A stretch of DNA of 59,367 nucleotides, taken from IMG/VR virus record IMGVR_UViG_3300037419_001059, positions 1 through 59,367 of that record. One strand, given 5' to 3'. The translations under genes and the position numbers were made by a program. Shown here in pieces: positions 1-59,367 of this stretch. Position 1 is the stretch's first letter, and every line of letters starts with the position of its first letter. The notes under the pieces were generated by a model. It had not been told where the DNA came from. It did not search any database and was given only the letters and a program-made list of their open reading frames with translations. The stretch comes from a virus (taxonomy: Duplodnaviria; Caudoviricetes).

Positions 1-172
1 CAGCAGGCCATCGGTGACGGGCCGAAGTCTGAGTAATTGATCCGTTGGATCAATTTGTGAAAGGTCGCGGCGGTGGTCGGCATCCTCCTCAAGGACTTCA
101 CGGGTTGCACGCCCAAGTTGGACGTGCGCTCGCTGCCGGATAACGCCGCCGCGTCCTCCATCAACCAGCGCC
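1..172. repeat. Terminal overlap, left copy (circularity signature)
   Basis: 1-172 matches 59196-59367 at 169/172 positions. The only mismatches are 44-46 GTT vs 59239-59241 ACC. Confidence 0.95.
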
Positions 173-1818
173 CGAACACGGGCGGCCTGGAGCCGGTGCG
201 GTTCCCCGACCCGGTGAAGGCCGTCGCCGCCAGCACCCGGTTCGTGTACCGCATCCCGATCCCCGACGCCTTCGCGGTCAACCTGACGCAAGGGTATTGG
301 TGGGAGTTTGCCGACCAAGACACCGACGTGGTGCGCGGGCCAACGGTGAACGATTCGTTCGAGCGGTACTATTACTGCTCCCCAAGCACGGGCCTGCGCT
401 TCGCCACCAAGGCCGATATCATCGCGGGCAACGGCCAGTCGAACAGCCATGCCATCGGCGTGCCGAGGCCGGGCCAACCGCCCGTCGTCACACCCGACAC
501 GACGAACTCGGCGCGTGAGCCGCCAGAGGACTCGGACGGTGATGGTGTGCCCGACACACCGGGTGCCTTCATCGCGGAGGTTTTGACCCGCGAGTACGTC
601 GTCACGTTCATAAACCAGTACGGCGAGGAGAGCGGCCCGAGCCCGGCGGCCGAGGCGACGGCCCCGACCGATGCCGTGTGGAACGTGACGAACATCCCTC
701 AGCCGGGGGTGTTCGACCGCGACTATGCGCCGATTACCACGATTCGCCTCTACCGGACGGTGACGGCGCTGAGCGGCAGCACCGTGTTCAACTTCGTCGT
801 GGATCTGCCTGTCGGCACCACGAGCTACGCCGACATCCTCAACGATCTCGTCGTGTCGGGCACGACCCAGCTTGAGACCACGAACACCGACCCGCCGCCG
901 CTCGGGCTCCAGGGGGTGGCATTGATGCCGAACGGCATCATGGTCGCGTTCAAGGGGAACAACCTCTACATCAGCGACAATTTCAAGCCGTGGTCCTGGC
1001 CGGTGGCCTACCAGCTCTCGGTCCAGCACTACATCATCGGACTTGCCGTCATCGGGAACACCTGCATCGTCTGCACGACGAGCAACCCGTGCTCGCTCAC
1101 GGGCTCGACGGGCGCCACCATGGCGCTGACGCAAAACGCCGCCCCGCTGCCCTGCTACAGCCGCCAGAGCATCGCCGTGGCGCCCGAGGGGGTCTATTGG
1201 GCGTCCTACAGCGGCCTCGTGCTGTTCACCCTGTCGGGCGCCAAGATCGTATCGGATGAGGTGATCGGACGAACCGCCTGGGCCACACAGTTCAACCCGG
1301 AGTCGATGGACTGTGTGTTCGCCTATGGCATGTACTTCGGCCGTCAACAGAAAGTCCTGCGGGACACCATACCCGTGAGCACCGTCGAAGTCGGGTTCGG
1401 CATCGGCGAAGGCTCCACGGTCAACTATGACGATCTGGCTGACACGGTGGCCTGCGGGCTCGACTTCGCGTCGGGTAAGCCCTGGATCATCAAGGGCGGC
1501 CAGATCTACGAGTGGCTGCCGTCCGGCACGCTGCTGAAGACGGTCATCTGGACATCGAAGCAGTTCCAGACACAGAAGCCGGTCAACTTCGGCGCCATCC
1601 AGGCGTACTACGACACCAGCGTTGAGCTTGCCGGCGTGCATGTGCGCTTGTTCGGGAACAACGGCGTGCTGCGCTGGGAAGGCGATCTGGCTGACCGTAA
1701 GGTCAAGCGGCTGCCGTCGTCCTTCAAGGACGACATCTGGCAAGTCGAGATCACCTCGAACACGATTGTCCATCGTCTCGCGCTCGGCCAGACGGTCGAA
1801 GATCTGAAGAACGTCTGA
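73..1818 (+). CDS. Tail tubular protein B / packaged-DNA stabilization (nozzle)-like protein
   Basis: 581 aa, beta-rich with propeller-like segments (NNLYISDNFKPWSWP, VYWASYSGLV). Lies just upstream of the tail, GNAT and internal virion genes, as in podoviruses. Confidence 0.65.
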   Translation: MVGILLKDFTGCTPKLDVRSLPDNAAASSINQRPNTGGLEPVRFPDPVKAVAASTRFVYRIPIPDAFAVNLTQGYWWEFADQDTDVVRGPTVNDSFERYYYCSPSTGLRFATKADIIAGNGQSNSHAIGVPRPGQPPVVTPDTTNSAREPPEDSDGDGVPDTPGAFIAEVLTREYVVTFINQYGEESGPSPAAEATAPTDAVWNVTNIPQPGVFDRDYAPITTIRLYRTVTALSGSTVFNFVVDLPVGTTSYADILNDLVVSGTTQLETTNTDPPPLGLQGVALMPNGIMVAFKGNNLYISDNFKPWSWPVAYQLSVQHYIIGLAVIGNTCIVCTTSNPCSLTGSTGATMALTQNAAPLPCYSRQSIAVAPEGVYWASYSGLVLFTLSGAKIVSDEVIGRTAWATQFNPESMDCVFAYGMYFGRQQKVLRDTIPVSTVEVGFGIGEGSTVNYDDLADTVACGLDFASGKPWIIKGGQIYEWLPSGTLLKTVIWTSKQFQTQKPVNFGAIQAYYDTSVELAGVHVRLFGNNGVLRWEGDLADRKVKRLPSSFKDDIWQVEITSNTIVHRLALGQTVEDLKNV

Positions 1819-2756
1819 TGGCCGCGACCAAAGACTATACGTTCACGACCGTCCCCGAGGCGGGGGCTGACGTGGATTCGCTGTTGCAGACTGTCAACGC
1901 GCTGCGGCAGAACATGCAGACGTTGATCGGGCAGCGCAACACCAACACGCCGAGCATCACCGATCAGGTGAAATCGGCGACCACGGACGTGCAGCGGCTC
2001 CAGAAGCAGTTCACGACGGAAGGTCAGTCAACGGCCGAAATCATCGACAGTGTGAAGGCCGAGGCGGACGGGATCAGCGCCAATGGCAAGCTGAAATTTA
2101 TCGCGACCGCCGGCCCGCAGGGGTACTTTGCCGAGTACAAGCTGGCGCTCAAGGTCGGCAGCGCCGTCTCCGGGTTCTCCGTACTTGCCAAGAAGAACGG
2201 GGACGGCACGTTCTCGTCCGCCATCTCGTTCACCGCCAATCAGTTCCAGCTCTTTGACCCGACGTTGAACAACGGGCAGGCGGTCGGCCCGACCCAGGTG
2301 TTCAATTACAGTTCCGGTGTGTTCCGGTTCAACGTGCCGGTGGAAGTTCTCGGCGAACAGATCGAAGTCGCTGGCTGCTCAAACAGCGTCCTCGTTACAA
2401 ATGACGACGCGAATGCCGTGCAACTCGAAGCACAGATCACGACGCGCCCGAACGCCCAGGTTGACGTATACGGCCAGTTCGACGGTCAGCCAGACGTTTC
2501 GTTTCCGTTCGAAGCAGGTTCAAAATTACTAAGTCTGGAACGCACGAACCCGGACGGATCAGTAACCGTTCTGCGCAACACGCGCGTTCAGTTTTTTGTC
2601 GTTCGAACGGATACAACTCAGAATATTTTCTTCTCACATACCCATCTGATGTATAGAGATACACCAACACCCGGCGTCAACGTTTATCGGCTGAAGATGA
2701 TCAACGGCGTTCCGCAGGGGCCTCTGATCCTCAACGTGGTGGAGCGCCATCGGTGA
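1818..2756 (+). CDS. Tail fibre / host-specificity-related protein
   Basis: 312 aa with an N-terminal coiled coil and a GFSVLA...SAISFTANQFQLFDP segment reminiscent of phage tail-tip domains. Coupled by a TGATG overlap. Confidence 0.5.
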   Translation: MAATKDYTFTTVPEAGADVDSLLQTVNALRQNMQTLIGQRNTNTPSITDQVKSATTDVQRLQKQFTTEGQSTAEIIDSVKAEADGISANGKLKFIATAGPQGYFAEYKLALKVGSAVSGFSVLAKKNGDGTFSSAISFTANQFQLFDPTLNNGQAVGPTQVFNYSSGVFRFNVPVEVLGEQIEVAGCSNSVLVTNDDANAVQLEAQITTRPNAQVDVYGQFDGQPDVSFPFEAGSKLLSLERTNPDGSVTVLRNTRVQFFVVRTDTTQNIFFSHTHLMYRDTPTPGVNVYRLKMINGVPQGPLILNVVERHR

Positions 2757-3244
2757 GGGACCGCATCCATATCGGCGACGAGGAAGCCGTGCTTGCCGGG
2801 CGCCGCGTTATGGCGCTCGCCGGGGGTGCCGTCTACAACCCCGAAGGCGAGCGCTGCATCGCGCGCTACGTCAATGGCGTGTTCGTCGGTGGCGTCGTCT
2901 ACAGCAACGCCACACAGACCTCCCTGGAGATGCACGTCGCCGGGGTGCGGCGCGGCTGGCTCAACCGCGACCTCCTATGGGTGGCGTTCGACTTCCCGTT
3001 CGTGCAGCTCGGTCTCAAGAAAGTTTTCTGCCGTATCCAGGCGTCCAATACGGAAGCGCTCCGGTTCAATGCCAGCCTCGGTTTCAAGGATGAAGCAGTA
3101 TTGAAGGATGTGTATCCAGACGGTGACATGATTATACGTTCAATGTATAAGGCAGATTGCCGTTTCTTGAACATAGTCGCTCGGACGATACGTAGACGCG
3201 AGGTTGTCGGTCATGGGGAAGCAGAAAGCACCGGCAGCGCCTAA
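2753..3244 (+). CDS. GNAT-family (RimJ/RimL-like) acetyltransferase
   Basis: N-x-x-A-x-x-F-N-x-x-LGFKDEA motif. Typical position before the internal virion genes. Confidence 0.75.
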   Translation: MRDRIHIGDEEAVLAGRRVMALAGGAVYNPEGERCIARYVNGVFVGGVVYSNATQTSLEMHVAGVRRGWLNRDLLWVAFDFPFVQLGLKKVFCRIQASNTEALRFNASLGFKDEAVLKDVYPDGDMIIRSMYKADCRFLNIVARTIRRREVVGHGEAESTGSA

Positions 3245-4364
3245 TTACGCGCCGATCATCGCGGCGCAGACGCAGGCTGCGACCAATTCGCAGAACTTGG
3301 CGAACCAGCAGTTTGCCTGGGGTCAGCAGCAGTTCGCGAAGAACAGCGCCAACACCGACCAAGCGGTTGCCGGCGCCAACCAGACGGCGGCGCTGAACAC
3401 CGGCTACGCCGCGCAGGACCGCGACCGCTACGTTCAGACATACCAGCCGCTGGAAGACGAGTACATTGCCAACGCGCAGAAGTACTCCGACCCGACCCAG
3501 GTCAACAGCCGGGCGGCAGCGGCAGCCGGCGACGTGTCGCAGCAGTTCGACGTGGCGCGCGGCAACGCCCAGCGGCAACTTGAAGCCTATGGCGTGGACC
3601 CGACACAGACGCGGGCGGCGGCGCTCGATCTCGGCACCCGCACCCAGGAAGCGGCGGCCCGCGCCAGCGCCGCGAACACGTCGCGCCGCCAGGACGCGCT
3701 GACCGGGCAGCAGATGCTGGGCGCCGCCATTCAGCAGGGCAATACGACGGCCACACGGGGGCTTCAGGAAAGCCAGCTCGGGCTCCAGGCAGGGCAGACC
3801 GGCGTCAGCGAAAATCTCGCCACCACGATCTCCGGTGCGTCCACGCTGGGCACGGCGCCGACCTATACGGGCCTCGCCAACTCATCGCTGGCAGGCTCTG
3901 CCGCCACGACCAACCAGCAGTACCAGAACAATCTGGACCGCTACAAAGCCAATCAGGCGTCCAGCTCGGGGCTCGGCGGCGCGCTCGGTTCAATCATCGG
4001 GTTCGGTGCCAAGAGCTACGACAGCGGCGGTAGGATCGGGAATGCCATCGCCGGACTGTTCGAGGACGGCGGCGCGGTGCCCGATGATCAGGAGCTTGCC
4101 GCGCAGTCGCATGCCGGCATCAAGGTTACGCGCGAGATGTCGCCCTCCCGTGGGCTCCAGACCGACGACGTGCCGGCCCGCCTCAACGCGGGCGAATTCG
4201 TGCTGCCGGCCGAGACGGTGGCGTGGATCGGCCAGAAGCACCTTCAGGGGCTGATCAAGAAGTCCGCCGAGGAGCAGGCGCAGGCCAAGGCCCGGCCCCG
4301 CATCGCGGCACTGCCGGTGGAACGCCCGCGCGTCGATACTGGCGCCCTACAGGTTCGGAGGTAA
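3213..4364 (+). CDS. Internal virion (ejection) protein
   Basis: Ala/Gln/Gly-rich with a C-terminal DDVPARLNAGEFVLPA motif. ATG 3213 follows GAGG. Confidence 0.6.
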   Translation: MGKQKAPAAPNYAPIIAAQTQAATNSQNLANQQFAWGQQQFAKNSANTDQAVAGANQTAALNTGYAAQDRDRYVQTYQPLEDEYIANAQKYSDPTQVNSRAAAAAGDVSQQFDVARGNAQRQLEAYGVDPTQTRAAALDLGTRTQEAAARASAANTSRRQDALTGQQMLGAAIQQGNTTATRGLQESQLGLQAGQTGVSENLATTISGASTLGTAPTYTGLANSSLAGSAATTNQQYQNNLDRYKANQASSSGLGGALGSIIGFGAKSYDSGGRIGNAIAGLFEDGGAVPDDQELAAQSHAGIKVTREMSPSRGLQTDDVPARLNAGEFVLPAETVAWIGQKHLQGLIKKSAEEQAQAKARPRIAALPVERPRVDTGALQVRR

Positions 4365-4370
4365 GTCGCG

Positions 4371-7283
4371 ATGGGTATGGGTCAGGAGCTGAAGGATTTC
4401 GTCAGCGGCTTCAGCTCGGGCTACAAGCTCGCGACGCCGACCGAGGGCGAGCTGAAGGCGAAGCAGGAGCGGGACCGGCAGGACGCAATCTCCAAGCTTG
4501 CCGAGAATGACCAGTCCGCGGTCCCCGGCCGCCTGGGGGTCGCGCCGCACCTCTACAAGACCGGCGATGATGGCTCGGGCACCGGCTCGGGCACCGGCTC
4601 AGGCAAGGTAGGCCGCAGCCTGCCGGTGTTCGCGACTGACCTGGGCGAGATGGCGCCTTACGCGCAGTCGATCAGTAAGGTGGAGAGCGGCGGCCGGTAC
4701 GATGCCCTCGGGCCTAAGACGAAGACCGGAGACCGCGCCTATGGCCGTTATCAGGTCATGGGCGCCAATATTCCAAAGTGGACGCAGAAGTATCTCGGCA
4801 GGTCCATGACGCCGGATGAGTTCCTTAAGGACCCGGAAGCACAGGATAAGGTGTTTGCCGGCGAGTTCGGCAGCTACATCAAGAAGTACGGCAACCCGGC
4901 CGATGCCGCGTCGGTGTGGCACTCCGGCAGGCCGCTCGCGACGGCAGCTAGGCTGGGCCTGTCTGACGGGAACATGAAGACCACGGACTACGCCAAGGCC
5001 GTGGTCGGCTCGCTGCCGCGCAGTGCTTCATCGGCGCCCGCTGTGCAACCCGCCCTTCCCCCAACCGCCGTGAACGCCGCGCCAGCGCCGATTCAGGGCA
5101 TCCCCATGCCCGCGCCGGGTGGCCGGACCATGGTCTTGCCGGGTGCCCAGGCGGAGGCCGACCAGGGCGACACCTACAACCCCGGCGACGACAACCAGCC
5201 GACGCAGCTCGCGGCGGATGGCGGCGCGATCATGCCCGTGATGCAGATGCCACCCGACGACCAGATGCAGGACGCCGCGCCGCCCCTGCCGCCGCGGCGC
5301 CCGTCCGACGCCGAGCTTCAAGTTGATCCGCAGATCAATTCACAGCCGGATTACCACCGCATCGCCGGCACGCACGAGGCCATCGACGCCGGTATGGGCG
5401 CGATCAGCAGGGACCTCGAAAATCCAGATGCCGCCCTACCGCAAGCCGGGTCTGATTATCATGGTCGAGTTGCTGCGTTCCATCGCGGCGATGATGCGGC
5501 GACGCCGCAGGAAATCCGACAGATCGATCAGACCATCGACCCTGACAACCGGCTCGTCGCCGACGCGAAGGCCGTCGCGCGCCTGAATGCCGGATACAAA
5601 TACTTCTTGATGCAGGGCGACCCCGACAGAGCCGAGAAGTACGCCAAGTCGATCCTTGGCTACACCAAGCAAGCCGTGAAGTATTACGGTGCGCAGGCCG
5701 AGCAGAAGCTGCGTGCCGGCGATATCGCGGGCGCCGCCGAGGATATCCAGAAGGGCCACAACGAGGTGCCCAACGGGGCGTCGCTCTACATCGACAAGGT
5801 AGATCCGAAGACAGGTAAGGTCGATTACCGCGTTCTGGACGAGGATGGCGACTTGACCGAACGTGGTCAGGCTTATGCCAACCAGCTCATGTCGGTCGCG
5901 ACCGGCATGCAGAACGGCAGTGAGTGGCTGAACCAGATCGCGCAGGGGCGCCAGAACTCGCTGACCGCCGCGCAGAAGGCCGCCGAGAAGCGTCGGGCTG
6001 CCGACGAGGGCGCGGCCAACTCGTTCTATGGCGGGTCCGACATGGACCTGATCAACAAGATGTCGCCCGAGGCCCGCAAGGGCTTCGACGCGGCCTCCCC
6101 TGCCCTCAAGCGGCAGATGCTGGCCGACCTCGCCAACCGCGAGAACGCGGCGCGGGCGCAGACCAAGGACGACCAGAAGCAGGCGTATTACCAGCGTAAG
6201 CAGGATCTGGCGGACACGAAGGCGCAGGACCAGCAGGACTACGCCGGCCACGCGGCTGCCATCGAGAACGCGCGGGATGCCCTGATCGCGCAGCGCAATG
6301 ACGACCCTTACGACACCGAGAAGATGCAGGCAGCGCAAGCCGCCTACGACAAAGCGCTGAGCGACGCCCGTGCCTGGGCGGGTGCCGGCCCGAACCGTGC
6401 GGCGTTCGTCCCGCAGCTCGAACGGCTCGGCAAGTCCGGTGGCGGCGTCGGCGGTGGCGCGGCGGGCGGGACCGGCGGTGGCGGCAAGGGTGGCACGAAG
6501 GACGAGCGCAACATCGCCGGCCTGGACCGCCAGTACACCATGTTCGAGAAGGCCGCGCAGCGCGAGAAAGACCCGGAGCGGCAGAAGCAGCTCATGGCCG
6601 CCCTGCCCCACCAGAAGGCGCAGATCGAGTTCGCCAAGCACGACACCGGCTTTGACGACAAGATCACGCCCGATGTCGAGGCACAGGCCAGCCGGATCAT
6701 CGGCCTGAAGGAGGGTGCCGAGCCCGACGACAAGCAGTCCACGCAGCTCAACGAGTACCAGAACGCCATCCGTGGCATCTTGCAGGGCGACAATGACCTC
6801 ACGCCGAAGCAGGCTGCCGACCTCGCCAAGCTCGCGGTGAAGACCGGCAAGATCAATCTCGACAACGGCCTGTACAGCATCAACGGGTCTGACCCGATCC
6901 GCATGTCACCGCGTGCCGTGTCGTCACTCGCCCGTCTGGTGAAGATGAACAAGCCGGCCGAGCAGCCCACGGCGACGACGCGCAACCCGTTCAGCCCCGA
7001 CCGCCCATCGTCCATCCCGACGCCGGACGAAGCCGATACGGCGAACGCCAGGGCACAGCGGGTGCAGGCCCGACAGGAGGATGCCGCGCCGCGCCGTCGT
7101 CGCGACAAGAGTGCGGAGTACGATCAGCTCCGTTCACAGATCGATGACAGTACATTCGAGCGGATGAAGCAGTTGTCCGGCAGTACAGACGGGCGCGTGC
7201 CTCTTGCTTATCTGCGTAGAGTTGTGAGAGAACAGGCCGGTAAGCGGGCTCGTGTTGTAGATCCCGACCCCAATATGCCGTAG
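4371..7283 (+). CDS. Internal virion protein with lysozyme-like/lytic transglycosylase domain
   Basis: 970 aa. ISKVESGGRYDALG...AYGRYQVM resembles the transglycosylase catalytic Glu and G-x-x-Q motifs. Confidence 0.7.
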   Translation: MGMGQELKDFVSGFSSGYKLATPTEGELKAKQERDRQDAISKLAENDQSAVPGRLGVAPHLYKTGDDGSGTGSGTGSGKVGRSLPVFATDLGEMAPYAQSISKVESGGRYDALGPKTKTGDRAYGRYQVMGANIPKWTQKYLGRSMTPDEFLKDPEAQDKVFAGEFGSYIKKYGNPADAASVWHSGRPLATAARLGLSDGNMKTTDYAKAVVGSLPRSASSAPAVQPALPPTAVNAAPAPIQGIPMPAPGGRTMVLPGAQAEADQGDTYNPGDDNQPTQLAADGGAIMPVMQMPPDDQMQDAAPPLPPRRPSDAELQVDPQINSQPDYHRIAGTHEAIDAGMGAISRDLENPDAALPQAGSDYHGRVAAFHRGDDAATPQEIRQIDQTIDPDNRLVADAKAVARLNAGYKYFLMQGDPDRAEKYAKSILGYTKQAVKYYGAQAEQKLRAGDIAGAAEDIQKGHNEVPNGASLYIDKVDPKTGKVDYRVLDEDGDLTERGQAYANQLMSVATGMQNGSEWLNQIAQGRQNSLTAAQKAAEKRRAADEGAANSFYGGSDMDLINKMSPEARKGFDAASPALKRQMLADLANRENAARAQTKDDQKQAYYQRKQDLADTKAQDQQDYAGHAAAIENARDALIAQRNDDPYDTEKMQAAQAAYDKALSDARAWAGAGPNRAAFVPQLERLGKSGGGVGGGAAGGTGGGGKGGTKDERNIAGLDRQYTMFEKAAQREKDPERQKQLMAALPHQKAQIEFAKHDTGFDDKITPDVEAQASRIIGLKEGAEPDDKQSTQLNEYQNAIRGILQGDNDLTPKQAADLAKLAVKTGKINLDNGLYSINGSDPIRMSPRAVSSLARLVKMNKPAEQPTATTRNPFSPDRPSSIPTPDEADTANARAQRVQARQEDAAPRRRRDKSAEYDQLRSQIDDSTFERMKQLSGSTDGRVPLAYLRRVVREQAGKRARVVDPDPNMP

Positions 7284-7289
7284 GCCGAC

Positions 7290-10200
7290 ATGCCCGAGAT
7301 TGATCTTGCTACGCTCCCGGTGGATCAGAACTACCGGGACGCGTTGGCACCGGAGCCAGGTATCTCGGGTTCGGACTATGGGCGGGCCGCCGCCGCAGGC
7401 GCCTACGGCGTCGTGGGCTCGGCGGCGGCCGGCGTCGATTACTTGGCCGACACGGACGATGATAGCGCGCTGAAGAAACTGCGCCATTACGCCGATGAAG
7501 GCGCCAAGGCCCAGGTCGAGCAGATGTCCCCGGCGGCGCGTGAAGCGCTCAACGCCGGCTTCCTGCCGGGCAGCGACAAGTCGATCTGGTCGCCGGACGT
7601 GTCGATTGCGTCCTCGCTCGGGCTGAAGCTCGCGAACGCCTCCCCTTCCCTCCTGGCGAGCATCATCCCCGGCGGCATCGTGGCCGGCGTGGCCCGTGGC
7701 GCTCTGACCGCCGGGGCGGCTGCGGCGGCCGGTACGGCCGCATCGGGGACCGCCAACGCCGCGATGATGGGCGGTCAGGTTTACGACGACATCGAGAAGT
7801 CGATCCTCGACGCCAAGGACGACGACCTCAAGTCCAGCTCGCCCGTCTACAACGCCCTGCGCAAGGACTATTCCGAGGGCGTCGCTAAGAAGGTCCTGGT
7901 GGAGACGGCTGCCGGCAACAAGCCGCTGCTCGCCGCCGCTGTCGGCGCCATCACCGATCAGTTCGGCGCGGCTGCGGCGACGGCCAAGCGGGCTGTCGGT
8001 CAGGCCGGGGAAGGCATCTTGAAGGGGGCGCGGAAAGGGCTTGTCGAAGAGTCCGCCAACGAGGCCGCGCAGAATGCCACCCAGGAGGCGCTGACCCAGC
8101 AGGGACAGGTCCAGGCCGGCACCGGGCAGTGGGATTACCTGAAGATCCTTGAGCAGGCCGCACAGGGTGCCACGGTCGGCGGCATCATGGGCGGTGTCGT
8201 CGGCGGCGCCACGGGCATCGGCGGCCGGCAGGGCGAGGGCGCGTCAGGCTCTCAGCGGGTGCCGGCCACGGCCCAGGAGACGACCCAGGACGCGGCGCGT
8301 GTCGGCGTCCTGGCCATTGACCCGGCCGTGGCAGAGGCGGCCGGCGGGCGCCAGCAGAGCCGGGCGGCGCTCGACGCCGTGGACGACGCCATGTCGTCGC
8401 TGGAGAAGGCCCGCCCGGTGCCGGTTGACCCGGCCATCGCCGCTGCGGTCAAGGGCGGCGATCAAGTTGATCCACGGAGCACTTTCGAGCCGCAGAACGA
8501 GTTTGAGGCCGACCCGGATGCGCTGCCGGCCGAGGAAGCGGCTGCCGACCAGCTTCCCGCCGCTCAGCCCCCCGCACCGCAGGAGCCGACGCCCGCACCG
8601 ACCCAGGAACCCCAGGAGCCCGCCCAGGCTGCCCAGCAGCAGGCGCCGGCCCCCGAGGAGCAGCCTGCCACCCAGCCGGAACCTGCGCCCGCTGTAGCCC
8701 CCTCTGAGGCGCCGGAAACGGCAAGCGCGAGATCGCCGACCGCGACGACCATCGACCTCGATACGTTTCTCGACAGCGAGCAGGCCGAAGCGCCCTCCCC
8801 CGCCCCGCGCGTGCTCCAGGCGACCGAGCAGCCAGCCGCGCCGACTGAACCGGCCGCGCCCCGTGCGGTCGGCCGCATCTCGGCGGCCGAAGCCACGCGC
8901 ATCGCCAAGGGCGAGGGCGATGCGGTCACGCTGTCTACGAACCCGGAAGACTGGAAGAAGCAGAGCGACCGGACCAGCGTCAAGAACCTCGCCGAGGCGA
9001 TGGTCAAGGTGCGTGGCGACGACGCCCCGCAGTGGGCGCGCGACTTCCTCGACGCCTATGGGCAGAAGCGCGTCGGTCAGGGACCGGCGGCGAAGGCGGC
9101 CCGTGAAAAGCTCCTGGCGGCCCGGCAGGCGCTGCACGACGAGACCCAGGCCCGCGTGCAGCAGGGCGTGGCCCGGCGCGAGACCACGAACGAGGCCCGC
9201 GACCGGCAGGCCCAGGAGAAGCGCTACCGCGACGGCACCGAGGCCGAGCGGCTGATCAGCGCCACGACCATGCCCCGGCTGGCCGAGCGCGCCGTGCCGA
9301 AGGCGGTGCGGGAATACGCGGCCTCGCTCCTGTCAAAGGCGAAGCAAGCCAAGATCAGCCTCGACGGCAATACTGACGATGCGCACATTCTGCACCTGAA
9401 GACGGCGCAGGAAGTCGCCCGTGCCGGTTCTACCAAGGAACAGCTTCAGCAATTCATCGCGGACGACTTCCTGCTGCGCCAAGGTGCCGGCGAGGAGATC
9501 TCTGCACGTCGTCGCGCCGAGGCGCTTAAGTCTGAGCGGAGCTATGACGAAGTACAGAGGGCGGGGCCGGAAGTCCGCGAAGGTGCAGACGCCTCCGAAG
9601 CCTACGACGCGCAGGGAGCCCACGCAGAGGCTGCCGTTGAACCACAGGACACCCTACAGGGCCGCAGTGAAGATCACGCTCCTGCGGAACCTGTATCTGA
9701 GCCAGTTCAACAGCCGGTAGTTGATCCAACGGATCAATTCGTGGTGGTCGGCCAGAACAAGGCCGGGCAGTTCAAAGTCGAGAGCCGGGGCCGCCGCAAG
9801 GTGGCTGAGCGGAAGGCTGCGGCGAAGGAGGAGCCGGCACCGTTCAAGGTCGCGCCCGGCCTGAAGGCCGTCAAGTTCAAGGACGGCTACACCATCCTGC
9901 CGGCCGGCGCTCGGCCCGAGGAAGGCGTCAACCGCGCCGGGCTCAACTTCACTATCCACAAGGATCGCATCACGGTCGATGGCTCGTTCCTGCACTCTGC
10001 CGACCGGGGCAAGGGCAACGGCGTGCGCATGTACGAAGCCCTCGCCAAGCTAGGCCAGGAGCGTGGGCTGCCGATCTACAGCGACTACGACATCTCACCC
10101 GAAGCCAAGCGCATGTATGACCGCTTGGCGTCTCGCGGCTACGACGTTGAGTACGCTGCTGGGCTCGCGCTTGACGAAGACGGGAACCGCGCAGGTTTCC

Positions 10201-13200
10201 GGGGCAAGTACGTGCCGGGCGAGGAAGACAGTTTCACGGTTCGGGTGAACCCGAAGCAAGAGCTGCGCCCCCTCCCCTACGGCAGCAACACACCGCGCGC
10301 CAGGGAGGCCGACCCGGATGTCGAGCGCCATGCCCGCGAGCTGGCCCGGCTGCTCGGCGACGAGCCGGAGGTGGACACTGACAACCTCATCGTGTCGCCG
10401 CGCACGGGCGCCACGACGCCGATCCTGCACACCGCGACGCTTGAAGCCTACCTCAAGGACATCAACCACAAGGCTGCCGGCGGCGTCGCGGCCGAGGTGA
10501 ACCCGTTCATAGCCCGGCGGCTCTTGCAGCTCATCCCCGACGTGAAGGTGCATACCGTCTCGGTCGAGGGCATGCGGGCGCTGACCGAAGACCTTGCCGG
10601 CAAGGGCGGCTTCCCCAAGCAGATCAGTGGCTACTATGACCCGGTGACGCACGAGATCGTGCTGCGCGATCAGGATGTTACCGAAGCCGAGCTGTCGCAC
10701 CTCATCATCCACGAGGGCCTGCACGCCGCGTTCATGCGGACCATCGAGCGGGTGCCGGCAGCCAAGGCAATGATCCGCGACCTGATGGACAGGGCGCTCG
10801 CCCATTACGGCGAGAGCTTCCGGTCAGAGTACGGCATGACCAACGAACACGAGTTCGTGTCGGAGGCCATGTCGTCGCGCGACTTCCAAGAGAAGCTTGC
10901 GCGGGTGCCGGTGAGCGAGAGCTTCAACGCCCTGCCGATCAAGAACGTGTGGGCCTACTTCGTCGCTGGCGTGCGCAAGTTCCTCGGCCTCAAGCCGGTG
11001 CAGACCTCCGCGCTCGACGCCGCGCTGCGGGTCGGTGCCGTGCTCACGGACCTGCGCACCGCCCACGATCTGCCGTCCACGCCGCGCACTGCCTACGCCA
11101 TGCCCCACGCGCTCGGGGCGGACACCATCCGCGAGGGCTTCAGCGACGTGAAGGGCGCCACCCGCCTGATCGCGTCAGCCAAGGTGCTGCGCGTCCGCAC
11201 GCTCGATCAGATCCGGCAGGGCTACCGCAACCTGTTCCCGGCTGGCGACGGTGGCGACCACCTCGACAAGCTCGTCGCTGCGATGCAGCGGCAGAACGCC
11301 TACGTGGAGGGCAAGTCACGCGAGGCCGATACCCATGTGCAGGACTTCCTGAATCTCAAGAAGTCCAACCGCAAGGTGGCCGAAGACTTCGCCGTGCTCG
11401 CCAACGACGTGACCATGGCCGACCTCAACATGCTCAAGGGCAGGCCGACCCTGGAGGAGATGCAGGCGGCCAACAAGCACGTCTACGGCTCGGACCCGAA
11501 GAAGTCCGACATCTCCATGGCGTGGCAGAGCAAGGCACAGCACGCCGCGTTGCAGCGGCGGTTCTCGGCCCTGCCGGACGCCGTGCAGGACCAGTTCATC
11601 CGTGCGGCGAAGTTCTACCGGGACACGCAGAACGAGACGGCGCGGACCTTCGTCACGTCGATCCTCGATCAGATGGCGCCCGACATGAACGTGGCGCAGC
11701 GTACCGAGATCGCCGCCAAGGCACTGGCCGGCACGCTCAACGAGGACGATGCCAAGGCGCTCAACAACGCCACGCTGTTCAATGCCCTGAAGGATGCCGG
11801 CGCGGCCCGCTCGATCAAGGGCATGTACTTCCCGCTGAAGCGCAACGGCGACTACGTGGTGCGCACCCGCGACATCATCACGGACACGATGGGCGGCACG
11901 GAAGTCGAGCCCGGCGTCGTGGAGTTCTCAGCCGACAGTGACAAGACATCGCGCAAGCAGGCGGAAGCGTTCGCCAAGGCGACGGGCCTGAAGGTGACGC
12001 GGATCGCCAAGCGGTACTACGACCACCAGACCGGGGAGCTGATCAAGGCTGCCGACGCCGAGAAGGACAGCCGCGTCGCCTACCGCGTCACCGTGCAGAC
12101 CCATGGTCTGCATATGTTCGAGAGCGCCAGGGAGGCGGAAAAATTCGTCCGCGAGGCACGGCGCGATGGCGACTTCCACGCCGTGGAGGACGTGCAGCAC
12201 CGCCAGGACATGGAGGCGCGGGGCGACCTCTCCTATTCGCAGCTCTCGGCGCTCACCCGCAGCGTGGATCAGCGGGACGACCTGACGCCGGGGCAGCGGG
12301 AGATCCTGAAGACCGCCATCGCCCAGGCCGCCATCCGCCAGATGTCGGGCAACCGCATCCAGAAGCACTCGCTCGCCCGCAAATTCTACGCGGGCGCCAG
12401 CGAGGATTTCGGGCGCAACATGCTCCAGTACGCCACGGCGCAGAGCAACTATATCGGCAAGCTCAAGTACATGCCGACCGTGCGCAACCACCTCGGCGAG
12501 ATGGAGAAGCACGCCAATGCCTTCAACGCCGACAAGTCGCAGCTCCGCAAGACGGTGTTCGAGGAGGTGAAGAACCGCGTCAACGCTAACGATGCGGGGA
12601 TCAACAAGCCGAGCAAGTTCGTCCGCGACCTGATGCAGGTCGCGATGCTGTCGAAGCTTGCCGGCCCGTCGCACTCGATCATCAACGCCGCGCAGCCGCT
12701 GATGACGACGTATCCGGTCCTGGCCGGCGAGCACGGCCCGATGTCATCCGCCCTGGAGCTGGGCAAGGCGATGAAGGACATCGGGGCTTGGCGCACATAC
12801 GGCACGGGTGTCGTGAATAGCTACAAGGCCGCCCGCCACATCTTCGAAACATCGATCGATGCGACCGACCCGGTTGGATCGATCCGTAAGAAGCTCGCCC
12901 GGCAGCCGGACGGGGCGGCGCTCGGCCGGGTGCTCAGCGAGTTGCAGGAACGCGGGGCGCTCGGCGACGGCGCCGAGTTCGAGATGGCTGCTGCAATCGC
13001 CTCCGGCAGGGGCGTGGCGGGCACGGCTATCGCCAAGGCGGATCGGATCTTCCGGCAGGCTCCGGCCGCCGTAGAGGCCGTGAACCGCGCAGGATCGGCC
13101 GTCGCGGCGTACCGGCTCGCCCGGCGCAAGGGGATGTCGGAGGAGAAGGCCACACAATACGCGTTCGACACGGTGCAGAAGACGCAGTTCGACTATTCCG

Positions 13201-14111
13201 GGTTCAACGCTCCCCCGGTGTTCAACAACCCGGCGCTGCGGCCCTTCCTCCAGTTCAAGAAGTACGGGCAGGCGATGACCGACCTGTACGCGAGCATGCT
13301 GTACCGGGCGTTCAAGGGCGACAGCATGGCCGACCGCAAGGTCGCCATAAAGCAGTTCGGCGCCCTGTTCGGCATGCACGCGCTGATGGCCGGTGCCTTC
13401 GCGGTGCCGGGCCTGGAGCTGTTCAAGGTCGGTGCCATGGTGGCTGCCGCGCTCGGCGTCGGCTCGGGCTGGCAGGACCAGCAGCGCAGGCTCAAGCGCT
13501 ACGTCGAGAGCGCGGCCGGCAAGGATTGGGCCGACATCGTGCAGAGCGGGCTCGTGAGCCACGTCATCGGCGTGGACCTGTCGTCGCGGATGTCGGCTGC
13601 CGACCTGTGGACCTTCGGTGAGCCGAAGAAATACACCGGCAGCGAGATCGGCGGCTGGATCGGCGCACAGCTCCTGGGCGCGTCCGGCAGCACCGTGCTC
13701 GACATGCGCGACGGGCTCGGGGCTATCGAGGAGGGCGACTACCTCAAGGGCGCCATCAAGATCGTGCCGGCCAAGGCGCTCGCCGACATCGGCAAGGCGA
13801 TCAACGGCTACACCAGCGACAAGGTGCATCTGTCGCCGACCGAGGCCGTGGCGCAGGGGCTGGGCTTCAAGCCGAAGCGGATTGCCGACCAGCAAGAGAA
13901 GCTGTCCGACATCATCGCCGACCGCAACAAGGTCAAGGCCGAACGAGACAAGCTGCGCAACCGCTACTTGGATGCCGGCTCTGCTGGGGCTCGCCTGAAG
14001 ATCAGGGCGCAGATCATCCAGTATAACAAATCCGCAGAGCAGCGGATGCGTCTGAGCATTCCCAGCTTGGACAAGATGCGCGACAGAGATACAAGAGAAG
14101 GACTACGGTAA
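7290..14111 (+). CDS. Giant internal virion / large polyvalent protein
   Basis: 2273 aa. Contains a GNAT-like RGKGNG motif, a zincin-like HEGLH...EFVSEA motif, and YFPLKRNGDY (PLxRFG-like). Confidence 0.7.
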   Translation: MPEIDLATLPVDQNYRDALAPEPGISGSDYGRAAAAGAYGVVGSAAAGVDYLADTDDDSALKKLRHYADEGAKAQVEQMSPAAREALNAGFLPGSDKSIWSPDVSIASSLGLKLANASPSLLASIIPGGIVAGVARGALTAGAAAAAGTAASGTANAAMMGGQVYDDIEKSILDAKDDDLKSSSPVYNALRKDYSEGVAKKVLVETAAGNKPLLAAAVGAITDQFGAAAATAKRAVGQAGEGILKGARKGLVEESANEAAQNATQEALTQQGQVQAGTGQWDYLKILEQAAQGATVGGIMGGVVGGATGIGGRQGEGASGSQRVPATAQETTQDAARVGVLAIDPAVAEAAGGRQQSRAALDAVDDAMSSLEKARPVPVDPAIAAAVKGGDQVDPRSTFEPQNEFEADPDALPAEEAAADQLPAAQPPAPQEPTPAPTQEPQEPAQAAQQQAPAPEEQPATQPEPAPAVAPSEAPETASARSPTATTIDLDTFLDSEQAEAPSPAPRVLQATEQPAAPTEPAAPRAVGRISAAEATRIAKGEGDAVTLSTNPEDWKKQSDRTSVKNLAEAMVKVRGDDAPQWARDFLDAYGQKRVGQGPAAKAAREKLLAARQALHDETQARVQQGVARRETTNEARDRQAQEKRYRDGTEAERLISATTMPRLAERAVPKAVREYAASLLSKAKQAKISLDGNTDDAHILHLKTAQEVARAGSTKEQLQQFIADDFLLRQGAGEEISARRRAEALKSERSYDEVQRAGPEVREGADASEAYDAQGAHAEAAVEPQDTLQGRSEDHAPAEPVSEPVQQPVVDPTDQFVVVGQNKAGQFKVESRGRRKVAERKAAAKEEPAPFKVAPGLKAVKFKDGYTILPAGARPEEGVNRAGLNFTIHKDRITVDGSFLHSADRGKGNGVRMYEALAKLGQERGLPIYSDYDISPEAKRMYDRLASRGYDVEYAAGLALDEDGNRAGFRGKYVPGEEDSFTVRVNPKQELRPLPYGSNTPRAREADPDVERHARELARLLGDEPEVDTDNLIVSPRTGATTPILHTATLEAYLKDINHKAAGGVAAEVNPFIARRLLQLIPDVKVHTVSVEGMRALTEDLAGKGGFPKQISGYYDPVTHEIVLRDQDVTEAELSHLIIHEGLHAAFMRTIERVPAAKAMIRDLMDRALAHYGESFRSEYGMTNEHEFVSEAMSSRDFQEKLARVPVSESFNALPIKNVWAYFVAGVRKFLGLKPVQTSALDAALRVGAVLTDLRTAHDLPSTPRTAYAMPHALGADTIREGFSDVKGATRLIASAKVLRVRTLDQIRQGYRNLFPAGDGGDHLDKLVAAMQRQNAYVEGKSREADTHVQDFLNLKKSNRKVAEDFAVLANDVTMADLNMLKGRPTLEEMQAANKHVYGSDPKKSDISMAWQSKAQHAALQRRFSALPDAVQDQFIRAAKFYRDTQNETARTFVTSILDQMAPDMNVAQRTEIAAKALAGTLNEDDAKALNNATLFNALKDAGAARSIKGMYFPLKRNGDYVVRTRDIITDTMGGTEVEPGVVEFSADSDKTSRKQAEAFAKATGLKVTRIAKRYYDHQTGELIKAADAEKDSRVAYRVTVQTHGLHMFESAREAEKFVREARRDGDFHAVEDVQHRQDMEARGDLSYSQLSALTRSVDQRDDLTPGQREILKTAIAQAAIRQMSGNRIQKHSLARKFYAGASEDFGRNMLQYATAQSNYIGKLKYMPTVRNHLGEMEKHANAFNADKSQLRKTVFEEVKNRVNANDAGINKPSKFVRDLMQVAMLSKLAGPSHSIINAAQPLMTTYPVLAGEHGPMSSALELGKAMKDIGAWRTYGTGVVNSYKAARHIFETSIDATDPVGSIRKKLARQPDGAALGRVLSELQERGALGDGAEFEMAAAIASGRGVAGTAIAKADRIFRQAPAAVEAVNRAGSAVAAYRLARRKGMSEEKATQYAFDTVQKTQFDYSGFNAPPVFNNPALRPFLQFKKYGQAMTDLYASMLYRAFKGDSMADRKVAIKQFGALFGMHALMAGAFAVPGLELFKVGAMVAAALGVGSGWQDQQRRLKRYVESAAGKDWADIVQSGLVSHVIGVDLSSRMSAADLWTFGEPKKYTGSEIGGWIGAQLLGASGSTVLDMRDGLGAIEEGDYLKGAIKIVPAKALADIGKAINGYTSDKVHLSPTEAVAQGLGFKPKRIADQQEKLSDIIADRNKVKAERDKLRNRYLDAGSAGARLKIRAQIIQYNKSAEQRMRLSIPSLDKMRDRDTREGLR

Positions 14112-14266
14112 TGGCAAAGAACACGATGAAGGGCTCGATGGGCAAGAAGGCCAACATGGGTCTTCCTGGCCTGAAGGGTAAGATGAACGGCGAGCCGAAG
14201 CAGTTCGCCGCTGTGCCGCCCAAGAGCATGGCGAAGAAAGGTGGCAAGAAGGGCGGCAAGCGCTAG
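14111..14266 (+). CDS. Small Lys/Gly-rich basic protein (51 aa, not in ORF track)
   Basis: Manual translation: MAKNTMKGSMGKKANMGLPGLKGKMNGEPKQFAAVPPKSMAKKGGKKGGKR. TAATG overlap with the upstream stop. Confidence 0.65.
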   Translation: MAKNTMKGSMGKKANMGLPGLKGKMNGEPKQFAAVPPKSMAKKGGKKGGKR

Positions 14267-14313
14267 TATAAGGTAGCCGTGTTGATCCATGGATCAACAC
14301 GGCCCAGGAGGAT

Positions 14314-14556
14314 GTGATGACGAACAGAACGCCCGCGCAGCTCAAGAAGCATTACGCGGAGTACCAGGGCACGCCGGAGCAGATTAAGAAGCGGGCTCAG
14401 CGCAACGCGGCCCGCCGGGAAATGGTGAAGAAGCACGGCAAGGCTGCGCTTGCCGGCAAGGATGTAGACCACAAGATCGCGATCCGTAATGGCGGTGGCA
14501 ATGGCAAGAACCTGCGCATCCGCACGATCAAGGCGAACCGGGGCGATACCCGCTAG
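14314..14556 (+). CDS. Small HNH-like protein
   Basis: DVDHK...GGGN.KNLR...AN motif, with AGGAGG upstream. Confidence 0.65.
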   Translation: MMTNRTPAQLKKHYAEYQGTPEQIKKRAQRNAARREMVKKHGKAALAGKDVDHKIAIRNGGGNGKNLRIRTIKANRGDTR

Positions 14557-14590
14557 CGGCGACCCGACCGCTCTGCCTGACGAGTCTGCA

Positions 14591-14620
14591 CCCCGCCCGT
14601 CACGGGCTGGGCGGGGCTTT
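14591..14620 (+). terminator. Probable intrinsic terminator ending the late operon
   Basis: CCCCGCCC...GGGCGGGG stem followed by CTTT, between convergent genes. Confidence 0.45.
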
Positions 14621-14672
14621 CGTCCCTCACCAGCCCCATAGCCATGTTGCGCAAAAGAATTGTCGGATCGAC

Positions 14673-15929
14673 TTAGCCCTGATTGTCCAAATCCACGAGC
14701 GTCACAGATTTGATGCTGAACTCCAGCCCCCCGCCGGGAACCTCGATCCTGAACTCAACATCGGTCGCATGCCTGTCCATCTCGAATTCCATGGAGAAGG
14801 TTTTCTGCCTCATCAACGCATCCGAACCGATCTCCTGCACGGCTGGCCTCACTGCGCCCTGTGAGTGCGCCACGTCGAGGATCATCTTGCCGGGACGATA
14901 GGCCCGGTTCTCGATCTCAATATCAACACGGTAGCGGCCACGGGCCAGGGCGACGTAAGGGCCAAATAGCGCATAGAACCGGTCCGATTGTGCGCCAGGA
15001 GTGGCGACCTTTAGGACGCCGTTCGCCTGCTGGCCGATCATGGATTTGAGCCGCGGATCGTCGCCAGGGATGACCATCGGCACCTTGCTGGATCGCGCGA
15101 TCCAGAAGTTCTGCGCGAGATTGCTGGTCCACCATCCGTAGCGGTGCATCATCTCGACAAAGAAGTCGCTGTTGAACCCAAGCTCCAGCCAGCCGAAGGC
15201 CCGCGCGACCCGCAGCGACTCTCCGTCAAGGCGAACGCCCCACGGCACCGGGAACTCGGCGTTAATCGGCTCGGCCCCGAACAGAATGACCCCGCCCGGC
15301 CGCAGCACGCGATGCATGGCCTTCACAAGGCGCTCGAACTCCCGGCAGTGGTGAAAGGACTCAAAGAAGACAATCGCGTCGAACGTCTGACCGGTCGTTT
15401 CCATCCAGAGAAAATCGGCGTGAACAAGATTGACCTTTGCTTGCACAAGCTCGGCCCGACGCCTTACAACCTCGCAATATTTCTCGTTGATGTCGAGGGC
15501 AGTCACGTTATGGCCAAGCATGGCGAACGCGAGCGTCGTGTTGCCCCAGCCAAACCCGCATTCTAGAATATCGGACCCGTCCTTCAGGTCGCCGAGGAAG
15601 CCGAGTAGTCCGCCGATCAAGGAATAATGCTGACCCGCGAGGCGAAGGCTTTTGCTGTAGTAAGGGAAAGGACGAAGTACTCCCTGCTCGATGTCAAAGT
15701 CAACATTTTCATTCTGAACATCATAATGATCCCGCTGTGAGATCTTGTTATAGAGATCCATATATACCTTGTAGTATTCTTCTGAGAAAGGATCTGATGG
15801 CAAATTCTCTGGGTGAGCGACGCTGTATTTACTAAATTCGGAATAAGCCTTGTCACTAGATATTTTGGCGGCCTCATCAAAGTGTGACATCAACCCGTCG
15901 AGGTCTTCTACTCGTACAATCTGTGTCAT
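14673..15929 (-). CDS. Class I SAM-dependent methyltransferase with C-terminal beta-sandwich (moron-like)
   Basis: ILECGFGWG motif I, ALDI, FFESFHH and VLRPGG motifs. The 5' part is AT-richer than the flanks. Confidence 0.8.
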   Translation of the reverse strand: MTQIVRVEDLDGLMSHFDEAAKISSDKAYSEFSKYSVAHPENLPSDPFSEEYYKVYMDLYNKISQRDHYDVQNENVDFDIEQGVLRPFPYYSKSLRLAGQHYSLIGGLLGFLGDLKDGSDILECGFGWGNTTLAFAMLGHNVTALDINEKYCEVVRRRAELVQAKVNLVHADFLWMETTGQTFDAIVFFESFHHCREFERLVKAMHRVLRPGGVILFGAEPINAEFPVPWGVRLDGESLRVARAFGWLELGFNSDFFVEMMHRYGWWTSNLAQNFWIARSSKVPMVIPGDDPRLKSMIGQQANGVLKVATPGAQSDRFYALFGPYVALARGRYRVDIEIENRAYRPGKMILDVAHSQGAVRPAVQEIGSDALMRQKTFSMEFEMDRHATDVEFRIEVPGGGLEFSIKSVTLVDLDNQG

Positions 15930-16071
15930 GCGTGGAGACCCTTTAACGGACTTAGATCATAGTTTTGGTTATGGTGCGGCGTGCCGAAGCGTGGCGCACC
16001 ATCCTAGGCCGCGCGGTGGTACAGGAAACCTACCCTTCAGCCAATCCGAAGCTATGCGGGCGGATGCCCAC

Positions 16072-16299
16072 TCACTCCTCCGGCTCGCCCGTCCCGATAA
16101 GCTTGATCAGATCCCGCCCGGCCTTCGTCAGCAGCCAAACAGGGCGCCTGGGGCGCATCTTCGACACGCCTTCGCGGACCAGTCCCATCTCGACCAACCC
16201 GGCCATCACGGTCGGGTAAGCTTCGGCTCGCAATCCTCCAGGGCTGGCGGCAAAGGCTCGAAGGGCGGCTATCTGGCGAGGCGTGAGCTGCTGCGGCAT
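16072..16299 (-). CDS. Hypothetical small protein (winged-helix-like)
   Basis: 75 aa. The LTPRQ...GLVEMGLV...LTKAGRD pattern is wHTH-like. Confidence 0.5.
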   Translation of the reverse strand: MPQQLTPRQIAALRAFAASPGGLRAEAYPTVMAGLVEMGLVREGVSKMRPRRPVWLLTKAGRDLIKLIGTGEPEE

Positions 16300-16395
16300 G
16301 GGGTTGAGCTATCGCCTCTCGCCGCACTCGACCAGTCGTGGCGCAAAAGGTCTGTGGCCCCGTCCGCTCAAAGTGCTCGCTAAGCCTTTGAAGTA

Positions 16396-16791
16396 TCAGG
16401 CAGCGGGCTCTGCTTGTGGGGCGCTTACCCCAACATTTACCCCAACATACGCGCGGACAGCAGCCTTAGCTGCGCGGCGCATGTCGTCCTTGGTCAGCAC
16501 ATCTGGGTCCATGGAAAGGCAGAACAGCTTGTCAAAGTCCTTGCCGAGTTCGGACGCGATTGCTCGCGCGGCGTTCTCGACCCGCGCAATTTCCGCCCCA
16601 ACATTTACCCCAACTGTCTCATCAGGATTGGCGGACAGTTGGCCGATGACATACCGCAGTTCGTTAGCTCTGCCTGTAGCGCCAATCCGATCTAAATCGG
16701 TCGCAATACCTCTCAGATATTCGCGGTGCGACGCTTTCATTAAAGGCTCCCCAATTATACTTGCCGAAATTTCCGTGGCCCCGACCGCCAT
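16396..16791 (-). CDS. Hypothetical protein
   Basis: 131-aa ORF in the leftward gene string. Carries two copies of a 19-bp repeat. Confidence 0.45.
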   Translation of the reverse strand: MAVGATEISASIIGEPLMKASHREYLRGIATDLDRIGATGRANELRYVIGQLSANPDETVGVNVGAEIARVENAARAIASELGKDFDKLFCLSMDPDVLTKDDMRRAAKAAVRAYVGVNVGVSAPQAEPAA

Positions 16792-16793
16792 AC

Positions 16794-16967
16794 TCAGGAC
16801 ACCGGCCTGTTGATGTGTCCGGCCATGTGCTGGATGGTATGTCGGGCAGTTTCCAGCTCAGCGCGCAGCCGGGCGTTCTCCGACCGCTCATGCTTCAGCT
16901 TGCCCTCAAGCTCGCTGATGCGGTCTGCAACCTGACCCCGCATCATGCGCAGTAGCCGGGTGTCCAT
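16794..16967 (-). CDS. Small coiled-coil protein (57 aa, not in ORF track)
   Basis: Manual translation: MDTRLLRMMRGQVADRISELEGKLKHERSENARLRAELETARHTIQHMAGHINRPVS. GGAGG RBS. Confidence 0.6.
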   Translation of the reverse strand: MDTRLLRMMRGQVADRISELEGKLKHERSENARLRAELETARHTIQHMAGHINRPVS

Positions 16968-17127
16968 GCCTTCCTCCCTGGTATTGCGGAGATCGCTACC
17001 GCCCTGTCGGCATTGCCGGCATCAGCGTTTACCCGACGATAGAAATCCCGACAGGTTTTCCCGACAGGATCGGGGCCGTTTCGATGGGCTCCGGGGCCGC
17101 TCCGCTGTCGTGTCGGGAAAACGACCG

Positions 17128-17373
17128 TTAGTTCGACGCAGGCGCATCGTTCGGTTTGTAGGACAGCATCTGCTCCATCTGCCCGGCCCGGTTCGCCAGC
17201 CAAGACGAGACCGCGCTTTGGTTCATGAAGTGGGATCGGTGCAGGCGCCCGGATAAGCCCTTGAGGTCCGCGATGGCGGCCACCATGCCGGCCCGCAGTC
17301 GGGCGTTCTCAGCCTCAAGCTCCCGAACTCGGTCTGCAAGCATCATCGCTGCTTTGGCGCTGTAGTCGCTCAA
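17128..17373 (-). CDS. Small coiled-coil protein
   Basis: 81 aa, ADRVRELEAENARLR. The AGGAG RBS is supplied by the flanking repeat. Confidence 0.6.
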   Translation of the reverse strand: MSDYSAKAAMMLADRVRELEAENARLRAGMVAAIADLKGLSGRLHRSHFMNQSAVSSWLANRAGQMEQMLSYKPNDAPASN

Positions 17374-17403
17374 GGCTCTCTCCTGATGTCATAAAAACGG
17401 CCG

Positions 17404-17637
17404 CTAGTCCGACGTACCGGAAGAAAGAACAGTGCTGGCGCGCTTCCCGCCATCGGCGTCTAGGGCGGCGCGCCCTGCATCGCCCTCGCTGTGGATCAGG
17501 CGGCAGAGCCGAGCCTGCTCGCCGTACCACGCCAGTTCCTCGCGCAGTCGGGCGCGCTCGGCGCAAAGATCGTCGCGCTGGTCTGCGAGCGACTGAACCT
17601 GCCGTTCAAGGTCTCGGATGATCTCTTCGTCCGTCAT
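17404..17637 (-). CDS. Small coiled-coil protein
   Basis: 77 aa. The AGGAG RBS is supplied by the flanking repeat. Confidence 0.65.
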   Translation of the reverse strand: MTDEEIIRDLERQVQSLADQRDDLCAERARLREELAWYGEQARLCRLIHSEGDAGRAALDADGGKRASTVLSSGTSD

Positions 17638-17687
17638 GGCTTACTCCTGATGTCGTGAAAACGGCCGTTTTTGCCGACGTGCCGCCC

Positions 17688-18149
17688 TCAAGCAGCCTCA
17701 TACCGGGCCGGCTCCGGGTCAGCGGATTGCCCGTAGTACTTCCCCCGGTACGGCATCTCGGTCGCTTCCGTCAGCTCCGAGAACTTGAGCTGAGCTATCG
17801 GCATGCCGGCCCGCAACCGGATCGGCCAGGGCAGGAAGCGGGTCAGTTCAAGCGTCAACCCGCCTTTGAACCCCGGATCGATCAAGGTGTTCTGCACCAA
17901 TACGAAGATTCTGGCGTTCGAACTCTTGTCCTTGACCTCGGCTACCACGTCGTCGGGGATGTCGAACACCTAGATAGTCGAGGCGAGCCGCCCCCAGAAC
18001 GGCCAGAGCCAGATGTCTTGCTTCAGGCGCACATCATACGTGCAGGGACCCAGGCCGTAGCTCCGGCCGTGGGCAATGCCCCTCTCGCTGAAGGGCTTGA
18101 TCATGCCGGCCTTCGCCAGCCGGCGGATGGATTGTGCGGGTAGGATCAT
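17688..18149 (-). pseudogene. dcd: dCTP deaminase / dUTPase-family gene with in-frame amber codon
   Basis: MILPAQSI...YGLGPCTYDVRL...LASTI*VFDIP...KDKSSNAR...IDPGFKG.LTLEL...PIAQL...YRGKY. TAG at 17970-17972 lies where Glu is expected. Confidence 0.8.
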
Positions 18150-18489
18150 GGTCCACTTGCCTTAGTGCTTGTTGAATAGCCCGACGACGTTGCCGACGAC
18201 GCCGCTGTTGTTCCAACATTTGCGCGTATTTCTGAGGATCTTCCCGCTGTTTTTGATATGCTCGGCGATGTCGTTCTCGTTCGCGCTCCCGCTGCGCCGG
18301 GTCGGCCATCCGCCTGTGGTGCCGGCGCCGCGACCGCTCGCGCAGCGCGGCCAATTCACTCGGCACCAGGAGCTTGCGCACCGTGACGAGAGACCGATTG
18401 ACGGCCTCCGCTATGACTTCCTGTGTGTAGCCCTCGGCAGCCAAGCGGATGGCCTCCGCGTGCCAGGGCTGATCCGGCAGTCCGTTCAT
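18034..18489 (-). CDS. HTH-containing Arg-rich protein
   Basis: GYTQEVIAEAVNRSLVTVRKLL helix-turn-helix pattern. Confidence 0.55.
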   Translation of the reverse strand: MNGLPDQPWHAEAIRLAAEGYTQEVIAEAVNRSLVTVRKLLVPSELAALRERSRRRHHRRMADPAQRERERERHRRAYQKQREDPQKYAQMLEQQRRRRQRRRAIQQALRQVDHDPTRTIHPPAGEGRHDQALQREGHCPRPELRPGSLHV

Positions 18490-18743
18490 GCCCGCACCCG
18501 ATCCCGCGCCAGCGTGGCGTACCCGGCGATGTCGTGCCAGTGATCGGGCTCCTCCGGGTTGCCGGCGATGATCCTACCGACCTTGGTCATGATCACGTCC
18601 AGAACCTCCCGCTTCGTCGTGTCGAGCTTGGCGTAGCCCGGCTTGGCACGGATGGCGTCCTTCAGCTCCTGCGCGAGGGCCGCGTTGTCGGCAAACTCAC
18701 CATGCGTGTGCTGGCGCTCAGCTAAGGTCTGCTGAGTGTCCAT
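18486..18743 (-). CDS. Conserved small phage protein (DUF6378-like)
   Basis: L.ER...HG.F...KVGRI...DHWHDIAGYATL motif. Confidence 0.65.
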   Translation of the reverse strand: MDTQQTLAERQHTHGEFADNAALAQELKDAIRAKPGYAKLDTTKREVLDVIMTKVGRIIAGNPEEPDHWHDIAGYATLARDRVRA

Positions 18744-21700
18744 TCTCTTCCTCCACCTGATCCATGATCTGCTTGAAGTTCTTTCCTGCGTATTCGATCA
18801 CGACGCAGTAGCCCCGCATGCCGGCACGCTGGTATTCCGTCGTACCGGAACCCAGGTTCAACATGACGTTGGTGCGCACGCCGCCAGGGAAAGCCTTCTT
18901 CATGGCTTCCATGAACGTGTGGACATTGTACTCGCGCTTGCCCAACCAGTCGTAGAGGACGGGTTGCGAGATGTGGAACACACGGTCCAGTTGCCCGTGC
19001 CGAACGTGGATCACGTCCAGGCGGGAATGGTCGCCCCGCACGTTGCAGGGCTTCGGGCGGCCCCGGCCGAGCGGCACATAGTCGGTGGTCAGGGTGTGCC
19101 GCGCCGCCATCTCGGACAGGAACTGCGCCAGGACCGACGACAGCACCTCCGGCTTCTGAATGTCCAGCGCAGTTGATCCACGGATCAATCGGAGGTTGCG
19201 CAATGTGTCCATGAGGAACCGGGTCAGCGCCATCACGTCGATCCGCGTCAGCCCGAGTTCGTTGGCGTAGCGGGCGCCCTGAATCGCGCACGCCATGGTG
19301 GCGATCCAGAACCGCTCGTCGTTGGGTGCCTTGAGCTTGGCGGTAAGCTGGTCCTGCACCTTCGCCATCTCGTCGGCGCAGCGCTGGTGGTTGGCCCCCA
19401 GGAACTTCGCGTACACGAGCCCGGCCTGCCCGTAATTGTCGTGGCACTGCGCCACGAGGCGGGAGGCCACGCCGTGGTTGGTCAGCGCCGTGGCTGCCGG
19501 CACCGGCACCTCGTACTCGAACACGCGGAGGATGCCGGCCTCGGTGGACTTCAGCCGCCGCTGGATCGTGTTGAGCAGGCTATCGTTCGAGGCCGCCATG
19601 ACCATGGTTTCCCACGACCCGGCCTCACGCTGAGTGGCGTCGGAGTTGAGGCGGGACTTCTCCTTGCCGCCCGAGATCTGGAACGCCAGCTTGACGAACG
19701 TCTCCTTCTGATCCTCGCCCTTCAGCTCGTCCCACATCAGCGGCAGCGAGCGGAGTTGACCGGCCTTGTTGATCACCGACATCCATGTGTCGCCGAGCGA
19801 GTTCATCCCCCGGATCGGGTGCCCCCACACGGCTTGCGACACCACCATGGCGGTCGTCTTGCCGATGCCCGAAGCGGTCGAGTAGGCCGAGACGATGGAG
19901 CCCGACTGCCCGGTGAACCGCATCAGCGGGGCGCCGAACGCCACGGCGAGCATCATATCAAGCGCCGGGCGCTTCTGGTCGGTGATGAACGCCGCCGCCG
20001 CCAGCCAGGGCGCCAGATCTCCGTGCGGGGTGTAGTGGCCCGCCAGCACCGGGTCAGGGCTCGCGGCCGGCTTGTCGGTGCCGGTCGTCCAGACCCGGCC
20101 GTTGTACACGAAACCGTCGAGCTTGGAGTTGAGCACCGACCATCCGAACGGGGCCGACGCCACGACGGCGTTCTTCGTCTGCTGAAGCTGTGTGATCCAT
20201 GCCATGAGGAAGTCGTTCAGGTGCGGGGCGTGGTGCCGGTTGACGATGAGACCTTGGTTGGCGAGGCGCTTGCCGTACTCGCGCGAGTTCAAGTCGCCGA
20301 GCGATATGCTGATCTGCGCCTCGAACCCGGCAGCGCCGAGCTTCGCTTGGAAGTGCAGCACCCACGGCGTGGACTGGAGCCACGCCGAGTGCAGCGGGTA
20401 CGGACACACGTCGATCAGCTTGACCGACTGGTCTTCCTGAATGACCGCCTTGGCGATTATGCCGGAGGGTCGGGAAATATATCCGGTGGGAAGAGGGCCG
20501 CTATGAGCCGGTCCACTTCCTGGGACAGGTCCTCCGCTTCCCGGCGACAGGCCGCCATTTGCTCCGGCAGCGACATGCCCCACGACGGGGGCGACGTAGG
20601 GCTGACCGAATGATAGCGGGCTCTTGTTGAGGGAACGCAGTGGGCAGGCTGCACACGACCCACAGCCAGCGTTCTCGATTGCTGCGCACGAAGGCCAGCC
20701 AAGGTTTCGCGCTTCCTTCTCCGCAACCTTGCGATCGTAAAGGGCGTCAGTGTCGGCATGACTGTACCCCTTGTGCCCTGCGGCCATCGCGTGTGCGACC
20801 TGCCGGCCGTCGCCACGCTGTGAAAGGGTGAAGGTCGCGAGCAGTGTCGTGAGGTTCCACAGCGGCTGCGCGTAGTCCTTGCCGCCCGTGTCGAGCGCGG
20901 TCTTCACGAACCCGCACAGCGGCGCCACGGTGTCGATGTCCACGGGCCGGGCTGCCGACGCCTGGATGCCGCCGGCCAGCTCCGCATTGGCCGAGCCGGG
21001 GCGCGTCTTGGCGTTGGGGTGCATCACCACGGTCGCGCCGAAGTACGGCAGCAGGATCTTGCGCATGTCCTCAAGCGGCACGTCGTGCGGCTGGACGCGG
21101 CTCGCCATGACCACCGGCAGCGGCGTCGGACCCTTGCGGTTGAACGTCTGCGGGACGCGCAGGATGCGGGCGCTGTCCACCGTGCAGGCCGTGTCCACCT
21201 TGAGCCCGTGCCGGCGCGTGGCCTCGGCCAGGGCGTTCGCCAGCGGCTGCCACTCGGGCTGCGGCAGCGCCTTGTCGAGCACCCAGTAGATGTGCGCGCC
21301 GCCCGTGCCGCTCGCCACCATCAGCGTCGGGATCGGCAGGCCGACTTCCGCGATGAACCGGCGCAGCTCGGCCAGCGCCGCCTTGGTGTCGGCGTACCCG
21401 TCCGCCTTGACATCGAGATCGAGGAACAGGGAGCGGATGGCCGCGACGTTCTCGGTGGCGCGCTTGGCCTCCATGAACGACCGCTGGCCGATGACCTTGG
21501 CCTCGGCGAGCTGCTGCGACGACATGCACGCGTAGATGTCCCGTGCATCGGAGCGGCTGCCGAGCAACCAATTCAGTTGACCCACGGCATCGTCGGGCGA
21601 CGTGAACGCCTGCCCGTTGAGGTAGAACTTCTTGTTGGTTTTCGGGTGTTCGGGTTTGGATGGATCGAACTTCTTGTTCGGCACCGTCCAGTGCAAATTG

Positions 21701-21765
21701 ACGAACGCGCCGTCCACCCAGGGAACGACGCGTGTCAGATATTCTTTCGCCTGATCCAACATCAC
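18718..21765 (-). CDS. Primase-helicase (N-terminal primase, Zn motif, DUF927-type P-loop helicase)
   Basis: FLDLDVK, SGTGGAHIYW and ARILRVP primase motifs; a Cys cluster; STASGIGKTT Walker A and WDE Walker B. Confidence 0.8.
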   Translation of the reverse strand: MMLDQAKEYLTRVVPWVDGAFVNLHWTVPNKKFDPSKPEHPKTNKKFYLNGQAFTSPDDAVGQLNWLLGSRSDARDIYACMSSQQLAEAKVIGQRSFMEAKRATENVAAIRSLFLDLDVKADGYADTKAALAELRRFIAEVGLPIPTLMVASGTGGAHIYWVLDKALPQPEWQPLANALAEATRRHGLKVDTACTVDSARILRVPQTFNRKGPTPLPVVMASRVQPHDVPLEDMRKILLPYFGATVVMHPNAKTRPGSANAELAGGIQASAARPVDIDTVAPLCGFVKTALDTGGKDYAQPLWNLTTLLATFTLSQRGDGRQVAHAMAAGHKGYSHADTDALYDRKVAEKEARNLGWPSCAAIENAGCGSCAACPLRSLNKSPLSFGQPYVAPVVGHVAAGANGGLSPGSGGPVPGSGPAHSGPLPTGYISRPSGIIAKAVIQEDQSVKLIDVCPYPLHSAWLQSTPWVLHFQAKLGAAGFEAQISISLGDLNSREYGKRLANQGLIVNRHHAPHLNDFLMAWITQLQQTKNAVVASAPFGWSVLNSKLDGFVYNGRVWTTGTDKPAASPDPVLAGHYTPHGDLAPWLAAAAFITDQKRPALDMMLAVAFGAPLMRFTGQSGSIVSAYSTASGIGKTTAMVVSQAVWGHPIRGMNSLGDTWMSVINKAGQLRSLPLMWDELKGEDQKETFVKLAFQISGGKEKSRLNSDATQREAGSWETMVMAASNDSLLNTIQRRLKSTEAGILRVFEYEVPVPAATALTNHGVASRLVAQCHDNYGQAGLVYAKFLGANHQRCADEMAKVQDQLTAKLKAPNDERFWIATMACAIQGARYANELGLTRIDVMALTRFLMDTLRNLRLIRGSTALDIQKPEVLSSVLAQFLSEMAARHTLTTDYVPLGRGRPKPCNVRGDHSRLDVIHVRHGQLDRVFHISQPVLYDWLGKREYNVHTFMEAMKKAFPGGVRTNVMLNLGSGTTEYQRAGMRGYCVVIEYAGKNFKQIMDQVEEENGHSADLS

Positions 21766-21787
21766 ATGGCTTCCCCCTCAGAAGGGA

Positions 21788-21812
21788 ACGCCGGGGCACT
21801 CTGCCCCGGCGT
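21788..21812 (-). terminator. GC-rich hairpin between the SSB-like and primase genes
   Basis: ACGCCGGGGCA-CTC-TGCCCCGGCGT, an 11-bp perfect stem with a weak U-tail. Confidence 0.45.
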
Positions 21813-21818
21813 CGTCAC

Positions 21819-23060
21819 TCACATGCCCGCCATGCTGTCGAGGAAGCTGTCGAAGTCAGCAGCCGCAACAGGTGCGCCAGGAGCCTCGCTGACGGCCGGG
21901 GCCGCCTGGACGGGTGCCGGTGCCTGCGGAGCCGGGGGCGCCGCCTGGAGGGGCTGCTGGGCCGGTTCCTGGGGCATCGGCTGCACAGGAGCCTGCGGCA
22001 CCGGGGGCGCCGCCTGGACGGGGGGAGCCTGGACAGGGGCGGCCTGCACGGGCGCCGGCTGCGGATGCGGCATGAATTGCTGCTCCGGCAGTGGCTGGTG
22101 GACCGGCTGCGGCGCGGGCTGGGGCTGCACAGGAGCGGGCTGGTAGGCCGGCTGAGTCGCCGCCTGCGGAGCCTGCTGCGGGACCGGAGCGGGGATCTGC
22201 ACGCCGGGAGGCGCACCGAACAGCGGTTCCTGGGGCGGCAGAGCCGGGGCCACCTGGGGCTGGACCTCTGCCGTGTTCAGGATGCGCTGCACCCGCTCGT
22301 CGTCGCGCAGCCGCTGGATCAGCGCCACACCGTCATCGCTCAGCGGGCGGGACGGCTTGAAGTTGATCTGCGGGTACGCCTCGTCGCCTTCGAAGTAGAG
22401 GTACACCGCCACCGCCCAGAACGGGTAGCCGTTGCGGTCCATCAGCCCGGCGAAGTTCTGGAGGTTGCGCAAGCTAGCCGGCGGGATGCGCAGCAGCATC
22501 GGGCCGCCGTTGGCCTCGTTCTCCAGATCCTGTGCCGGCACCACGGCCAGACGCTTCGTGTCCTGGCACGCCTTGCCCCGGCCGTTGCCGTCCGCCGACA
22601 CGCGGCTGCCGAACTGGTTCCACTTGCAAGTGGCGCACAGATCGCTCTGCCGCTTGGGCGACGCGAGATCGGGGGTGATGCCGTTGCTGGAGGCGCAGTC
22701 CGGCGGGGCGTTCGAGCCCTCGACATACGCCTGTTCGTACCACGTCTTGGTCAGGTGGTTCGTGGCCTTGATGATGACCAGCTCGATATACGAGCGGTTG
22801 GTCTCCATGCCGGTGCGCGGATCGACATCCTTCAGGATGGTGTCCTCACCGTTGTACTTGATGTGCCACGCCTTGCCCTTGTAGCCGATGACGCCGAAGC
22901 CACCGGTGATGCCACCGCCCAGCTCTGACATCTCGCCCGGCTGCCGTGCCTGCATCGCGGCGAGCGCCCGCTGCGACAGCGAGTTGGCATCGAAGCCGGC
23001 GCGCGGGTCGAAGATCGAGAGGGGGTTGACGCCGTTGATGACCTGAAGACCGTTTGCCAT
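21819..23060 (-). CDS. ssDNA-binding/annealing-like replication protein with Pro/Gln-rich tail
   Basis: PDC.S.NG..P...C..C..N.FGS....GKAC motif and an acidic C-terminal tip. Lies in the replication module. Confidence 0.55.
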   Translation of the reverse strand: MANGLQVINGVNPLSIFDPRAGFDANSLSQRALAAMQARQPGEMSELGGGITGGFGVIGYKGKAWHIKYNGEDTILKDVDPRTGMETNRSYIELVIIKATNHLTKTWYEQAYVEGSNAPPDCASSNGITPDLASPKRQSDLCATCKWNQFGSRVSADGNGRGKACQDTKRLAVVPAQDLENEANGGPMLLRIPPASLRNLQNFAGLMDRNGYPFWAVAVYLYFEGDEAYPQINFKPSRPLSDDGVALIQRLRDDERVQRILNTAEVQPQVAPALPPQEPLFGAPPGVQIPAPVPQQAPQAATQPAYQPAPVQPQPAPQPVHQPLPEQQFMPHPQPAPVQAAPVQAPPVQAAPPVPQAPVQPMPQEPAQQPLQAAPPAPQAPAPVQAAPAVSEAPGAPVAAADFDSFLDSMAGM

Positions 23061-23116
23061 GAGTGCTGTGTCCTTGTGGTGCTTCTCAGTGGTGGAAGAG
23101 TGATCCGTGGATCAAC

Positions 23117-23584
23117 TCAGGATCGACGGATGTTGACGACGGCCTCGGAGGAGAACTTCACGCCCGGCACCGGGGCCTTCGTTTCCACCATGGCTTCGTG
23201 AACCGCGTTGGCGTTCGCCTTCCAGTCGGCGAGGTGCCATGCCTCGGCGCCGATGACGTGCCGGCGGAACGTCGCGCCGTCCTCGATGGTGGCCGAGTGG
23301 CGCACCGTGCGGTAGGCGGTGCCGATGCCCTTCGCCACGGCGTTGTCGCTGTTGGTGCCGTTGAGGTGGTTGAGGAACCCCTGCTCTAACGCGTCGAGTG
23401 CAGTATTGATCGGCGCCAGCTCGGCCTTGTGCCGATCCTGCATCTCTTTTTTCTTGTCGCGGATCTTGATGTAGCGGTCGATATACCGCGCGATGTCGGT
23501 CGAGACGTTCGGCACGACGAGCGGGGGCGGGGGAGCCGGGACGAGAATAGAACCGGCAGTCTGTGGAGGGGTCTGCATGTTCAT
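23117..23584 (-). CDS. Conserved hypothetical replication-module protein
   Basis: 155 aa with a coiled coil and a PVPGV C-terminus, between the helicase and SSB-like genes. Confidence 0.6.
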   Translation of the reverse strand: MNMQTPPQTAGSILVPAPPPPLVVPNVSTDIARYIDRYIKIRDKKKEMQDRHKAELAPINTALDALEQGFLNHLNGTNSDNAVAKGIGTAYRTVRHSATIEDGATFRRHVIGAEAWHLADWKANANAVHEAMVETKAPVPGVKFSSEAVVNIRRS

Positions 23585-23604
23585 GGATCACCGTGGGGTT
23601 AGGG

Positions 23605-25185
23605 TTATAACTGATTACTTGCAAACAAAGCAAGTACCGAGTCCTGCATCTTCTGTTTACTTTTGAGCTTCGTGTAGATCGTTTTCTCCGCTTTCGTGGA
23701 TTGGTACATCAGGACCAGTTGCCGATGCTTCTGGCCCACACGGCGAATACGGGCGTTCGCCTGCTCGAATGTCTCAAGCGAGGCTAGCGGCCCGAACCAG
23801 ATGATCGTGTCGGCACGCGTGAGCGTGATGCCGTGCGACATACACTGCGGATGCGCCACGATGACCTTGTACTTGTCGGTGTTCTGAAACAGGTTGAACA
23901 CCTGATCACGCTCTTTGCTCGGCGTGTCGCCGGACACGACGGCGTGCTCGATCTTGGCCTTCGTCAGCCGCTCCGAGATGCCGGCCAGCGTGTGGATGAA
24001 CGGCGCGAACACGATGCACTTCTGCGAGCACTCGTTCACGTCCTGCTCAAGCCGGTCGAGCCGGGCGTGATTGTCCAGGCTGACGATGTGCCGCTCAGTG
24101 GCACCGGGCTTCATCGCGTAGATGTAGCCGGTCGAGACCTGAAGCATCTTGTTGAGCATGGCGCCCGCGTTGACGGCGGTGATCTCGCCAGAGTCCACCT
24201 GAGCGTAGGCTTCCTTGCGCAGAGCCTCGTACACCTCCGTCTGCTTCGGCCCCATGTCGATCTGCACGTCCTGCATCACCACGTCCGGCAGCTCGGTCAC
24301 GTCGTCCAGCGTGAACCGCACCGCCGGCTGCATCACGCGCAGCACCGTGTCCTTGGCGTCCGGCCGCGGAGCGTACTTGAACTGGCTCACCTTCGTCATG
24401 GTCGCCTCGCGGAAGTGCGAGAAGCGACGCGGCATGCTGTTCGGCGTGAGCACCATGCACTGGCCGTAGGCGTCGGTCGGGGACTCCGGCGTCGGGCTGC
24501 CGGTCATGCCCCAGGCCCAGGCCCTGGCGTTCGGCGTGCCGTTGCCGATCAGCGCCCGCAGCGCCTTGTTCTTCTCCGAGCCGAAGTTGCGGAACGCCGT
24601 CAGCTCATCGATCACCACCACGTCGATGTCGGGGCGCTTCTGGAGTTCGCCCAGGATCACCTCGATGCCATCCGGGTTGATGATGTAGATGTCGTGTTCT
24701 TCGGCGAGCCGCTTCAGGCGCTTGTCTTTAGAACCATGCAAAACTGTCGCGGATAGGTGCGGCATCAACTTGAACGCATCCCGCGCCCAGGTGAAGTGCA
24801 GCGTGGACAGCGGCGCGATGACCAGCATCTTCCTGGCGAGCCCGACCGACCGCAGGTAGTCGAACGCCCACAGGGCGCACCGCGTCTTGCCGGTGCCCTT
24901 GTCGTTGAGCACGTAGCCGCGCGGCTCGGTCGTCAGCATCGCCACTGTCTTGCGCTGCGCCTCGAACGGCGGCTGCCCAGGCGGATGGGGCCACGCGTAT
25001 TGTGTCAGCACGGGTGCCGGCACCTGAAAGCCCATGGCCCGCAGGAGCCGTACCGACTTCAGCTCGTGGGGGATCAGAGCCGACTGGCCCTCGAACGGCA
25101 CCACCTGTGCCCCAGGGAATTGCTGGAGCACAGCGGGGATCGCCGGCACCGCCAGGAGCTTCCGTTTCGTGCTGACGTGAATCAT
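23605..25185 (-). CDS. SNF2-like (SF2) helicase
   Basis: DKGTGKT, VIDE, MTGSP and QANARIRRVGQ motifs. Confidence 0.9.
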   Translation of the reverse strand: MIHVSTKRKLLAVPAIPAVLQQFPGAQVVPFEGQSALIPHELKSVRLLRAMGFQVPAPVLTQYAWPHPPGQPPFEAQRKTVAMLTTEPRGYVLNDKGTGKTRCALWAFDYLRSVGLARKMLVIAPLSTLHFTWARDAFKLMPHLSATVLHGSKDKRLKRLAEEHDIYIINPDGIEVILGELQKRPDIDVVVIDELTAFRNFGSEKNKALRALIGNGTPNARAWAWGMTGSPTPESPTDAYGQCMVLTPNSMPRRFSHFREATMTKVSQFKYAPRPDAKDTVLRVMQPAVRFTLDDVTELPDVVMQDVQIDMGPKQTEVYEALRKEAYAQVDSGEITAVNAGAMLNKMLQVSTGYIYAMKPGATERHIVSLDNHARLDRLEQDVNECSQKCIVFAPFIHTLAGISERLTKAKIEHAVVSGDTPSKERDQVFNLFQNTDKYKVIVAHPQCMSHGITLTRADTIIWFGPLASLETFEQANARIRRVGQKHRQLVLMYQSTKAEKTIYTKLKSKQKMQDSVLALFASNQL

Positions 25186-25418
25186 GGGAGTGTTCTATAC
25201 TTTTCTGCGTCGGGGAACTTGCGGAGCAAGGTCTCGGTAAAATCGACGTGGTATTCCCACGCTGGACCTGCCCACCTTTCTTTTACGCACATGACGAAAT
25301 TTGCCGTCTTCCCCGTGGTTCTCAGTGTCCATCCGATGAATACCCAGGGATTGTCCAGGGTATCGTGGACTACAGCGCCTAACGGGAAATCAAATTCTGT
25401 TTCTAGCCTTACGCTCAT
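25182..25418 (-). CDS. Hypothetical protein
   Basis: 78 aa, coupled by ATGA overlaps on both sides. Confidence 0.6.
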   Translation of the reverse strand: MSVRLETEFDFPLGAVVHDTLDNPWVFIGWTLRTTGKTANFVMCVKERWAGPAWEYHVDFTETLLRKFPDAEKYRTLP

Positions 25419-25882
25419 GTCGTCCCTACCAGCTTGAGGAACTTAGCCCTGACCTTGGACCCTGGCCTGTTCCTTGAGTTCATTGATGGCGTACACCAGC
25501 GAAGATTCCGCCGCCGGCAGTCCAGGGTCTTCCCGTTGAGGTGATCCCCCACAGCACGCCGATACCGTGGCTCACCGACAGCCCGAGTGAGTATCTCGCG
25601 GTGTAGCCACCGCGTGGTGCCACCCGCGCAGTTGCGGGCGTAGATGTGATCAGGGCGAGGAGACACCCAATAGTCAGGGAACAGCTCAACAAACTCGCCC
25701 GAGCCGTAGGTGTGGCACCAATTGAGCTTGCGCGCCCACTCATAGTCCTGCCGATCCACGATGGCGTGGATGTCCCAACGGTCGGAGAGTGAGATGTAGC
25801 ATGGGTCATCGGGCAGCTCGGGTTGGAATGTGTTCGGGTCGAAGGGGTCGGCGAGCAGCGTCGCGGGATCGACGCGGATCAT
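25415..25882 (-). CDS. HNH endonuclease
   Basis: LHR...DHLNGKTLDCRRRNLRWCTPSMNSRN motif. Confidence 0.8.
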   Translation of the reverse strand: MIRVDPATLLADPFDPNTFQPELPDDPCYISLSDRWDIHAIVDRQDYEWARKLNWCHTYGSGEFVELFPDYWVSPRPDHIYARNCAGGTTRWLHREILTRAVGEPRYRRAVGDHLNGKTLDCRRRNLRWCTPSMNSRNRPGSKVRAKFLKLVGTT

Positions 25883-26205
25883 GAGTTGATCCCTGGATCA
25901 ATTGCGCCCCGTGAATTGGCGTCGAGGAACCGCTTGAGCTGCATGTAGCCGTACTGGTCGCCGACCCGCACCACGAACACGGCACCGCCGGCAGCCAGGA
26001 TCGCGTTCATGCACGCAGTCTGCCGGTCGGTCAGCTTGCCGTTCTCGGCCTTGGTCTCGACGGCAAACATCAAACCGCTGATGCAGCCGATGAAGTCCAG
26101 CGTAGACTTGCCGTAACCGGACGGCACCGGCATGTCGTACCAAACATGTGGGTAGAGTGCGAGAAGATCTTTGACCTTCTTCTTAGCCTTTCCTTCCGGC
26201 GTCAT
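25879..26205 (-). CDS. VRR-NUC domain nuclease
   Basis: MTPE...LDF...AVETKA...LTDRQ pattern. Start reassigned to ATG 26205. Confidence 0.8.
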   Translation of the reverse strand: MTPEGKAKKKVKDLLALYPHVWYDMPVPSGYGKSTLDFIGCISGLMFAVETKAENGKLTDRQTACMNAILAAGGAVFVVRVGDQYGYMQLKRFLDANSRGAIDPGINS

Positions 26206-26207
26206 GC

Positions 26208-26507
26208 TCACCTCACCAGTGCCAGTTTCGCGAGGATCATGTCGAGGTCGATGTGCGTGTTCCACATCGGCATCGGGAACTTCAGTGGATACTTCGGCGT
26301 GTCATCGGTTGGCTTGCGGGCTGCACGGATCTTCAGCCCCTCGCTGATGCGCGAGTACCAGAAGATCATCTCCCGAATGCCGTGGCCAGGGTGGACGATA
26401 ATTTCAAACTTCACAAGCACCACGTCGGACGCGCAGTGTCGTTGCAACTGATCCATCAGCACTGCGCCGGAGCGCTCAGTGATGGCGCTTATTGGGATGC
26501 CGGCCAT
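26208..26507 (-). CDS. Hypothetical protein
   Basis: 99-aa ORF tightly packed in the operon. Confidence 0.55.
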   Translation of the reverse strand: MAGIPISAITERSGAVLMDQLQRHCASDVVLVKFEIIVHPGHGIREMIFWYSRISEGLKIRAARKPTDDTPKYPLKFPMPMWNTHIDLDMILAKLALVR

Positions 26508-26509
26508 GG

Positions 26510-26752
26510 TCAGCTCATTGTCGGGTAGTGAACTTGCGTCCAGATACCTGTGGCGTAGACAGCTTGAACTTCTTCCATAAATCTAGACACGTAAGGCGGT
26601 CGCGAGCAATCAGTCTGTTGCTGCCAGTATTCGTACTCTGGATCCGGTACGTATCGTATAAGTTTAAGCACGCCTGTTGTGCTGATTTTAGCGTATCCAT
26701 GCCCACATGTATGGATAGACCCATCGGCAAGATGAACACGTACAACACGCAT
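26510..26752 (-). CDS. Hypothetical protein (AT-rich)
   Basis: 80-aa ORF tightly packed in the operon. Confidence 0.55.
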   Translation of the reverse strand: MRVVRVHLADGSIHTCGHGYAKISTTGVLKLIRYVPDPEYEYWQQQTDCSRPPYVSRFMEEVQAVYATGIWTQVHYPTMS

Positions 26753-26755
26753 AGA

Positions 26756-27505
26756 TCAATCCTTCGGATTGTGTTCGCAGGACTTCACGGGGCACCATCC
26801 GCACAGCCCCGAAGGCTTGGGCGGGAACGTGTTCTGCTGCACGTCCTTCGTGTAGCGCCCCACCTCCGGCAGGATCTTCGTCCAGAACTCCGGCATCTGC
26901 TCGCGGGTCACGTCGAGCGTCGTCGTGGCATCTTCCTTGAGCCAGACGTAGAGGGTGCGGATCTTCATCACCTGGGGGTACTGCGCGAAGATCATCGCGG
27001 CCGAGATCAGGAGCTGATCCTTCTCGCGGTCGTCCACCTTGCCGGTCTTCCAGTCGTACAGGACCGCGCACGGCCCGAGGATCTTGGACACGTCGATCTT
27101 TGCCCGCAGCCAGACGTTGCGGGTCCGGTCCATCCACTCGCACGGCACGAAGTCGTCGGTCATGGCAAGCTGCTGCTCGCCCTTGAGGATGCCGCCCGTG
27201 GCCTGCTCCCAGGAGGCCGCCGTGGGGTGGCCCTGGAGGATCTTCTGGACGGCCTGTTCCATGTTCATCTGCACGCCGGCTTGCAGCGGCTGCGGGATCG
27301 TTGATCCATGGATCAATCGCTTCTCAAGCGCATCGTGAATGGCGTTGCCGTACTCGATGTGCTCGTTGGTGTCGCCGCTGCCCCACTTCTTGGCGATGTC
27401 CACTTCCGCGTGCCGGCGTGGACAGGAACGCCAATTCTTGAGCTTACTGAAGCTCCAGGCCACGAAGCGGGGTCGGCGATGGGTTGTCGTGGTTTGGAAC
27501 GGCAT
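26756..27505 (-). CDS. PD-(D/E)xK exonuclease (Cas4/RecB-like)
   Basis: WSFS...CPR, G.AIH, KID...DWKTGK, QL and C-terminal LCGWCP...C motifs. Confidence 0.85.
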   Translation of the reverse strand: MPFQTTTTHRRPRFVAWSFSKLKNWRSCPRRHAEVDIAKKWGSGDTNEHIEYGNAIHDALEKRLIHGSTIPQPLQAGVQMNMEQAVQKILQGHPTAASWEQATGGILKGEQQLAMTDDFVPCEWMDRTRNVWLRAKIDVSKILGPCAVLYDWKTGKVDDREKDQLLISAAMIFAQYPQVMKIRTLYVWLKEDATTTLDVTREQMPEFWTKILPEVGRYTKDVQQNTFPPKPSGLCGWCPVKSCEHNPKD

Positions 27506-27553
27506 GAATTGCTCACAATTCGTGGAGCGGTGCCCGCAAGCAGCGCTCGTTAG

Positions 27554-27586
27554 TATTACGTAATAGATATGTTATCTTCTGTCAAG
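27554..27586 (-). promoter_or_regulatory. Leftward promoter with TATTACGTAATA operator
   Basis: CTTGACA on the minus strand (27580-27586) followed by the palindrome at 27554-27565. Confidence 0.55.
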
Positions 27587-27685
27587 TCTATCCGCAATGT
27601 TCTTAAGCTGGTTGCCTATGCGATCTAGAGATACTGCACAAACCATAAGGACAACCCAGACGCAGAACAGCCAATACGCGGTCAT
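27572..27685 (-). CDS. Small membrane peptide (37 aa, not in ORF track)
   Basis: MTAYWLFCVWVVLMVCAVSLDRIGNQLKNIADRLDRR. ATGA overlap with the polymerase stop. Confidence 0.5.
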   Translation of the reverse strand: MTAYWLFCVWVVLMVCAVSLDRIGNQLKNIADRLDRR

Positions 27686-29673
27686 TTCGCCTCTCCGTAG
27701 CTATACCCGACGCCAGCTTCCGCATCGAGCGGAATGTCCGGCCCCCATGCCGGTCGCTCGCGCATGAAACTGAGCAACCCTTCCGTGAACTCTTTGGCAA
27801 ACCCTGTCGGGTGGTTCACCGTCTTGCCGTCCGGCTTCGTCTCAACCTCGATCCCGCCCGGCACCACGTAGACCAGCTCGTCATGCGCCTGGAGCGCGAG
27901 GTCCACGCCGAAGTGCATCCGCACCTTCAGGGCCGTCTCGATGTTGCAGCACCTGGCCAAATGCTGAACGCAGTTTTCGTAGAATTTTCCTCCAAAAAGA
28001 CGCTTCTTCATGCGGCCCGACTTGAATTGCCACTCAAACCCCTTGTCGCCCGGCACCTGTTCTAGCTCGGGGTAGAAGAGCTTCAGCCCGGTCGGCCCCG
28101 TCACCTCGTACTTGCCGAACGTCATCGGCCCGAACTGCCGGTTTGATCCATAGATCAATTCAGGGATCGCTTGCTGGAGCGTCTGCCACGCCTTGGGCAC
28201 GGCCGGCGCCATGCCGAACCGATACCCGTTCACGATCTTCCGGGCCTCGTCCTCCGTCAGGATGATCTCTTCCTTGAGCTGGAGGCGGGAGTCCTTGCGG
28301 ACCTGCACCATGTAGCGGAACCAGCCCATGCCGAAGCCCAGGCCCAGGATCGCCTGCTTGCCGACGAAGCGGGGCTTCTTGTCGGCCTTGGTGATCAGCC
28401 GTTTGTAGATGTGCTTAGTGGCGAACAGCGAGTACACGTCCTCGCCCCGCGCGAACGCCTCCACCAGCTCCGAGCGCTCGCTCCTGATGATAGCGGCGAG
28501 CCACGCCACGATGCGCGCCTCGATCTGTGAGGCGTCGCAGGTTACGACGACGTGGCCGGGCGGGGCTTTGAGCGCATCCCGCAGCTTTCCACCGCGAGAT
28601 AGATTTTGCATGTTGAGCTTCCACTCCCCAGATAACCGATGGGTGTGGGCTCCGCTGTATTTAAGGGCAACTGGAATATACTGTGGTGAGTGTACGCCCA
28701 TACCCGGCCATTGCAGTCTTGATATAGATATAAAACGCTGCGAGCGGGTTTCTTCGATTGTAGATTTGACGCCAACGCGCGCAGCAGCCAGAGTTTGAAC
28801 CGCAACATCATCATGCTCCAGGAGTTCGGCCATGCCTTGATCGGCCTTGGCGAAAGCATAGGTTGGCTTGCCGGTCGTGAGGCTGGTCTTCATCGGGGGA
28901 TCGATCCCGAGATCGCGCAGCAGGCCGGCAAACTTCTCGTTCGACATCAGGGCCGGCGCCTTGCCCCACTCATCCACCTCGACGCCGGCAGCCGCCAGGA
29001 GGGCCGCCTTGTCGGCGCGTACCTGGGCCAAGTGCTCGTGCAGGATCTGTTCGTCCAAAACGAAGTGTGGCTTCACCGCGCAGCGGATCACCGTATCCTT
29101 CACGATGTATTCGTGCTTGGGGAACTCCGGCGCCAGCCGTTGGAAGATCTGTTCGCACAGCACCGCGTCGTTCAACGAGTACTGCGCGTATCGCTGGTAG
29201 AGCCCGGCAGCCTTGATGTCGGCCAAGGTCATGCCGTCCACGCGGACAACCGTGTCGCCCTTCTGGCCCAGCCCCAGGTAGTTCGAGATCATCGCCAGGG
29301 ACACCCGGCCCACCTTCGGGTAGAGCAGCGCCTGTGACATGCCCATGGTGTCCACCATCAGGTCGGGGATGAACCCGTACCTCCAGGCCAGCACGCACAT
29401 GTCGAACAAGGCATTGTGTGAGAGGGCGACGATCTTCTCGCCGTTCTCCTGGCGCTGCTTGAGACGCATCAGGAACGCTTTGAACTCCAGGCCGCCCTCA
29501 ACCCAGTACGGGTCGTGGAAGTTAGACCCTCGCCCCTTGTCGATCACTGCACAGCCGATGCACTCGAACCGCTCGTCAAGGATGTATTCGACGGGCGTCA
29601 TCTTCTTGAGCGTGTACCCGAGCTTGGTCGAGTAAAAAGTCTCGAAGTCCAATACAATGTAGTTCGGGAACAT
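27682..29673 (-). CDS. polA: Family A DNA polymerase with 3'-5' exonuclease domain
   Basis: LDFET, HNALFD, motif A DASQIEAR, motif B RFVGKQAILGLGFG, motif C AHDELV. Confidence 0.92.
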   Translation of the reverse strand: MFPNYIVLDFETFYSTKLGYTLKKMTPVEYILDERFECIGCAVIDKGRGSNFHDPYWVEGGLEFKAFLMRLKQRQENGEKIVALSHNALFDMCVLAWRYGFIPDLMVDTMGMSQALLYPKVGRVSLAMISNYLGLGQKGDTVVRVDGMTLADIKAAGLYQRYAQYSLNDAVLCEQIFQRLAPEFPKHEYIVKDTVIRCAVKPHFVLDEQILHEHLAQVRADKAALLAAAGVEVDEWGKAPALMSNEKFAGLLRDLGIDPPMKTSLTTGKPTYAFAKADQGMAELLEHDDVAVQTLAAARVGVKSTIEETRSQRFISISRLQWPGMGVHSPQYIPVALKYSGAHTHRLSGEWKLNMQNLSRGGKLRDALKAPPGHVVVTCDASQIEARIVAWLAAIIRSERSELVEAFARGEDVYSLFATKHIYKRLITKADKKPRFVGKQAILGLGFGMGWFRYMVQVRKDSRLQLKEEIILTEDEARKIVNGYRFGMAPAVPKAWQTLQQAIPELIYGSNRQFGPMTFGKYEVTGPTGLKLFYPELEQVPGDKGFEWQFKSGRMKKRLFGGKFYENCVQHLARCCNIETALKVRMHFGVDLALQAHDELVYVVPGGIEVETKPDGKTVNHPTGFAKEFTEGLLSFMRERPAWGPDIPLDAEAGVGYSYGEAK

Positions 29674-29762
29674 CTCTTGACTTCTTCTCTGTGCAGAACT
29701 AATTCTAGGCGTGCCGGAGGGGTCCGGCTTCGTGGGTGCTCGGTGGAGGAGCCCGGCAAGCT

Positions 29763-29981
29763 TTAATCGGCTCGCCGGGCTCTTTCCGTTTTGATCTGTG
29801 GATCAATTCCCTTCAGCACGAAGGCGTGCCGCCCGCCCTGCTGCACCACGGCCTCAAGGTAGGCGTCGTGCAGGCGGTTGATGCACTCCAGCGCGTTGTC
29901 CAGCGTGATCTGCCCACTATCGAGCCCGGCCTTGAAGGCTATCGTGAACGGGTACAGGTGCTGGTCAGTCGCGGGCTTCAT
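29763..29981 (-). CDS. Hypothetical protein (72 aa)
   Basis: Start reassigned to ATG 29981 (MKPATDQ...). Confidence 0.55.
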   Translation of the reverse strand: MKPATDQHLYPFTIAFKAGLDSGQITLDNALECINRLHDAYLEAVVQQGGRHAFVLKGIDPQIKTERARRAD

Positions 29982-29991
29982 AGGGCTTCGC

Positions 29992-30243
29992 TCACGAAGT
30001 GGATGAGGATGCAGACGAAGAGGTAGGTTCGCATGGTTCCTTGTCGGCAAGCCAGCAGGCTAGTTCTAGAAGAGAATAGTTCTTGCCGTCTATGTCTCTT
30101 CTACTCCAGGCGTTGACAGTAGGCTTGTGACGGTAATGGTAGAGAGTGATCTTTGTATTATTTTGGTCTAATACCCAAGCCCGTCTTAGCTGCCCGCCCA
30201 TAGCGTCAGGTACTTCCTCCCACTTCACATCACTCAGCCGCAT
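29992..30243 (-). CDS. Cassette mini-gene paralog 1 (MRLS...LELACWLADKEP family)
   Basis: MRLSDVKW...LLELACWLADKEP. TGATG coupling to the vWA gene stop; AT-rich core. Confidence 0.75.
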   Translation of the reverse strand: MRLSDVKWEEVPDAMGGQLRRAWVLDQNNTKITLYHYRHKPTVNAWSRRDIDGKNYSLLELACWLADKEPCEPTSSSASSSTS

Positions 30244-31580
30244 CACTCGGCCCTCACCGGAACCTGCACCACTTCACCGAACGGATACTTCACCGTGCCC
30301 TCAGTGGTGATGCTGCCCCAGATCACCTGATACGGAGGCGGCTCCTTCGGGAATTTCCCATACCCGTCCGTCAGGTAGATCAGCGCCTCTGGCTGCTCGC
30401 CCATGGCCTCGATCTCCTCGAACACCGGGCAGAAGTTGGTGCCGCCCCTGCCCTTCGCGCCTTCCTTGTGGATGCGCTCGATGTCGGCCTCACAGGTGAT
30501 CTCCTGCCAGCCGTGGGTCTTGGCATCGCACCATGTGAACAGGATGCGCTCGGGCTCCATCTCCTCAAGGATGCCGCAGGCTTGGGCCATGAACTCGTTG
30601 ACGGTGGCCGGGTTGATGCTCCCGGAGCTGTCGCCCACCAGCACCAGCAGCCGGCACTTGAACCCGCGCCGGCCGGGGGCGAACACCGGGTCGTCGCGGG
30701 TGATCATGCGCCGGTCGGGCGTGCGGAAGTCGTAGGCGCCCGTGCCGACCGTGCGGTCCAACAGCGAGCGGATCACATCGCTGTAGTGCGTCTCGGCCAC
30801 CTGGAGCTTACCCAGCGCCTGCTGGAGGGCACCGGGGAGCTTGCCCTGCGCCAGGGCGCTCTCGGCGGCTGCCTGGATCTCTGCCTGCCAGCGGCCTTCG
30901 TCGCGGGCGTCCATGGCGGCCTGGGGGCTGCTGCCGGCAGCCGTGCCGGGCGGCAGCAGCTTGTCGAAGCCCTGCCCCTTGCCCTGGCCCTGCTGCGGCT
31001 TGCCGGCGCCCTCGCCGTTGCCCCCTGCCCCGCCGTCGCCCTCGGGCTTGTTCTTGTCCTGCTTCTTCTCCTGCTCCTCGTACATGACACGGTAGATGTC
31101 GAGCACGGACATCTTCGTGGTGAACCGCGTATCCACCAGCCCATCGGGTGGAAGTGAACCGATGTTGCTCTCGATCAGCAGCGCGTTGATGAAGTAGTCC
31201 TGCGCGTGATTCATGATCAGGTCGTTGTACGGCAGCTTCTTGCCGTCCGCGAACACGACGTGACCGGCACGCATCATCTCCGTGCACAGGCCGCTGTGGC
31301 GGAACATGGCGTGGCACACTTCGTGGGCGGCGATGAACACCCGGTGCTCCAGCGGGCGCGGCAGGAACGTCTCCGGGTTGATGATGATCCGTTCGTCGTC
31401 TGAGGCCGCCGTGTCCACGTCGTGGGTGAAGAACGCCTGCTCCTGATCGGGGCCGGTCATCATCGAGTACAGCAGGTGCGAGAACATCGGCGCGCTGTAG
31501 AGCAGCGCCGTGCGCGTCTCGGCCCAGGCTTCGCGCTGCTTCGGGGTCAGGTCAGTAGTCGGGATGGGGGTCAGGGGCAT
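30243..31580 (-). CDS. Metallopeptidase-vWA protein (DUF2201-like)
   Basis: HEVCH (HExxH), DSSGS MIDAS, GGT and YLTDG motifs. Start ATG 31580 follows AAGGA. Confidence 0.85.
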   Translation of the reverse strand: MPLTPIPTTDLTPKQREAWAETRTALLYSAPMFSHLLYSMMTGPDQEQAFFTHDVDTAASDDERIIINPETFLPRPLEHRVFIAAHEVCHAMFRHSGLCTEMMRAGHVVFADGKKLPYNDLIMNHAQDYFINALLIESNIGSLPPDGLVDTRFTTKMSVLDIYRVMYEEQEKKQDKNKPEGDGGAGGNGEGAGKPQQGQGKGQGFDKLLPPGTAAGSSPQAAMDARDEGRWQAEIQAAAESALAQGKLPGALQQALGKLQVAETHYSDVIRSLLDRTVGTGAYDFRTPDRRMITRDDPVFAPGRRGFKCRLLVLVGDSSGSINPATVNEFMAQACGILEEMEPERILFTWCDAKTHGWQEITCEADIERIHKEGAKGRGGTNFCPVFEEIEAMGEQPEALIYLTDGYGKFPKEPPPYQVIWGSITTEGTVKYPFGEVVQVPVRAE

Positions 31581-31803
31581 CGCAGGGTTCCTTGTCGGCA
31601 AGCCAGCAGGCTAGTTCGAGGGGCGTGTGCCCTATTCGTATGCATCCGTCGCCATCGTTATAAGGATGTTTGTAGTAATCATATGTCGGCGTGCCGGGCT
31701 CTGGCCCCGCAATCTGAAATGTACCCCCATCTCGATTGCGCACCCAACATTCATCGAAGCCGTGGACCTTATTCATGATCCACTTCACATCAGCCAGCCG
31801 CAT
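31552..31803 (-). CDS. Cassette mini-gene paralog 2
   Basis: MRLADVKW...PLELACWLADKEP. TGATG coupling. Confidence 0.75.
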   Translation of the reverse strand: MRLADVKWIMNKVHGFDECWVRNRDGGTFQIAGPEPGTPTYDYYKHPYNDGDGCIRIGHTPLELACWLADKEPCDAPDPHPDY

Positions 31804-32045
31804 CACCCGATGTCCAGCTCTGACTTGCCTCGACGGCTGCTCTTGTGTTCAAGCTTGATCTCGTAGCCCTCCGGCAGCAGCATGCTCATCTGCGTGGAGA
31901 GCCCGGTGCAGACCCGCTGCACGATCTGTGCGACAGCCACACGCTGCGCCGATGATAGCGCACCGTTCATCGTGAATAGCTCCAGCGTGAATTGCGCCGT
32001 GCTGGACGTATCGTCGCCGAACTTCTGAATGATGTCTTCGTTCAT
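31803..32045 (-). CDS. Hypothetical protein (80 aa)
   Basis: ATG 32045 lies 5 nt after the GGAG provided by palindrome variant 32048. Confidence 0.6.
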   Translation of the reverse strand: MNEDIIQKFGDDTSSTAQFTLELFTMNGALSSAQRVAVAQIVQRVCTGLSTQMSMLLPEGYEIKLEHKSSRRGKSELDIG

Positions 32046-32175
32046 AGTTGCTCCGTGGATCAAGTTGCCCCTGCCGGCAAATGACAGGGGCTCAATCGGT
32101 TCGTCGGTGTGGGGCAGAGGCATCGTGGCCGCACAGGATTGTTGCCCCTCGCGGCCGTCCCACAGCGCTACCGAA

Positions 32176-32403
32176 CTAGTCGCCGGCCAGCACGCGCTTG
32201 GCGTGCCGGGCTGGGTGGCACTTGAATCGGCGCTTCCGTCGCGCCGGCTTGCCGTTGTTCGTTACATCCGTCTTGCAGCGTGTGCCGGGGTTAGCACCGC
32301 ATGCCGGGCACCGATACTTCAGCGCCCGATCATCGTCGTTGTTCTGTTGGTGCTTATGCGCTGGGGTATGGAGCCAGCGCACGGCGTCTCGGGTCGTCGC
32401 CAT
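32176..32403 (-). CDS. Small zinc-finger protein
   Basis: CPACGANPGTRC...CHPAR. TGATG coupling to the AAA gene. Confidence 0.6.
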   Translation of the reverse strand: MATTRDAVRWLHTPAHKHQQNNDDDRALKYRCPACGANPGTRCKTDVTNNGKPARRKRRFKCHPARHAKRVLAGD

Positions 32404-33482
32404 CACTTCTTCCGCAGCTTGGAGATCGTCACCATCAGCGAGCCGTTGCGCTGGCACCACCCATCCATCGCGGACGTGTTGAGCAGGTTGCCGTCGCGCT
32501 CACAGGCGGCCGACGCGAACAGCACACTGAACTCCTGCGGGAACCGCTCCATGTAGGCCACGAGGATGTCCATGTTGCCCGGCTCGGCCCGTGCCGCCAG
32601 CGAGTACGCCACCAGCATCTGCGCGTCGGCGCGGTCGGGCACCGGGGCCGTCATCGGCCCGGCCATGATGTCGGCGAGCGACGGCAGCTCCAGCTCCAGG
32701 CGGATCATTGCCATGAGCTGCGCGGCTGCCGCAGCTCCGATGTAGCCCTTGGCGTCCTCCTGGGCGGCGTTGTCGGTCGGCAGCTTGCCGTCCGCGTTGG
32801 CGAACTGCATCAGGTGCAGGATGCACATCACGAACGAGCGCGGCGTGCACCACGGCCCCTGCACGGACGGCGCGTCGCTGAACAGGATGTTCGGGTTCTG
32901 CTCCGCGAAGGCCAGGGCGATGGCCGGCAGGCCGGCAGACAGTGCCCAGGACTTCCATCCCTCGATGTCGTCCTTGATCTCGATCTCGCACCGCCGGTTG
33001 ATCAGGTGGTCCAGCTCACGCGTGGAGCCCGAGCGGTCGGAGCGGTAGTTGCCCGCCATCCACACCACCCAGCCCTTGGGCAGCTTGTGGGGGCCGCAGC
33101 GCCCGGTCAGGCCCATCTCGCCGATGATCTTCTTTACGTCAGGATCTGCCTTGTCCTCTTCGTCAACCATCACCACACCGCCGTCGTACTGCTCCAGCGG
33201 CTTGCCTTCGGCGGTGTACCACCAGAACGGGCGGGTGAAGAACGACGCGGCGTTGCCCTCCTTGTCCTTGGACGGGATCAGGTAGCCGATGGCATCGGCC
33301 GGCGTCAGCACGGGGGCGGAGATGTAGCTGAAGCCGATGTTCTTGCCGAGCGCCCTGGAGATGACCGCCGGGGCGCCTTCGATCACCGTCGTCTTGCCCC
33401 GGCCCGGCTTGGAGCGGAGCGTGATGCAGTTGCCGGTCTTGTAGTAACCGACGACGCGCTTGGAGAAGTCACGAAGAAACAT
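32403..33482 (-). CDS. MoxR-like AAA+ ATPase (partner of the vWA protein)
   Basis: SKPGRGKTT Walker A, VDE Walker B, MAGN, and LINR arginine-finger region. Confidence 0.85.
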   Translation of the reverse strand: MFLRDFSKRVVGYYKTGNCITLRSKPGRGKTTVIEGAPAVISRALGKNIGFSYISAPVLTPADAIGYLIPSKDKEGNAASFFTRPFWWYTAEGKPLEQYDGGVVMVDEEDKADPDVKKIIGEMGLTGRCGPHKLPKGWVVWMAGNYRSDRSGSTRELDHLINRRCEIEIKDDIEGWKSWALSAGLPAIALAFAEQNPNILFSDAPSVQGPWCTPRSFVMCILHLMQFANADGKLPTDNAAQEDAKGYIGAAAAAQLMAMIRLELELPSLADIMAGPMTAPVPDRADAQMLVAYSLAARAEPGNMDILVAYMERFPQEFSVLFASAACERDGNLLNTSAMDGWCQRNGSLMVTISKLRKK

Positions 33483-33494
33483 GAGGGGTCCGTT

Positions 33495-33713
33495 TCAGGT
33501 TTGTGGTGGATCGCGGGGTTCTTTGTCGGCAAGCCAACAGGCTAGTTCTAACAGAGAAGGGCTTTTGAATACGTTGTAATCGGTTTCATTACATATCGCC
33601 GAGTAATGAACTTGCCAATCCCAAATTCGATAAGTGTACTGGGAGCACTTGACGTGCGCTTTCTTATATTTTCCTAGCGTGCTGCCATCCCATTTAAGTT
33701 CCGAGAGCCGCAT
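33495..33713 (-). CDS. Cassette mini-gene paralog 3
   Basis: MRLSELKW...LLELACWLADKEP; AT-rich core. Confidence 0.75.
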   Translation of the reverse strand: MRLSELKWDGSTLGKYKKAHVKCSQYTYRIWDWQVHYSAICNETDYNVFKSPSLLELACWLADKEPRDPPQT

Positions 33714-33716
33714 CGC

Positions 33717-34004
33717 TCACTCCCTCTTGGGGATCTCACCCCAATAGCAGTTGCCAGGGTCATAACCCCTGTCGTGATCGCGCCGGAACAGGCGATGACC
33801 TTCCGGGCACTCGCCCATATCTTCAAGGAAGATCTTGAAGTCGAACCACATCGGGTCGTGGTACTGCGCCGGTTGCTCGCGAACCCAGCGCTGACCTTCC
33901 TCGCTGACGCGCCGGATGTACGCCCAGGCGTTGTAGGTGCGGGTGTGCCGCATCCCGTGCTCCACAGGGCGGCCGGCAGCTCTGCGCACGGGGTGGTTCA
34001 TCAC
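33717..34004 (-). CDS. Degenerate HNH-related phage protein
   Basis: HGM..TRTYNAW...W.DF..FLEDMGECPEG...GYDPGNCYW pattern. Confidence 0.6.
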   Translation of the reverse strand: MMNHPVRRAAGRPVEHGMRHTRTYNAWAYIRRVSEEGQRWVREQPAQYHDPMWFDFKIFLEDMGECPEGHRLFRRDHDRGYDPGNCYWGEIPKRE

Positions 34005-34783
34005 GCGTCTTCCTGGCTGTCTTCGCCGGTCACGCCGAGGTAGCCGGCAAGCATCTCGCAGAGCATGCCAGCGCTGGTCAGCGTGTTGGCCCGCACCGCC
34101 GGGTCCTGGCGGATGAAGTCCATATGCTTCTTGAGGTCGTCGTAGGACGTGAAGGTCTCGGCCTGGGTGCAGAACCGATCCACATGGACCGAATTGTCCA
34201 CGTTGCAGCCGCGCAGCACCCGCACCTTGGACTTGACCGAACCGAGCAGCACGTCACGGATGACGCAGCGGTTCGAAGCGGTCGGGTTGGCGACGTAGTT
34301 GTGGAACTCGGTGAGCTTATCCCTGAAGCGCACCGTGGCGCTGTAGAGCGCGCCAAGCTGTTCCTCGACGCCGGCCTCGTAGTCGCGCACCACGCCATCG
34401 ACCACCATCCGCGAGAACCCGACGCGGAACCGCTCCGGCAGCTCGGAGAACTCGTCGTGCCGGGGCACCGGCTCGTAGCGGATGCCGATGGAGAAGGCCG
34501 CGCGCTGCTCGTCGTTGAGCTGGCCGATCAGCGCCTTCATGGCGCCGAGCGAGCGGCCCGCCGTCTCTACCAGCTCCGGCACCGCGTTGGCCGGCACAGC
34601 CCGCCTGGAGCCGAAGCGGATGCTGTAATCGGTGAAGGCACCGAGCGCCGCTTCATGGTGCTCCACGAGTTGCTTGCGCAGGGTGTCGTCCAGCCCGTCC
34701 AGCTTGCGCGGCGGGGCGCGGTGCGTGAGCGTCACGAGCACGAAGCTCTTACGCAGCTCGTCTACCAGTTCCAGCTTGTCCAT
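34001..34783 (-). CDS. Hypothetical helical protein (possibly a DUF3150-like partner of AAA/vWA)
   Basis: 260 aa from ATG 34783 with a GGAG RBS. Family assignment is by context only. Confidence 0.45.
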   Translation of the reverse strand: MDKLELVDELRKSFVLVTLTHRAPPRKLDGLDDTLRKQLVEHHEAALGAFTDYSIRFGSRRAVPANAVPELVETAGRSLGAMKALIGQLNDEQRAAFSIGIRYEPVPRHDEFSELPERFRVGFSRMVVDGVVRDYEAGVEEQLGALYSATVRFRDKLTEFHNYVANPTASNRCVIRDVLLGSVKSKVRVLRGCNVDNSVHVDRFCTQAETFTSYDDLKKHMDFIRQDPAVRANTLTSAGMLCEMLAGYLGVTGEDSQEDA

Positions 34784-35021
34784 CTTCGTGTGCTCCGTTG
34801 ATCCGTGGATCAATTTGCTTGTCGGAAAGAAACTCGGCGAGCCGCTCGGGGCTGTTGATCCAGTACGTGATGGTGCGCTCCTCCCCCTGTGCGTCGATCA
34901 CCGGGAACTCGCACACCTGTATCGGGTCGCCGTCGCGCTGCCTGTAGAGGTCGAACACGCGCGGCCCACAGTGAACCGTCGCGTCGCCGTTCATCCCGAA
35001 TTGAAGATCTTGAGGACGCAT
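34749..35021 (-). CDS. Hypothetical protein (90 aa)
   Basis: ATG 35021 lies 7 nt after the GGAG from palindrome variant 35026. Confidence 0.6.
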   Translation of the reverse strand: MRPQDLQFGMNGDATVHCGPRVFDLYRQRDGDPIQVCEFPVIDAQGEERTITYWINSPERLAEFLSDKQIDPRINGAHEDGQAGTGRRAA

Positions 35022-35042
35022 TGAATTGCTCCGTGGATCAAC

Positions 35043-35070
35043 ATATAGGGTATTACGTAATAGTGTCAAG
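35043..35070 (-). promoter_or_regulatory. Sigma70-type leftward promoter with TATTACGTAATA between -35 and -10
   Basis: Minus strand reads CTTGACA-CTATTACGTAATACC-CTATAT, immediately followed by palindrome 35026-35041. Confidence 0.7.
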
Positions 35071-35428
35071 CCACCTTGACCGGCAGCATCTGATCCAGTT
35101 CTTCCTCAGTCCAGGGCAGGAAGTGATCCTTCGGCACGCGTAGCTCAACTTGAGCTTCCCATGGAAATTGTCTGTGCGTAGAGCCCGTGCAGTGTTGGAG
35201 CAGGACACTCAGCTCCAAAGCGTTGAGTGGACCACTGTGTGACCACAACCCGCCGGGCCAATCGGGCGCCGGATATTGATACATGTACTGAAACCTGTAG
35301 AGGCCGCCAGTATGGGCGTACAGGTCCGACTGGAGCGCCCGGCACCAGATGCCGTCGGAGCGGCGCAGGTACTGCGAATACCGGATGTCCTCCGGCGTTC
35401 GCGTCCAGTCGATGTCCGCCAGCCGCAT
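35066..35428 (-). CDS. Cassette mini-gene paralog 4 (diverged 3' end)
   Basis: MRLADIDW...NALELSVLL. TGATG coupling; shares the 5' DNA GTGATGCGGCTG. Confidence 0.65.
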   Translation of the reverse strand: MRLADIDWTRTPEDIRYSQYLRRSDGIWCRALQSDLYAHTGGLYRFQYMYQYPAPDWPGGLWSHSGPLNALELSVLLQHCTGSTHRQFPWEAQVELRVPKDHFLPWTEEELDQMLPVKVA

Positions 35429-35919
35429 CACCCCCTCCGCTTGAACAGGCGCCCCAGGAACCCCGCAGGCTTGACCCGTGGCGGGCATAGCTCGGCCAGA
35501 GCTAGGGATGCCGCAGCCCGTTCCTCCCTGCCCTGTACGGCCTTCTCACGGGCCTCCACGGCCAATTCACGTTGGTCCAATTCCTGTTGCCACGTCGCCA
35601 GCGAGCGCCGGGCATCGGCGAGCCTGTCGTGAACCGCCTTCACCGCCTGGACGAACTGGTCCGGCTTGGGGCCGTCAGCGGTCGGCGTGATGTTGAGCGA
35701 GCGCGCCAGCGTGTCTGTGAGACTGGCTGTGTCGGCGGCCAGCGTCGGCGCGGGCGATGATAGCGCAGCCCCCGGCAGCATGGTCGGTGCCGGCAACTCG
35801 GGCTGCGGCTGGGTCACGGCGCGCTTGCCCCTGCGGGGCGGCGTGGTGACGTGGCCGTCGAGCGGGATGTGCAGCGCCAGGAGGTCTTCCGCGCTGTGGC
35901 CGTTGATCTCAGGGGTCAT
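35428..35919 (-). CDS. Hypothetical coiled-coil protein
   Basis: 163 aa from ATG 35919 (ATGA overlap). Confidence 0.6.
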   Translation of the reverse strand: MTPEINGHSAEDLLALHIPLDGHVTTPPRRGKRAVTQPQPELPAPTMLPGAALSSPAPTLAADTASLTDTLARSLNITPTADGPKPDQFVQAVKAVHDRLADARRSLATWQQELDQRELAVEAREKAVQGREERAAASLALAELCPPRVKPAGFLGRLFKRRG

Positions 35920-36191
35920 TGCTTCTGCTCCAGTTGCCAGCACTTGTATTCAAGCGGCGTCATCTTGTGGGGTAACAGGTTCTTCAGCAGCGCCGATGGA
36001 TCGGTGCAGCGGTTCTCTATGGTGTTGCCGTCCCTGTACAATGTGTAGAGGTAGTTCGTGGGCTGCGGCTTGGCGCTCTCGCCGGGCTGCGGGGTGCGCA
36101 TCAGCAGGTACACGTCCTGGCCGCGATACAGGACTTGCGAGCGCTCGCTGTCTTTGTTCTGCCGGCTCCATGTGATCTCGCTGAGCAGCAC
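35916..36191 (-). CDS. Cassette mini-gene paralog 5 (most diverged)
   Basis: GTG start after GGAGG. MLLSEITW...TPLEYKCWQLE. Confidence 0.55.
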   Translation of the reverse strand: MLLSEITWSRQNKDSERSQVLYRGQDVYLLMRTPQPGESAKPQPTNYLYTLYRDGNTIENRCTDPSALLKNLLPHKMTPLEYKCWQLEQKQ

Positions 36192-36204
36192 GGCATCCTC
36201 CACG

Positions 36205-36233
36205 AAAAAGGGGACCGGCAACACCGATCCCCT
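36205..36233 (-). terminator. Intrinsic terminator
   Basis: Minus strand AGGGGATCGGT-GTT-GCCGGTCCCCT followed by TTTT. Confidence 0.6.
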
Positions 36234-36259
36234 GTACCACTCCGAACCGACCGCCGGGA

Positions 36260-37240
36260 CTACTCCGCGTCGCTCTCTTCCGTCTTCAGCTCGGCGTTGA
36301 GCTTCAGCAGCCGCTTGCGGATCACATCGATGGCGCGGCGCACCTCCTCGCTCTCGGCGCCGGCCCGATCATCCGTGCCGTCGAGAACCTTGGTCAGCTT
36401 CTTGACCACGCCCTCCAGCTCGTCACGCTCGAACTCGGCGAGCGACCGCTCGTCTTCCTTCGGGCCGGGCTTCGACACCAGGACCTTGATGGCGTCCTGG
36501 GTCATCGGCTTGGTCTTTGCGTCGAGCTTGACCGCCTTGAGCTGCGCGCTCGCCACCGAGTACAGGCACTCGTAGGTGGACTTGCGCTCCGAGCGCGGGA
36601 TCTTCTCGTTGATGAACTCGCGCGCCTTGGCGAGGAACACCGGGGCGTTGCCCTTCCACTCGGCAGCGCCGAGGTTGGCGAAGGTGCGCAGCTTCGAGAC
36701 GTGAAACTTGTCGTTCTTCTCGGCGATGGAATCCGAAGTCTTATCGAGCCGGGCCGCGTCCATGCCCTCGCGATACTTGGCGAAGATCACCGCCACGTCC
36801 TCACTGCCGCGACCGGCCGAGATCACGCCGTCCTTAGCGGCCGAGCACACCAGCAGCGCCAGCTCGGCCATGGAGTTGGCGCCCTGCCCCTGCGTGGTGC
36901 CGAGGTCCTGCACCTCCTTCATCAGCTCGGCGATGCGCTCGTCCAGCACGCCGGAATTGTCACCCACGGTCGGGGTGCCAGTCGGGTTGTCCTTGGTCAC
37001 GTTGCCGACTGCCGGCATGTGGGGGGCTTTCTTGGCGGCAGCCTTGGGAGCAGCCGGGGCGGCGGAAGCCGGCGGGGGCGCGGCGGGCGTTGCGGCATTC
37101 TGGACCGGGGGTGAAGCGTTGGCGAGGGGAGCGCCGGCCGGCTGGGGCGGCGGGGCAGCGGGGGCAGCGGCGGGCGGCGGTGCAGCCGGGGCGAGGCCGG
37201 GAAGCGTGGCGGGGGCGCCACCGAAAGCATCGGTCTTCAT
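36260..37240 (-). CDS. Hypothetical protein with Pro/Ala-rich N-terminus
   Basis: 326 aa from ATG 37240. The RBS comes from palindrome variant 37248. Confidence 0.7.
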   Translation of the reverse strand: MKTDAFGGAPATLPGLAPAAPPPAAAPAAPPPQPAGAPLANASPPVQNAATPAAPPPASAAPAAPKAAAKKAPHMPAVGNVTKDNPTGTPTVGDNSGVLDERIAELMKEVQDLGTTQGQGANSMAELALLVCSAAKDGVISAGRGSEDVAVIFAKYREGMDAARLDKTSDSIAEKNDKFHVSKLRTFANLGAAEWKGNAPVFLAKAREFINEKIPRSERKSTYECLYSVASAQLKAVKLDAKTKPMTQDAIKVLVSKPGPKEDERSLAEFERDELEGVVKKLTKVLDGTDDRAGAESEEVRRAIDVIRKRLLKLNAELKTEESDAE

Positions 37241-37268
37241 CGTGGTATTGCTCCGTGGATCAACTCGA

Positions 37269-37571
37269 TTAGCGGGAAGCTGTGCGGCGGGGGGTCGTTC
37301 GCGGGGTTTTGCTCGGCACACAGTTATAGGCGGGCGCAATGATAGCGCAAGGCTCTAGCTTGGGTTTTTCGATGCTCCGTGGATCAATTTGGGGGAGAAC
37401 GCCCGGCCCCATCGGGCCGAGGTAGGTGAGCCCGCGCCAGACGCTGAAGCGGAACGCGCCGTCTTCAGCCACATGGCGGACGAACGAGAGGCCGGCACCG
37501 AACGCACCGCGCACCCAACGGGCGTCGCGGATGGCTTGGCGCAGGCCCGTGGGTGTGCGGAGGTAGAGCAT
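37269..37571 (-). CDS. Hypothetical protein
   Basis: ATG 37571 after AGGAG (MLYLRTPTG...). Confidence 0.5.
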   Translation of the reverse strand: MLYLRTPTGLRQAIRDARWVRGAFGAGLSFVRHVAEDGAFRFSVWRGLTYLGPMGPGVLPQIDPRSIEKPKLEPCAIIAPAYNCVPSKTPRTTPRRTASR

Positions 37572-37578
37572 CAGGCTC

Positions 37579-37902
37579 CTAGGGTTCGGGTGAATCGTTG
37601 CTTGTTTTACTACTGTCTTTGCGCGCGTCAGTCTTACTCGCGCCAGTCTTACGCACGGCAGGGCCAGACTTGAGTACGCCCCATACAATGTCTTTTGCCA
37701 TGGCCTCGACAGCCGGAGCGAACAACTTGCCTTCGCTCTGGCTCCACAAGTTCATGCGTGAAACTTCTAAGTATAGAGCGATCTCTTGCTCGGTCGCTTC
37801 CTTCAGCTCACGCTTCAGGCGCTCACGCCGCTCAACCACCTCGTCCACCTTAGCGACGTAGGCGGGCGGCAGGCCGGGGATTTTTGAACCCCACGATGTC
37901 AT
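37579..37902 (-). CDS. Putative HTH DNA-binding protein (repressor candidate)
   Basis: ATEQEIALYLEVSRMNLWSQSEG resembles an XRE-type HTH. GGAG RBS. Confidence 0.45.
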   Translation of the reverse strand: MTSWGSKIPGLPPAYVAKVDEVVERRERLKRELKEATEQEIALYLEVSRMNLWSQSEGKLFAPAVEAMAKDIVWGVLKSGPAVRKTGASKTDARKDSSKTSNDSPEP

Positions 37903-38117
37903 GCACACGCTCCGCTTTTAGATCAGCGCGTGCATCTCATCTGAGAGCCCGGCCGGTCAAGTGGATCAAAAGGGAATTGATCCAACTTGGCCGTTCCTAG
38001 GTTGGGTGCGATGGCACACAGTGCAAGAGCGTGCCTGAATAATTTACTTGACGGGCCAATATTGATTAGTGGTTGGGCACAGCCTGCGGTTGAGGCTGCG
38101 CCTTGTGGTTGTGTCAG

Positions 38118-38381
38118 TCAGCCCGGCAGGCTTGCCATGAACTCGGCGTGCGCGGCCTCCGTGTAAGGGCCGCGGTGGATGGTCAGCCGGCGACCAAGGC
38201 CGTCCACCTCATCGAAGGTTTTGGTTTCCGGGTTGTATGTGCACACCGGATATGTCGGGTGCTGCCGGACACCGCACTGCCACCGAACTACCTGTTCGGC
38301 TTCGGCCTTGGTCACAGGCTTCAGCGTGAGCACGGCACCCGGATCGGTGTGCAGCATGAGCACGTAGAACTTGGCGGTCAT
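38118..38381 (-). CDS. Hypothetical early protein
   Basis: ATG 38381 after AGGAG; palindrome variant 38396 lies upstream. Confidence 0.6.
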   Translation of the reverse strand: MTAKFYVLMLHTDPGAVLTLKPVTKAEAEQVVRWQCGVRQHPTYPVCTYNPETKTFDEVDGLGRRLTIHRGPYTEAAHAEFMASLPG

Positions 38382-38418
38382 GTGAATTGCTCCTGTTGAT
38401 CCGTGGACCAGGCGTGGG

Positions 38419-38688
38419 TTAGGCGACGCGGGGCCGGGCACCGCCGCCGGTTATGCTCACCCGCTGAAAGGCGAACGACACCACCCGCGACAGGCCGGCA
38501 GGCGTCGTGACCATGCGGGAGAGCTTCGCCTTGTTGTCGTCGTTGACCGCTTCGTACACGGCCAGGATCGCGCTGGCGGTCAGCGCGTCGATCAGCGTGC
38601 GGCGCTTGTTGCCGCCCCATCGGAAGTAGATCGGTGCAGCGCGAAGCGCCTCGATGGATGGTTCGCGTATGTCGAACTGCCGTGCCAT
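38419..38688 (-). CDS. Hypothetical early protein
   Basis: ATG 38688 with the RBS in palindrome variant 38694. IDALTASAILAVYEAVN motif. Confidence 0.65.
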   Translation of the reverse strand: MARQFDIREPSIEALRAAPIYFRWGGNKRRTLIDALTASAILAVYEAVNDDNKAKLSRMVTTPAGLSRVVSFAFQRVSITGGGARPRVA

Positions 38689-38716
38689 GTCAATTGCTCC
38701 GTGGATCAATCAAGGG

Positions 38717-38902
38717 TTACGCCCAAACCGCTTTGAGGTCGGTCACGTCGTACGACAGGGACTGCGCGGCGAAGCGGGCCACAGCATCCCGTGGGCTCGT
38801 GGCCGATGTCGTGGTGGCGAGGTAGCGCAGCGGGTTGTTGCGCCCCTGCTTGGCGTAGATGCGGATGGGCCGCATGCCGTGAGCACGCTTGCCGATGACC
38901 AT
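38717..38902 (-). CDS. Hypothetical early protein
   Basis: 61 aa, AGGAGG RBS. Confidence 0.6.
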   Translation of the reverse strand: MVIGKRAHGMRPIRIYAKQGRNNPLRYLATTTSATSPRDAVARFAAQSLSYDVTDLKAVWA

Positions 38903-38914
38903 GGGTGCCTCCTA

Positions 38915-39223
38915 TTATGCGACGTTGCGACGGCGCACGAGGCGCACGGTTGTTCCTTCGGGAAAGTAGACTTGGCAGCCGCCATCGCTGCGCGTCGTAT
39001 TGATTTCGAGATGGATGGGGCGCCAGCCTGTGGAGCGGCCAACCCAGAAGCGCGCCTTGTCCCCATCGGGATACGTCACCTCCACCCGATCACCTTCGTA
39101 CTGGCGCAGCGCCGGCACGAGTTGGGAGTAATCGGCCAGCACAAGGCGCTCGGTTTCCTTGAGGCGGCGCCACTTCTCATAGGTCATCCCAGTGAGTGCG
39201 CACTTGCGTTCGAGGTCCGTCAT
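38915..39223 (-). CDS. Hypothetical early protein
   Basis: 102 aa with the RBS in palindrome variant 39227. RFWVGRSTGW.P.HL motif. Confidence 0.65.
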   Translation of the reverse strand: MTDLERKCALTGMTYEKWRRLKETERLVLADYSQLVPALRQYEGDRVEVTYPDGDKARFWVGRSTGWRPIHLEINTTRSDGGCQVYFPEGTTVRLVRRRNVA

Positions 39224-39277
39224 GAATTGCTCCGTGGATCAATTGCCTACCAATACTAACCCGGCATACCGCTCCGC

Positions 39278-39520
39278 TCAGCGTGGCGACTTGACGAACC
39301 GCCGGGTCACAGGGTCACGCCACCGCTTCGTGCGTTGGCAGTAGAACGGCCCAGGCGCCTCGTGGGCGGCAGCCGATACCTTAGCGGGGCGTGGTAGCCG
39401 GATCGAGGCGAACGCCGCCACGGCAAAGCACAGGCCAACCACGGCCATGTGCAGCGTCGGCATCGCCGAGAGCGCACCGACAGGCGGCGTCGGGATGGGC
39501 GCGGTGTACATGAAGTGCAT
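39278..39520 (-). CDS. Small membrane protein
   Basis: One hydrophobic segment; GAGGAG RBS. Confidence 0.55.
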   Translation of the reverse strand: MHFMYTAPIPTPPVGALSAMPTLHMAVVGLCFAVAAFASIRLPRPAKVSAAAHEAPGPFYCQRTKRWRDPVTRRFVKSPR

Positions 39521-39532
39521 GGGTGTTGCTCC

Positions 39533-39784
39533 TCAAGAATGAACGTAGCCGTCCGTCTCAACTGCCAACCACATCCCGCACCACGGGATACACGCGCAGT
39601 CAAAGCACACGACAATCATCTTGCGGAATTGGCGGTAAGTCAGATCAGCTCGGCCCGGCTCGGCATCATAATTGTTGAACGCCATCGGGCTCACCCCGTC
39701 GCGTGGGCTGACGCCAGCGTACAACGGTGTCCTGTCGAACACTTCTTTGAACGTGACACGTTGGGCTCTCGTGGATGGGCGCAT
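39533..39784 (-). CDS. Hypothetical early protein
   Basis: ATG 39784 after AAGGAG. The leader CATGGGTGTTGCTCCT is duplicated at 39518 and 39782. Confidence 0.6.
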   Translation of the reverse strand: MRPSTRAQRVTFKEVFDRTPLYAGVSPRDGVSPMAFNNYDAEPGRADLTYRQFRKMIVVCFDCACIPWCGMWLAVETDGYVHS

Positions 39785-39826
39785 GGGTGTTGCTCCTTTG
39801 CCACTATTACGTAATAGATCCACGGA

Positions 39827-40183
39827 TCAATCGATCAGACGCGGCGGGCCGGCAACCTCGATACCCTTGGCGCGGATGGCGACTAGGCGCGGGTCTTCTA
39901 GCGCCTGCTCGTATGTGCCTTCGTGGGCGAAGCGAATGCGGTCAGGAGCCCAGGAGCGGCGTTCGACCAGCCAGTCCAGCAGCACACGCCAGTCCGCCCA
40001 GGTGGTCACGCACTGCGCATGGTCGTCAAAGTAGAAGGTCACAGCGTAGTGGCTCGGTCGGACAACCGAGATGTCCACGCGGATGGCTGTGACGTGGTGC
40101 CGGCGGGCATAGCGCAGCACCGGCCGCAAGCCTTCGCCCGTCATGAGCACGTTGCGGCACAGGTCAACGACACGGTGTTGCAT
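39827..40183 (-). CDS. Hypothetical early protein
   Basis: 118 aa. Its stop lies within palindrome 39815. Confidence 0.6.
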   Translation of the reverse strand: MQHRVVDLCRNVLMTGEGLRPVLRYARRHHVTAIRVDISVVRPSHYAVTFYFDDHAQCVTTWADWRVLLDWLVERRSWAPDRIRFAHEGTYEQALEDPRLVAIRAKGIEVAGPPRLID

Positions 40184-40195
40184 GGTCGGCAGTCC

Positions 40196-40372
40196 TTAGA
40201 GAATGGTCAGGAACGTTCCGTTGCGGTTGCTGATGTCCACCTCGAACCACACGTCGTTCGTGTAGACCTTCCGCATCTTGACCACGCGGTACACGTAGTG
40301 GCGGTGCGGATCGTAGGCGTCGATGAAGCGGCGCCGTGCCTTAGCGGCTGCGCGGATCGTGGTGAAGCGCAT
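40196..40372 (-). CDS. Small early protein (58 aa, not in ORF track)
   Basis: MRFTTIRAAAKARRRFIDAYDPHRHYVYRVVKMRKVYTNDVWFEVDISNRNGTFLTIL. AGGAGG RBS. Confidence 0.6.
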   Translation of the reverse strand: MRFTTIRAAAKARRRFIDAYDPHRHYVYRVVKMRKVYTNDVWFEVDISNRNGTFLTIL

Positions 40373-40384
40373 GGGTTCCTCCTG

Positions 40385-42100
40385 CTAGAGGCGAGGCGTT
40401 TTAGAGAATTGATACGCAAAACGCGGTTGGAACATTCAACCTGCACGGGGCTGGTTGAATGTTTGAACGGCGTCTGTGGCTTGCGAATATTCAGTTTGCG
40501 GATCGCGCTTTAATTAAATGCATAAAAGAGCAAGTTTTGAAACGAAGGGGGGTTACACGCCATCGGGCCGGCAAACAAATTCTTGCGCGCCGCAGCCTGA
40601 AGTTTCAGCCAGCCTTCCGCCGTTGTGCGGGCGCTCCCAACCCATTGCTCTTTTATATATTTAATTCTTTTACTTAAAGTAATATATATATAGGGATTGC
40701 CGTCTAAGTGCCCGGCAGGACAGCAGAATCTCGTTCTGCCGATCCGAAACGAACATAAATGTCACAACCTTCAGCGTGCAGCGTGCAAAAACGCCCCCCA
40801 TATTCGCGAGGCCAGAACGAACCGCCGGAAGGCATGTTCATTCTGAAAAACTTCACTGAACATGGACGCCGACAGATCCTCACATTCGGAACGCCGAACC
40901 GGCCCCCGAACCCTCTAAATGTTCATTTAAATGAATGCAGAATAATCATCTGCATCATCTATTTCTTGTATGCCAGGCGGTTTGCAAACTGAGTATTGCA
41001 CAAAAATTAGGCAATACTCAAAGTGCAGAATGAATAGTGAGCATTCCGAAGAATGAACACCTATTCATTCTGCATCTTACAAAACGTAGTTTGGCATAGC
41101 CGGACGGGGCTTCACCCGTTCTTGCCTTTGCGCATTCGCGCTTATCAGATCCGCCGGCGCGGAGCCCGCTCTGTTTTTAACGTCCCGAACAGCGGCCCTC
41201 GGACGTGGCGTAAACTCAGATAGGCGTGCCGTTGTTCGTGGCCCGAAGGCTTGACGACTTGGCGGCACTTCAACCCCTTGGCAATACCAGAGTATACTGC
41301 GGTATTTCTTCTCGCCCCGCACGGCCCTATCGGATCCCAACCCGAATAGAGGGATAGTTTTCATCCCAGCAAGCCGCTTCGCTGCGTCCTTTGGGGACGA
41401 TATAGGCGCCTAGCATCCACGTAGTCTTGTGGGTAGAGTGCGCCATAGCGGGGCGCCGTACCAAGCTTGCGATTGCCAAAGGTACGGACACGATCCGCGG
41501 CGGATTGCCGGGGGATAGGGTAGAGCGTAGCCAACCACGTCGTGAAGTTGATCTGCGGATCAATCACCCTCGCTATTCGGGTTCCTATGATCAGCAGGCT
41601 TCGCGGCGCAGCGGACTGCACACATCCTTCCAAAGCGTGGCAACCGTGTATCGAGGGATCGCACCCCTCAACCTTGCGGTCGCGCTTCGCCACTACCCTG
41701 CCAAGTCCCGGCCCAGCCAGTCACGGCTGAGAGTATCGGGTTGATGCCTAGGGGGTGCGGGCACGCCATCCGACACGCCCGGCCTTTCGCCGGTCACGAT
41801 CGAGATGAATCCCTATTGGTGTCTTCCGGGGATCAGCGGTTCAGGAGAGGAGATCTCCCTACACTAGAGGCGGCCGGTGGTAGAGAATTGATAGGGGGTG
41901 GCCCCCCTCCCCTAGGGTGGACCACGGGGGGTGGGCGGGGGGCGGGTGCTTTTATGGGTGGTTTGAAAATCTATATGAGGTCTAAACCCTTTCAGACTTC
42001 ATCTTGACATGTACCAACTAAACATAGATATTACGTAATACCCATCCACCGCAACCCGGCGCGGCCAACAAATTTGATCCACGGATCAAAAGGGAGCAAT
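40385..42100. other. Largely non-coding control region (AT-rich tract, hairpin cluster, G-run) at the transcription divergence
   Basis: AT-rich tract ~40650-40692, inverted repeats 40922-41074, G-run 41926-41946. Only weak ORFs (41077-41364, 41361-41693). Confidence 0.6.
42003..42040 (+). promoter_or_regulatory. Rightward promoter with TATTACGTAATA operator
   Basis: CTTGACA at 42003-42009 and the palindrome at 42029-42040, upstream of ORF 42104. Confidence 0.55.
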
Positions 42101-42103
42101 TAA

Positions 42104-42379
42104 ATGCAAAACGATGAGACGCCGCCCGAGCTGGTCGCCCTGCTCCGCACCATGGCCCGCGCCATCGACGGGATGCTCAACGGTCGCGACCCCGATTCGG
42201 CCATCGGCTTCGGGCTGTACGTGTTCGACCTGACGCCTGCCAACAGCGGACGCACGACGGTCAACTACATCTCGAACGTCGAGCGCGACGATATGGTCAA
42301 GGCCATGCAGGAGTGGGTCAACCACAACAAGGGTAAGGACGCCGCGCACGACCAGTCCGGCTTTGGCTCATTTAATTGA
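42104..42379 (+). CDS. Hypothetical protein
   Basis: 91 aa, GGGAG RBS, NYISN..R.D motif. Flanked by palindromes 42074 and 42376. Confidence 0.65.
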   Translation: MQNDETPPELVALLRTMARAIDGMLNGRDPDSAIGFGLYVFDLTPANSGRTTVNYISNVERDDMVKAMQEWVNHNKGKDAAHDQSGFGSFN

Positions 42380-42403
42380 TCCACGGACCACAGGAGAACC
42401 GCC

Positions 42404-42598
42404 ATGCTCGGGTTCGTCGCCATTGCCATCGTTTCGGCTGCCGTAGCGTTCGCCATTGGTCTCGCGTGCAAGCTGCCGCTCATCCTGCTCCTCCCCCTCG
42501 CCTGGGCCGGCGCGGGCATCGGCGTAACGCCGTACTTCTTCTTACTGCTGGTGCTGGAGTACCGGCCCCAGCGCGTCCGCCGTCGCAACCATAATTGA
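42404..42598 (+). CDS. Small membrane protein
   Basis: 64 aa, hydrophobic; AGGAG RBS. Confidence 0.55.
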   Translation: MLGFVAIAIVSAAVAFAIGLACKLPLILLLPLAWAGAGIGVTPYFFLLLVLEYRPQRVRRRNHN

Positions 42599-42610
42599 TC
42601 CGCGGATCAA

Positions 42611-42844
42611 ATGAGTATCGATCCTGACCGCCTGCACCGCGCCATGCTCCACATGGCGTACCTCGTGGAGCGCTACGGCAACAAATTCGCTCCCGAGTTC
42701 GAGCGGCTTGCCGATGCCTGGGAAGCGCTCCAGAGCCGCGACAGCCCCGCAGCCCGTGCCCGGCGCCTCCTGGCGGCCCACACCATCCCGCACGCGCCGC
42801 GCGACCTCTACACCCGTGACGGTGGCTTGAAGGCAATCCGCTGA
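42611..42844 (+). CDS. Hypothetical protein convergent with the integrase (possible directionality factor)
   Basis: 77 aa. ATG lies directly after palindrome 42595; overlaps the integrase 3' end. Confidence 0.45.
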   Translation: MSIDPDRLHRAMLHMAYLVERYGNKFAPEFERLADAWEALQSRDSPAARARRLLAAHTIPHAPRDLYTRDGGLKAIR

Positions 42845-44121
42845 AGCCATTCACGCTTATGCTTCAGCTCGTGCCCCAGGCCGTACCGGGGCCGGTGGAA
42901 CTTGTGCCCCATCAGCGTCGCGATCATCTTCTCGGGCGCTTCGACCTTCGACAGCCGGTCCTCGAACGTGTGCCGCAGCGAGTAGATCGTATGACCCTCG
43001 CTCGGCAGCAGGCCGTTCCCCTTCAGTACGTCGTTGATCAGCGCCGACAGGCTCGCCGCCTTGTCCCGGTAGCGCGGGAAGCCGTTGGGCTGGAGCTGCA
43101 TCGCCATCAGGGCGACGCCCACCAGCGGGATCTCCCGCTCGCTCTGCTCCGTCTTCATGCGCCTGCCGTCCGGCTTGACCTCGACGTAGGGCACCTCGGC
43201 CTTCAGGTGGATGCGGGCTGCCGTCAGGTTGCACGCCTCGCTCAGCCGCAGGCCGGTCTCGGCGATCAGGTACAGCACCCGCCGCGCCTCCGGGTTGAGC
43301 ATGTCGAGCGCCCCGTCCGCGAGCAGCACGTCCTGCACGTAGGCCGGCAGGAACGCCGTGCGCTGGCCGTAGGTCTCGCCGCGGATGCGCATCTCGGAGA
43401 AGATGGGGCCGAGCCCGATTCGCCGGGCGCGCTCCACCGCCTTCATCATGGTGTTGAGGTGGCCGATGTCCTTGTTGGCGGTTGCCGTCTCGATGCCCTC
43501 GCTGAGCACGCGGGTCTCCCACCACGCGCGGAAGTCCATGGCTTGGCTTCTGGTCACGTCGGCGAGCGGCCGGTCGCCCACCACGCCCAAAAAATTCGCC
43601 AGGGCGCGCTTCTTCGGGTTTGCCCATTTGCGCTGCTGGTCGGGCGACAGGTCCTTGTTGGCGGCCTTCATCAGCGATTCGTACTCGGTGAACAGCTCCG
43701 ACAGCATCAGCTTGGGCTCCGGCACCTTCCCGAACAGGGCGTCGGCCGCGCCCTCCTCGTGCTCGGGCGGCTGCTCCGCATGCTTCAGAGCCCGGTCTAC
43801 AAGCTCCTCCAGGGGCCGCTGGGCCAGCTCGTCGTCGCGCAGGTAGTCGAACCCGTAGCCGCGTGCCCGCACCCTGGCGGCGTCGTAGCGGGCCTGGGCG
43901 TCCTTGGACTGCCCGTCGAGCAGCGCCTTCCAGTACGCCTCCAGATCGGCGTTGATTCGGTCTGCCACCCGCTGCGCCCGGCTGCCACGGGGGTCGTCGG
44001 CGACGCGAATTTTTGTGGATTGCCGGACGAATTTTCGCGTGTCGAGCCCGGCGAGCGAGCCCGGCACCCGGCGGCTGAAATGCCAGATGCCGTCACGATT
44101 CAGCAGGTACTCCCCCGACAT
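42808..44121 (-). CDS. int: Tyrosine integrase (N-terminal DUF6538-like arm-binding domain)
   Basis: TGLRLSE, YSLRH, LMGH and RYG catalytic motifs; N-terminal WHFSRRVP. Confidence 0.9.
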   Translation of the reverse strand: MSGEYLLNRDGIWHFSRRVPGSLAGLDTRKFVRQSTKIRVADDPRGSRAQRVADRINADLEAYWKALLDGQSKDAQARYDAARVRARGYGFDYLRDDELAQRPLEELVDRALKHAEQPPEHEEGAADALFGKVPEPKLMLSELFTEYESLMKAANKDLSPDQQRKWANPKKRALANFLGVVGDRPLADVTRSQAMDFRAWWETRVLSEGIETATANKDIGHLNTMMKAVERARRIGLGPIFSEMRIRGETYGQRTAFLPAYVQDVLLADGALDMLNPEARRVLYLIAETGLRLSEACNLTAARIHLKAEVPYVEVKPDGRRMKTEQSEREIPLVGVALMAMQLQPNGFPRYRDKAASLSALINDVLKGNGLLPSEGHTIYSLRHTFEDRLSKVEAPEKMIATLMGHKFHRPRYGLGHELKHKREWLQRIAFKPPSRV

Positions 44122-44186
44122 CGTTTCCCCGTCCCCGGCCGCTCAAGCGGTATACGTCCTGGCCTGTTATCCCCAGGCGCGTATCA

Positions 44187-44408
44187 CGGTTTGTATACCG
44201 ATTTGTATCGCGATATGATGCCCGTCACCCTAGGGAAACGGGCAGTTTCGTGCAATTTCAGAGGCTTGGATGAATACCGCTGGCGGAGGGAGCGTCCGCC
44301 AATATCAGTCCGGTGCATCAAGTGCAGCCAATAAAATCAATGACTTAGACGGGGGCCGAAAAAATGTGTATGCGGAAATGTATATCGGTTTGTATACCGA
44401 TTTGTATC
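44187..44408. other. Putative attP
   Basis: Core TGGCGGA-GGGAGCG-TCCGCCA (44281-44301). 23-bp direct repeats at 44187-44209 and 44386-44408. IHF consensus AATCAATGACTTA at 44335-44347. Confidence 0.7.
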
Positions 44409-44462
44409 ACGCTACACAGGGCTGTCAGGGCCTTTTGGGCGGACCCTCTGGAAACCGAACCG

Positions 44463-44609
44463 ATGACCTTCCGGCAGTTGGTATTGATCCTCGGAGCAAT
44501 ATATCTTGGCCTGTTCCTGTGGCTGGCGTATCTGGTCTTGTCCGACGACGGCTACAGCGGTTTCGCGGACCTGAAAGCGGACGGCACTTGCTGCCGCGCC
44601 AGTAATTGA
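44463..44609 (+). CDS. Small membrane protein (48 aa)
   Basis: MTFRQLVLILGAIYLGLFLWLAYLVLS.... Its stop lies within palindrome variant 44606. Confidence 0.5.
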   Translation: MTFRQLVLILGAIYLGLFLWLAYLVLSDDGYSGFADLKADGTCCRASN

Positions 44610-45112
44610 TCCACAGAGCAGTAAGCCAACACGCCAGCATGCTCGGCGTTGGTGACGTGGTTTATCACGAAAGGTTATGGATCACTGAATGTTAACCACG
44701 ATAGCATGTTGCAGGATTACGACGGTATTGAAGTCGCTAGACCTGTTTCGATGTATCACGGAAACATACAATCTGTTGGCGCCCGTCGAGCGTAGCGATT
44801 CGGCTGTTAAGTCACATGGGAGGACGGTGTGGTGACGAAGTACTGTTGTAGTTTGACACATACAATGGCTTGTTGGACCCATACAATGCGAGCTAAGACC
44901 TTGAACGGTCGGCAAGGGGGGTGAAAAAAGCTTACGGTTCCGTGTATCTGTCGCTGGGTGGCGTAACCGACTGCTGCGCTGCTCGCGCACGTCGCAGCGC
45001 GAACTCAGACAATACCTGAACCGTCCGCAGGAGTGGCGGCCTCGCGGATAAAGTAAATGATCCACGGATCATGTTTCTGTCCACAGCGATCCACAACCAC
45101 GGGTCGAAGTTT

Positions 45113-45127
45113 GTTCATAGTTTGTTC
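45113..45127 (+). promoter_or_regulatory. Alphaproteobacterial LexA (SOS) box
   Basis: GTTC-ATAGTTT-GTTC matches GTTC-N7-GTTC, 55 bp upstream of ORF 45183. Confidence 0.6.
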
Positions 45128-45182
45128 TCATAGGCGTTCCGGCCTAGAACGGGAACAGACGCCTCTAGGGAGTCGGTAGGCG

Positions 45183-45428
45183 ATGAAGTGTGTGCTCAAA
45201 CGGTACTTGGAGTCAGGTCCCTTCGTGGAGCTGCTGGACGTGCCGGGCGACCCGGATCAGATCGTGATCGTGTTCGACACCGGGAACGAGCACAAGCGCG
45301 TGCGGATGCCCCGTGAGGGCGTAGAGGCCGAACCGCCCTCCCCTGGCGACATCGTGATCGAGGGGCCGCTACGCGTCGAGTGGATGAGCCCCGACGAGTA
45401 CAACAAGTATTACGACGAGTTCGAGTGA
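45183..45428 (+). CDS. Small acidic protein under putative SOS control
   Basis: 81 aa, GGGAG upstream, PGDIVI...EYNKYY C-terminus. Confidence 0.6.
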   Translation: MKCVLKRYLESGPFVELLDVPGDPDQIVIVFDTGNEHKRVRMPREGVEAEPPSPGDIVIEGPLRVEWMSPDEYNKYYDEFE

Positions 45429-45603
45429 TACGGGTCGGCACACGCGCCGAGGCTACTCGCAAGAGTGAGCAGGCCCGGCGCAAAGTACAGGCGAGGATGC
45501 AGAGCGATCACGAGGGTAACGAACACTTGACTGTAGTTCGTCGGGAGCCTAGACGATCCGGGTGAGGCGTGTCGCCCGATGCGCTGCACATGCGTGGAAG
45601 ACT

Positions 45604-45632
45604 GGCCCGTGGCACCACCCACGGGCCTTTTT
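45604..45632 (+). terminator. Intrinsic terminator
   Basis: GGCCCGTGG-loop-CCACGGGCC followed by TTTTT. Confidence 0.75.
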
Positions 45633-45689
45633 GTTGATCCACGGATCAACAGGTGGTATTGGTCGGCAGCTCTATTGGAGGTTGCCGGT

Positions 45690-47228
45690 ATGCGCCGCGC
45701 GTTATTCTTACTCCCGCTGTTCATCGCAAGTCACGCGATGGCGTACGACCCGACGAAGGCGGATCGGTATCCGTCGCCAGATATGTATCGGCCGAACGTC
45801 GATAGCGTTATCGTCCGTGGCAATAGTTCATCGGGCGACATATCGAACATGAGCGTCGTGCCGAGCAGCAGCGCTCCGGCTGGTACGCTCGCGAACACGA
45901 TCTTCGGACTATCGAACGCGGTCACGGGCTTGGCGCCCTTGAACAACCCGCAGTTCACAGGGGTCGTGAACGCGCCGTCGCTCAATTTGAGTGGGACTGG
46001 ATCGACGGGTGACTTGTCATCCACCAGCGTCCTGTTCAACGGCATCTCACGCACATTGCTGGACACCATATCGGAACGTCCGTCAGTGGTCTTCTACGGC
46101 GTCGATATGACCGGCGTTGCCGACAGTACGGCGGCGTTCACGGCGGCGCTCAATTCCGGCAAGCATGTCACCGCCCCGTGCGGCACCATCCGCCTCGTCG
46201 GTCGCGTGGACATCACCACCCCCGCCGACTTCTCGGGTGCTGGACCCTGCACGCTCATTAAGAACGATGCGCCTGCCGGCTCGGCGGCCGACCGCGTAAT
46301 CAATGTCATGCCAAGTGCAGTCGGGACTCGTCTAGACAACTTCGCCCTGACGCAGCAGACTAGCATCAAGAATTTTATTCCGACGACGGCGTGCGGTGGC
46401 ACCATAATCTGCGGCGCTGCGATCCTTGTCCAGGCAGACGACACACTCATTACCAAAGCTACGATTTCGGACAGTTACGACAACTGCCTCGCGTTTGGGC
46501 AGCTCGACTCTAATCAGACGACCTACGTGCCGGGGAAGCCGCGAGGCGTGGGGTATGAGCACATTCGGACAAGCGGCTGTGGGTTCAGCCCGCGTCGCGA
46601 GGCCGCCGGCATCGACGTGGGGACTGCCTCGAACGCACACGGCAACGACCATATCGACGTGGGCTCATCCGCTGCCTGGATCTTGGACGTTGGTGCCGGC
46701 GCCAATGGCAATTTCTCCAACCACACTGCCATCAATACACCGTGTGCCCCTGCCGACGGCGGCAGCAACGGTCGGTCTCAGAGCTTCTATGTTGGCGGCA
46801 GCGATGCGCTACTGACCAATTTTACCACCGTTACGCCGTGCGACCGGGGTTGGTTTATCGACGCCCCCGTCCACAACCTCGTGATCAACAACTACTTGGT
46901 CAAGGCACCGGGCAAAGAGGCTATGTTCGTGCGGGCGAGTAGCTCAGTCCTGTCCAATGGCATCATAGACAGCCCAGGTTTTGGAAGTACATCCGGTACC
47001 TTCGCGGGTGTTTATATCGACACCAGTGCCGGTGCTATTACCGGGCTGTATTTCAACGGACTTGGGTTCCATAATGCCAATGGCACACAGGCTAGCCAAG
47101 GCTTGTTTTACCTTGGCAGCGGTAGCTTAGACGGTGCGGCTACAGTTACTGACACGACAGGTGTGGCGTCGATCGCGGCGGTGCCATCCACGTTCAAGGT
47201 GATTCAGCCGCGCAACTACCCGAATTGA
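45690..47228 (+). CDS. Pectate-lyase-like parallel beta-helix (tailspike/depolymerase-like) protein with N-terminal signal peptide
   Basis: Start ATG 45690 after GGAGG. MRRALFLLPLFIASHAMA leader. VVFYGVDMTGVADSTAAFTAALNSG beta-helix cap motif. Confidence 0.65.
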   Translation: MRRALFLLPLFIASHAMAYDPTKADRYPSPDMYRPNVDSVIVRGNSSSGDISNMSVVPSSSAPAGTLANTIFGLSNAVTGLAPLNNPQFTGVVNAPSLNLSGTGSTGDLSSTSVLFNGISRTLLDTISERPSVVFYGVDMTGVADSTAAFTAALNSGKHVTAPCGTIRLVGRVDITTPADFSGAGPCTLIKNDAPAGSAADRVINVMPSAVGTRLDNFALTQQTSIKNFIPTTACGGTIICGAAILVQADDTLITKATISDSYDNCLAFGQLDSNQTTYVPGKPRGVGYEHIRTSGCGFSPRREAAGIDVGTASNAHGNDHIDVGSSAAWILDVGAGANGNFSNHTAINTPCAPADGGSNGRSQSFYVGGSDALLTNFTTVTPCDRGWFIDAPVHNLVINNYLVKAPGKEAMFVRASSSVLSNGIIDSPGFGSTSGTFAGVYIDTSAGAITGLYFNGLGFHNANGTQASQGLFYLGSGSLDGAATVTDTTGVASIAAVPSTFKVIQPRNYPN

Positions 47229-47235
47229 ACCAGTA

Positions 47236-48711
47236 TCAAGTCCAGCCACCTACAGAAACGCGGCGCCTCGGTGCCGCGTTCACGCGTACATTGCGCAGTA
47301 GCTGCGCCGCGATGTACTCGCCCAAGCCGCTGCCGGTCGCGAGGCAGACGTATTGCAGGGCGTCCACGATATCCGACCACGGGTGCTTCTTCTCGGGCAG
47401 CGGCGCGAGCTGGCCGTTGCGGCGCTTGGCGTAGCGGTACTCGATGGACAGAGCCCGCACGAGCGTCGGGCAGCGCTTCTCATCGATCAGGATGCTCGGG
47501 CCGTCCGCGTAGTCGTTGAGGAAGTAGCCCTCGACCGCCGCGAGCCGCTTATCGATGTCGTTCGTCGGCGCCGGGTAGGCGCGGATGTTCTCGCTCTGTA
47601 GGTACTCGAACGGGCTCTGATCGAACACCTGTCCCTGCTGATTGCCGGACGGATCACCGATCACGTAGAACGGCATGCCGGCGTAGCGCGGGCTGAGCAG
47701 CAGCGGGCGCAGGTTGTCGGCCACATGCTGACGCAGGCCCATGTTGGCCGCGATCAGCTCCTCCAGCACCAGCAGACGCTCACGGGCGTCCACCTGACAG
47801 ACGAGCGCGCAGGGGTTGCGGCCGAAGTCCTGGGGGATGATCAGCGGCCGACCACGCACCGGGCGCAGCTCCTCCACGATGTGCTTGGCGCCCTCGAACG
47901 AGTTGACGAACACAGTCTGGCCGGACGGGTCGGCGCCGTACTTGGCGTGCACGTAGCGGTCGCACCAGTCCTTGCCCCGGCCGCCTTCCACGAGGTTGCG
48001 GTAGTAGTTGCGCCCCTGCTCGCGTCGCCTGGGGTCGTCGGTGGGCAGCTTAAGGGTCTCAGCGGTCTGTGTCAGCCACTCAAGATTCTCGGCGTCCTCG
48101 TCCAGGCCGCCCGGCTGAATGAACACGTCCCAGCTCTTGGGCTTGTCGAGCGCCATCATGCGGTGCCAGTCCGAGCCGCGCGAGGGCATGTTGGTGTCGG
48201 CGATGATGCCGAACCACGTACAGCCGCCCTGGGCACCTGACGGGTAGCGCCCGCAGCGGCCGGCGATGGCCTGCACGAGATCGACGCTGATGTTGATCGC
48301 CTCCGACATCCACGCGCCCGTGAGCTGCGACGACAGCAGGCGGTTCTGATCTTCGGGGTTCTCCAGCGGGATCAGGATCAGCTCGGAGAAGACACGGGTG
48401 CCGTCCGTCAGTGGGAGCTTGATGAAGATCGTCTTGGCCGATGGCTTCCAGTCCGCGATGGGGCCGAGCCATTGCAGCACGTCCTTGAGCACCGTGTCCT
48501 CAAGCTGGCGCAGGGTTTCGCGGACGATGGCGAACCGGGTGTAGCGCACCCCGTCCGGCGCGGGCCGCTGCTGGGCTGCCAGCCGCAGCAGTTCAAAAAT
48601 GCACCCCGTCGTCTTGCCGCTACCCACAGGGCCGGCGATGAGACGAAAGAACGCCGTGGAGCGCATGAACTCCGCGACCGTGGGCGGCGCGTCGAAGCGG
48701 ATGTTGAACAT
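47236..48711 (-). CDS. terL: Terminase large subunit
   Basis: IAGPVGSGKTT Walker A, WMSEA, DFGRNP, IGDPSG and SDIVDALQY nuclease motifs. Start ATG 48711 (TGATG). Confidence 0.9.
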   Translation of the reverse strand: MFNIRFDAPPTVAEFMRSTAFFRLIAGPVGSGKTTGCIFELLRLAAQQRPAPDGVRYTRFAIVRETLRQLEDTVLKDVLQWLGPIADWKPSAKTIFIKLPLTDGTRVFSELILIPLENPEDQNRLLSSQLTGAWMSEAINISVDLVQAIAGRCGRYPSGAQGGCTWFGIIADTNMPSRGSDWHRMMALDKPKSWDVFIQPGGLDEDAENLEWLTQTAETLKLPTDDPRRREQGRNYYRNLVEGGRGKDWCDRYVHAKYGADPSGQTVFVNSFEGAKHIVEELRPVRGRPLIIPQDFGRNPCALVCQVDARERLLVLEELIAANMGLRQHVADNLRPLLLSPRYAGMPFYVIGDPSGNQQGQVFDQSPFEYLQSENIRAYPAPTNDIDKRLAAVEGYFLNDYADGPSILIDEKRCPTLVRALSIEYRYAKRRNGQLAPLPEKKHPWSDIVDALQYVCLATGSGLGEYIAAQLLRNVRVNAAPRRRVSVGGWT

Positions 48712-48908
48712 CACAGCCGATCCGCAGCGGTTACGGTCGTGCTGATCCACGACCCGTCTTTGGTCGGCCCGGCGACGACCGCGCACACGTTGTCGTCAAT
48801 GTCGGGCTCGCCATGTGGCGTGATCCTTTGTGTGATCTCGACGTGTTCGCCGTCCTCAAGGATGACGACACCCTCGCTCAGATCGACCCGCCGCACGTTC
48901 GCAGACAT
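48711..48908 (-). CDS. Hypothetical protein between terS and terL
   Basis: 65 aa; the RBS comes from palindrome variant 48913. Confidence 0.6.
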   Translation of the reverse strand: MSANVRRVDLSEGVVILEDGEHVEITQRITPHGEPDIDDNVCAVVAGPTKDGSWISTTVTAADRL

Positions 48909-48928
48909 AATATTGCTCCATGGATCAA

Positions 48929-49459
48929 CTAAGCGTCTTCGGCTTCACGCGACAGCGAGCCTTCGATGGTCACGGCCTTGCGCTCGCGGGAGGAGTCCAT
49001 GTTGATGACGATGCTGACACCGCCCTCCCCCGTCCCGGTGCCGGCCGCCTTCTCGCCGATGCCGCCGCCGCGCATGAAGGTCTTCACCAGTTCGACCTTG
49101 CTGGGGGACAGGCCGTCCTTCTGAAGCTCGGCGAACAGCGCCGGCAGCGCCTGCTCCACCATGCTCTCCATCTTGGCCTTGATGCGCGTGGCGGCCGACG
49201 CCGTAGAGCCCCAGGCGATCAGCGCCTCTTGGTAGAGCGTCTGAAAGTTTGGCATCTTGACGATGCGGTCCAGATCAACCCGCGTCAGCCCGTGGTTGCG
49301 CAGGATGTTGTCCACCGTGTTGATGTCCATCGCCAGTTCCGCCGCGATGGACGTGAGCATGCGCTGATCGAGAGCGCGGTTAGCGAACGCCGTCGAGATC
49401 AATTTATCTTGCAACGCGCGTTCAATATCGAGCGCGTCGGGCGACGGTGAACTGCTCAT
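48929..49459 (-). CDS. terS: Putative terminase small subunit
   Basis: 176 aa, helical with a C-terminal VSIVIN strand; upstream of terL. Confidence 0.55.
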   Translation of the reverse strand: MSSSPSPDALDIERALQDKLISTAFANRALDQRMLTSIAAELAMDINTVDNILRNHGLTRVDLDRIVKMPNFQTLYQEALIAWGSTASAATRIKAKMESMVEQALPALFAELQKDGLSPSKVELVKTFMRGGGIGEKAAGTGTGEGGVSIVINMDSSRERKAVTIEGSLSREAEDA

Positions 49460-49535
49460 GGGTACTTGCCTATAGATTTATCCGCCGATACCATGTATTA
49501 GGCAGGCTTGCGAGATCTTTTGCGAGAATATCGAC

Positions 49536-51656
49536 TTGTCAGCGCTACAGGTCAACAGAGGCGGACTGATCCAGTCGATGTCTCCCGACGAGTTGTCGGA
49601 GAAGGAACGGCAGGATCGAGACGCCAAATACGGCCAGCCGCTTGAGGAGCAGGCGGCCTCGTCGCTCGCCGCCTATATCCAGCGCGTCTGGTACGTCATG
49701 CGCGACCACCGCTCGTCGCAGGCCGGGTGGAATAGACGCCTGATCGACGCGCAGCGGGCGTTCAACCGCGAGTACAGCCCGCAGAAGCTCTCGGAGATTC
49801 GCGAGTTCTCCGGCTCCGAGGTGTACGCCGGCATGGTCGCCACCAAGTGCCGGGGGGCCACGGCGCTGCTGCGCGAGGTGTACCTTGACGTGGGCCGCCC
49901 CTGGGGCCTGGACCCGACGCCGGAGCCGACGCTGCCCGAGCCCATCCAGCAGGCCATACAGGAGCTGGTTGAGGCCGAGGTGCGCCAGTTGGTGGCATCC
50001 GGCCAGCAGATCGACCCGATGGCGATACAGGACCGCCTACAGGGGCTGGTGGACCACGCCCTGGCGGCGGGCAAGCGCAAGGCCAGGGAACAGGCCGAGC
50101 GCGCCGAGGACGCGGTTGACGATTACCTCGTGGAGGGCGGGTTCTACGAAGCCCTCGCCGACTTCCTCGTGCATCTGCCGATCTTCCCGTTCGCCTGCAT
50201 GAAGGGGCCAGTGGTCCGCGTGGTGCCGAGCGTGAAATGGACGCCGACGCCGCAGGGTCCGAAGGCGCTGCAACAGAACACCGCCAAGATGTTCTGGAGC
50301 TGCGTCAGCCCCTTCGACATCTATTTCACGCCGGGCGTCAGCGACATCCGCGACGGCGACGTGATCGAGATCAATCGGTTCACACGCGCGGACCTCAATT
50401 CGCTCATCGGCGTGCCGGGCTACGTCGAGGAGAACATCCGCGCCGTGCTGCGAGACTATGGCACGCGAGGCTGGAAAAGTTGGACGGACCCGACCGACAG
50501 CGAGCGGGCCATCGGCGAGAACCGCGAGAGCCCGTCCACCAACCTCTCGGGCATCATCGACTGCATCGAGTTCCACGGCTCCGTGCAGGGCAAGCTGCTG
50601 CTGGAATGGGGGTTCACCGATGATGAGGTGGACGATCCCGATCTCGACTATTTCATCCAGGCGTGGATGATCGGGCGCTACGTCATCAAGGCGCAGATCC
50701 ACCCCTCCCCCAGGAAGCGTGCCCCCTACTTCGTTACCAGTTTTGAAAAAACGCCGGGCACCCCGGTCGGCAACGCCCTGCCCGACATCCTCGGGTCCAT
50801 CGAGGATGTGAGTAACGCCACGCTGCGCGCCATGGTCAACAACATGGCGATGTCGTCCGGCCCGCAGGTGGTGATCAACGATGACCGGCTGGCGGCCGGC
50901 GGCAACAGCGACGAGCTGTTCCCGTGGAAGCGCTGGCACACCCAGGACAACCCGCTGAACAGGGCGGCGTCGGGTCTGGCGCCGATCACGTTCTACCAGC
51001 CGAACGACAACAGTGCGCAATATTTCGCGATCTTTGAGCGCCTGACGGCGCTGGCCGACGACCTGTCGGCCATCCCGCGCTACGTCACGGGCGCGTCCAA
51101 CACGGGCGGCGGCGCTGGCCGTACTGCGTCGGGTCTGGCGATGTTGATGGGCAACGCCAACAAGATCCTCAAGAACGTCTGCGCGAACATCGACCGCGAC
51201 GTGATCGAGCCTCTGATCCAGATGCTCTACGACTTCCTGATGCTCACCGACCAGACCGGCATGTTCCGGGGCGACGAGAGCATTCAGGTTCGCGGCGTGC
51301 AGGTTGCCGTGCAGCGGGAGACGAACCGGCAGCGGCAGATGGAGCTGTTGCAGGCCACGAACAACCCGACAGACCTTCAGATCATGGGGCCGCTCGGGCG
51401 CCGGGCGCTCCTCTACGCCGTGTCCCAGGAAGTCGGCCTGCCGGGCGAGGAGATCGTGCCGACAGAGGACGAGCTGAAGGACAAGATGCAGCAGGCCGCC
51501 GTCGCCGCTCAGCAGCAGGCGCAGGTCGCGCAGCAACAGCAGATCGAGCAGGACGGGCAACGTTCGCTCGCGCCCCCGACAGGCGTCGCGCCGAAGGGGG
51601 CCAACACGGATCTCGGGCGGCCCGAGATGGCGACCACACAAGGGATGGTGAATTGA
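49536..51656 (+). CDS. Portal protein
   Basis: 706 aa; VSPFDIYF and GRTASGLAML motifs and a Gln-rich tail. First gene of the head module. Confidence 0.8.
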   Translation: MSALQVNRGGLIQSMSPDELSEKERQDRDAKYGQPLEEQAASSLAAYIQRVWYVMRDHRSSQAGWNRRLIDAQRAFNREYSPQKLSEIREFSGSEVYAGMVATKCRGATALLREVYLDVGRPWGLDPTPEPTLPEPIQQAIQELVEAEVRQLVASGQQIDPMAIQDRLQGLVDHALAAGKRKAREQAERAEDAVDDYLVEGGFYEALADFLVHLPIFPFACMKGPVVRVVPSVKWTPTPQGPKALQQNTAKMFWSCVSPFDIYFTPGVSDIRDGDVIEINRFTRADLNSLIGVPGYVEENIRAVLRDYGTRGWKSWTDPTDSERAIGENRESPSTNLSGIIDCIEFHGSVQGKLLLEWGFTDDEVDDPDLDYFIQAWMIGRYVIKAQIHPSPRKRAPYFVTSFEKTPGTPVGNALPDILGSIEDVSNATLRAMVNNMAMSSGPQVVINDDRLAAGGNSDELFPWKRWHTQDNPLNRAASGLAPITFYQPNDNSAQYFAIFERLTALADDLSAIPRYVTGASNTGGGAGRTASGLAMLMGNANKILKNVCANIDRDVIEPLIQMLYDFLMLTDQTGMFRGDESIQVRGVQVAVQRETNRQRQMELLQATNNPTDLQIMGPLGRRALLYAVSQEVGLPGEEIVPTEDELKDKMQQAAVAAQQQAQVAQQQQIEQDGQRSLAPPTGVAPKGANTDLGRPEMATTQGMVN

Positions 51657-51681
51657 TCCACGGATCAGAACGGAGGTTTTC

Positions 51682-51984
51682 ATGAAGACGATGCAGAACA
51701 AGTCGCTGGGCAAGAAGGCCGGCATTTCGCTCAAGGGCGGTGGCCCGAGCAACGTCGGCCACACCCAGCGCACCGGCCCGCAGGCCGAGGGCGTGACCGG
51801 TGTCAGCAAGGGGGCCTCGAACAGCAAGTTCGGTGTCACGCCGGGCGGCCGGGGCAGCATGACCCAGGGCTCGGCCGGAGCGGCTGTCGCCGGCCAGACC
51901 GGGCCAGGCAACTACGTCTACAAGAACACTAACCCCAAGCGCCGCAAGGGCGCCGGAGAGGACGACGCCGGCAACCCGCTGTGA
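51682..51984 (+). CDS. Small Gly/Lys-rich protein
   Basis: 100 aa, GGAGG RBS. Confidence 0.6.
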   Translation: MKTMQNKSLGKKAGISLKGGGPSNVGHTQRTGPQAEGVTGVSKGASNSKFGVTPGGRGSMTQGSAGAAVAGQTGPGNYVYKNTNPKRRKGAGEDDAGNPL

Positions 51985-52142
51985 TGCGCAAGCCCAAGCA
52001 GATCCGTGCCGCCGCGTCGAAAGGTGCGGCGGTCAAGCCCGTGACGGGCAAGCAGCCGCAGATCAGCTTCGGCAGGACCGGCGTCATCGACTTCGGTGTT
52101 GGCGGGTCCGGCAAGAAGCAGAAGCCGAGGAAGCCGAAGTGA
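51984..52142 (+). CDS. Small basic protein (52 aa, not in ORF track)
   Basis: MRKPKQIRAAASKGAAVKPVTGKQPQISFGRTGVIDFGVGGSGKKQKPRKPK. TGATG and GTGA overlaps. Confidence 0.55.
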   Translation: MRKPKQIRAAASKGAAVKPVTGKQPQISFGRTGVIDFGVGGSGKKQKPRKPK

Positions 52143-52411
52143 CCCCTGCCGAAGTCAAGAACGCACTGCTCACCGCAGCGGTGAAGATGAAGAAGACCGC
52201 CCCGCATGAGTGGGGCGTTTTTATTCAAGCCCTGTCCGCACAGGCCGAGATCGAAAATCAGAATTTACTCGGTGCCGATGCTGGTCATATCCTGCATGCA
52301 CAGGGGCGTGCTCTTGCTATGCAGGATCTTTGTATTAGCTTGGCGGACGCAGAACAGTCGTTGAGCCGTGGATCAAAAGATCAGCGGCGCCCGATGAACG
52401 GTGGAATTTGA
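52139..52411 (+). CDS. Small head-module protein
   Basis: 90 aa with an AQGRA motif; between the portal and scaffold genes. Confidence 0.6.
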   Translation: MTPAEVKNALLTAAVKMKKTAPHEWGVFIQALSAQAEIENQNLLGADAGHILHAQGRALAMQDLCISLADAEQSLSRGSKDQRRPMNGGI

Positions 52412-52412
52412 C

Positions 52413-53489
52413 ATGGCCCAGCTCGACACCAACGCACCCCTCGATACCAGCGTCGTCCCCCGCGCGCTCCGTGCCCGCGCCGCCGCTGCGGATCAGGCCC
52501 TGAAGAACATGCGCGAGGGCCGCGCGCCCGATCAGCCGGCCGAGCCGCCGGCCCAGGCCGCAGAGCAGCCCCAGGACGGCGAGCAGCGCCAGGACGCCCC
52601 TGCCCCGCCGGCCCAGCAGCCGACGCCGCCAGCGGCCAATTCTGAGGCCCCCAGGCAGGAGCAGCCGCCGGCATCCGCCGATGTGTGGGAGCAGCGCTAC
52701 CACTCGCTCAACGGCCAGTTCGCGCCGCTGCGGGAGGAGCTGCGCAACCTGCGCCAGGAGAACGATCAGCTCCGCGAGGCGGTGTCGAACTTGGAGCAGG
52801 CGCGGCCGAATGATAGCGCGCCGCCGGCCGAGGTGAAGCCGTTCGATGTCAGCGCGGTCCTGACCGACGCCGAGCGCGAAGAGTGGGGCGAAGATTTCGT
52901 CAGCATCCTCGACCGCGTGACCAAGGCCGCGACCGCGCCCCTTGAGGCTGAGAACAAGCGCCTCAAGAGTAAGATCGAGAACAGGGAACAGCACGAGCAG
53001 GTTCGGACCCGCGAACAGATGCACGCGTTACTCGACAAAGAGGTGCCGACTTGGGAGACGATCAATAACGAACCGGAGTTCGCCAGAGATTGGCTGGGCG
53101 TTGTTGATCAAGCCTCTGGACTAACCCGGAAGAAGTTGCTACAGAACGCCTATGCACGCAATGAAGCAACCCGCGTAGCGTGGTTCTTCAAGCAGTACCT
53201 GTCCGAGAAGGATGGGGCCTCGCCAGAGGCGCAGCGCGATCCGGGGCAAGGTAGAGCGGCGGCTCCCAAGTCCCTCGATCAATTCGCTGCACCGGGCAAG
53301 GGCAGGACGGCGAACGGTCAGCCCGCTGCGGCTGCCGGCGATGCGCGTCCCTTCAAACTCTCCGAATACACCAAGTTCCTGTCCGACAAGACCCACGGCC
53401 GCCTTCGCCTGACGACGGCCGAGATTCAGCAGCGTGAAGCCGCGATGGAGCAAGCCATCCGCGACGGCACGATGGACATGAGCGCCTAA
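52413..53489 (+). CDS. Capsid scaffolding protein
   Basis: Pro/Gln-rich N-terminus and coiled coils (WEQRYHSLNG), directly upstream of the major capsid gene. Confidence 0.7.
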   Translation: MAQLDTNAPLDTSVVPRALRARAAAADQALKNMREGRAPDQPAEPPAQAAEQPQDGEQRQDAPAPPAQQPTPPAANSEAPRQEQPPASADVWEQRYHSLNGQFAPLREELRNLRQENDQLREAVSNLEQARPNDSAPPAEVKPFDVSAVLTDAEREEWGEDFVSILDRVTKAATAPLEAENKRLKSKIENREQHEQVRTREQMHALLDKEVPTWETINNEPEFARDWLGVVDQASGLTRKKLLQNAYARNEATRVAWFFKQYLSEKDGASPEAQRDPGQGRAAAPKSLDQFAAPGKGRTANGQPAAAAGDARPFKLSEYTKFLSDKTHGRLRLTTAEIQQREAAMEQAIRDGTMDMSA

Positions 53490-53553
53490 CCCGCCGGACG
53501 AATTGATCCATGGATCAAGGCGCCGGTTCACTCCAGCGCCTTGAGAGGGCACG

Positions 53554-54531
53554 ATGTCGTTTCCGGTTTCCAACACTCCCTACGGCCTGAACGCGGTCTC
53601 CCCGAACCCGCCCTACTCCGGGACCTTCATCCCGGAGATCTGGAGCGCGAAGTTGCTGGAGAAGTTCTACGCCTCCACCGTGCTCGCGGCGATCTCGAAC
53701 ACGGACTACGAGGGCGAGATCTCGGCGTTCGGCGACAAGGTGAACATCCGCACCCGGCCGACGCTGACCATCAAGAACTACTCGGCTGATCAGCCGCTGG
53801 AGTTCGAGCGTCCGTCCGCCCCCATCGTCACTCTGCTCATCGACCGTGGCAAGTACTTCGGCGCCATCCTCGATGACGTGATGAAGAAGCAGATGGACAT
53901 CGATGTCATCGGCATGTGGACCGATGACGCGTCCCAGCAGATGAAGCTCCAGGTGGACCGTGATCTCCTGCTGTACATGCTCGGGAAGGCGGACGCGAAG
54001 AACCGGGGCGCGCTCGCTGGCGCGATCTCGGGCTCGCTCAATCTTGGTGTGACCGGGACCCCGGTCAACGTCGCCGCCCGAAACCCCGGTGCCGGCGAGA
54101 CCGACGTGATCGAGTACATCATGCGAATGGGGCAGGCTCTGGACGAGCAGAACATCCCCGAGGAGGGGCGGTGGCTCGTGGTGCCGGCGTGGTTCGGCTC
54201 GTACATCAAGCAGAGCGACCTGCGCAACGCCGGCCTGTCGGGTGACGACAAGTCGATGTTGAGAAATGGCCGGATGGGCATGATCGACCGGTTCTCGATC
54301 TACTCGTCCAACCTGCTGCCGACCGCCGCGACTGCGGGCGGCGGTCTGGCCGCAGGCGAGTACGTCGTCTACGCCGGGCACCGGCACGCGACCACCTTCG
54401 CGGCCCAGGTGTCCGAGATGGAGTCGATCCGCTCGGAGAGCACCTTCGGTGACATCATTCGCGGCCTCAACGTCTATGGGTTCAAGGTGCTGGACCCGAC
54501 GTGCTTGGTCGAGGGTATCGTCACCCAGTAA
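53554..54531 (+). CDS. Major capsid protein
   Basis: FIPEIWSAKLL...NTDYEGEI...GDKVNI...RGLNVYGFKVL motifs typical of P22/N4-type coat proteins. Confidence 0.9.
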   Translation: MSFPVSNTPYGLNAVSPNPPYSGTFIPEIWSAKLLEKFYASTVLAAISNTDYEGEISAFGDKVNIRTRPTLTIKNYSADQPLEFERPSAPIVTLLIDRGKYFGAILDDVMKKQMDIDVIGMWTDDASQQMKLQVDRDLLLYMLGKADAKNRGALAGAISGSLNLGVTGTPVNVAARNPGAGETDVIEYIMRMGQALDEQNIPEEGRWLVVPAWFGSYIKQSDLRNAGLSGDDKSMLRNGRMGMIDRFSIYSSNLLPTAATAGGGLAAGEYVVYAGHRHATTFAAQVSEMESIRSESTFGDIIRGLNVYGFKVLDPTCLVEGIVTQ

Positions 54532-54547
54532 TTGATCCATGGATCAA

Positions 54548-54579
54548 AACAGCCGCTGCCTTTCGAGGTGGCGGCTGTT
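54548..54579 (+). terminator. Hairpin after the capsid gene (UUCG loop)
   Basis: AACAGCCGCTGCCT-TTCG-AGGTGGCGGCTGTT. Confidence 0.55.
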
Positions 54580-54598
54580 GCCATGAGCGGAGCACACG

Positions 54599-54949
54599 AT
54601 GGCCCTCGACAGCACCGCCGACTACATCCGCCTCGCGCGGGTCAACCTCAACGACGGTGATCCCACGAGCTACCGCTACCCCGACGCGACGATGCTGGAC
54701 GGGCTCCAGCAGGGCGTGGACGACATGCGCCGGCTGCGGCCGGATCTGTTCATCGACGATCCCGATGGCATGGAGACCATCGTCAGTGCCGGTGCCGATC
54801 TCCAACTCATCGACCGGCAATACCGCTCGGCGCTGCTCGATTACCTCGTCGCCTACTGTGAGAACACCGACGACGAAGGCGCCGACAAGGGCCGGTCCAC
54901 ATCGTTCCGCGCGCTGTTCGCGGCGAAGCTGACGGGGGCCACGGTATGA
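54599..54949 (+). CDS. Head-tail adaptor-like protein
   Basis: AR..LND.....RY.D......LRPDLF motif; follows the capsid gene. Confidence 0.6.
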   Translation: MALDSTADYIRLARVNLNDGDPTSYRYPDATMLDGLQQGVDDMRRLRPDLFIDDPDGMETIVSAGADLQLIDRQYRSALLDYLVAYCENTDDEGADKGRSTSFRALFAAKLTGATV

Positions 54950-55866
54950 GCGCGCTCACCGATAACACCTACCGACTGATCCGCGCGCAGGTCACGGGTG
55001 CGACCGACCGTCTGGTGAAGCTCGCGCTGTTCGAGACGGTGAGCGAGCTGTGCCGGCTGTCGCTCAAGACGGCGCCGCCGGCCGATCCGACCTCCGACTA
55101 CACGACGTGGCTGACGGAAGATCAGTGGTTGCAGAACCACTCGCTGGTCAACGCCGGCACCCTGGCGCGGCTCTACGCCATGCCGAAGCGCCCCTGGACC
55201 GACCTCGACAGCGCCAAGATCCAGAAGGACCTGTACGACACGCTGTTGTCCTACGCCCGCGCCGACGCCGCCGAGACGCCGGACATCGACCCGAGTTCGC
55301 GGCTGATCAGCTCCGTGATGTCGCGCCTGCCGGGGGCCAAGGACAGTCAGATCCGGCTCGCCCTGTTCGATGTACTTCAGGACGCGTGCTCGCGCGGACA
55401 CATCTGGGTCGAGAAGGTGCCGTACCGGCTTGAGGTCGGGCTTCAGGTCTTTTCCATCGCGCAGCCGCAGGCGCGGATCGTGATGCTGGTAGACGCCGCG
55501 CATCCGCAATTGGATCGGCGCGCGATCTCCTACTCGAACGAGAAGATCGCGATTTCGACCGATATCGCGAAGCTCCATGCGGAGGATTTTCTGTATTTGA
55601 CGCTCGCTCTTGCGCCATCGTTGGATGTAGATATGGAAAATCCGCAATCGTGGATCCCGGCCGATCTGTGGAATAGTAAGTACACGTTACTGCTTAACGG
55701 TGTACTTGGCGCGATGATGTTGCAAACCGCGAAACCGTATAGTAATACGGGCCTTGGTCAATTCCACAATGCGGTCTATAGCCGGGAGATGGTTGCATCG
55801 CCGCTAGTTGATCGAGAGGGCGGTCTACCCGTTAGGCAGCACTGGCGCTTCCCGAGGTTCGCATGA
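54946..55866 (+). CDS. Tail tubular protein A / adaptor-like protein with internal duplication
   Basis: Two related halves: GATDRLVKLALFE / GAKDSQIRLALFD and GTLARLYAMPKRPWTD / GVLGAMMLQTAKPYSN. Confidence 0.55.
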   Translation: MSALTDNTYRLIRAQVTGATDRLVKLALFETVSELCRLSLKTAPPADPTSDYTTWLTEDQWLQNHSLVNAGTLARLYAMPKRPWTDLDSAKIQKDLYDTLLSYARADAAETPDIDPSSRLISSVMSRLPGAKDSQIRLALFDVLQDACSRGHIWVEKVPYRLEVGLQVFSIAQPQARIVMLVDAAHPQLDRRAISYSNEKIAISTDIAKLHAEDFLYLTLALAPSLDVDMENPQSWIPADLWNSKYTLLLNGVLGAMMLQTAKPYSNTGLGQFHNAVYSREMVASPLVDREGGLPVRQHWRFPRFA

Positions 55867-56654
55867 GCATTGGCATTAGTCTGACCGGAGCCCGCGCCAG
55901 GGCAATCGACAGCGCAGCGGCGCTGAGCCCGTCTTACATCGTGGAATACTCCCGGCTGATCGACGCCGGGATGGTGTTCAAGTGGGACGCGTCCGGCCCG
56001 AAAGCCGGACTGGTGAACTTCCTCAACGCGTTGCCGGAGTTCACCTATCTGGCGCTCGATGAGCAGCCGATCCGCTTGTACGTTAAGCGGACGCGTCCTG
56101 GCGTGCAGCCGGCGCAGTGGGACCCAGGCCCGGCGATGCCGGACTTCTCGTTGCAGCAGCTCCTCGATTCAGAGGGGGCCGCAACGCAGTCCGCGCAGAC
56201 GGCCATCGCTAAGGCCGCGAGTGCGAGCGCATCGGCCGCGAGTGCGAGCGCATCGGCCGCGCAGGCCAGCACCGCGCAGATTGCGTCGCATGTGTCGGCA
56301 CAACAGGCAGCACAAGCCGCCGCAGAGGCCGTCGCGTTGATCGGCGTGCAGTTCCCGCTGCCGATCCCCCTGATGCTTCAGTCGTTGCTGTCCGCGACCG
56401 GTGCGCTCCTACCGACCTCGCCGCCGGCTGGTTTAGGTCAGCCGTGGCTGGACAACGGTGTGCTGGTGTTCACGCCGAGCACGCCAGAGGCCAACGCCGC
56501 CGCAATCGCTGCGGCCGAAGCTGTCAACCAGAACCAGCTCAACCCGGCTCAAATCGCAATTCTGCTCCAAGGCATGGCCGCAAGCCTGCCGACAGATCCC
56601 CCCGCAGGTGCCGGCCAGCCATGGCTGAACAACGGCGTCCTCGCGTTCACGTAA
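55863..56654 (+). CDS. Virion-associated protein with Ala/Ser linker and duplicated LPTxPPAG..QPWLxNGVL motif
   Basis: Repeats are visible in the translation; 21-bp tandem repeat at 56213-56254. Confidence 0.55.
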   Translation: MSIGISLTGARARAIDSAAALSPSYIVEYSRLIDAGMVFKWDASGPKAGLVNFLNALPEFTYLALDEQPIRLYVKRTRPGVQPAQWDPGPAMPDFSLQQLLDSEGAATQSAQTAIAKAASASASAASASASAAQASTAQIASHVSAQQAAQAAAEAVALIGVQFPLPIPLMLQSLLSATGALLPTSPPAGLGQPWLDNGVLVFTPSTPEANAAAIAAAEAVNQNQLNPAQIAILLQGMAASLPTDPPAGAGQPWLNNGVLAFT

Positions 56655-56667
56655 TAGGGCCGGCGCT

Positions 56668-57330
56668 ATGGATATGACCGTACCCCTACCCGCTGCGGCC
56701 ATGCTCGACTTCATCGCCGCCCGTGAGGCGCCGAAGGGGTACAATACCGTTTATGCCAACCGCATGGCACAGATGCCTAAGCCGCTCACCAGCATGACGC
56801 TGGCAGAGGTGATCGCGGATGGCCCACGACGGACGAAGGCTTTCGGCTCGTCGGCAGCCGGCCGCTACCAGTTCATGACCGCGACGCTCCAAGATCTGCG
56901 CAAGTCGCTGGTCCTTATGGGCGACGACCTATTCTCGCCTGATCTACAAGACCGGCTCGGTTACGCCCTGCTCCAGCGTCGAGGCTACGCAAAGTTCATG
57001 TCTGGCACGATGTCGGCGACTGCGTTCGGCCTGGGCCTCGCCCAGGAGTGGGCATCGTTCCCGGTGCTGACCGCCTGTAAGGGCGCGAGCCGTACCGTCG
57101 CGCGGGGGCAGAGCTATTACGCGGGCGATGGCGTCAACAAGGCCCTGGTGCAGCCGGAGGCGGTTGAGGCGATGCTCGCCAGTGCCCTCGCGGCCCACGC
57201 GGTCGCGTCAGGGGCGCCCGTCGTCGCCCCACCCCAGGCTAACAGCCCAGCCCTGCCGCCGGCTGCCACGACCGTCCAAACCGGCGGCCTATGGGCTGCC
57301 GTCGTCTCACTGTTCAAGAAGGCAGCCTGA
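56668..57330 (+). CDS. Endolysin (lambda R-like lysozyme/transglycosylase)
   Basis: LDFIAARE, SAAGRYQF, FSP..QD and EWASFP motifs. Confidence 0.85.
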   Translation: MDMTVPLPAAAMLDFIAAREAPKGYNTVYANRMAQMPKPLTSMTLAEVIADGPRRTKAFGSSAAGRYQFMTATLQDLRKSLVLMGDDLFSPDLQDRLGYALLQRRGYAKFMSGTMSATAFGLGLAQEWASFPVLTACKGASRTVARGQSYYAGDGVNKALVQPEAVEAMLASALAAHAVASGAPVVAPPQANSPALPPAATTVQTGGLWAAVVSLFKKAA

Positions 57331-57332
57331 TC

Positions 57333-57893
57333 ATGGACGGTTGGCAGAGCATCGCGGGGCAGCTCGCGCAGATCGGGCTTCCGGCGCTGGGCGGCCTGTT
57401 CGGCGGGCCGCTAGGCAGCACTATCGGTGGGATCGTCGGCAAGGGGGTCGCTGCGGCGCTCGGTGTCGAGCCGACCCCGCAAGCCGTGTCTACCGCCATC
57501 ACCGCCAATCCGGCCGACGCGCAGATCAAGCTAGCACAGATCGAGGCCGAGACCAAAAGTCAGCAAGCATACCTCGCCGACCTCGCCAATGCGCGCGGTA
57601 CGACGGTGCAGCTCGCGCAGGCTGGGTCAAAGATCGCCTGGGGCGCCCCTGTGGTGTCGGTAATCATCAGCCTGGGCTTCTTCACGGTTATGTTCATGCT
57701 GTTCTTCGTTAAGGCCGAGATGCCGCAGAGCGTGTTCCAGCTTCTCAGCATCTTGTTCGGCGTGCTGGCAACCATGTTCAGTCAGGTCGGCAACTACTGG
57801 CTCGGCTCGTCCGAGGGTTCGCGCCGGAACGCAGACGCGGTTCGCGAGGTCGCCCGCAGCGCCGTGACGCCCGCCCCGGTGGTCAAGCGCTGA
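57333..57893 (+). CDS. Holin-like membrane protein
   Basis: C-terminal hydrophobic segments with YWLGSS; directly after the endolysin. Confidence 0.7.
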   Translation: MDGWQSIAGQLAQIGLPALGGLFGGPLGSTIGGIVGKGVAAALGVEPTPQAVSTAITANPADAQIKLAQIEAETKSQQAYLADLANARGTTVQLAQAGSKIAWGAPVVSVIISLGFFTVMFMLFFVKAEMPQSVFQLLSILFGVLATMFSQVGNYWLGSSEGSRRNADAVREVARSAVTPAPVVKR

Positions 57894-57927
57894 TCACAGT
57901 TGATCCGTGGATCAAAAGGGATGTATC

Positions 57928-58458
57928 GTGGACCCGTCCAGTGCGATCAACATCATCAGCGGCCTCACGGGGGTTGTCGGTACGATCGCTGCGGTGATCG
58001 GGTTCACGTACAAGCGGGGCGGCGAGGAAGCCGTCTCGCAACAGAAGTTGACCGCCCTGCAAAAGCAGATCACTGACTTTCAGGAGCTGCTGAAGGATTT
58101 CACGAACGCTGCCGAGAAAAAGCACGACGCGCTCGACAATAAGCTTGAGAAGCGTATCGTGGAGGTTGATGCCAAACTCAAAGATGTGCATGAGCGCATC
58201 GAGCGACACGCGAAGGAATTCGATGCGAAGTTCGCAGCCTATGGTGCGTTCGAACGTTTGTTCTCCGATAGGCTCTCAGAGGAGCGGCAGTTCCTTTTAG
58301 AGAACTATATGAACCGCGGTGATATTCTGAGGATGGAGACAAAGCAGCAGAAGAGCCAGGAAGAGATCTTCAAGCATTTCGACAAGCTTGAAGCGAAACT
58401 GGATCACTACATCGAACAGATCGGCGTACAGCGATCTGAAGCCAGGAGAGCGACATGA
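57928..58458 (+). CDS. Membrane-anchored coiled-coil protein
   Basis: N-terminal TM segment followed by a coiled coil. GTG start after AAGGGA. Confidence 0.55.
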   Translation: MDPSSAINIISGLTGVVGTIAAVIGFTYKRGGEEAVSQQKLTALQKQITDFQELLKDFTNAAEKKHDALDNKLEKRIVEVDAKLKDVHERIERHAKEFDAKFAAYGAFERLFSDRLSEERQFLLENYMNRGDILRMETKQQKSQEEIFKHFDKLEAKLDHYIEQIGVQRSEARRAT

Positions 58459-59231
58459 CAAATTCCATCGAAGGTTTCGAAGATCACGAGATCTCGCACC
58501 TCTCCCCGAGGATGCGCGAGAAGCTTGCCGCCGAACGCAATCGCGGCAAGGCATCGGTCAGCGATGCGCAGAAGGCCGCCGACTACAACCGGCAGATTCA
58601 GGAGCGGGCGCGCGAACATAAGCGCCTGGACCCGGAGGAGATCCGCAAGCAGCGTGAGCATGCGCAGACGCGCCGGGCCGAGTTGGCCGCCGAGCAGCAG
58701 GCCGAGAACTCGACCGCCAACCTCCAGAAGGAGGCCGAGGACGCCCACGAGAGCCTTACCGGCGTGAACTACACGCCCGATCCGGCTGCGGCTGCCGCCG
58801 CGAGGGAATTGGTCCGCCAGCGCGTGGAGCAGGCACGTCGTGTTGGCCTTCAGCCGAACCAGGGCTTCATCGGCCATCCCGAGGCGTCCGAGGAGCAGGC
58901 GCTCGCCGCCGAGGCCAACGCCGCCAAGGAGGTGCAGGACCGCGCCGACGCCGCCAACTACGACGCGGCGGGCACCTACCAGGGCCACACGGACGACGTG
59001 GTGGCCCCGGCCTACGACGAGTGGGGCAACCCGCTCGGCGACGGCAACGAGAACGAGCAGGCCGGCGGCGTCGAGGAGACCCAGGAAGGCAACGGCCAGC
59101 CCGAGTACGTGCCGGAGCTGACCGCGACCGATCTGATGGGTGGCGTCGGCGAGCCCGAGCAGCGCCCGCGCCGTCGTGGTCGTCCGCCGAAGGGGCAGCA
59201 GGCCATCGGTGACGGGCCGAAGTCTGAGTAA
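58455..59231 (+). CDS. Acidic hypothetical protein with C-terminal AT-hook-like RRRGRPPK
   Basis: 258 aa; the motif is visible in the translation. Confidence 0.6.
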   Translation: MTNSIEGFEDHEISHLSPRMREKLAAERNRGKASVSDAQKAADYNRQIQERAREHKRLDPEEIRKQREHAQTRRAELAAEQQAENSTANLQKEAEDAHESLTGVNYTPDPAAAAAARELVRQRVEQARRVGLQPNQGFIGHPEASEEQALAAEANAAKEVQDRADAANYDAAGTYQGHTDDVVAPAYDEWGNPLGDGNENEQAGGVEETQEGNGQPEYVPELTATDLMGGVGEPEQRPRRRGRPPKGQQAIGDGPKSE

Positions 59232-59367
59232 TTGATCCACCGGATCAATTTGTGAAAGGTCGCGGCGGTGGTCGGCATCCTCCTCAAGGACTTCACGGGT
59301 TGCACGCCCAAGTTGGACGTGCGCTCGCTGCCGGATAACGCCGCCGCGTCCTCCATCAACCAGCGCC
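59196..59367. repeat. Terminal overlap, right copy
   Basis: Repeats 1-172, including the end of ORF 58455-59231 and the start of ORF 73-1818. Confidence 0.95.

Follow-up and report, generated by a model that had tools for sequence, protein, structure and literature searches.

The two ends of a circularly assembled temperate phage genome differ only in the spacer of a palindrome that recurs throughout the genome

The virus record IMGVR_UViG_3300037419_001059 is a whole virus contig that is classed as 'linear', with an estimated completeness of 98%. We analysed it over its full length of 59,367 nt (hereafter, the window), which has a G+C content of ~64%. Its two ends carry the same sequence, except for three bases in the centre of a palindrome. 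A gap-free alignment of positions 1–172 with positions 59196–59367 gives 169 identities out of 172, and 172 is the sole overlap length with six or fewer mismatches when all lengths between 100 and 399 are compared. The mismatches are exactly three, with G, T and T at 44, 45 and 46 facing A, C and C at 59239, 59240 and 59241, and all are transitions. A preliminary description had taken the two ends for one locus, differing only at GTT 44–46 and ACC 59239–59241, with every mismatch in the spacer of the palindrome, and the end-to-end alignment bears out both statements. The same description gave the palindrome as a 7-N3-7 site; this pattern is indeed present, but arms of 7 bp are too short, as the arms actually measure 9 bp. 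Were three mismatches placed at random among 172 positions, they would fill these three with a probability of 1/C(172,3), or 1.2e-6. The overlap consists of the following features.

1..172, plus strand: left copy of the overlap, with spacer GTT; it contains the palindrome together with 36 nt from the end of the upstream gene and 100 nt from the start of the next one
35..55, no strand assigned: left copy of the palindrome, intergenic, with 9-bp arms (35–43 and 47–55) and the 3-nt spacer GTT at 44–46
59196..59367, plus strand: right copy of the overlap, with spacer ACC; the last 127-mer of the contig (59241–59367) starts at the last variant base
59230..59250, no strand assigned: right copy of the palindrome, with ACC at 59239–59241, the version present in a contig of the sequencing run X1

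The palindrome at 35–55 directly follows a TAA stop codon (34–36), and a GTG start codon at 73 is 17 nt beyond its end. Predicted folding of the single-stranded DNA gives the same 9-bp stem and 3-nt loop for both alleles, at −6.6 kcal/mol. Since the predicted hairpin energies are equal, neither allele is structurally disfavoured.

Gene content shows what kind of genome the overlap closes. PHROG matches and the two genes next to the palindrome are listed here.

42808–44121, minus strand: integrase
47236–48786, minus strand: large terminase
49536–51656, plus strand: portal/adaptor protein
53554–54531, plus strand: major head protein
56668–57330, plus strand: endolysin
58455..59231, plus strand: upstream gene of 258 aa, whose stop codon adjoins the palindrome; faint tail-fiber PHROG match only (E 0.0017)
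73..1818, plus strand: internal virion protein, downstream of the seam (phrog_511, E 7e-144)
7290–14111, plus strand: ORF of a polyvalent virion protein of 2273 aa
minus strand, given without coordinates: primase/helicase, helicase, DNA polymerase and exonuclease

The window represents the entire, circularly assembled genome (~59.2 kb) of a temperate phage that is podovirus-like. The nearest named relatives are Rhizobium, Pseudomonas and Stx-converting phages, at ~27–28% amino-acid identity; the Stx-converting phages among them we take to be short-tailed. Judged from these distant relatives, the host is probably a proteobacterium. A megablast search of window positions 1–6000 against named phages gave no match, and the 258-aa upstream protein has no Pfam family at E ≤ 0.01 and no PHROG at 0.001. 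A virion operon on the plus strand runs from ~49.5 kb to the end of the window and continues from base 73, that is, across the seam between the two ends, so that the seam lies inside the virion-gene operon and ~10 kb from the terminase gene. A relative that spans this region, G001, is a 56650-bp contig with ~72% nucleotide identity to the window and a collinear layout. Its sequence runs on without a break at the seam: window segments 58866–59189 and 11–6934 correspond to the adjacent G001 segments 39675–40004 and 32737–39658. Because the seam lies in the middle of an operon and G001 is continuous there, the overlap is the product of assembling a circular or circularly permuted genome.

Few other sequences cover the locus. 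Among viral contigs, a search with the internal virion protein returned only G001 (86% amino-acid identity) and a second contig, G002 (28%), and none was confirmed in 30 candidate stretches of metagenome contigs or in 42 of genome contigs. The sole return for the 258-aa protein was a contig of a closer relative (L022), which ends at window position 58713, 520 nt before the site. An exact-pattern scan for the seam site with its flanks, allowing any spacer of 1–4 nt, gave 0 matches in viral contigs and 0 in metagenome contigs. The 7-N3-7 pattern as such occurred at no fewer than 116 loci in viral contigs, and among the matches listed none aligns to the window by blastn. Within the window, repeated 31-mers outside the terminal overlap amount to two overlapping words, which make up a 32-nt repeat (30035 and 31586).

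The seam palindrome is a member of a large family. The exact 7-N3-7 pattern occurs three times (at 37, 9721 and 59232) and the exact 7-N2-7 pattern at 11 sites, while neither appeared in 100 shuffles of the sequence. With up to two arm mismatches allowed, the non-redundant genome holds 35 sites, of which 32 have a 2-nt spacer, two a 3-nt spacer and one, a weak site, a 1-nt spacer. Seventeen of the 35 lie outside rough gene calls, several others fall at miscalled gene starts, and many occupy the gap that separates a stop codon from the start codon after it. There are thus ~35 dispersed TTGATCC-(2–3 nt)-GGATCAA sites, mostly at gene junctions. Two members stand apart, the first by its spacer and the second by its arms.

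9721..9737, no strand assigned: site with the 3-nt spacer AAC, the only one besides the seam; in frame in the gene of the 2273-aa virion protein
14276..14303, no strand assigned: family member located where the plus-strand virion operon ends, with arms extended to 12 bp (−13.9 kcal/mol)

The minus strand of the 9721 site is identical to the GTT 17-mer at 37–53, and the preliminary description was right that its spacer AAC is the reverse complement of GTT and that the site is read in frame (V-D-P-T-D-Q) within ORF 7290–14111.

The centres follow a simple rule. In the 11 exact 7-N2-7 sites they are AT (four), AC (three), GT (two), GC (one) and CT (one). All four of the centres named earlier, AC, GT, AT and GC, are therefore found, but the CT centre had been omitted. 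Across the family, 29 of the 32 two-base centres read purine-pyrimidine, compared to 126 of 433 (29%) in the CCnnGG background (p 7.5e-15), as do 16 of 22 centres in G001. Likewise, the 3-base spacers GTT, ACC and AAC all read R-N-Y, and both seam alleles accordingly have a purine in the first and a pyrimidine in the last position. The preliminary description had attributed the set of centres to inversion plus partial heteroduplex repair. This is unnecessary, as AC, GT, AT and GC are simply the four purine-pyrimidine dinucleotides; selection on a purine-pyrimidine centre suffices to explain the pattern.

Several further features of individual sites were observed. The position of the 14276–14303 site is conserved at G001 24778–24804, with palindrome arms of 12–13 bp around the core motif, and the site resembles a terminator that incorporates the family motif. 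At 32048, 35026, 37248, 38694, 39227 and 48913, in front of minus-strand early genes, the downstream arm on the coding strand reads GGAGCAA and is located 2–8 nt before the ATG. At this distance the arm doubles as a Shine-Dalgarno sequence, which may point to control at the level of translation or RNA. Low-G+C stretches (0.56–0.57) at ~40400–42050 and 44130–45180, which flank the integrase gene and have no convincing coding signal, contain three palindrome sites each within 0.5–1.2 kb; they may be an immunity or attachment region. We also considered other roles for the sites. A DnaA-box-like reading of AC-centred sites was rejected, the G001 version of the motif being unlike the consensus of such a box. 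A promoter reading, with an arm as the −35 element, was dropped as the start codon lies 2–8 nt after the site in about seven early genes. For most sites, an intrinsic-terminator reading was likewise set aside, as a T run is absent downstream of the majority and ordinary members form only a weak stem (−3.3 kcal/mol).

To see which part of the sites changes, the window was compared with two contigs (L019 and L022) of a ~93% identical relative, which cover 11 sites in 14884 aligned positions with 6.8% differences; the changes were counted by hand from the alignment output. Centres had changed at three of the 11 orthologous sites (GC to GT, AC to GT and AC to AT), that is, at 4 of 22 positions, compared to 2 of 154 arm positions and 23 of 220 positions in the 10-nt flanks. 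The centre differs from the arms (Fisher p 0.002) and the arms differ from the flanks (p 0.0002). The centres do not turn over significantly faster than the flanking intergenic sequence (4/22 versus 23/220, p 0.28), and their excess over the genome average is marginal (p 0.058). The centre is therefore the variable part of the sites, as had been proposed, in the sense of a tolerant part of a conserved site and not of a dramatic hotspot. Apart from the sites, ~3.2 kb of unrelated sequence in the same relative (L019 3486–6733) replaces ~1.4 kb of the window (45836–47239), a stretch that takes in the greater part of an ORF of 549 aa without a PHROG match. This difference looks like a swapped cassette beside the terminase gene.

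At the greater distance of G001 the arms themselves have changed. G001 has no TTGATCC site. Instead, it carries 27 sites with TTGTTCC/GGAACAA arms (one mismatch or none) and spacers of 1 or 2 nt, 15 of which are found no more than 15 nt from where the window sites predict them. The arm difference is a compensatory pair that affects both arms at 15 or more orthologous positions. Both sites with a 3-nt spacer (37–53 and 9721–9737) correspond to sites with a 1-nt spacer in G001 (39617–39631 and 29896–29910), and 12 of 13 mapped 2-nt-spacer sites correspond to 2-nt-spacer sites. Spacer parity is thus conserved between the two genomes, and odd-spacer sites tend toward longer arms. GATC is abundant in both genomes, with 473 occurrences in the window, where ~200 are expected from base composition, and 408 in G001. 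As the G001 palindromes lack GATC, the excess is not caused by the palindromes.

A second assembly shows which of the two centres prevails at the seam. Run X1 is public and possibly the source run, and was compared as assembled Logan contigs, which drop rare variants. All sampled words of the last 10 kb of the window are present in X1. Its record 1 (29348 nt, depth 15.4) covers 39491–59367 with 0 other letters and 0 gaps and extends 9471 nt past the last base of the window, so that it crosses the seam with ACC. The X1 contigs have other letters at 10 places, none of which is the A>G that a GTT contig would need at 59239. ACC is thus present and dominant in the X1 contigs, from which a rare GTT could be lost. 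The pieces listed for two further runs that hold small shares of the window, X2 and X3, stop at 58696 and 58318, respectively, short of the seam. As would be seen for an assembly overlap, the same locus is continuous both in a second assembly and in a relative, given that the X1 contig and G001 both cross the seam.

The lengths of identical sequence on either side of the variant suggest how the contig came to end. The two copies match exactly for 126 nt after the variant and for 43 nt before it, and the next 127-mer beyond the last one of the contig would already be present at the contig start. The assemblers metaSPAdes, MEGAHIT and IDBA_UD are reported to fragment contigs at within-population variation, leaving end overlaps of maxK (metaSPAdes and MEGAHIT) or maxK-1 (IDBA_UD) (PMC10914622). 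At k=127, a match of 126 nt is one below the maxK reported for metaSPAdes and MEGAHIT and would fit only the maxK-1 convention; the preceding run of 43 nt does not correspond to any usual k. On balance, and with moderate confidence, we interpret the seam as a product of assembly at a point where the spacer of a conserved palindrome varies within the population, ACC being the main allele. The k=127 coincidence suggests that the circle was left open since the reads held two versions of the spacer.

The course of events would have been as follows. Reads with two versions of one 3-nt stretch would keep the assembler from closing the circle, and the contig would run once round and then through the junction again on the other version. 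The two spacers would be the one branch left unresolved in a circle that was closed everywhere else. ACC would be the main version, and GTT, found only on the first 172 nt, presumably the minor one; as the variant is preceded by no more than 43 nt, the GTT version would be a short dead end. Changes would survive at this place as the arms are strongly constrained, while the spacer would need only a purine first and a pyrimidine last. Three adjacent changes amid 169 identical bases are unlikely to be independent point mutations and require a single event or an error, and we consider it more likely that GTT is a real variant within the population rather than an error. As in the contig breaks described in the COBRA study, the contig ends where reads would carry two versions of a short stretch, and the end overlap is about one k-mer long, with 126 nt of exact match after the variant; here, in contrast to the case described there, both ends belong to the same contig, which forms an open circle, and the match is 126 nt, not 127 (PMC10914622).

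The chief rival to an assembly seam at a true variant is a read or assembly error, which we hold to be possible but on the unlikely side; the preliminary description had named a read-error hotspot as its own alternative. GTT would then have arisen during sequencing or assembly where the DNA can form a hairpin, a low-coverage dead-end branch joined to the contig start would have brought it in, and the population would contain ACC only. This would agree with the X1 contig, which shows ACC and no GTT, and with the occurrence of GTT only within 46 nt of the contig end, where assemblies are least reliable. Moreover, sequence-specific runs of miscalls in Illumina data are described as having two triggers, of which inverted repeats are one (PMC3141275), and the seam resembles such cases in that several consecutive bases differ at an inverted repeat. 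However, the miscalls described there run on from their start position, whereas here the second arm and everything beyond it match, so that the differences are confined to the spacer (PMC3141275). They also keep to the R-N-Y rule of the family, all three being transitions, which random miscalls have no reason to do. Furthermore, 172 nt with GTT at k=127 would need more than one read of 150 nt, or else one longer read, always with the same triple change.

If GTT is real, a single event in vivo may have produced it. The preliminary description had offered cruciform loop flipping, or exchange between sites, as a possible source of centres that may be polymorphic. Perfect inverted repeats do surround the spacer, as spacer inversion would need (9-bp arms, −6.6 kcal/mol for both alleles). 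Yet the two alleles are not reverse complements: the reverse complement of ACC is GGT, not GTT, and only the outer two positions fit, which excludes a simple loop flip as the source of this allele pair. The orientation of the centres across the family bears on flipping as well. Read on the coding strand, AC centres number 14 and GT centres five (p 0.064, a weak test that depends on an automated region rule), or 15 and four when site 42074 is reassigned by hand to the plus-strand gene that it precedes. This is weak evidence that orientation is not randomised, and it argues against free flipping.

A less simple event would be a single template switch or short-patch conversion at the palindrome, either as an in-place inversion followed by a point change or by copying of site 9721 in inverted orientation; this is the preliminary proposal at its strongest. 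We regard this origin as rather improbable. Inverted copying of 9721, whose minus strand carries the GTT 17-mer of 37–53, would give GTT exactly, and one event would cover three adjacent changes while leaving 169 of 172 bases as they were. Still, a match of GTT to one orientation of one R-N-Y spacer would arise by chance in about one case in eight by our estimate, and a pure flip in place is excluded by the mismatch between ACC and GTT. At site 45057, AC has become GT in the 93% relative, the change that a flip makes, but also no more than two transitions within the purine-pyrimidine rule. Both 3-nt-spacer loci have 1-nt spacers in G001, so that these spacers are alike within each genome; the excess of AC over GT on coding strands (14 versus 5), on the other hand, fits poorly with frequent free flipping. 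Arms of 7–9 bp are, in addition, short for cruciform extrusion. Template switching by polymerases is described as inverting the spacers of inverted repeats and as yielding multinucleotide mutations (PMC8604942). The seam has in common with such spacer inversion, and with quasipalindrome mutagenesis (PMC7202029), a short perfect inverted repeat and a multinucleotide change of its spacer; it departs from the inversions described in PMC8604942 in that the seam spacers match the reverse complement at only the outer two of three positions.

In its widest form, the proposal would be that the spacer difference is a real, recurrent polymorphism caused by short-patch template switching between dispersed palindrome copies, which we find improbable. 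If it were true, the seam site would have copied the 9721 spacer in inverted form, pairing through just 7–9 bp arms. The ~35 sites would then be a spacer-exchanging network, which would explain why the odd spacers match within a genome (3 nt in the window and 1 nt in G001).

Finally, a linear genome that ends in genuine, physical direct repeats of 172 bp, with two copies that happen to differ, is very improbable. The length of 172 nt is typical for the short terminal repeats of T7-like podoviruses, and copies that differ at 44–46 would share no 127-mer at k=127 and would give an end-to-end linear contig. However, T7-type molecule ends would be expected to be non-coding, whereas this repeat overlaps the end of one coding gene and the beginning of the next within an operon, with the terminase gene ~10 kb away; G001 runs through this point without interruption; the phage must circularise, as it encodes an integrase; and the 126-nt coincidence would be left unexplained. 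Where the mechanism is known, moreover, packaging copies both terminal repeats from a single template, which makes them identical.

Whichever way the GTT spacer arose, the palindromes are probably binding sites of a phage-encoded factor. Arms that change in concert, with both sides compensated, are the pattern that a co-evolving sequence-specific factor would produce, and the comparison with G001 suggests such a genome-wide regulator. No DNA-binding family was found among 22 different, mostly small ORFs (20 searched against Pfam, 20 against PHROGs and 17 against both). The closest known parallel is provided by the stoperators of Cluster A mycobacteriophages, described as asymmetric 13-bp sites that are bound by a monomeric repressor (PMC9283540), with motif and cognate factor reported to co-evolve (PMC6550527, PMC9283540). 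Like stoperators (PMC9283540, PMC6550527), the sites described here occur in a temperate phage as dozens of dispersed copies, largely in short intergenic gaps (35 sites mostly between genes, with an exact site in 0 of 100 shuffles), and their motif differs between relatives, reading TTGATCC in the window and TTGTTCC in G001, where TTGTTCC/GGAACAA arms occupy 15 or more orthologous positions. Unlike stoperators, they are palindromes of 15–17 bp with a variable spacer of 1–3 nt, the probable host is a proteobacterium and no repressor was found among the 22 ORFs.

For the catalogue, these results mean that the record is a complete circular assembly that is labelled 'linear' only due to three differing bases in its end overlap. 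Allowing near-exact end overlaps could rescue such genomes. The spacer difference itself adds little biology until both alleles are seen in raw reads. Of greater value is the dispersed palindrome family. Its arms have changed together from one related phage to the other, whereas its spacer drifts but stays purine-pyrimidine, and the family points to a candidate genome-wide regulator.

Follow-up and report, generated by a model that had tools for sequence, protein, structure and literature searches.

What reads the ~35 copies of a single 16-base palindrome, TTGATCC-NN-GGATCAA, that are spread over the whole genome of a phage? We analyzed the complete viral record of 59,367 nucleotides, hereafter the window. 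Scanning against shuffled sequence, a check proposed by an earlier sequence-only reading of this DNA, placed the window count far above the shuffles: 11 perfect copies were present, and none occurred in 100 dinucleotide-preserving shuffles. Allowing ≤2 mismatches yielded 32 copies with a two-base centre (N2), versus a shuffle mean of 0.09 and maximum of 1, and allowing ≤3 mismatches yielded 36. Perfect arms around a three-base centre were found at 37, 9721 and 59232. Over 172 bp, the two ends of the record carry the same sequence save for the three central bases of that palindrome (GTT versus ACC). Because the record ends overlap by this length, 37 and 59232 represent a single locus in a genome of ~59,195 bp that is circular or terminally redundant, and the three-base centres add two unique loci to the N2 set. 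The 3-mismatch matches at 12589, 15046 and 28889 look like chance, and the copy at 17866 is doubtful because a relative retains nearly the same letters there without its own motif. After merging of the duplicate ends there are 34 to 35 credible loci, consistent with the ~34 initially proposed. The 13 perfect-arm loci reported then were recovered as 11 N2 sites and 2 with three-base centres, and the largest gap, ~5.3 kb, indeed runs from 37 to 5323. Solitary half-sites are rare (3/52 in the window). Site density is one per 0.9 to 1.5 kb.

Two phages, G001 and G002, are collinear with the window phage at ~72% nucleotide identity. Neither contains the window motif at ≤1 mismatch; each has 30 copies of TTGTTCC-N1-2-GGAACAA (22 with N2 and 8 with N1 in G001, 25 and 5 in G002). 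Among the 18 window N2 sites within blastn-aligned segments, 11 align with the switched motif in one or both relatives. Local alignment revealed four further orthologous switched sites (59232/37, with N1 sites in both relatives, 9721, 23100 and 14282), such that 15 of the relatives' sites occupy positions orthologous to window sites. The aligned sequences showed both arms switched in concert at these positions. Inside genes, orthologous sites differ by in-place substitutions that leave length and reading frame unchanged, and the amino acids follow the change of the DNA motif. Thus, LQVDPQINSQ in the window corresponds to LQDVPGNNSA in a relative at site 5323, and KRLIHGSTI to HRLFRGTPI at 27301; the in-gene translations VDPQIN and LIHGS noted previously were both verified. 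These comparisons show that selection on the DNA motif overrides protein sequence at in-gene sites. Because both arms were altered together where related phages have orthologous sites, the reader must be a sequence-specific factor acting in trans, and the palindromes imply that it co-evolves with its sites and acts on DNA.

Dozens of more distant relatives harbor their own variants, GTTAC(CT/CC/CG/TC)-N3-5. At ≤1 mismatch, the relatives' motif was confined to the phage contig in each of five genomes of hosts or bins (4 to 8.8 Mb). This check of host genomes, also suggested earlier, showed the phage specificity of the array, and together the counts support an array that is non-random and phage-specific. 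The densest array, 57 sites in the first 50 kb, belongs to Rhizobium phage RHph_TM3_14A, in whose complete genome no tyrosine integrase was found and where 29 of the 57 sites lie within genes. No clear array was present in several relatives with the same replication genes. Spacer length varies within genomes (N2/N3 in the window, N1/N2 in G001 and G002, N3-5 in GTTACC-type arrays). The window phage is a temperate soil phage; it and G002 encode tyrosine integrases.

Many copies adjoin stop codons, as had been noticed, and many provide the Shine-Dalgarno sequence (Table 1). A bias of the centre toward AC on the sense strand had been put at 17 of 21 AC/GT-centred sites. The bias held: we found 16 AC, 4 GT and 1 at an ambiguous strand (binomial P = 0.007 at 17/21, 0.027 at 16/21). 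One perfect site separates a promoter-like match from a small operon's first gene. The 28-bp perfect palindrome described at 14276-14303 is real. Upstream of it is a 51-aa ORF (14111-14266) that comes after the 2273-aa virion gene, and 10 bp downstream of it begins an 80-aa HNH-like ORF on the same strand (14314-14556). The palindrome surrounds the only window site, 14282, whose complementarity reaches 6 bp past the arms; the G001 and G002 orthologues are likewise extended, with different flank letters.

Table 1. Palindrome sites and related genes in the window
Position	Strand	Feature	Remark
37..53 (GTT) = 59232..59248 (ACC, second assembly copy)	.	Perfect arms, 3-base centre	End identity
5323..5338	.	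1 mismatch, within 970-aa virion gene	Switched motif aligned in G001 and G002
8467..8482	.	2 mismatches, within 2273-aa virion gene	Motif switched in G001 and G002
9721..9737	.	Perfect arms, 3-base centre, within 2273-aa virion gene	Orthologous N1 sites in G001, G002
14276..14303	.	28-bp perfect palindrome containing perfect site 14282-14297	
17866..17881	.	Doubtful copy, 2 mismatches, in dCTP-deaminase-like gene	G001 letters nearly unchanged
18718..21765	-	PrimPol + DUF927 helicase, Pri-Rep-like	C-terminal winged-helix-containing domain is a candidate reader
19173..19188	.	Perfect, within PrimPol-helicase gene	Absent from relatives
23100..23115	.	1 mismatch, between 155-aa and 413-aa genes	Orthologous G001 site 18191
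25886..25901	.	Perfect, HNH gene start 3 nt further on	
27301..27316	.	Perfect, within PD-(D/E)XK nuclease gene	
28143..28158	.	1 mismatch, within PolA	Absent from relatives
29791..29806	.	1 mismatch, 117 nt upstream of PolA	
32048..32063	.	GGAG variant (sense-strand right arm), ATG 2 nt on	
33717..33953	-	78-aa HNH/NUMOD-like small protein	Second candidate reader, lead only
34798..34813	.	Perfect, preceding 260-aa gene	
35026..35041	.	GGAG-arm variant, ATG 4 nt on	
37248..37263	.	GGAG-arm variant, 7 nt before ATG	Likely start of 359-aa ORF
37372..37387	.	2 mismatches, early region	
38396..38411	.	2 mismatches, left edge of gene missing in related strain	Run X2 skips 38382-38694
38694..38709	.	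GGAG-arm variant, ATG 5 nt on	Right edge of 38382-38694 indel (run X2)
39227..39242	.	GGAG-arm variant, ATG 3 nt on	
39815..39830	.	1 mismatch, gene junction	
41548..41563	.	1 mismatch	40.4-42.1 kb region, no gene by GC3 criterion
42074..42089	.	Perfect, ATG 14 nt on	Sigma-70-like promoter match 42 nt upstream
42376..42391	.	2 mismatches, stop codon overlap, next ATG 12 nt on	
42595..42610	.	Perfect, stop codon overlap, next ATG directly adjoining	
42808..44121	-	Tyrosine integrase	Temperate-lifestyle marker
44484..44499	.	1 mismatch, by integrase and putative attP region	Kept in G005
44606..44621	.	Weak copy, 3 mismatches, adjoins TAA	
45057..45072	.	2 mismatches (both form the outermost pair)	
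45634..45649	.	Perfect, ahead of tail-fibre-like gene	6 nt past terminator-like hairpin
48913..48928	.	GGAG-arm variant	Between phrog_36773 gene and large terminase gene
51653..51668	.	1 mismatch, overlaps portal gene stop codon	
52361..52376	.	1 mismatch	Mismatch elsewhere in site in near-identical phage G005
53503..53518	.	Perfect, ahead of major head protein gene	
54532..54547	.	Perfect, adjoining major head protein stop codon	
57900..57915	.	Perfect, late-gene junction	Kept in G004

Our best guess, with a probability of roughly 0.4, is that the array serves a stoperator-like regulator, the sites being read by a phage-encoded factor of two-fold symmetry that co-evolves with them. We infer that the reader is a protein, whose predicted binding is to duplex DNA and which would affect transcription. 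One regulator, probably a dimer with a flexible linker, would contact both 7-bp arms of the double-stranded site with two recognition modules. It would bind ~35 loci, most of them where a short gap separates a stop codon from the next ribosome-binding site, and the bound regulator would modulate or block transcription genome-wide. Passages of a study of Cluster A mycobacteriophages describe stoperator motifs that differ from one related phage to another, in step with the repressor (PMC6550527). The window array is similar in that motif spelling differs between related phages, which lends support to the stoperator analogy drawn by the sequence-only reading. Arrays of a comparable kind are known though unexplained, namely Cluster O palindromes, Cluster K ESAS and Cluster A stoperators.

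The tyrosine integrases, the centre bias (16-17/21) and the site between a promoter-like match and an operon speak for a stoperator-like regulator. Against it count the within-genome spacer variation, which is unusual for rigid dimers, the enrichment of compensatory changes described below, the array of RHph_TM3_14A (no tyrosine integrase found, 29/57 sites in genes) and the relatives lacking a clear array. In agreement with the initial impression that no CI-type repressor is evident, Pfam scans of 78 distinct window ORFs did not find one; the sole helix-turn-helix match, a weak HTH_23, is in ORF 18034-18489, for which no counterpart was detected in G002. As to the earlier proposal, in which one dimeric protein would coat or roadblock the genome for prophage silencing, its phage-specific, non-random array stands, but RHph_TM3_14A, with half of its sites in genes, and the variable spacer speak against a purely lysogeny-linked role.

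The main rival, which we consider doubtful, is that the palindrome is an inverted iteron pair read by the PrimPol-helicase that the phage itself encodes, a Pri-Rep-like initiator able to load itself. Winged-helix domains, flexibly tethered at its C terminus, would occupy both arms, and the helicase-primase would load or prime approximately every 1.5 kb, or be titrated. The protein (1015 aa) combines a LigD-type Prim-Pol domain with DUF927 and is present wherever the locus extends far enough. Its C-terminal 230 residues, modeled at a mean pLDDT of 86, matched the SCCmec Cch helicase (E = 6.8e-4), SaPIbov1 Rep (E = 0.02) and, more weakly, winged-helix DNA-binding domains, although the Foldseek match is modest (TM 0.36). 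In SaPI Reps, as passages of PMC9371898 describe, a winged-helix in a highly flexible C-terminal domain reads short, oppositely directed iterons; with such a flexible domain, a variable spacer would be tolerated. Site density and the retention of sites within long genes would also suit a DNA-metabolic role. Between the window and its relatives, identity is 0.44 to 0.47 in the winged-helix part versus 0.69 in the core (G001 versus G002, 0.88), which favors the iteron reading. Among GTTACC-type relatives, however, winged-helix similarity does not track motif class, with winged-helix/core ratios of 0.36 to 0.65 for same-class pairs and 0.9 to 1.05 for some different-class pairs. Moreover, some relatives have the same helicase but no clear array, and unlike the clustered iterons of SaPI origins, the window sites are spread genome-wide and are not clustered next to the gene or around the AT-rich stretch. 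If the iteron reading were true, altered arm sequences would isolate the replicons of sister phages.

A non-regulatory role on DNA is unlikely. The sites would then be points of recombination or module exchange, targets or stop signals of the phage's own nucleases (HNH, VRR-NUC, PD-(D/E)XK), or marks for condensation or packaging. The window encodes three HNH-like proteins and two structure-specific nucleases. In a related strain (run X2), precisely the gene flanked by sites 38396 and 38694 is missing, and another gene, adjoining 39227, is replaced; several homology breakpoints between the window and relatives coincide with sites, as passages on Cluster O repeats also note (PMC4351075). Such coincidence is expected anyway because the sites sit at gene boundaries, and exchange between lineages would favor common motifs rather than diverging ones.

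It is quite unlikely that the sites are mRNA hairpins that hide the Shine-Dalgarno sequence, with translation tied to that of the preceding gene or under the control of an RNA-binding protein. In many copies, the Shine-Dalgarno sequence is the right arm or the bases just 3' of it, 0 to 14 nt before a start, and the left arm adjoins the preceding stop codon. In RHph_TM3_14A, 13 of 57 sites end ≤20 nt from a start, and the 3' side of the loop is purine-rich in 10 of these 13 versus 18 of the 44 others. One relative, L222, has one arm and a fixed spacer right before the ATG in 12 of 15 copies, and the variation in spacer length is loop-like. Nevertheless, mismatch types, compensatory changes and flank pairing did not reveal the signature of an RNA hairpin. 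On the sense strand, G.U mismatches are not in excess of A.C (4 versus 10 in the window, 10 versus 15 in RHph_TM3_14A), and the commonest window variant places an A.G mismatch in mid-stem. Across 20 arrays with 526 sites, most departures break pairing (668 single-arm changes); the double changes, 54 compensatory and 54 non-compensatory, are somewhat enriched in compensatory ones (54/108 versus one third expected). Complementarity ends with the arms, flank pairing (0.23-0.27) being at chance level. Half of the RHph_TM3_14A sites are within genes, in-gene sites are kept and switched in concert, and pairing by itself leaves the identity of the stems across all sites unexplained.

The motif is very unlikely to be a repeat generic to the host, a mobile element of the REP/MITE type or a product of chance or composition: GATC is common throughout these genomes (408-475 copies) and the 16-mer occurs singly in many unrelated viral contigs, but these explanations are contradicted by the near-zero shuffle counts, the confinement of the relatives' motif to the phage contig in host and bin genomes, the in-place substitutions of constant length within reading frames and the lack of any transposase found among the scanned window ORFs.

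If a stoperator-like regulator does read the palindromes, each lineage would gain a regulatory or immunity specificity of its own through the divergence of their arms between sister phages.

A scan of the window for TTGATCC-NN-GGATCAA returned 11 perfect copies and 32 with at most two mismatches, compared with 0 and 0.09 in shuffled sequence, a comparison that the sequence-only reading had proposed. Three more copies have perfect arms around a 3-base centre, of which those at 37 and 59232 represent a single locus that was assembled twice, with differences in the centre alone. The earlier estimate of about 34 loci, 13 of them with perfect arms, was reproduced, as we count 13 unique perfect-arm loci and 34-35 credible loci in all. 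The other features ascribed to the array, namely a 28-bp perfect palindrome at 14276-14303, a largest gap between sites of 5.3 kb, copies abutting stop codons and in-gene copies that are translated, were all found on inspection, as was the bias of the centres, which read AC on the sense strand at 16-17 of 21 sites (p 0.007-0.027). Many copies fit exactly into the gap from a stop codon to the following start, and the purine-rich right arm, or the bases just past it, is the Shine-Dalgarno sequence in several copies. An equal frequency in host chromosomes, which had been envisaged, was not seen for the motif of relatives: five genomes of hosts or bins (4-8.8 Mb), whose phages have arrays of GTTACC type, carry the GTTACC-type motif at ≤1 mismatch on the phage contig alone, which rules out a host repeat. 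We conclude that the array is real, phage-specific and strongly selected at the DNA level, which implies a co-evolving, sequence-specific reader, i.e., a factor that recognises the sites.

The 59,367 bp, an entire IMG/VR virus record, have 63% G+C and are 98% complete by estimate. Positions 1-172 equal 59196-59367 save three central palindrome bases (GTT versus ACC), indicating a circular or terminally redundant genome of ~59,195 bp; two centre variants of one site are present in the population, or in the assembly. Besides the genes in the table, the leftward replication block codes for an SNF2 helicase, HNH, VRR-NUC and PD-(D/E)XK nucleases, a DUF2201 protein and a MoxR-like ATPase. The closest cultured phages are the group of Rhizobium phage RHph_TM3_14A (PolA 46% identical), followed by Pseudomonas phage KPP25 (30%). 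DNA of the window occurs in soil metagenome runs, with no RNA run listed for the phage; megablast with 12 kb of it (30000-42000) returned no near-identical phage records, and a first contig scan of genome collections with PolA as sole query returned nothing. No tRNA genes were found in the window, and Rfam gave zero matches at gathering score over its whole length, with two sub-threshold, chance-level ones in 40.3-45.6 kb.

Principal genes of the window, with the source of the assignment or the genomic location
Feature	Coordinates	Strand	Source or location
970-aa and 2273-aa virion proteins	4371-14111		family search
PrimPol-DUF927 helicase	18718-21765	-	leftward replication block
Family-A DNA polymerase (PolA)	27682-29673		leftward replication block
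Tyrosine integrase	42808-44121	-	family search
Large terminase	47236-48786	-	family search
Portal	49536-51656		family search
Major head protein	53554-54531		family search

Several other features of the gene map were recorded. A 418-aa class-I SAM methyltransferase is encoded at 14673-15929 (-), in a segment (14.6-17.6 kb) without counterpart in the sister phages described below. A dCTP-deaminase-like gene at 17688-18149 (-; Pfam DCD, C-terminal part) is interrupted by one in-frame stop at 17970-17972; pseudogenisation, a sequencing error or read-through could account for it. Five small paralogous early proteins without a Pfam family are scattered among the replication genes, all on the minus strand (29992-30246, 31552-31806, 33495-33713, 35066-35488 and 35916-36224); they have an N-terminal motif like MRL[AS]D[VI]KW, and three of the five a C-terminal end like ELACWLADKEP. 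Finally, 1.7 kb of lower G+C at 40373-42103 has zero genes by the GC3 criterion and no Rfam match. It includes an AT-rich run (near 40620-40700), an inverted repeat of 12 bp (~41023-41075) and, at 41683-41899, a block of 220 bp kept at ~70% in both sister phages, with flanks that are not conserved. The stretch may serve as an origin or a regulatory region, or encode a non-coding RNA.

Searching IMG/VR with PolA identified two sister phages, G001 (56.6 kb) and G002 (58.6 kb, classed as a provirus), which are collinear with the window at ~72% nucleotide identity over 38-39 kb. Neither has a copy of the window motif at ≤1 mismatch. Both carry TTGTTCC-NN-GGAACAA, with 22 copies in G001 and 25 in G002 at ≤2 mismatches, and 8 and 5 more with a 1-base centre. 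The two motifs thus differ by a single base pair per arm, mirrored across both arms. The sister motif stands at the aligned position of 11 of the 18 window sites that lie within aligned segments, and local alignment revealed four further switched sites (59232/37, 9721, 23100 and 14282). At sites inside conserved genes the protein sequence follows the DNA motif, as in a nuclease (KRLIHGSTI in the window, HRLFRGTPI in G001) and in the 970-aa virion protein (LQVDPQINSQ in the window versus LQDVPGNNSA). The window motif is retained in two fragments, G004 and G005, of a 92-94% identical phage from another metagenome. Neither the insertion of a mobile repeat nor pairing alone can account for mirrored in-place substitutions at ≥15 dispersed sites, which require a trans-acting reader of changed specificity. 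Such a natural specificity swap at the same sites between sisters, made even at the cost of amino-acid changes, is missing from earlier descriptions of arrays. The giant virion gene is followed by a 51-aa ORF, and the site downstream of that ORF (14276-14303) is lengthened to a palindrome of 27-30 bp in the window and in both sisters, its flanking letters varying from phage to phage; the extension is probably a local hairpin built upon the motif.

Genome and metagenome collections were also scanned for relatives by PolA alignment, which gave roughly 185 metagenomic relatives, examined over 10-kb flanks. Those at ~38-49% PolA identity mostly have their own version of the array, RHph_TM3_14A (MN988472.1) being the densest with 57 copies of GTTACCT-N3-5-AGGTAAC (≤3 mismatches) within its first 50 kb. 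The outer part, GTTAC/GTAAC, is common among the distant arrays, whereas the inner bases (CCT, CCC, CCG, CTC or CGCC) and the spacer length of these GTTACC-type arrays are lineage-specific. An arm-variant series of this kind over dozens of relatives is absent from earlier array descriptions. Despite sharing the replication genes, a few relatives lack a clear array or have different repeats, and no palindromic array was found in the 39 kb of KPP25 examined (NC_024123.1, 25000-64113). The family, large and mostly uncultured, consists of podophages with PolA and Pri-Rep; its members were met with Rhizobium, Bradyrhizobium and Pseudolabrys and in numerous metagenomes from soil and freshwater. Several relatives are separate phage-sized contigs in isolate or bin assemblies, others are integrated, and an integrase, present in the window and G002, is absent from RHph_TM3_14A.

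Other repeats were noted in these genomes. The repeat GCGCACTCA has 8 copies in RHph_TM3_14A (19468-47854), all on one strand, and recurs in relatives including L134, L135, L137, L138, L146 and L216; in the window, its forward 9-mer has 0 copies and its reverse complement 2. In KPP25 the 10-mer TGTTACGAAA occurs 7 times, and a long tandem repeat of CTGGGCTGGC type is present. In L222 (453-19624) one full arm is retained, printed CATGTGTTACCT-N4-AGGT on the opposite strand, and 12 of 15 copies lie two bases upstream of an ATG, a placement like that of the start-associated sequences of Cluster K phages. Another distant relative, L142, has four tandem 11-bp units GACCTATCATA at 3281-3325, which look like an iteron-type origin, and four dispersed copies of the 9-mer.

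The explanation that we favor, at a probability of roughly 0.4, is that a stoperator-like global DNA-binding regulator would act through the sites. Like the stoperators of Cluster A mycobacteriophages, which number up to ~30 genome-wide and are mostly oriented with transcription, the window sites are many, phage-specific and dispersed over the genome, and related phages differ in their motif. For Cluster A, the available text of the reports describes this divergence as occurring jointly with that of the repressor (PMC6550527; PMC9283540). A monomeric two-domain repressor binds the stoperators, which are asymmetric, whereas the window sites are two-fold symmetric, isolated half-sites amounting to 3/52. 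Multiple dispersed palindromic sites bound by one regulator are also the arrangement of the phiC31 conserved inverted repeats and of KorB/ParB-type plasmid operators. That no CI-type repressor is evident held up in a Pfam scan of 78 distinct window ORFs, where the one weak match to a repressor-type domain was to HTH_23; for the ORF concerned, 18034-18489, no counterpart was detectable in G002. The same 78 ORFs contained no ParB-like domain, and neither Pfam nor PHROGs detected a repressor family, or a ParB-, KorB- or phiC31-repressor-like protein, in the ORFs scanned; many small ORFs are without a known family.

That the sites are inverted iterons for the Pri-Rep-like PrimPol-DUF927 helicase is unlikely, if the best placed of the alternatives. 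A model of its last 230 residues (about 786-1015; pLDDT 86) resembles in fold the C-terminal portions of SCCmec Cch and SaPI Rep, which are likewise fused primase-helicases, the match being modest (TM 0.36). In helicases of that type a flexible winged-helix domain recognises short iterons, and SaPI origins contain short repeats in opposite orientations, as set out in the available text of PMC9371898. Between the window and its sisters, divergence is greatest in the winged-helix part (0.44-0.47 identity compared with 0.69 for the core), which is 0.88 identical between G001 and G002, the two that share a motif. Among GTTACC-type relatives, however, this domain does not follow the motif class. 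Moreover, the iterons of SaPIs, 6-12 of them, form a cluster round an AT-rich centre just downstream of rep, whereas the window has ~35 dispersed sites and none in 39831-41547, where the AT-rich stretch lies. The modeled C-terminal domain remains one lead as a candidate reader. Less probable again is a broader proposal in which PolA and Pri-Rep podophages would mark the whole genome with a dense inverted-repeat "barcode", read by flexibly tethered winged-helix domains of their own primase-helicase or by another factor. Replication or priming would then start at dozens of sites, or the genome would be distinguished from host and rival DNA, and the spelling would mutate with the reader, making new incompatibility or immunity groups.

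A second lead as candidate reader is the 78-aa protein encoded at 33717-33953, whose resemblance to HNH/NUMOD-type modules is confined to language-model features. The window protein is 50% identical to those of the sisters, which are ~90% identical to each other, and few relatives have one; a homologue search matched the protein itself alone. The conserved 155-aa core protein gave a confident model (pLDDT 90) with no fold match in the PDB and no sequence match. For the 413-aa core protein no PDB sequence match was found; from its Cys cluster, Pro/Gln-rich tail and acidic end, we suspect that it may be SSB-like. The sole lead for the 260-aa protein at 34001-34783 was a DUF3150-like cluster.

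That the sites serve other DNA transactions we regard as rather improbable. A related strain present in sequencing run X2 lacks the gene that sites 38396 and 38694 enclose, with the junction at the sites, and the gene adjoining site 39227 is replaced at that site in related strains. Indel junctions at repeat copies are likewise described for Cluster O phages in the available text of PMC4351075. Among the junctions recorded in runs X2 and X3, 38382 and 38694 lie in or ≤14 nt from a palindrome, 39223 is 4 nt away and 38903 is at none.

Action of the sites as mRNA hairpins is slightly less probable still. Spacer length varies inside one genome, and compensatory changes make up half of the double changes where one third is expected, both of which favor some role for either a folded form or flexible recognition. 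Thirteen of the 57 sites of RHph_TM3_14A end ≤20 nt from a start, and purine-rich loop ends occur in those alone. Nevertheless, 29 of the 57 lie inside genes, and in-gene sites are kept and switched in the sister phages. Mismatched pairs on the sense strand show no G·U preference (4 vs 10 in the window, 10 vs 15 in RHph_TM3_14A), and over 20 arrays with 526 sites we counted 668 single-arm changes against 108 double changes. Complementarity stops sharply at the arm ends, flank pairing being 0.23-0.27 (a negative flank test). In-gene placement and switching, the lack of G·U bias, single-arm changes and sharp arm ends suggest that the overlap with Shine-Dalgarno sequences is a co-opted use of the motif and not the purpose it serves. 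As for intrinsic terminators, no T-run was present in the site flanks, and the terminator-like matches in 36-46 kb are hairpins other than the sites.

Three further candidates were rejected: a phage RNA polymerase reading hairpin promoters (the 2273-aa and 970-aa virion proteins have no relatives among PDB sequences), mimicry of or pairing with the 16S rRNA 3′ end (in two Bradyrhizobium hosts the arms match scattered 5-7-mers alone, as expected by chance, and the GTTACC-type arm is not in that 3′ end), and REP/RAYT-type mobile palindromes (no transposase was found, and orthologous in-frame substitutions stand in place of insertions).

Three known systems come closest, namely the Cluster O palindromes and the Cluster K extended start-associated sequences (ESAS), the function of neither being known, and the Cluster A stoperators. 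Corndog and its Cluster O kin have a 17-bp repeat that, as in the window, exceeds 30 copies per genome and is built from 7-bp inverted arms that flank a short variable centre. Copies in the two systems lie between genes, near gene starts and inside genes at positions kept among relatives, indels are bounded by copies, and the motif is absent from host genomes. Cluster O phages are unrelated siphoviruses of actinobacterial hosts with the centre fixed at 3 bp; the nearest cultured relatives of the window are Rhizobium and Pseudomonas podophages, and its arm sequence and spacer differ. The available text of PMC4351075 gives the binding protein and function of the Cluster O repeat as not known, and reports no arm switch between sisters of the kind that, with a variable spacer, distinguishes the window system. 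The start-associated sequences (SAS) and ESAS of Cluster K, like window copies, lie a few bases before start codons and take in the Shine-Dalgarno sequence. The inverted repeats of ESAS are imperfect and vary in spacer, their consensus is subcluster-specific, and departures from it do not favor RNA pairing, according to the text available (PMC3203893). SAS are asymmetric and limited to non-structural genes, whereas window sites also occur in late genes and inside long genes. The window system thus has its logic in common with those of Clusters O, K and A, but not its sequences, phage lineage or site architecture, and a literature search by motif letters and general terms, in open texts without supplements, returned no description of these arrays.

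Genome-wide, phage-specific short-repeat arrays were previously described in actinobacteriophages, where function is known for stoperators alone; the same kind of array is now shown in a widespread phage family of Proteobacteria. In annotation, the motif flags gene boundaries and true start codons in these phages. The switch also provides an experimental handle, as a protein that tells TTGATCC from TTGTTCC arms can be sought. If the reader proves to be a new class of repressor or the replicative primase-helicase, it would explain how these genomes are controlled or copied and how new immunity or incompatibility types originate.

Follow-up and report, generated by a model that had tools for sequence, protein, structure and literature searches.

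Small phage genes with constant coding ends and cores that differ between close relatives

Five small genes of a temperate phage, m1 to m5, appear from profile searches and structure models to be paralogues of one rare small-protein phage family. At the junctions of m1 to m3, close relatives carry other cores, as an earlier note on this DNA had suspected when it called the cores swappable; the junction of m3 is empty in one relative. The reading that we favor, with a probability of roughly 0.62, is that the cores of m1 to m3 (type C) are deep alleles that diversifying selection has kept apart and that homologous recombination, acting at the constant ends or close to them, has moved; the proteins would probably be small binders or inhibitors.

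The window is the whole stretch of 59,367 nt analyzed here, from the temperate phage record IMGVR_UViG_3300037419_001059, which is 98% complete; the phage is of soil origin. The five ORFs exist as the earlier note described them, and all are on the minus strand, which the note had left unstated. The family falls into three groups, namely, type A (m4), type B (m5), and type C (m1 to m3). The features are as follows.

m1, 29992..30243, minus strand: 83-aa type C member, with the vWA gene on one side and a 72-aa gene on the other; core replaced in relatives
m2, 31552..31803, minus strand: type C member, 83 aa, with its 3' tail overlapping the vWA gene start (ATG 31580); core replaced in relatives
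m3, 33495..33713, minus strand: 72-aa type C member, with the HNH-like gene upstream and the AAA ATPase gene downstream; AF2 pLDDT 82
m4, 35066..35428, minus strand: 120-aa type A member that carries an additional C-terminal extension; GC3 0.73
m5, 35916..36191, minus strand: 91-aa type B member that starts with GTG; GC3 native-like at 0.86; ordinary orthologues
m6, 34749..35021, minus strand: possible distant sixth member, 90 aa; N-terminal MRPQDLQF, C-terminal LAEFLSDK
m1 3' constant DNA segment, 30035..30066, minus strand: 32 nt, identical to 31586-31617 of m2, with the 26-mer inside
m2 3' constant DNA segment, 31586..31617, minus strand: AAGGA 8 nt before the vWA ATG
m3 3' constant DNA segment, 33523..33548, minus strand: 26-mer with one synonymous change
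m1 variable core, 30096..30216, minus strand: bounded by a metagenome contig matching both flanks (run X2 record 9)
m2 variable core, 31609..31779, minus strand: bounded by a metagenome contig matching both flanks (run X3 record 17)
DUF2201 metallopeptidase-like plus vWA-like protein, 30243..31580, minus strand: PF13203 (7.3e-24) and PF09967 (1.4e-19); flanked by m2 and m1
AAA ATPase (phrog_1297), 32403..33482, minus strand: 6.8e-69; downstream of m3
HNH-endonuclease-like small ORF, 33717..34004, minus strand: upstream of m3; present also in relatives without m3

The GTG start of m5 (at 36191) is preceded by GGAGGA and agrees with the MRLSEIKW start of its orthologues. The N-terminus M(R/L)L(S/A)(D/E)xxW is present in 5/5 ORFs, and LELSVLL and PLEYKCWQLE were indeed found in m4 and m5, respectively. 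The earlier note had proposed building an HMM and predicting structures. The family HMM retrieved exactly m1 to m5 from the window (E values of 3e-30 to 2e-16; next match, 1.8), and a profile search of three related records found 5, 5, and 4 family members. AlphaFold predicted a beta-meander closed by a C-terminal helix, with five strands plus a helix (54-64) in m3 and the same order of elements in m4 (pLDDT 73). Because this arrangement is common to the models, the cores would be very diverged versions of one fold. To call them unrelated, as the earlier note did, was an overstatement given one HMM family and one shared predicted fold, though only 7 of the 78 type C core pairs have z>3. Profile searches against Pfam, PHROGs, NCBIfam, and PADLOC yielded no family for any of m1 to m5. 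With Foldseek, the best E values were 0.32 against the PDB and 0.017 against BFVD, the latter for an uncharacterised protein. The top VIA chain for both AF2 models was 2ffg_B, with best Z scores (5.8 for m3 and 4.5 for m4) under the tool's stated noise level, a typical best Z of 7-8. YkuJ (2ffg), the TriTu immunity protein (7zhm), and DUF1653 (3be3) have a small beta-sheet plus helix layout like that of the AF2 models, but the matches to such proteins (m3, Z 5.8 with rmsd 2.9 and 61 aligned and Z 5.2 with rmsd 3.0 and 63 aligned; m4, Z 4.5, 3.8, and 3.8) all lie below the noise Z, at 2-12% sequence identity, and support neither membership nor function.

The type C genes have AT-rich cores between the constant ends MRLADVKW and LELACWLADKEP. 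The latter, reported earlier as the C-terminus of three ORFs, is present in m1 to m3 and is not terminal, being followed by position-specific tails of 6-13 residues. The AT-richness noted before was borne out, with type C core GC at 0.43-0.52 and GC3 at 0.50-0.55 in one comparison and at 0.36-0.58 in the one with m5 (0.86); the GC of the window is 0.63, and its longer ORFs have a GC3 of mostly about 0.7-0.9. At the DNA level, the recurring 26-mer has exactly three copies, at 30041, 31592, and 33523 as reported (0 matches in 100 shuffles), and lies within a stretch of 32 exact bases shared by m1 and m2. The 5' repeat at 30220 and 31780 is also real, at 90% over 30 nt, and there are weaker copies of it at 33690 and 35405; over its 24-nt 5' end, m1 differs from m2 at 2 positions and from its positional counterparts at 6 and 7. 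In the 3' end, the rare codons GAA, CTA, CTT, and GAA (usage of 0.22, 0.03, 0.085, and 0.22) were kept in 27/27 cases over 7 copies, and the background retention of rare codons was 23/95, 25/98, and 35/88. Overall codon identity there (165/219, or 0.75) is within the background range of 0.58-0.78, so that just the four rare codons stand above background.

We compared the DNA of the window with two relatives, L005 and L006, and with contigs, not reads, from three metagenome runs. L005 and L006 are syntenic Methylobacterium-associated phages, and the source-named homologues are all from Methylobacterium; two relatives come from sequenced isolates, one a flagged provirus and the other a Methylobacterium contig. 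Family copies occupy the same two positions (p1 and p2) in all three phages, and the m3 junction, empty in L005, holds an unrelated 32-aa ORF in L006. Between L005 and L006, DNA identity is 80-97% in the flanks versus 27-53% in the p2 and p1 type C cores. The edges of identity are sharp, at the W8 codon and at the motif CT(A/G)GAACTAGCC (p1; TTAGAA in L006 p2). The flanking genes keep 72-78% of codons at identical residues, whereas no alignment of the cores is possible and their lengths differ (156 versus 162 nt and 153 versus 132 nt); by this comparison, core divergence appears to be beyond the neutral level. The soil-metagenome contigs likewise carry other cores at m1 and m2 between flanks that are about 96% identical. 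Run X2 record 9 matches 29500-30095 and 30217-30719 (25 and 17 differences) around a diverged 121-nt m1 core of the same length, and run X3 record 17 matches both m2 flanks, with 153 other letters in place of 171 nt. P0007 has the ends and tail of m2 with a different core, and P0007 and P0016 have 33/47 core residues in common. The best cross-genome core pairs are m3 with L006 p2 (z of 6.0) and m2 with L005 p1 (z of 4.6), these cross-position similarities being weak (13/44 and 17/52 identities), and same-position pairs reach z of at most 2.4. Core similarity thus does not seem to track position.

Several other explanations bear on these data. The genes could be ordinary fast-evolving paralogues: point mutation, under positive or relaxed selection, would have made the cores diverge in place, the ends would be constrained at the protein level, and no cassettes would be exchanged. 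Such divergence would agree with the ordinary divergence of P0007 and P0016 within one core lineage, with the background-level codon identity of the 3' end, and with AT-richness as a mutation bias of fast-evolving sequence; the X2 allele of m1, equal in length to the m1 core, could have arisen by fast divergence of a homologue and not by a swap. We nevertheless consider divergence in place improbable: the L005 and L006 flanks differ by only about 3-20%, yet the cores are unalignable and of unequal length, core similarity ignores position, and the rare 3'-end codons are retained far above background. Targeted hypermutation by a diversity-generating retroelement or a similar system would likewise confine hypervariation between constant ends and keep the length of that one allele. 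This reading is close to refuted by the absence of PF00078 (reverse transcriptase) matches in the 98%-complete record, with positive controls in 3 genomes, by the lack of a second (template) copy of any core in 29500-36500, and by core lengths that vary from 132 to 162 nt. The earlier note had also considered a non-disruptive mobile mini-element. Such an element would insert between genes, perhaps with the help of the adjacent HNH-like endonuclease. The site of m3 does show a presence/absence polymorphism, with m3 in the window and missing at the same junction in L005 and L006; m3 is directly downstream of the HNH-like ORF, and in L005 the constant 5' end of one family member is followed immediately by an ISL3 fragment and other DNA. 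Self-mobility nonetheless seems very improbable to us, as the units are only 72-84 codons long, contain no mobility domain in Pfam, PHROGs, or NCBIfam searches of m1 to m5, and show neither terminal inverted repeats nor, at the m3 junction, a target duplication; moreover, both relatives have the HNH-like gene without m3, and the p1 and p2 copies are fixed in position in all three phages.

The nucleotide conservation of the 3' end might instead reflect a cis-acting signal, such as an RBS with translational coupling for the next gene or a protein-binding site, and not recombination; we regard such a signal as an unlikely explanation. The two readings are compatible and can both hold. As reported before, m1, m2, and m4 start in a TGATG start/stop overlap; m3 starts 3 nt past the upstream stop. 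The earlier claim that AAGGA serves as the RBS of the next gene holds for m2, where AAGGAAC stands 8 nt before the vWA ATG, as it does in both relatives. At m1, all that AAGGAACCATG opens is an ORF of 18 codons (29978-30034), with a stop that overlaps the ATG of the next gene. At p1 in all three phages, AAGGAAC precedes the ATG of such an 18-codon ORF, which ends in ATGA at the next gene, and m3, whose copy of the motif is in no position to act for the next gene, has AAAGA instead of AAGGA. These observations favor a signal, but an RBS accounts for about 7 of the 32 conserved bases. RNAalifold on 7 copies supported no RNA structure at the 3' end (-4.6 kcal/mol, 6 pairs, 0 compensatory changes), and a scan of 29400-36600 gave 1 promoter-like and 3 terminator-like sites, not above shuffles (1.2 and 4.6) and none at m1 to m3.

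We propose that core exchange works as follows. The family members would sit in a translationally coupled early/replication operon of a temperate phage and share an architecture of an N-terminal strand, a meander of 4-5 beta-strands, and a C-terminal helix. In type C, both termini are constant and probably pack together as a structural core, and the meander would come in many AT-rich allelic lineages that have diverged deeply from one another. Core alleles would have been moved between related phages and, apparently, between positions by homologous recombination in the flanks and at the constant ends or close to them, and this recombination would also keep the DNA of the ends uniform. Selection, diversifying or frequency-dependent, may hold the alleles apart, and the small proteins would most likely bind or inhibit variable factors of the host or of competitors; constant ends around a middle that varies among relatives are the pattern expected of arms-race genes. 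The placement of crossovers inside the constant ends stays something that we infer, because any allelic replacement gives sharp identity edges. At 32 nt, the exact stretch of m1 and m2 attains the minimal length for pairing according to PMC3945230 (31-34 bp for RecA and 23-27 for Red-beta). A further, rather doubtful step would be to see the constant coding ends as a built-in exchange system, by which the population as a whole maintains a library of binding modules that can replace one another on a single mini-scaffold. If so, recombination would be anchored in the 24-nt 5' end and in the 32-41-nt 3' end, and these anchors would also leave the translational coupling of an essential replication operon intact. 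A phage could in this way fit 2-3 slots with new specificities against host defenses or rival phages without disturbing neighboring genes, a recombinational repertoire like that of antigenic-variation cassettes spread over a phage metapopulation.

In polymorphic toxin/immunity loci and antigenic-variation cassettes (pilS/pilE and vls), a constant segment demarcates a variable one, and the variants often have a lower GC content and are exchanged by homologous recombination. The family differs in having two constant ends, proteins of 72-120 aa, no toxin domain, and no silent cassette archive in the genome, the HMM finding only the 5 copies at expressed positions. Martinsohn et al. (2008) reportedly explained temperate phage mosaicism by relaxed homologous recombination; no Rad52-like recombinase was identified in the window. 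De Paepe et al. (2014, PMC3945230) also describe temperate phage mosaics made by relaxed homologous recombination, in which the segments exchanged have short stretches of above-background identity at their borders. On that description, mosaics are scattered along genomes, whereas here each genome has one and the same pair of anchors 2-3 times, always around members of a single protein family. PeSL-mediated modular shuffling in T4-type phages (Arbiol et al. 2010, PMC2839356) involves short conserved motifs that are repeated in a single phage genome and flank small nonessential ORFs of unknown function. Close relatives differ by insertions, deletions, and replacements at these motifs, as they do at the repeated motifs of m1 to m3. 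By that account, however, PeSLs consist of a noncoding promoter and a stem-loop terminator. The 29400-36600 scan placed no sigma-70-like promoter or stem-loop terminator at m1 to m3, whose repeats are coding termini of variable proteins in a translationally coupled operon. Phage diversity hotspots hold variable cargo between conserved flanking genes and are often linked to defense or counter-defense (Egorov et al. 2024, 10.1101/2024.10.15.618418). The loci studied here also have variable cargo between conserved syntenic genes in related genomes; as that work portrays hotspots, the cargo usually consists of unrelated genes, whereas here it is always one family with constant termini. We place the loci studied here among the known phage diversity hotspots, as a variant form.

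Whole-allele replacement between close relatives marks the sites where phage-host and phage-phage conflicts are usually fought, and the family offers a compact, defined case, with a single small scaffold whose termini are constant and whose core has many natural variants. It would exemplify recombination anchors within the coding sequence of the exchanged gene that preserve operon translation, unlike noncoding PeSL cassettes. Together with the sequenced-isolate relatives, these features would allow simple swaps to test what the cores do, and if the proteins are inhibitors, the natural core variants would be a ready-made specificity panel.

Core replacement does not extend to the whole family. 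Contrary to the earlier note, m5 has the same core with ordinary divergence in its orthologues (51-57% identity over the full length). For m4 the claim holds in part: its subtype diverges ordinarily (58-65%), and its site in L006 is occupied by a different family member. We consider m4 and m5 to be slower-evolving members of the family. Finally, m6 is a possible distant sixth member, with just 10 N-terminal columns aligned to the family by hhalign.

The five minus-strand mini-ORFs of the earlier note, here m1 to m5, are present at their coordinates in the early/replication operon of the phage, which has all its genes on the minus strand and includes a primase-helicase, an SNF2 helicase, a PD-(D/E)XK nuclease and a family A DNA polymerase. 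The IMG/VR virus record (59,367 bp, completeness estimated at 98%) also codes for an integrase, a terminase, a portal, a major head protein and very large virion proteins. The mini-genes and the features between them are as follows.

29992-30243, minus strand, m1 (type C)
30243-31580, minus strand, DUF2201 metallopeptidase-like/vWA protein (PF13203, 7.3e-24; PF09967, 1.4e-19)
31552-31803, minus strand, m2 (type C)
32403-33482, minus strand, AAA ATPase (phrog_1297, 6.8e-69)
33495-33713, minus strand, m3 (type C)
33717-34004, minus strand, small HNH-like ORF
35066-35428, minus strand, m4 (type A)
35916-36191, minus strand, m5 (type B)

All five ORFs share the start M(R/L)L(S/A)(D/E)xxW, and m5 begins with a GTG at 36191, preceded by GGAGGA, in agreement with the start of its orthologues. 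A terminator-like hairpin (36209-36233, minus strand, 11 pairs followed by a T-run) lies between a 359-aa gene and m5, immediately ahead of this GGAGGA and GTG. The 26-mer repeat in the 3' ends of m1, m2 and m3 occurs in exactly three copies (30041, 31592 and 33523), with 0 matches in 100 shuffles, and m1 and m2 have 32 exact bases in common; the 5' repeat is present as well, and the TGATG overlap of start and stop is seen at m1, m2 and m4. At least two of the middles had been called AT-rich, and the type C cores indeed have a GC content of 0.43 to 0.52 versus 0.63 for the genome. The proposal that the conserved 3' end supplies an AAGGA ribosome-binding site for the next ORF is plausible for the vWA gene behind m2; behind m1, only an 18-codon ORF follows. 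RNAalifold predicted no structure in the 3' end, and no promoter or terminator cassettes were found flanking m1 to m3.

The 18-codon hydrophobic ORF (29978-30034, minus strand) begins at AAGGAACCATG of the m1 3' end, it ends in a stop codon that overlaps the ATG of the following gene, and its length is the same in L005 and L006, the two syntenic phage records that we found. We do not claim it as a gene, because the substitution pattern fits the frame of the Ser-rich tail of m1 at least as well; it may be a translated coupling relay or just an alternative frame of that tail.

The mini-protein family is real but rare. No profile of Pfam, PHROGs, NCBIfam or PADLOC matched any of m1 to m5, and the ESM Atlas gave no usable feature match, its structure rows having TM < 0.5 and resting on a poor Atlas model. 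A profile of the five sequences gave 12 matches among 327 candidates from 5.77 billion proteins, those with a named source coming from Methylobacterium, and an HMMER search of 1.84 billion representatives found 15 at E <= 0.001. In the window, the family HMM recovered exactly m1 to m5, the next match having an E value of 1.8. A sixth ORF, m6 (34752-35021), has the N-terminal motif in common with the family and a similar C-terminal helix motif; since hhalign aligned just 10 columns (probability of 11.6%), we keep it as a possible member. The type C proteins have invariant ends and middles that can hardly be aligned, and their profile found only 9 proteins among 704 candidates from the 5.77 billion.

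Further searches at the DNA level added no relatives. The pattern CCTGYTGGCTTGCYGAYAARGAAC matched, in 4 overlapping loci, no IMG/VR contigs beyond the two already known, with 0 matches in genome contigs and 0 in metagenome contigs. Viral contigs yielded no relatives with the vWA protein alone or with the type A alignment, and the vWA alignment found none in genome or metagenome contigs. A tblastn search of m4 and m2 against 50,697 GenBank phage records returned no match. In the nearest GenBank phages, four Rhizobium RHph_TM records that align to 7% of the query at 70.9% identity, the 13-kb locus L004 contains no family member (best E value of 4.4).

We then compared the window with L005 and L006, one of which is flagged as a provirus. 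Their PolA, vWA and AAA proteins are 65 to 79% identical to those of the window and 82 to 91% identical to each other, and in both of them the m1 and m2 positions (p1 and p2) are occupied by type C genes. As the earlier note had anticipated, different cores occupy the same junctions: between L005 and L006, DNA identity is 80 to 97% in the flanks and 27 to 53% in the two cores, with edges at the W8 codon and at a CT(A/G)GAACTAGCC motif (at p1; TTAGAA in L006 p2). An empty site was also found, the m3 junction being vacant in L005. In L006 this HNH-like/AAA junction (~4615-4715) holds an unrelated 32-aa hydrophobic mini-ORF; the junction is a small insertion hotspot. The same cores with ordinary divergence, which the earlier note had set against its idea of swapping, were found for the orthologues of type A (m4-like, 118 to 126 aa, 58 to 65% identity over the full length) and type B (m5-like, 88 to 100 aa, 51 to 57% identity over the full length), but not for type C. 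A different family member occupies the m4 position in L006; in L005 (570-2690), a type A gene is interrupted just past its constant N terminus by a fragment of an ISL3 transposase (PF01610, 4.9e-44) together with a gene for an Rv2179c-like 3'-5' exoribonuclease (PF16473, 6.1e-11). A third segment of identity collapse between L005 and L006 (0.20 to 0.40) is the Gly/Gln/Lys-rich low-complexity linker of the DUF2201/vWA protein (window 30958-31048).

Three soil-metagenome runs (X1 to X3) contain window DNA or close kin, as contigs and not reads. A 1,293-nt contig of X2 aligns to the sequence on either side of m1 (25 and 17 differences) and is of the same length but diverged over 30096-30216. A 1,952-nt contig of X3 matches both flanks of m2, and 153 other letters replace 171; m2 differs in length by the same amount from P0007, a protein from metagenome data that combines the ends and tail of m2 with a different core. 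None of these contigs bridges m1 and m2, or m2 and m3, and that of X1 terminates at 30064, within the repeat, so that deletions between the 26-nt repeats are neither shown nor excluded by them.

The earlier description of the cores as unrelated did not hold up. The AF2 model of m3 (24-sequence alignment, pLDDT of 82, pTM of 0.63) has five strands and a C-terminal helix, and that of m4 (pLDDT of 73) has its elements in the same order, with an added extension. This common predicted fold, together with the single family defined by HMM, indicates that the cores are diverged versions of one fold. The top VIA chain was YkuJ 2ffg_B for both models (Z of 5.8 and 4.5), all structure matches falling under the noise level of the tool. 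Among type C core pairs, only 7/78 had z > 3.

How might the cores have diversified? A diversity-generating retroelement is all but excluded, because the window lacks a reverse transcriptase, no template copy of any core was found in 29500-36500 and the cores differ in length. Point mutation in place is unlikely as the sole cause, since the cores of L005 and L006 have diverged beyond the synonymous sites of the flanking genes. Core similarity does not track position, and the 5' end of m1 is nearer to that of m2 than to those of its positional counterparts. The 3' end keeps its four rare codons in 27/27 occurrences, compared with 24 to 40% for rare codons of flanking genes. We propose that the cores are ancient alleles, held apart by selection, and that homologous recombination would shuffle them at the constant ends or close by, with crossovers perhaps within the ends themselves. 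The 32-nt exact stretch attains the pairing lengths quoted in PMC3945230. The closest known systems include the PeSL-mediated shuffling of T4-type phages (PMC2839356), mosaics made by relaxed homologous recombination (PMC3945230) and phage diversity hotspots (bioRxiv 2024.10.15.618418); unlike in these, the putative anchors here are the coding ends of one protein family and lie inside a translationally coupled operon.

Because constant termini with a variable sheet, several slots per genome and whole-allele polymorphism fit such a role, we infer that the mini-proteins may bind or inhibit variable factors of the host or of rivals. A complex prediction for m2 and the vWA protein scored 0.00, which is no answer and weighs neither way.

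The window also contains a palindromic 16-mer, TTGATCCRYGGATCAA, in 31 copies (<=2 mismatches) versus 0.11 expected, for example at 14282, 19173, 27301, 32048, 34798, 35026, 37248, 38694, 39227, 42074, 45634, 53503 and 57900. Most copies lie 3 to 40 nt upstream of start codons, and a variant ending in ACGGAGCAA provides a GGAG Shine-Dalgarno sequence; the 16-kb syntenic loci of L005 and L006 have 1 to 2 copies only. The 16-mer could act as an operator or as a promoter-associated module; alternatively, it could be an intergenic repeat that is spreading. A second palindrome, TATTACGTAATA, adjoins some of its copies (in the 35044-35056 region and near 39800 and 42050); at 35040-35069, a promoter-like site immediately upstream of m6, TTGACA-18-TATGTT, contains it in its spacer.
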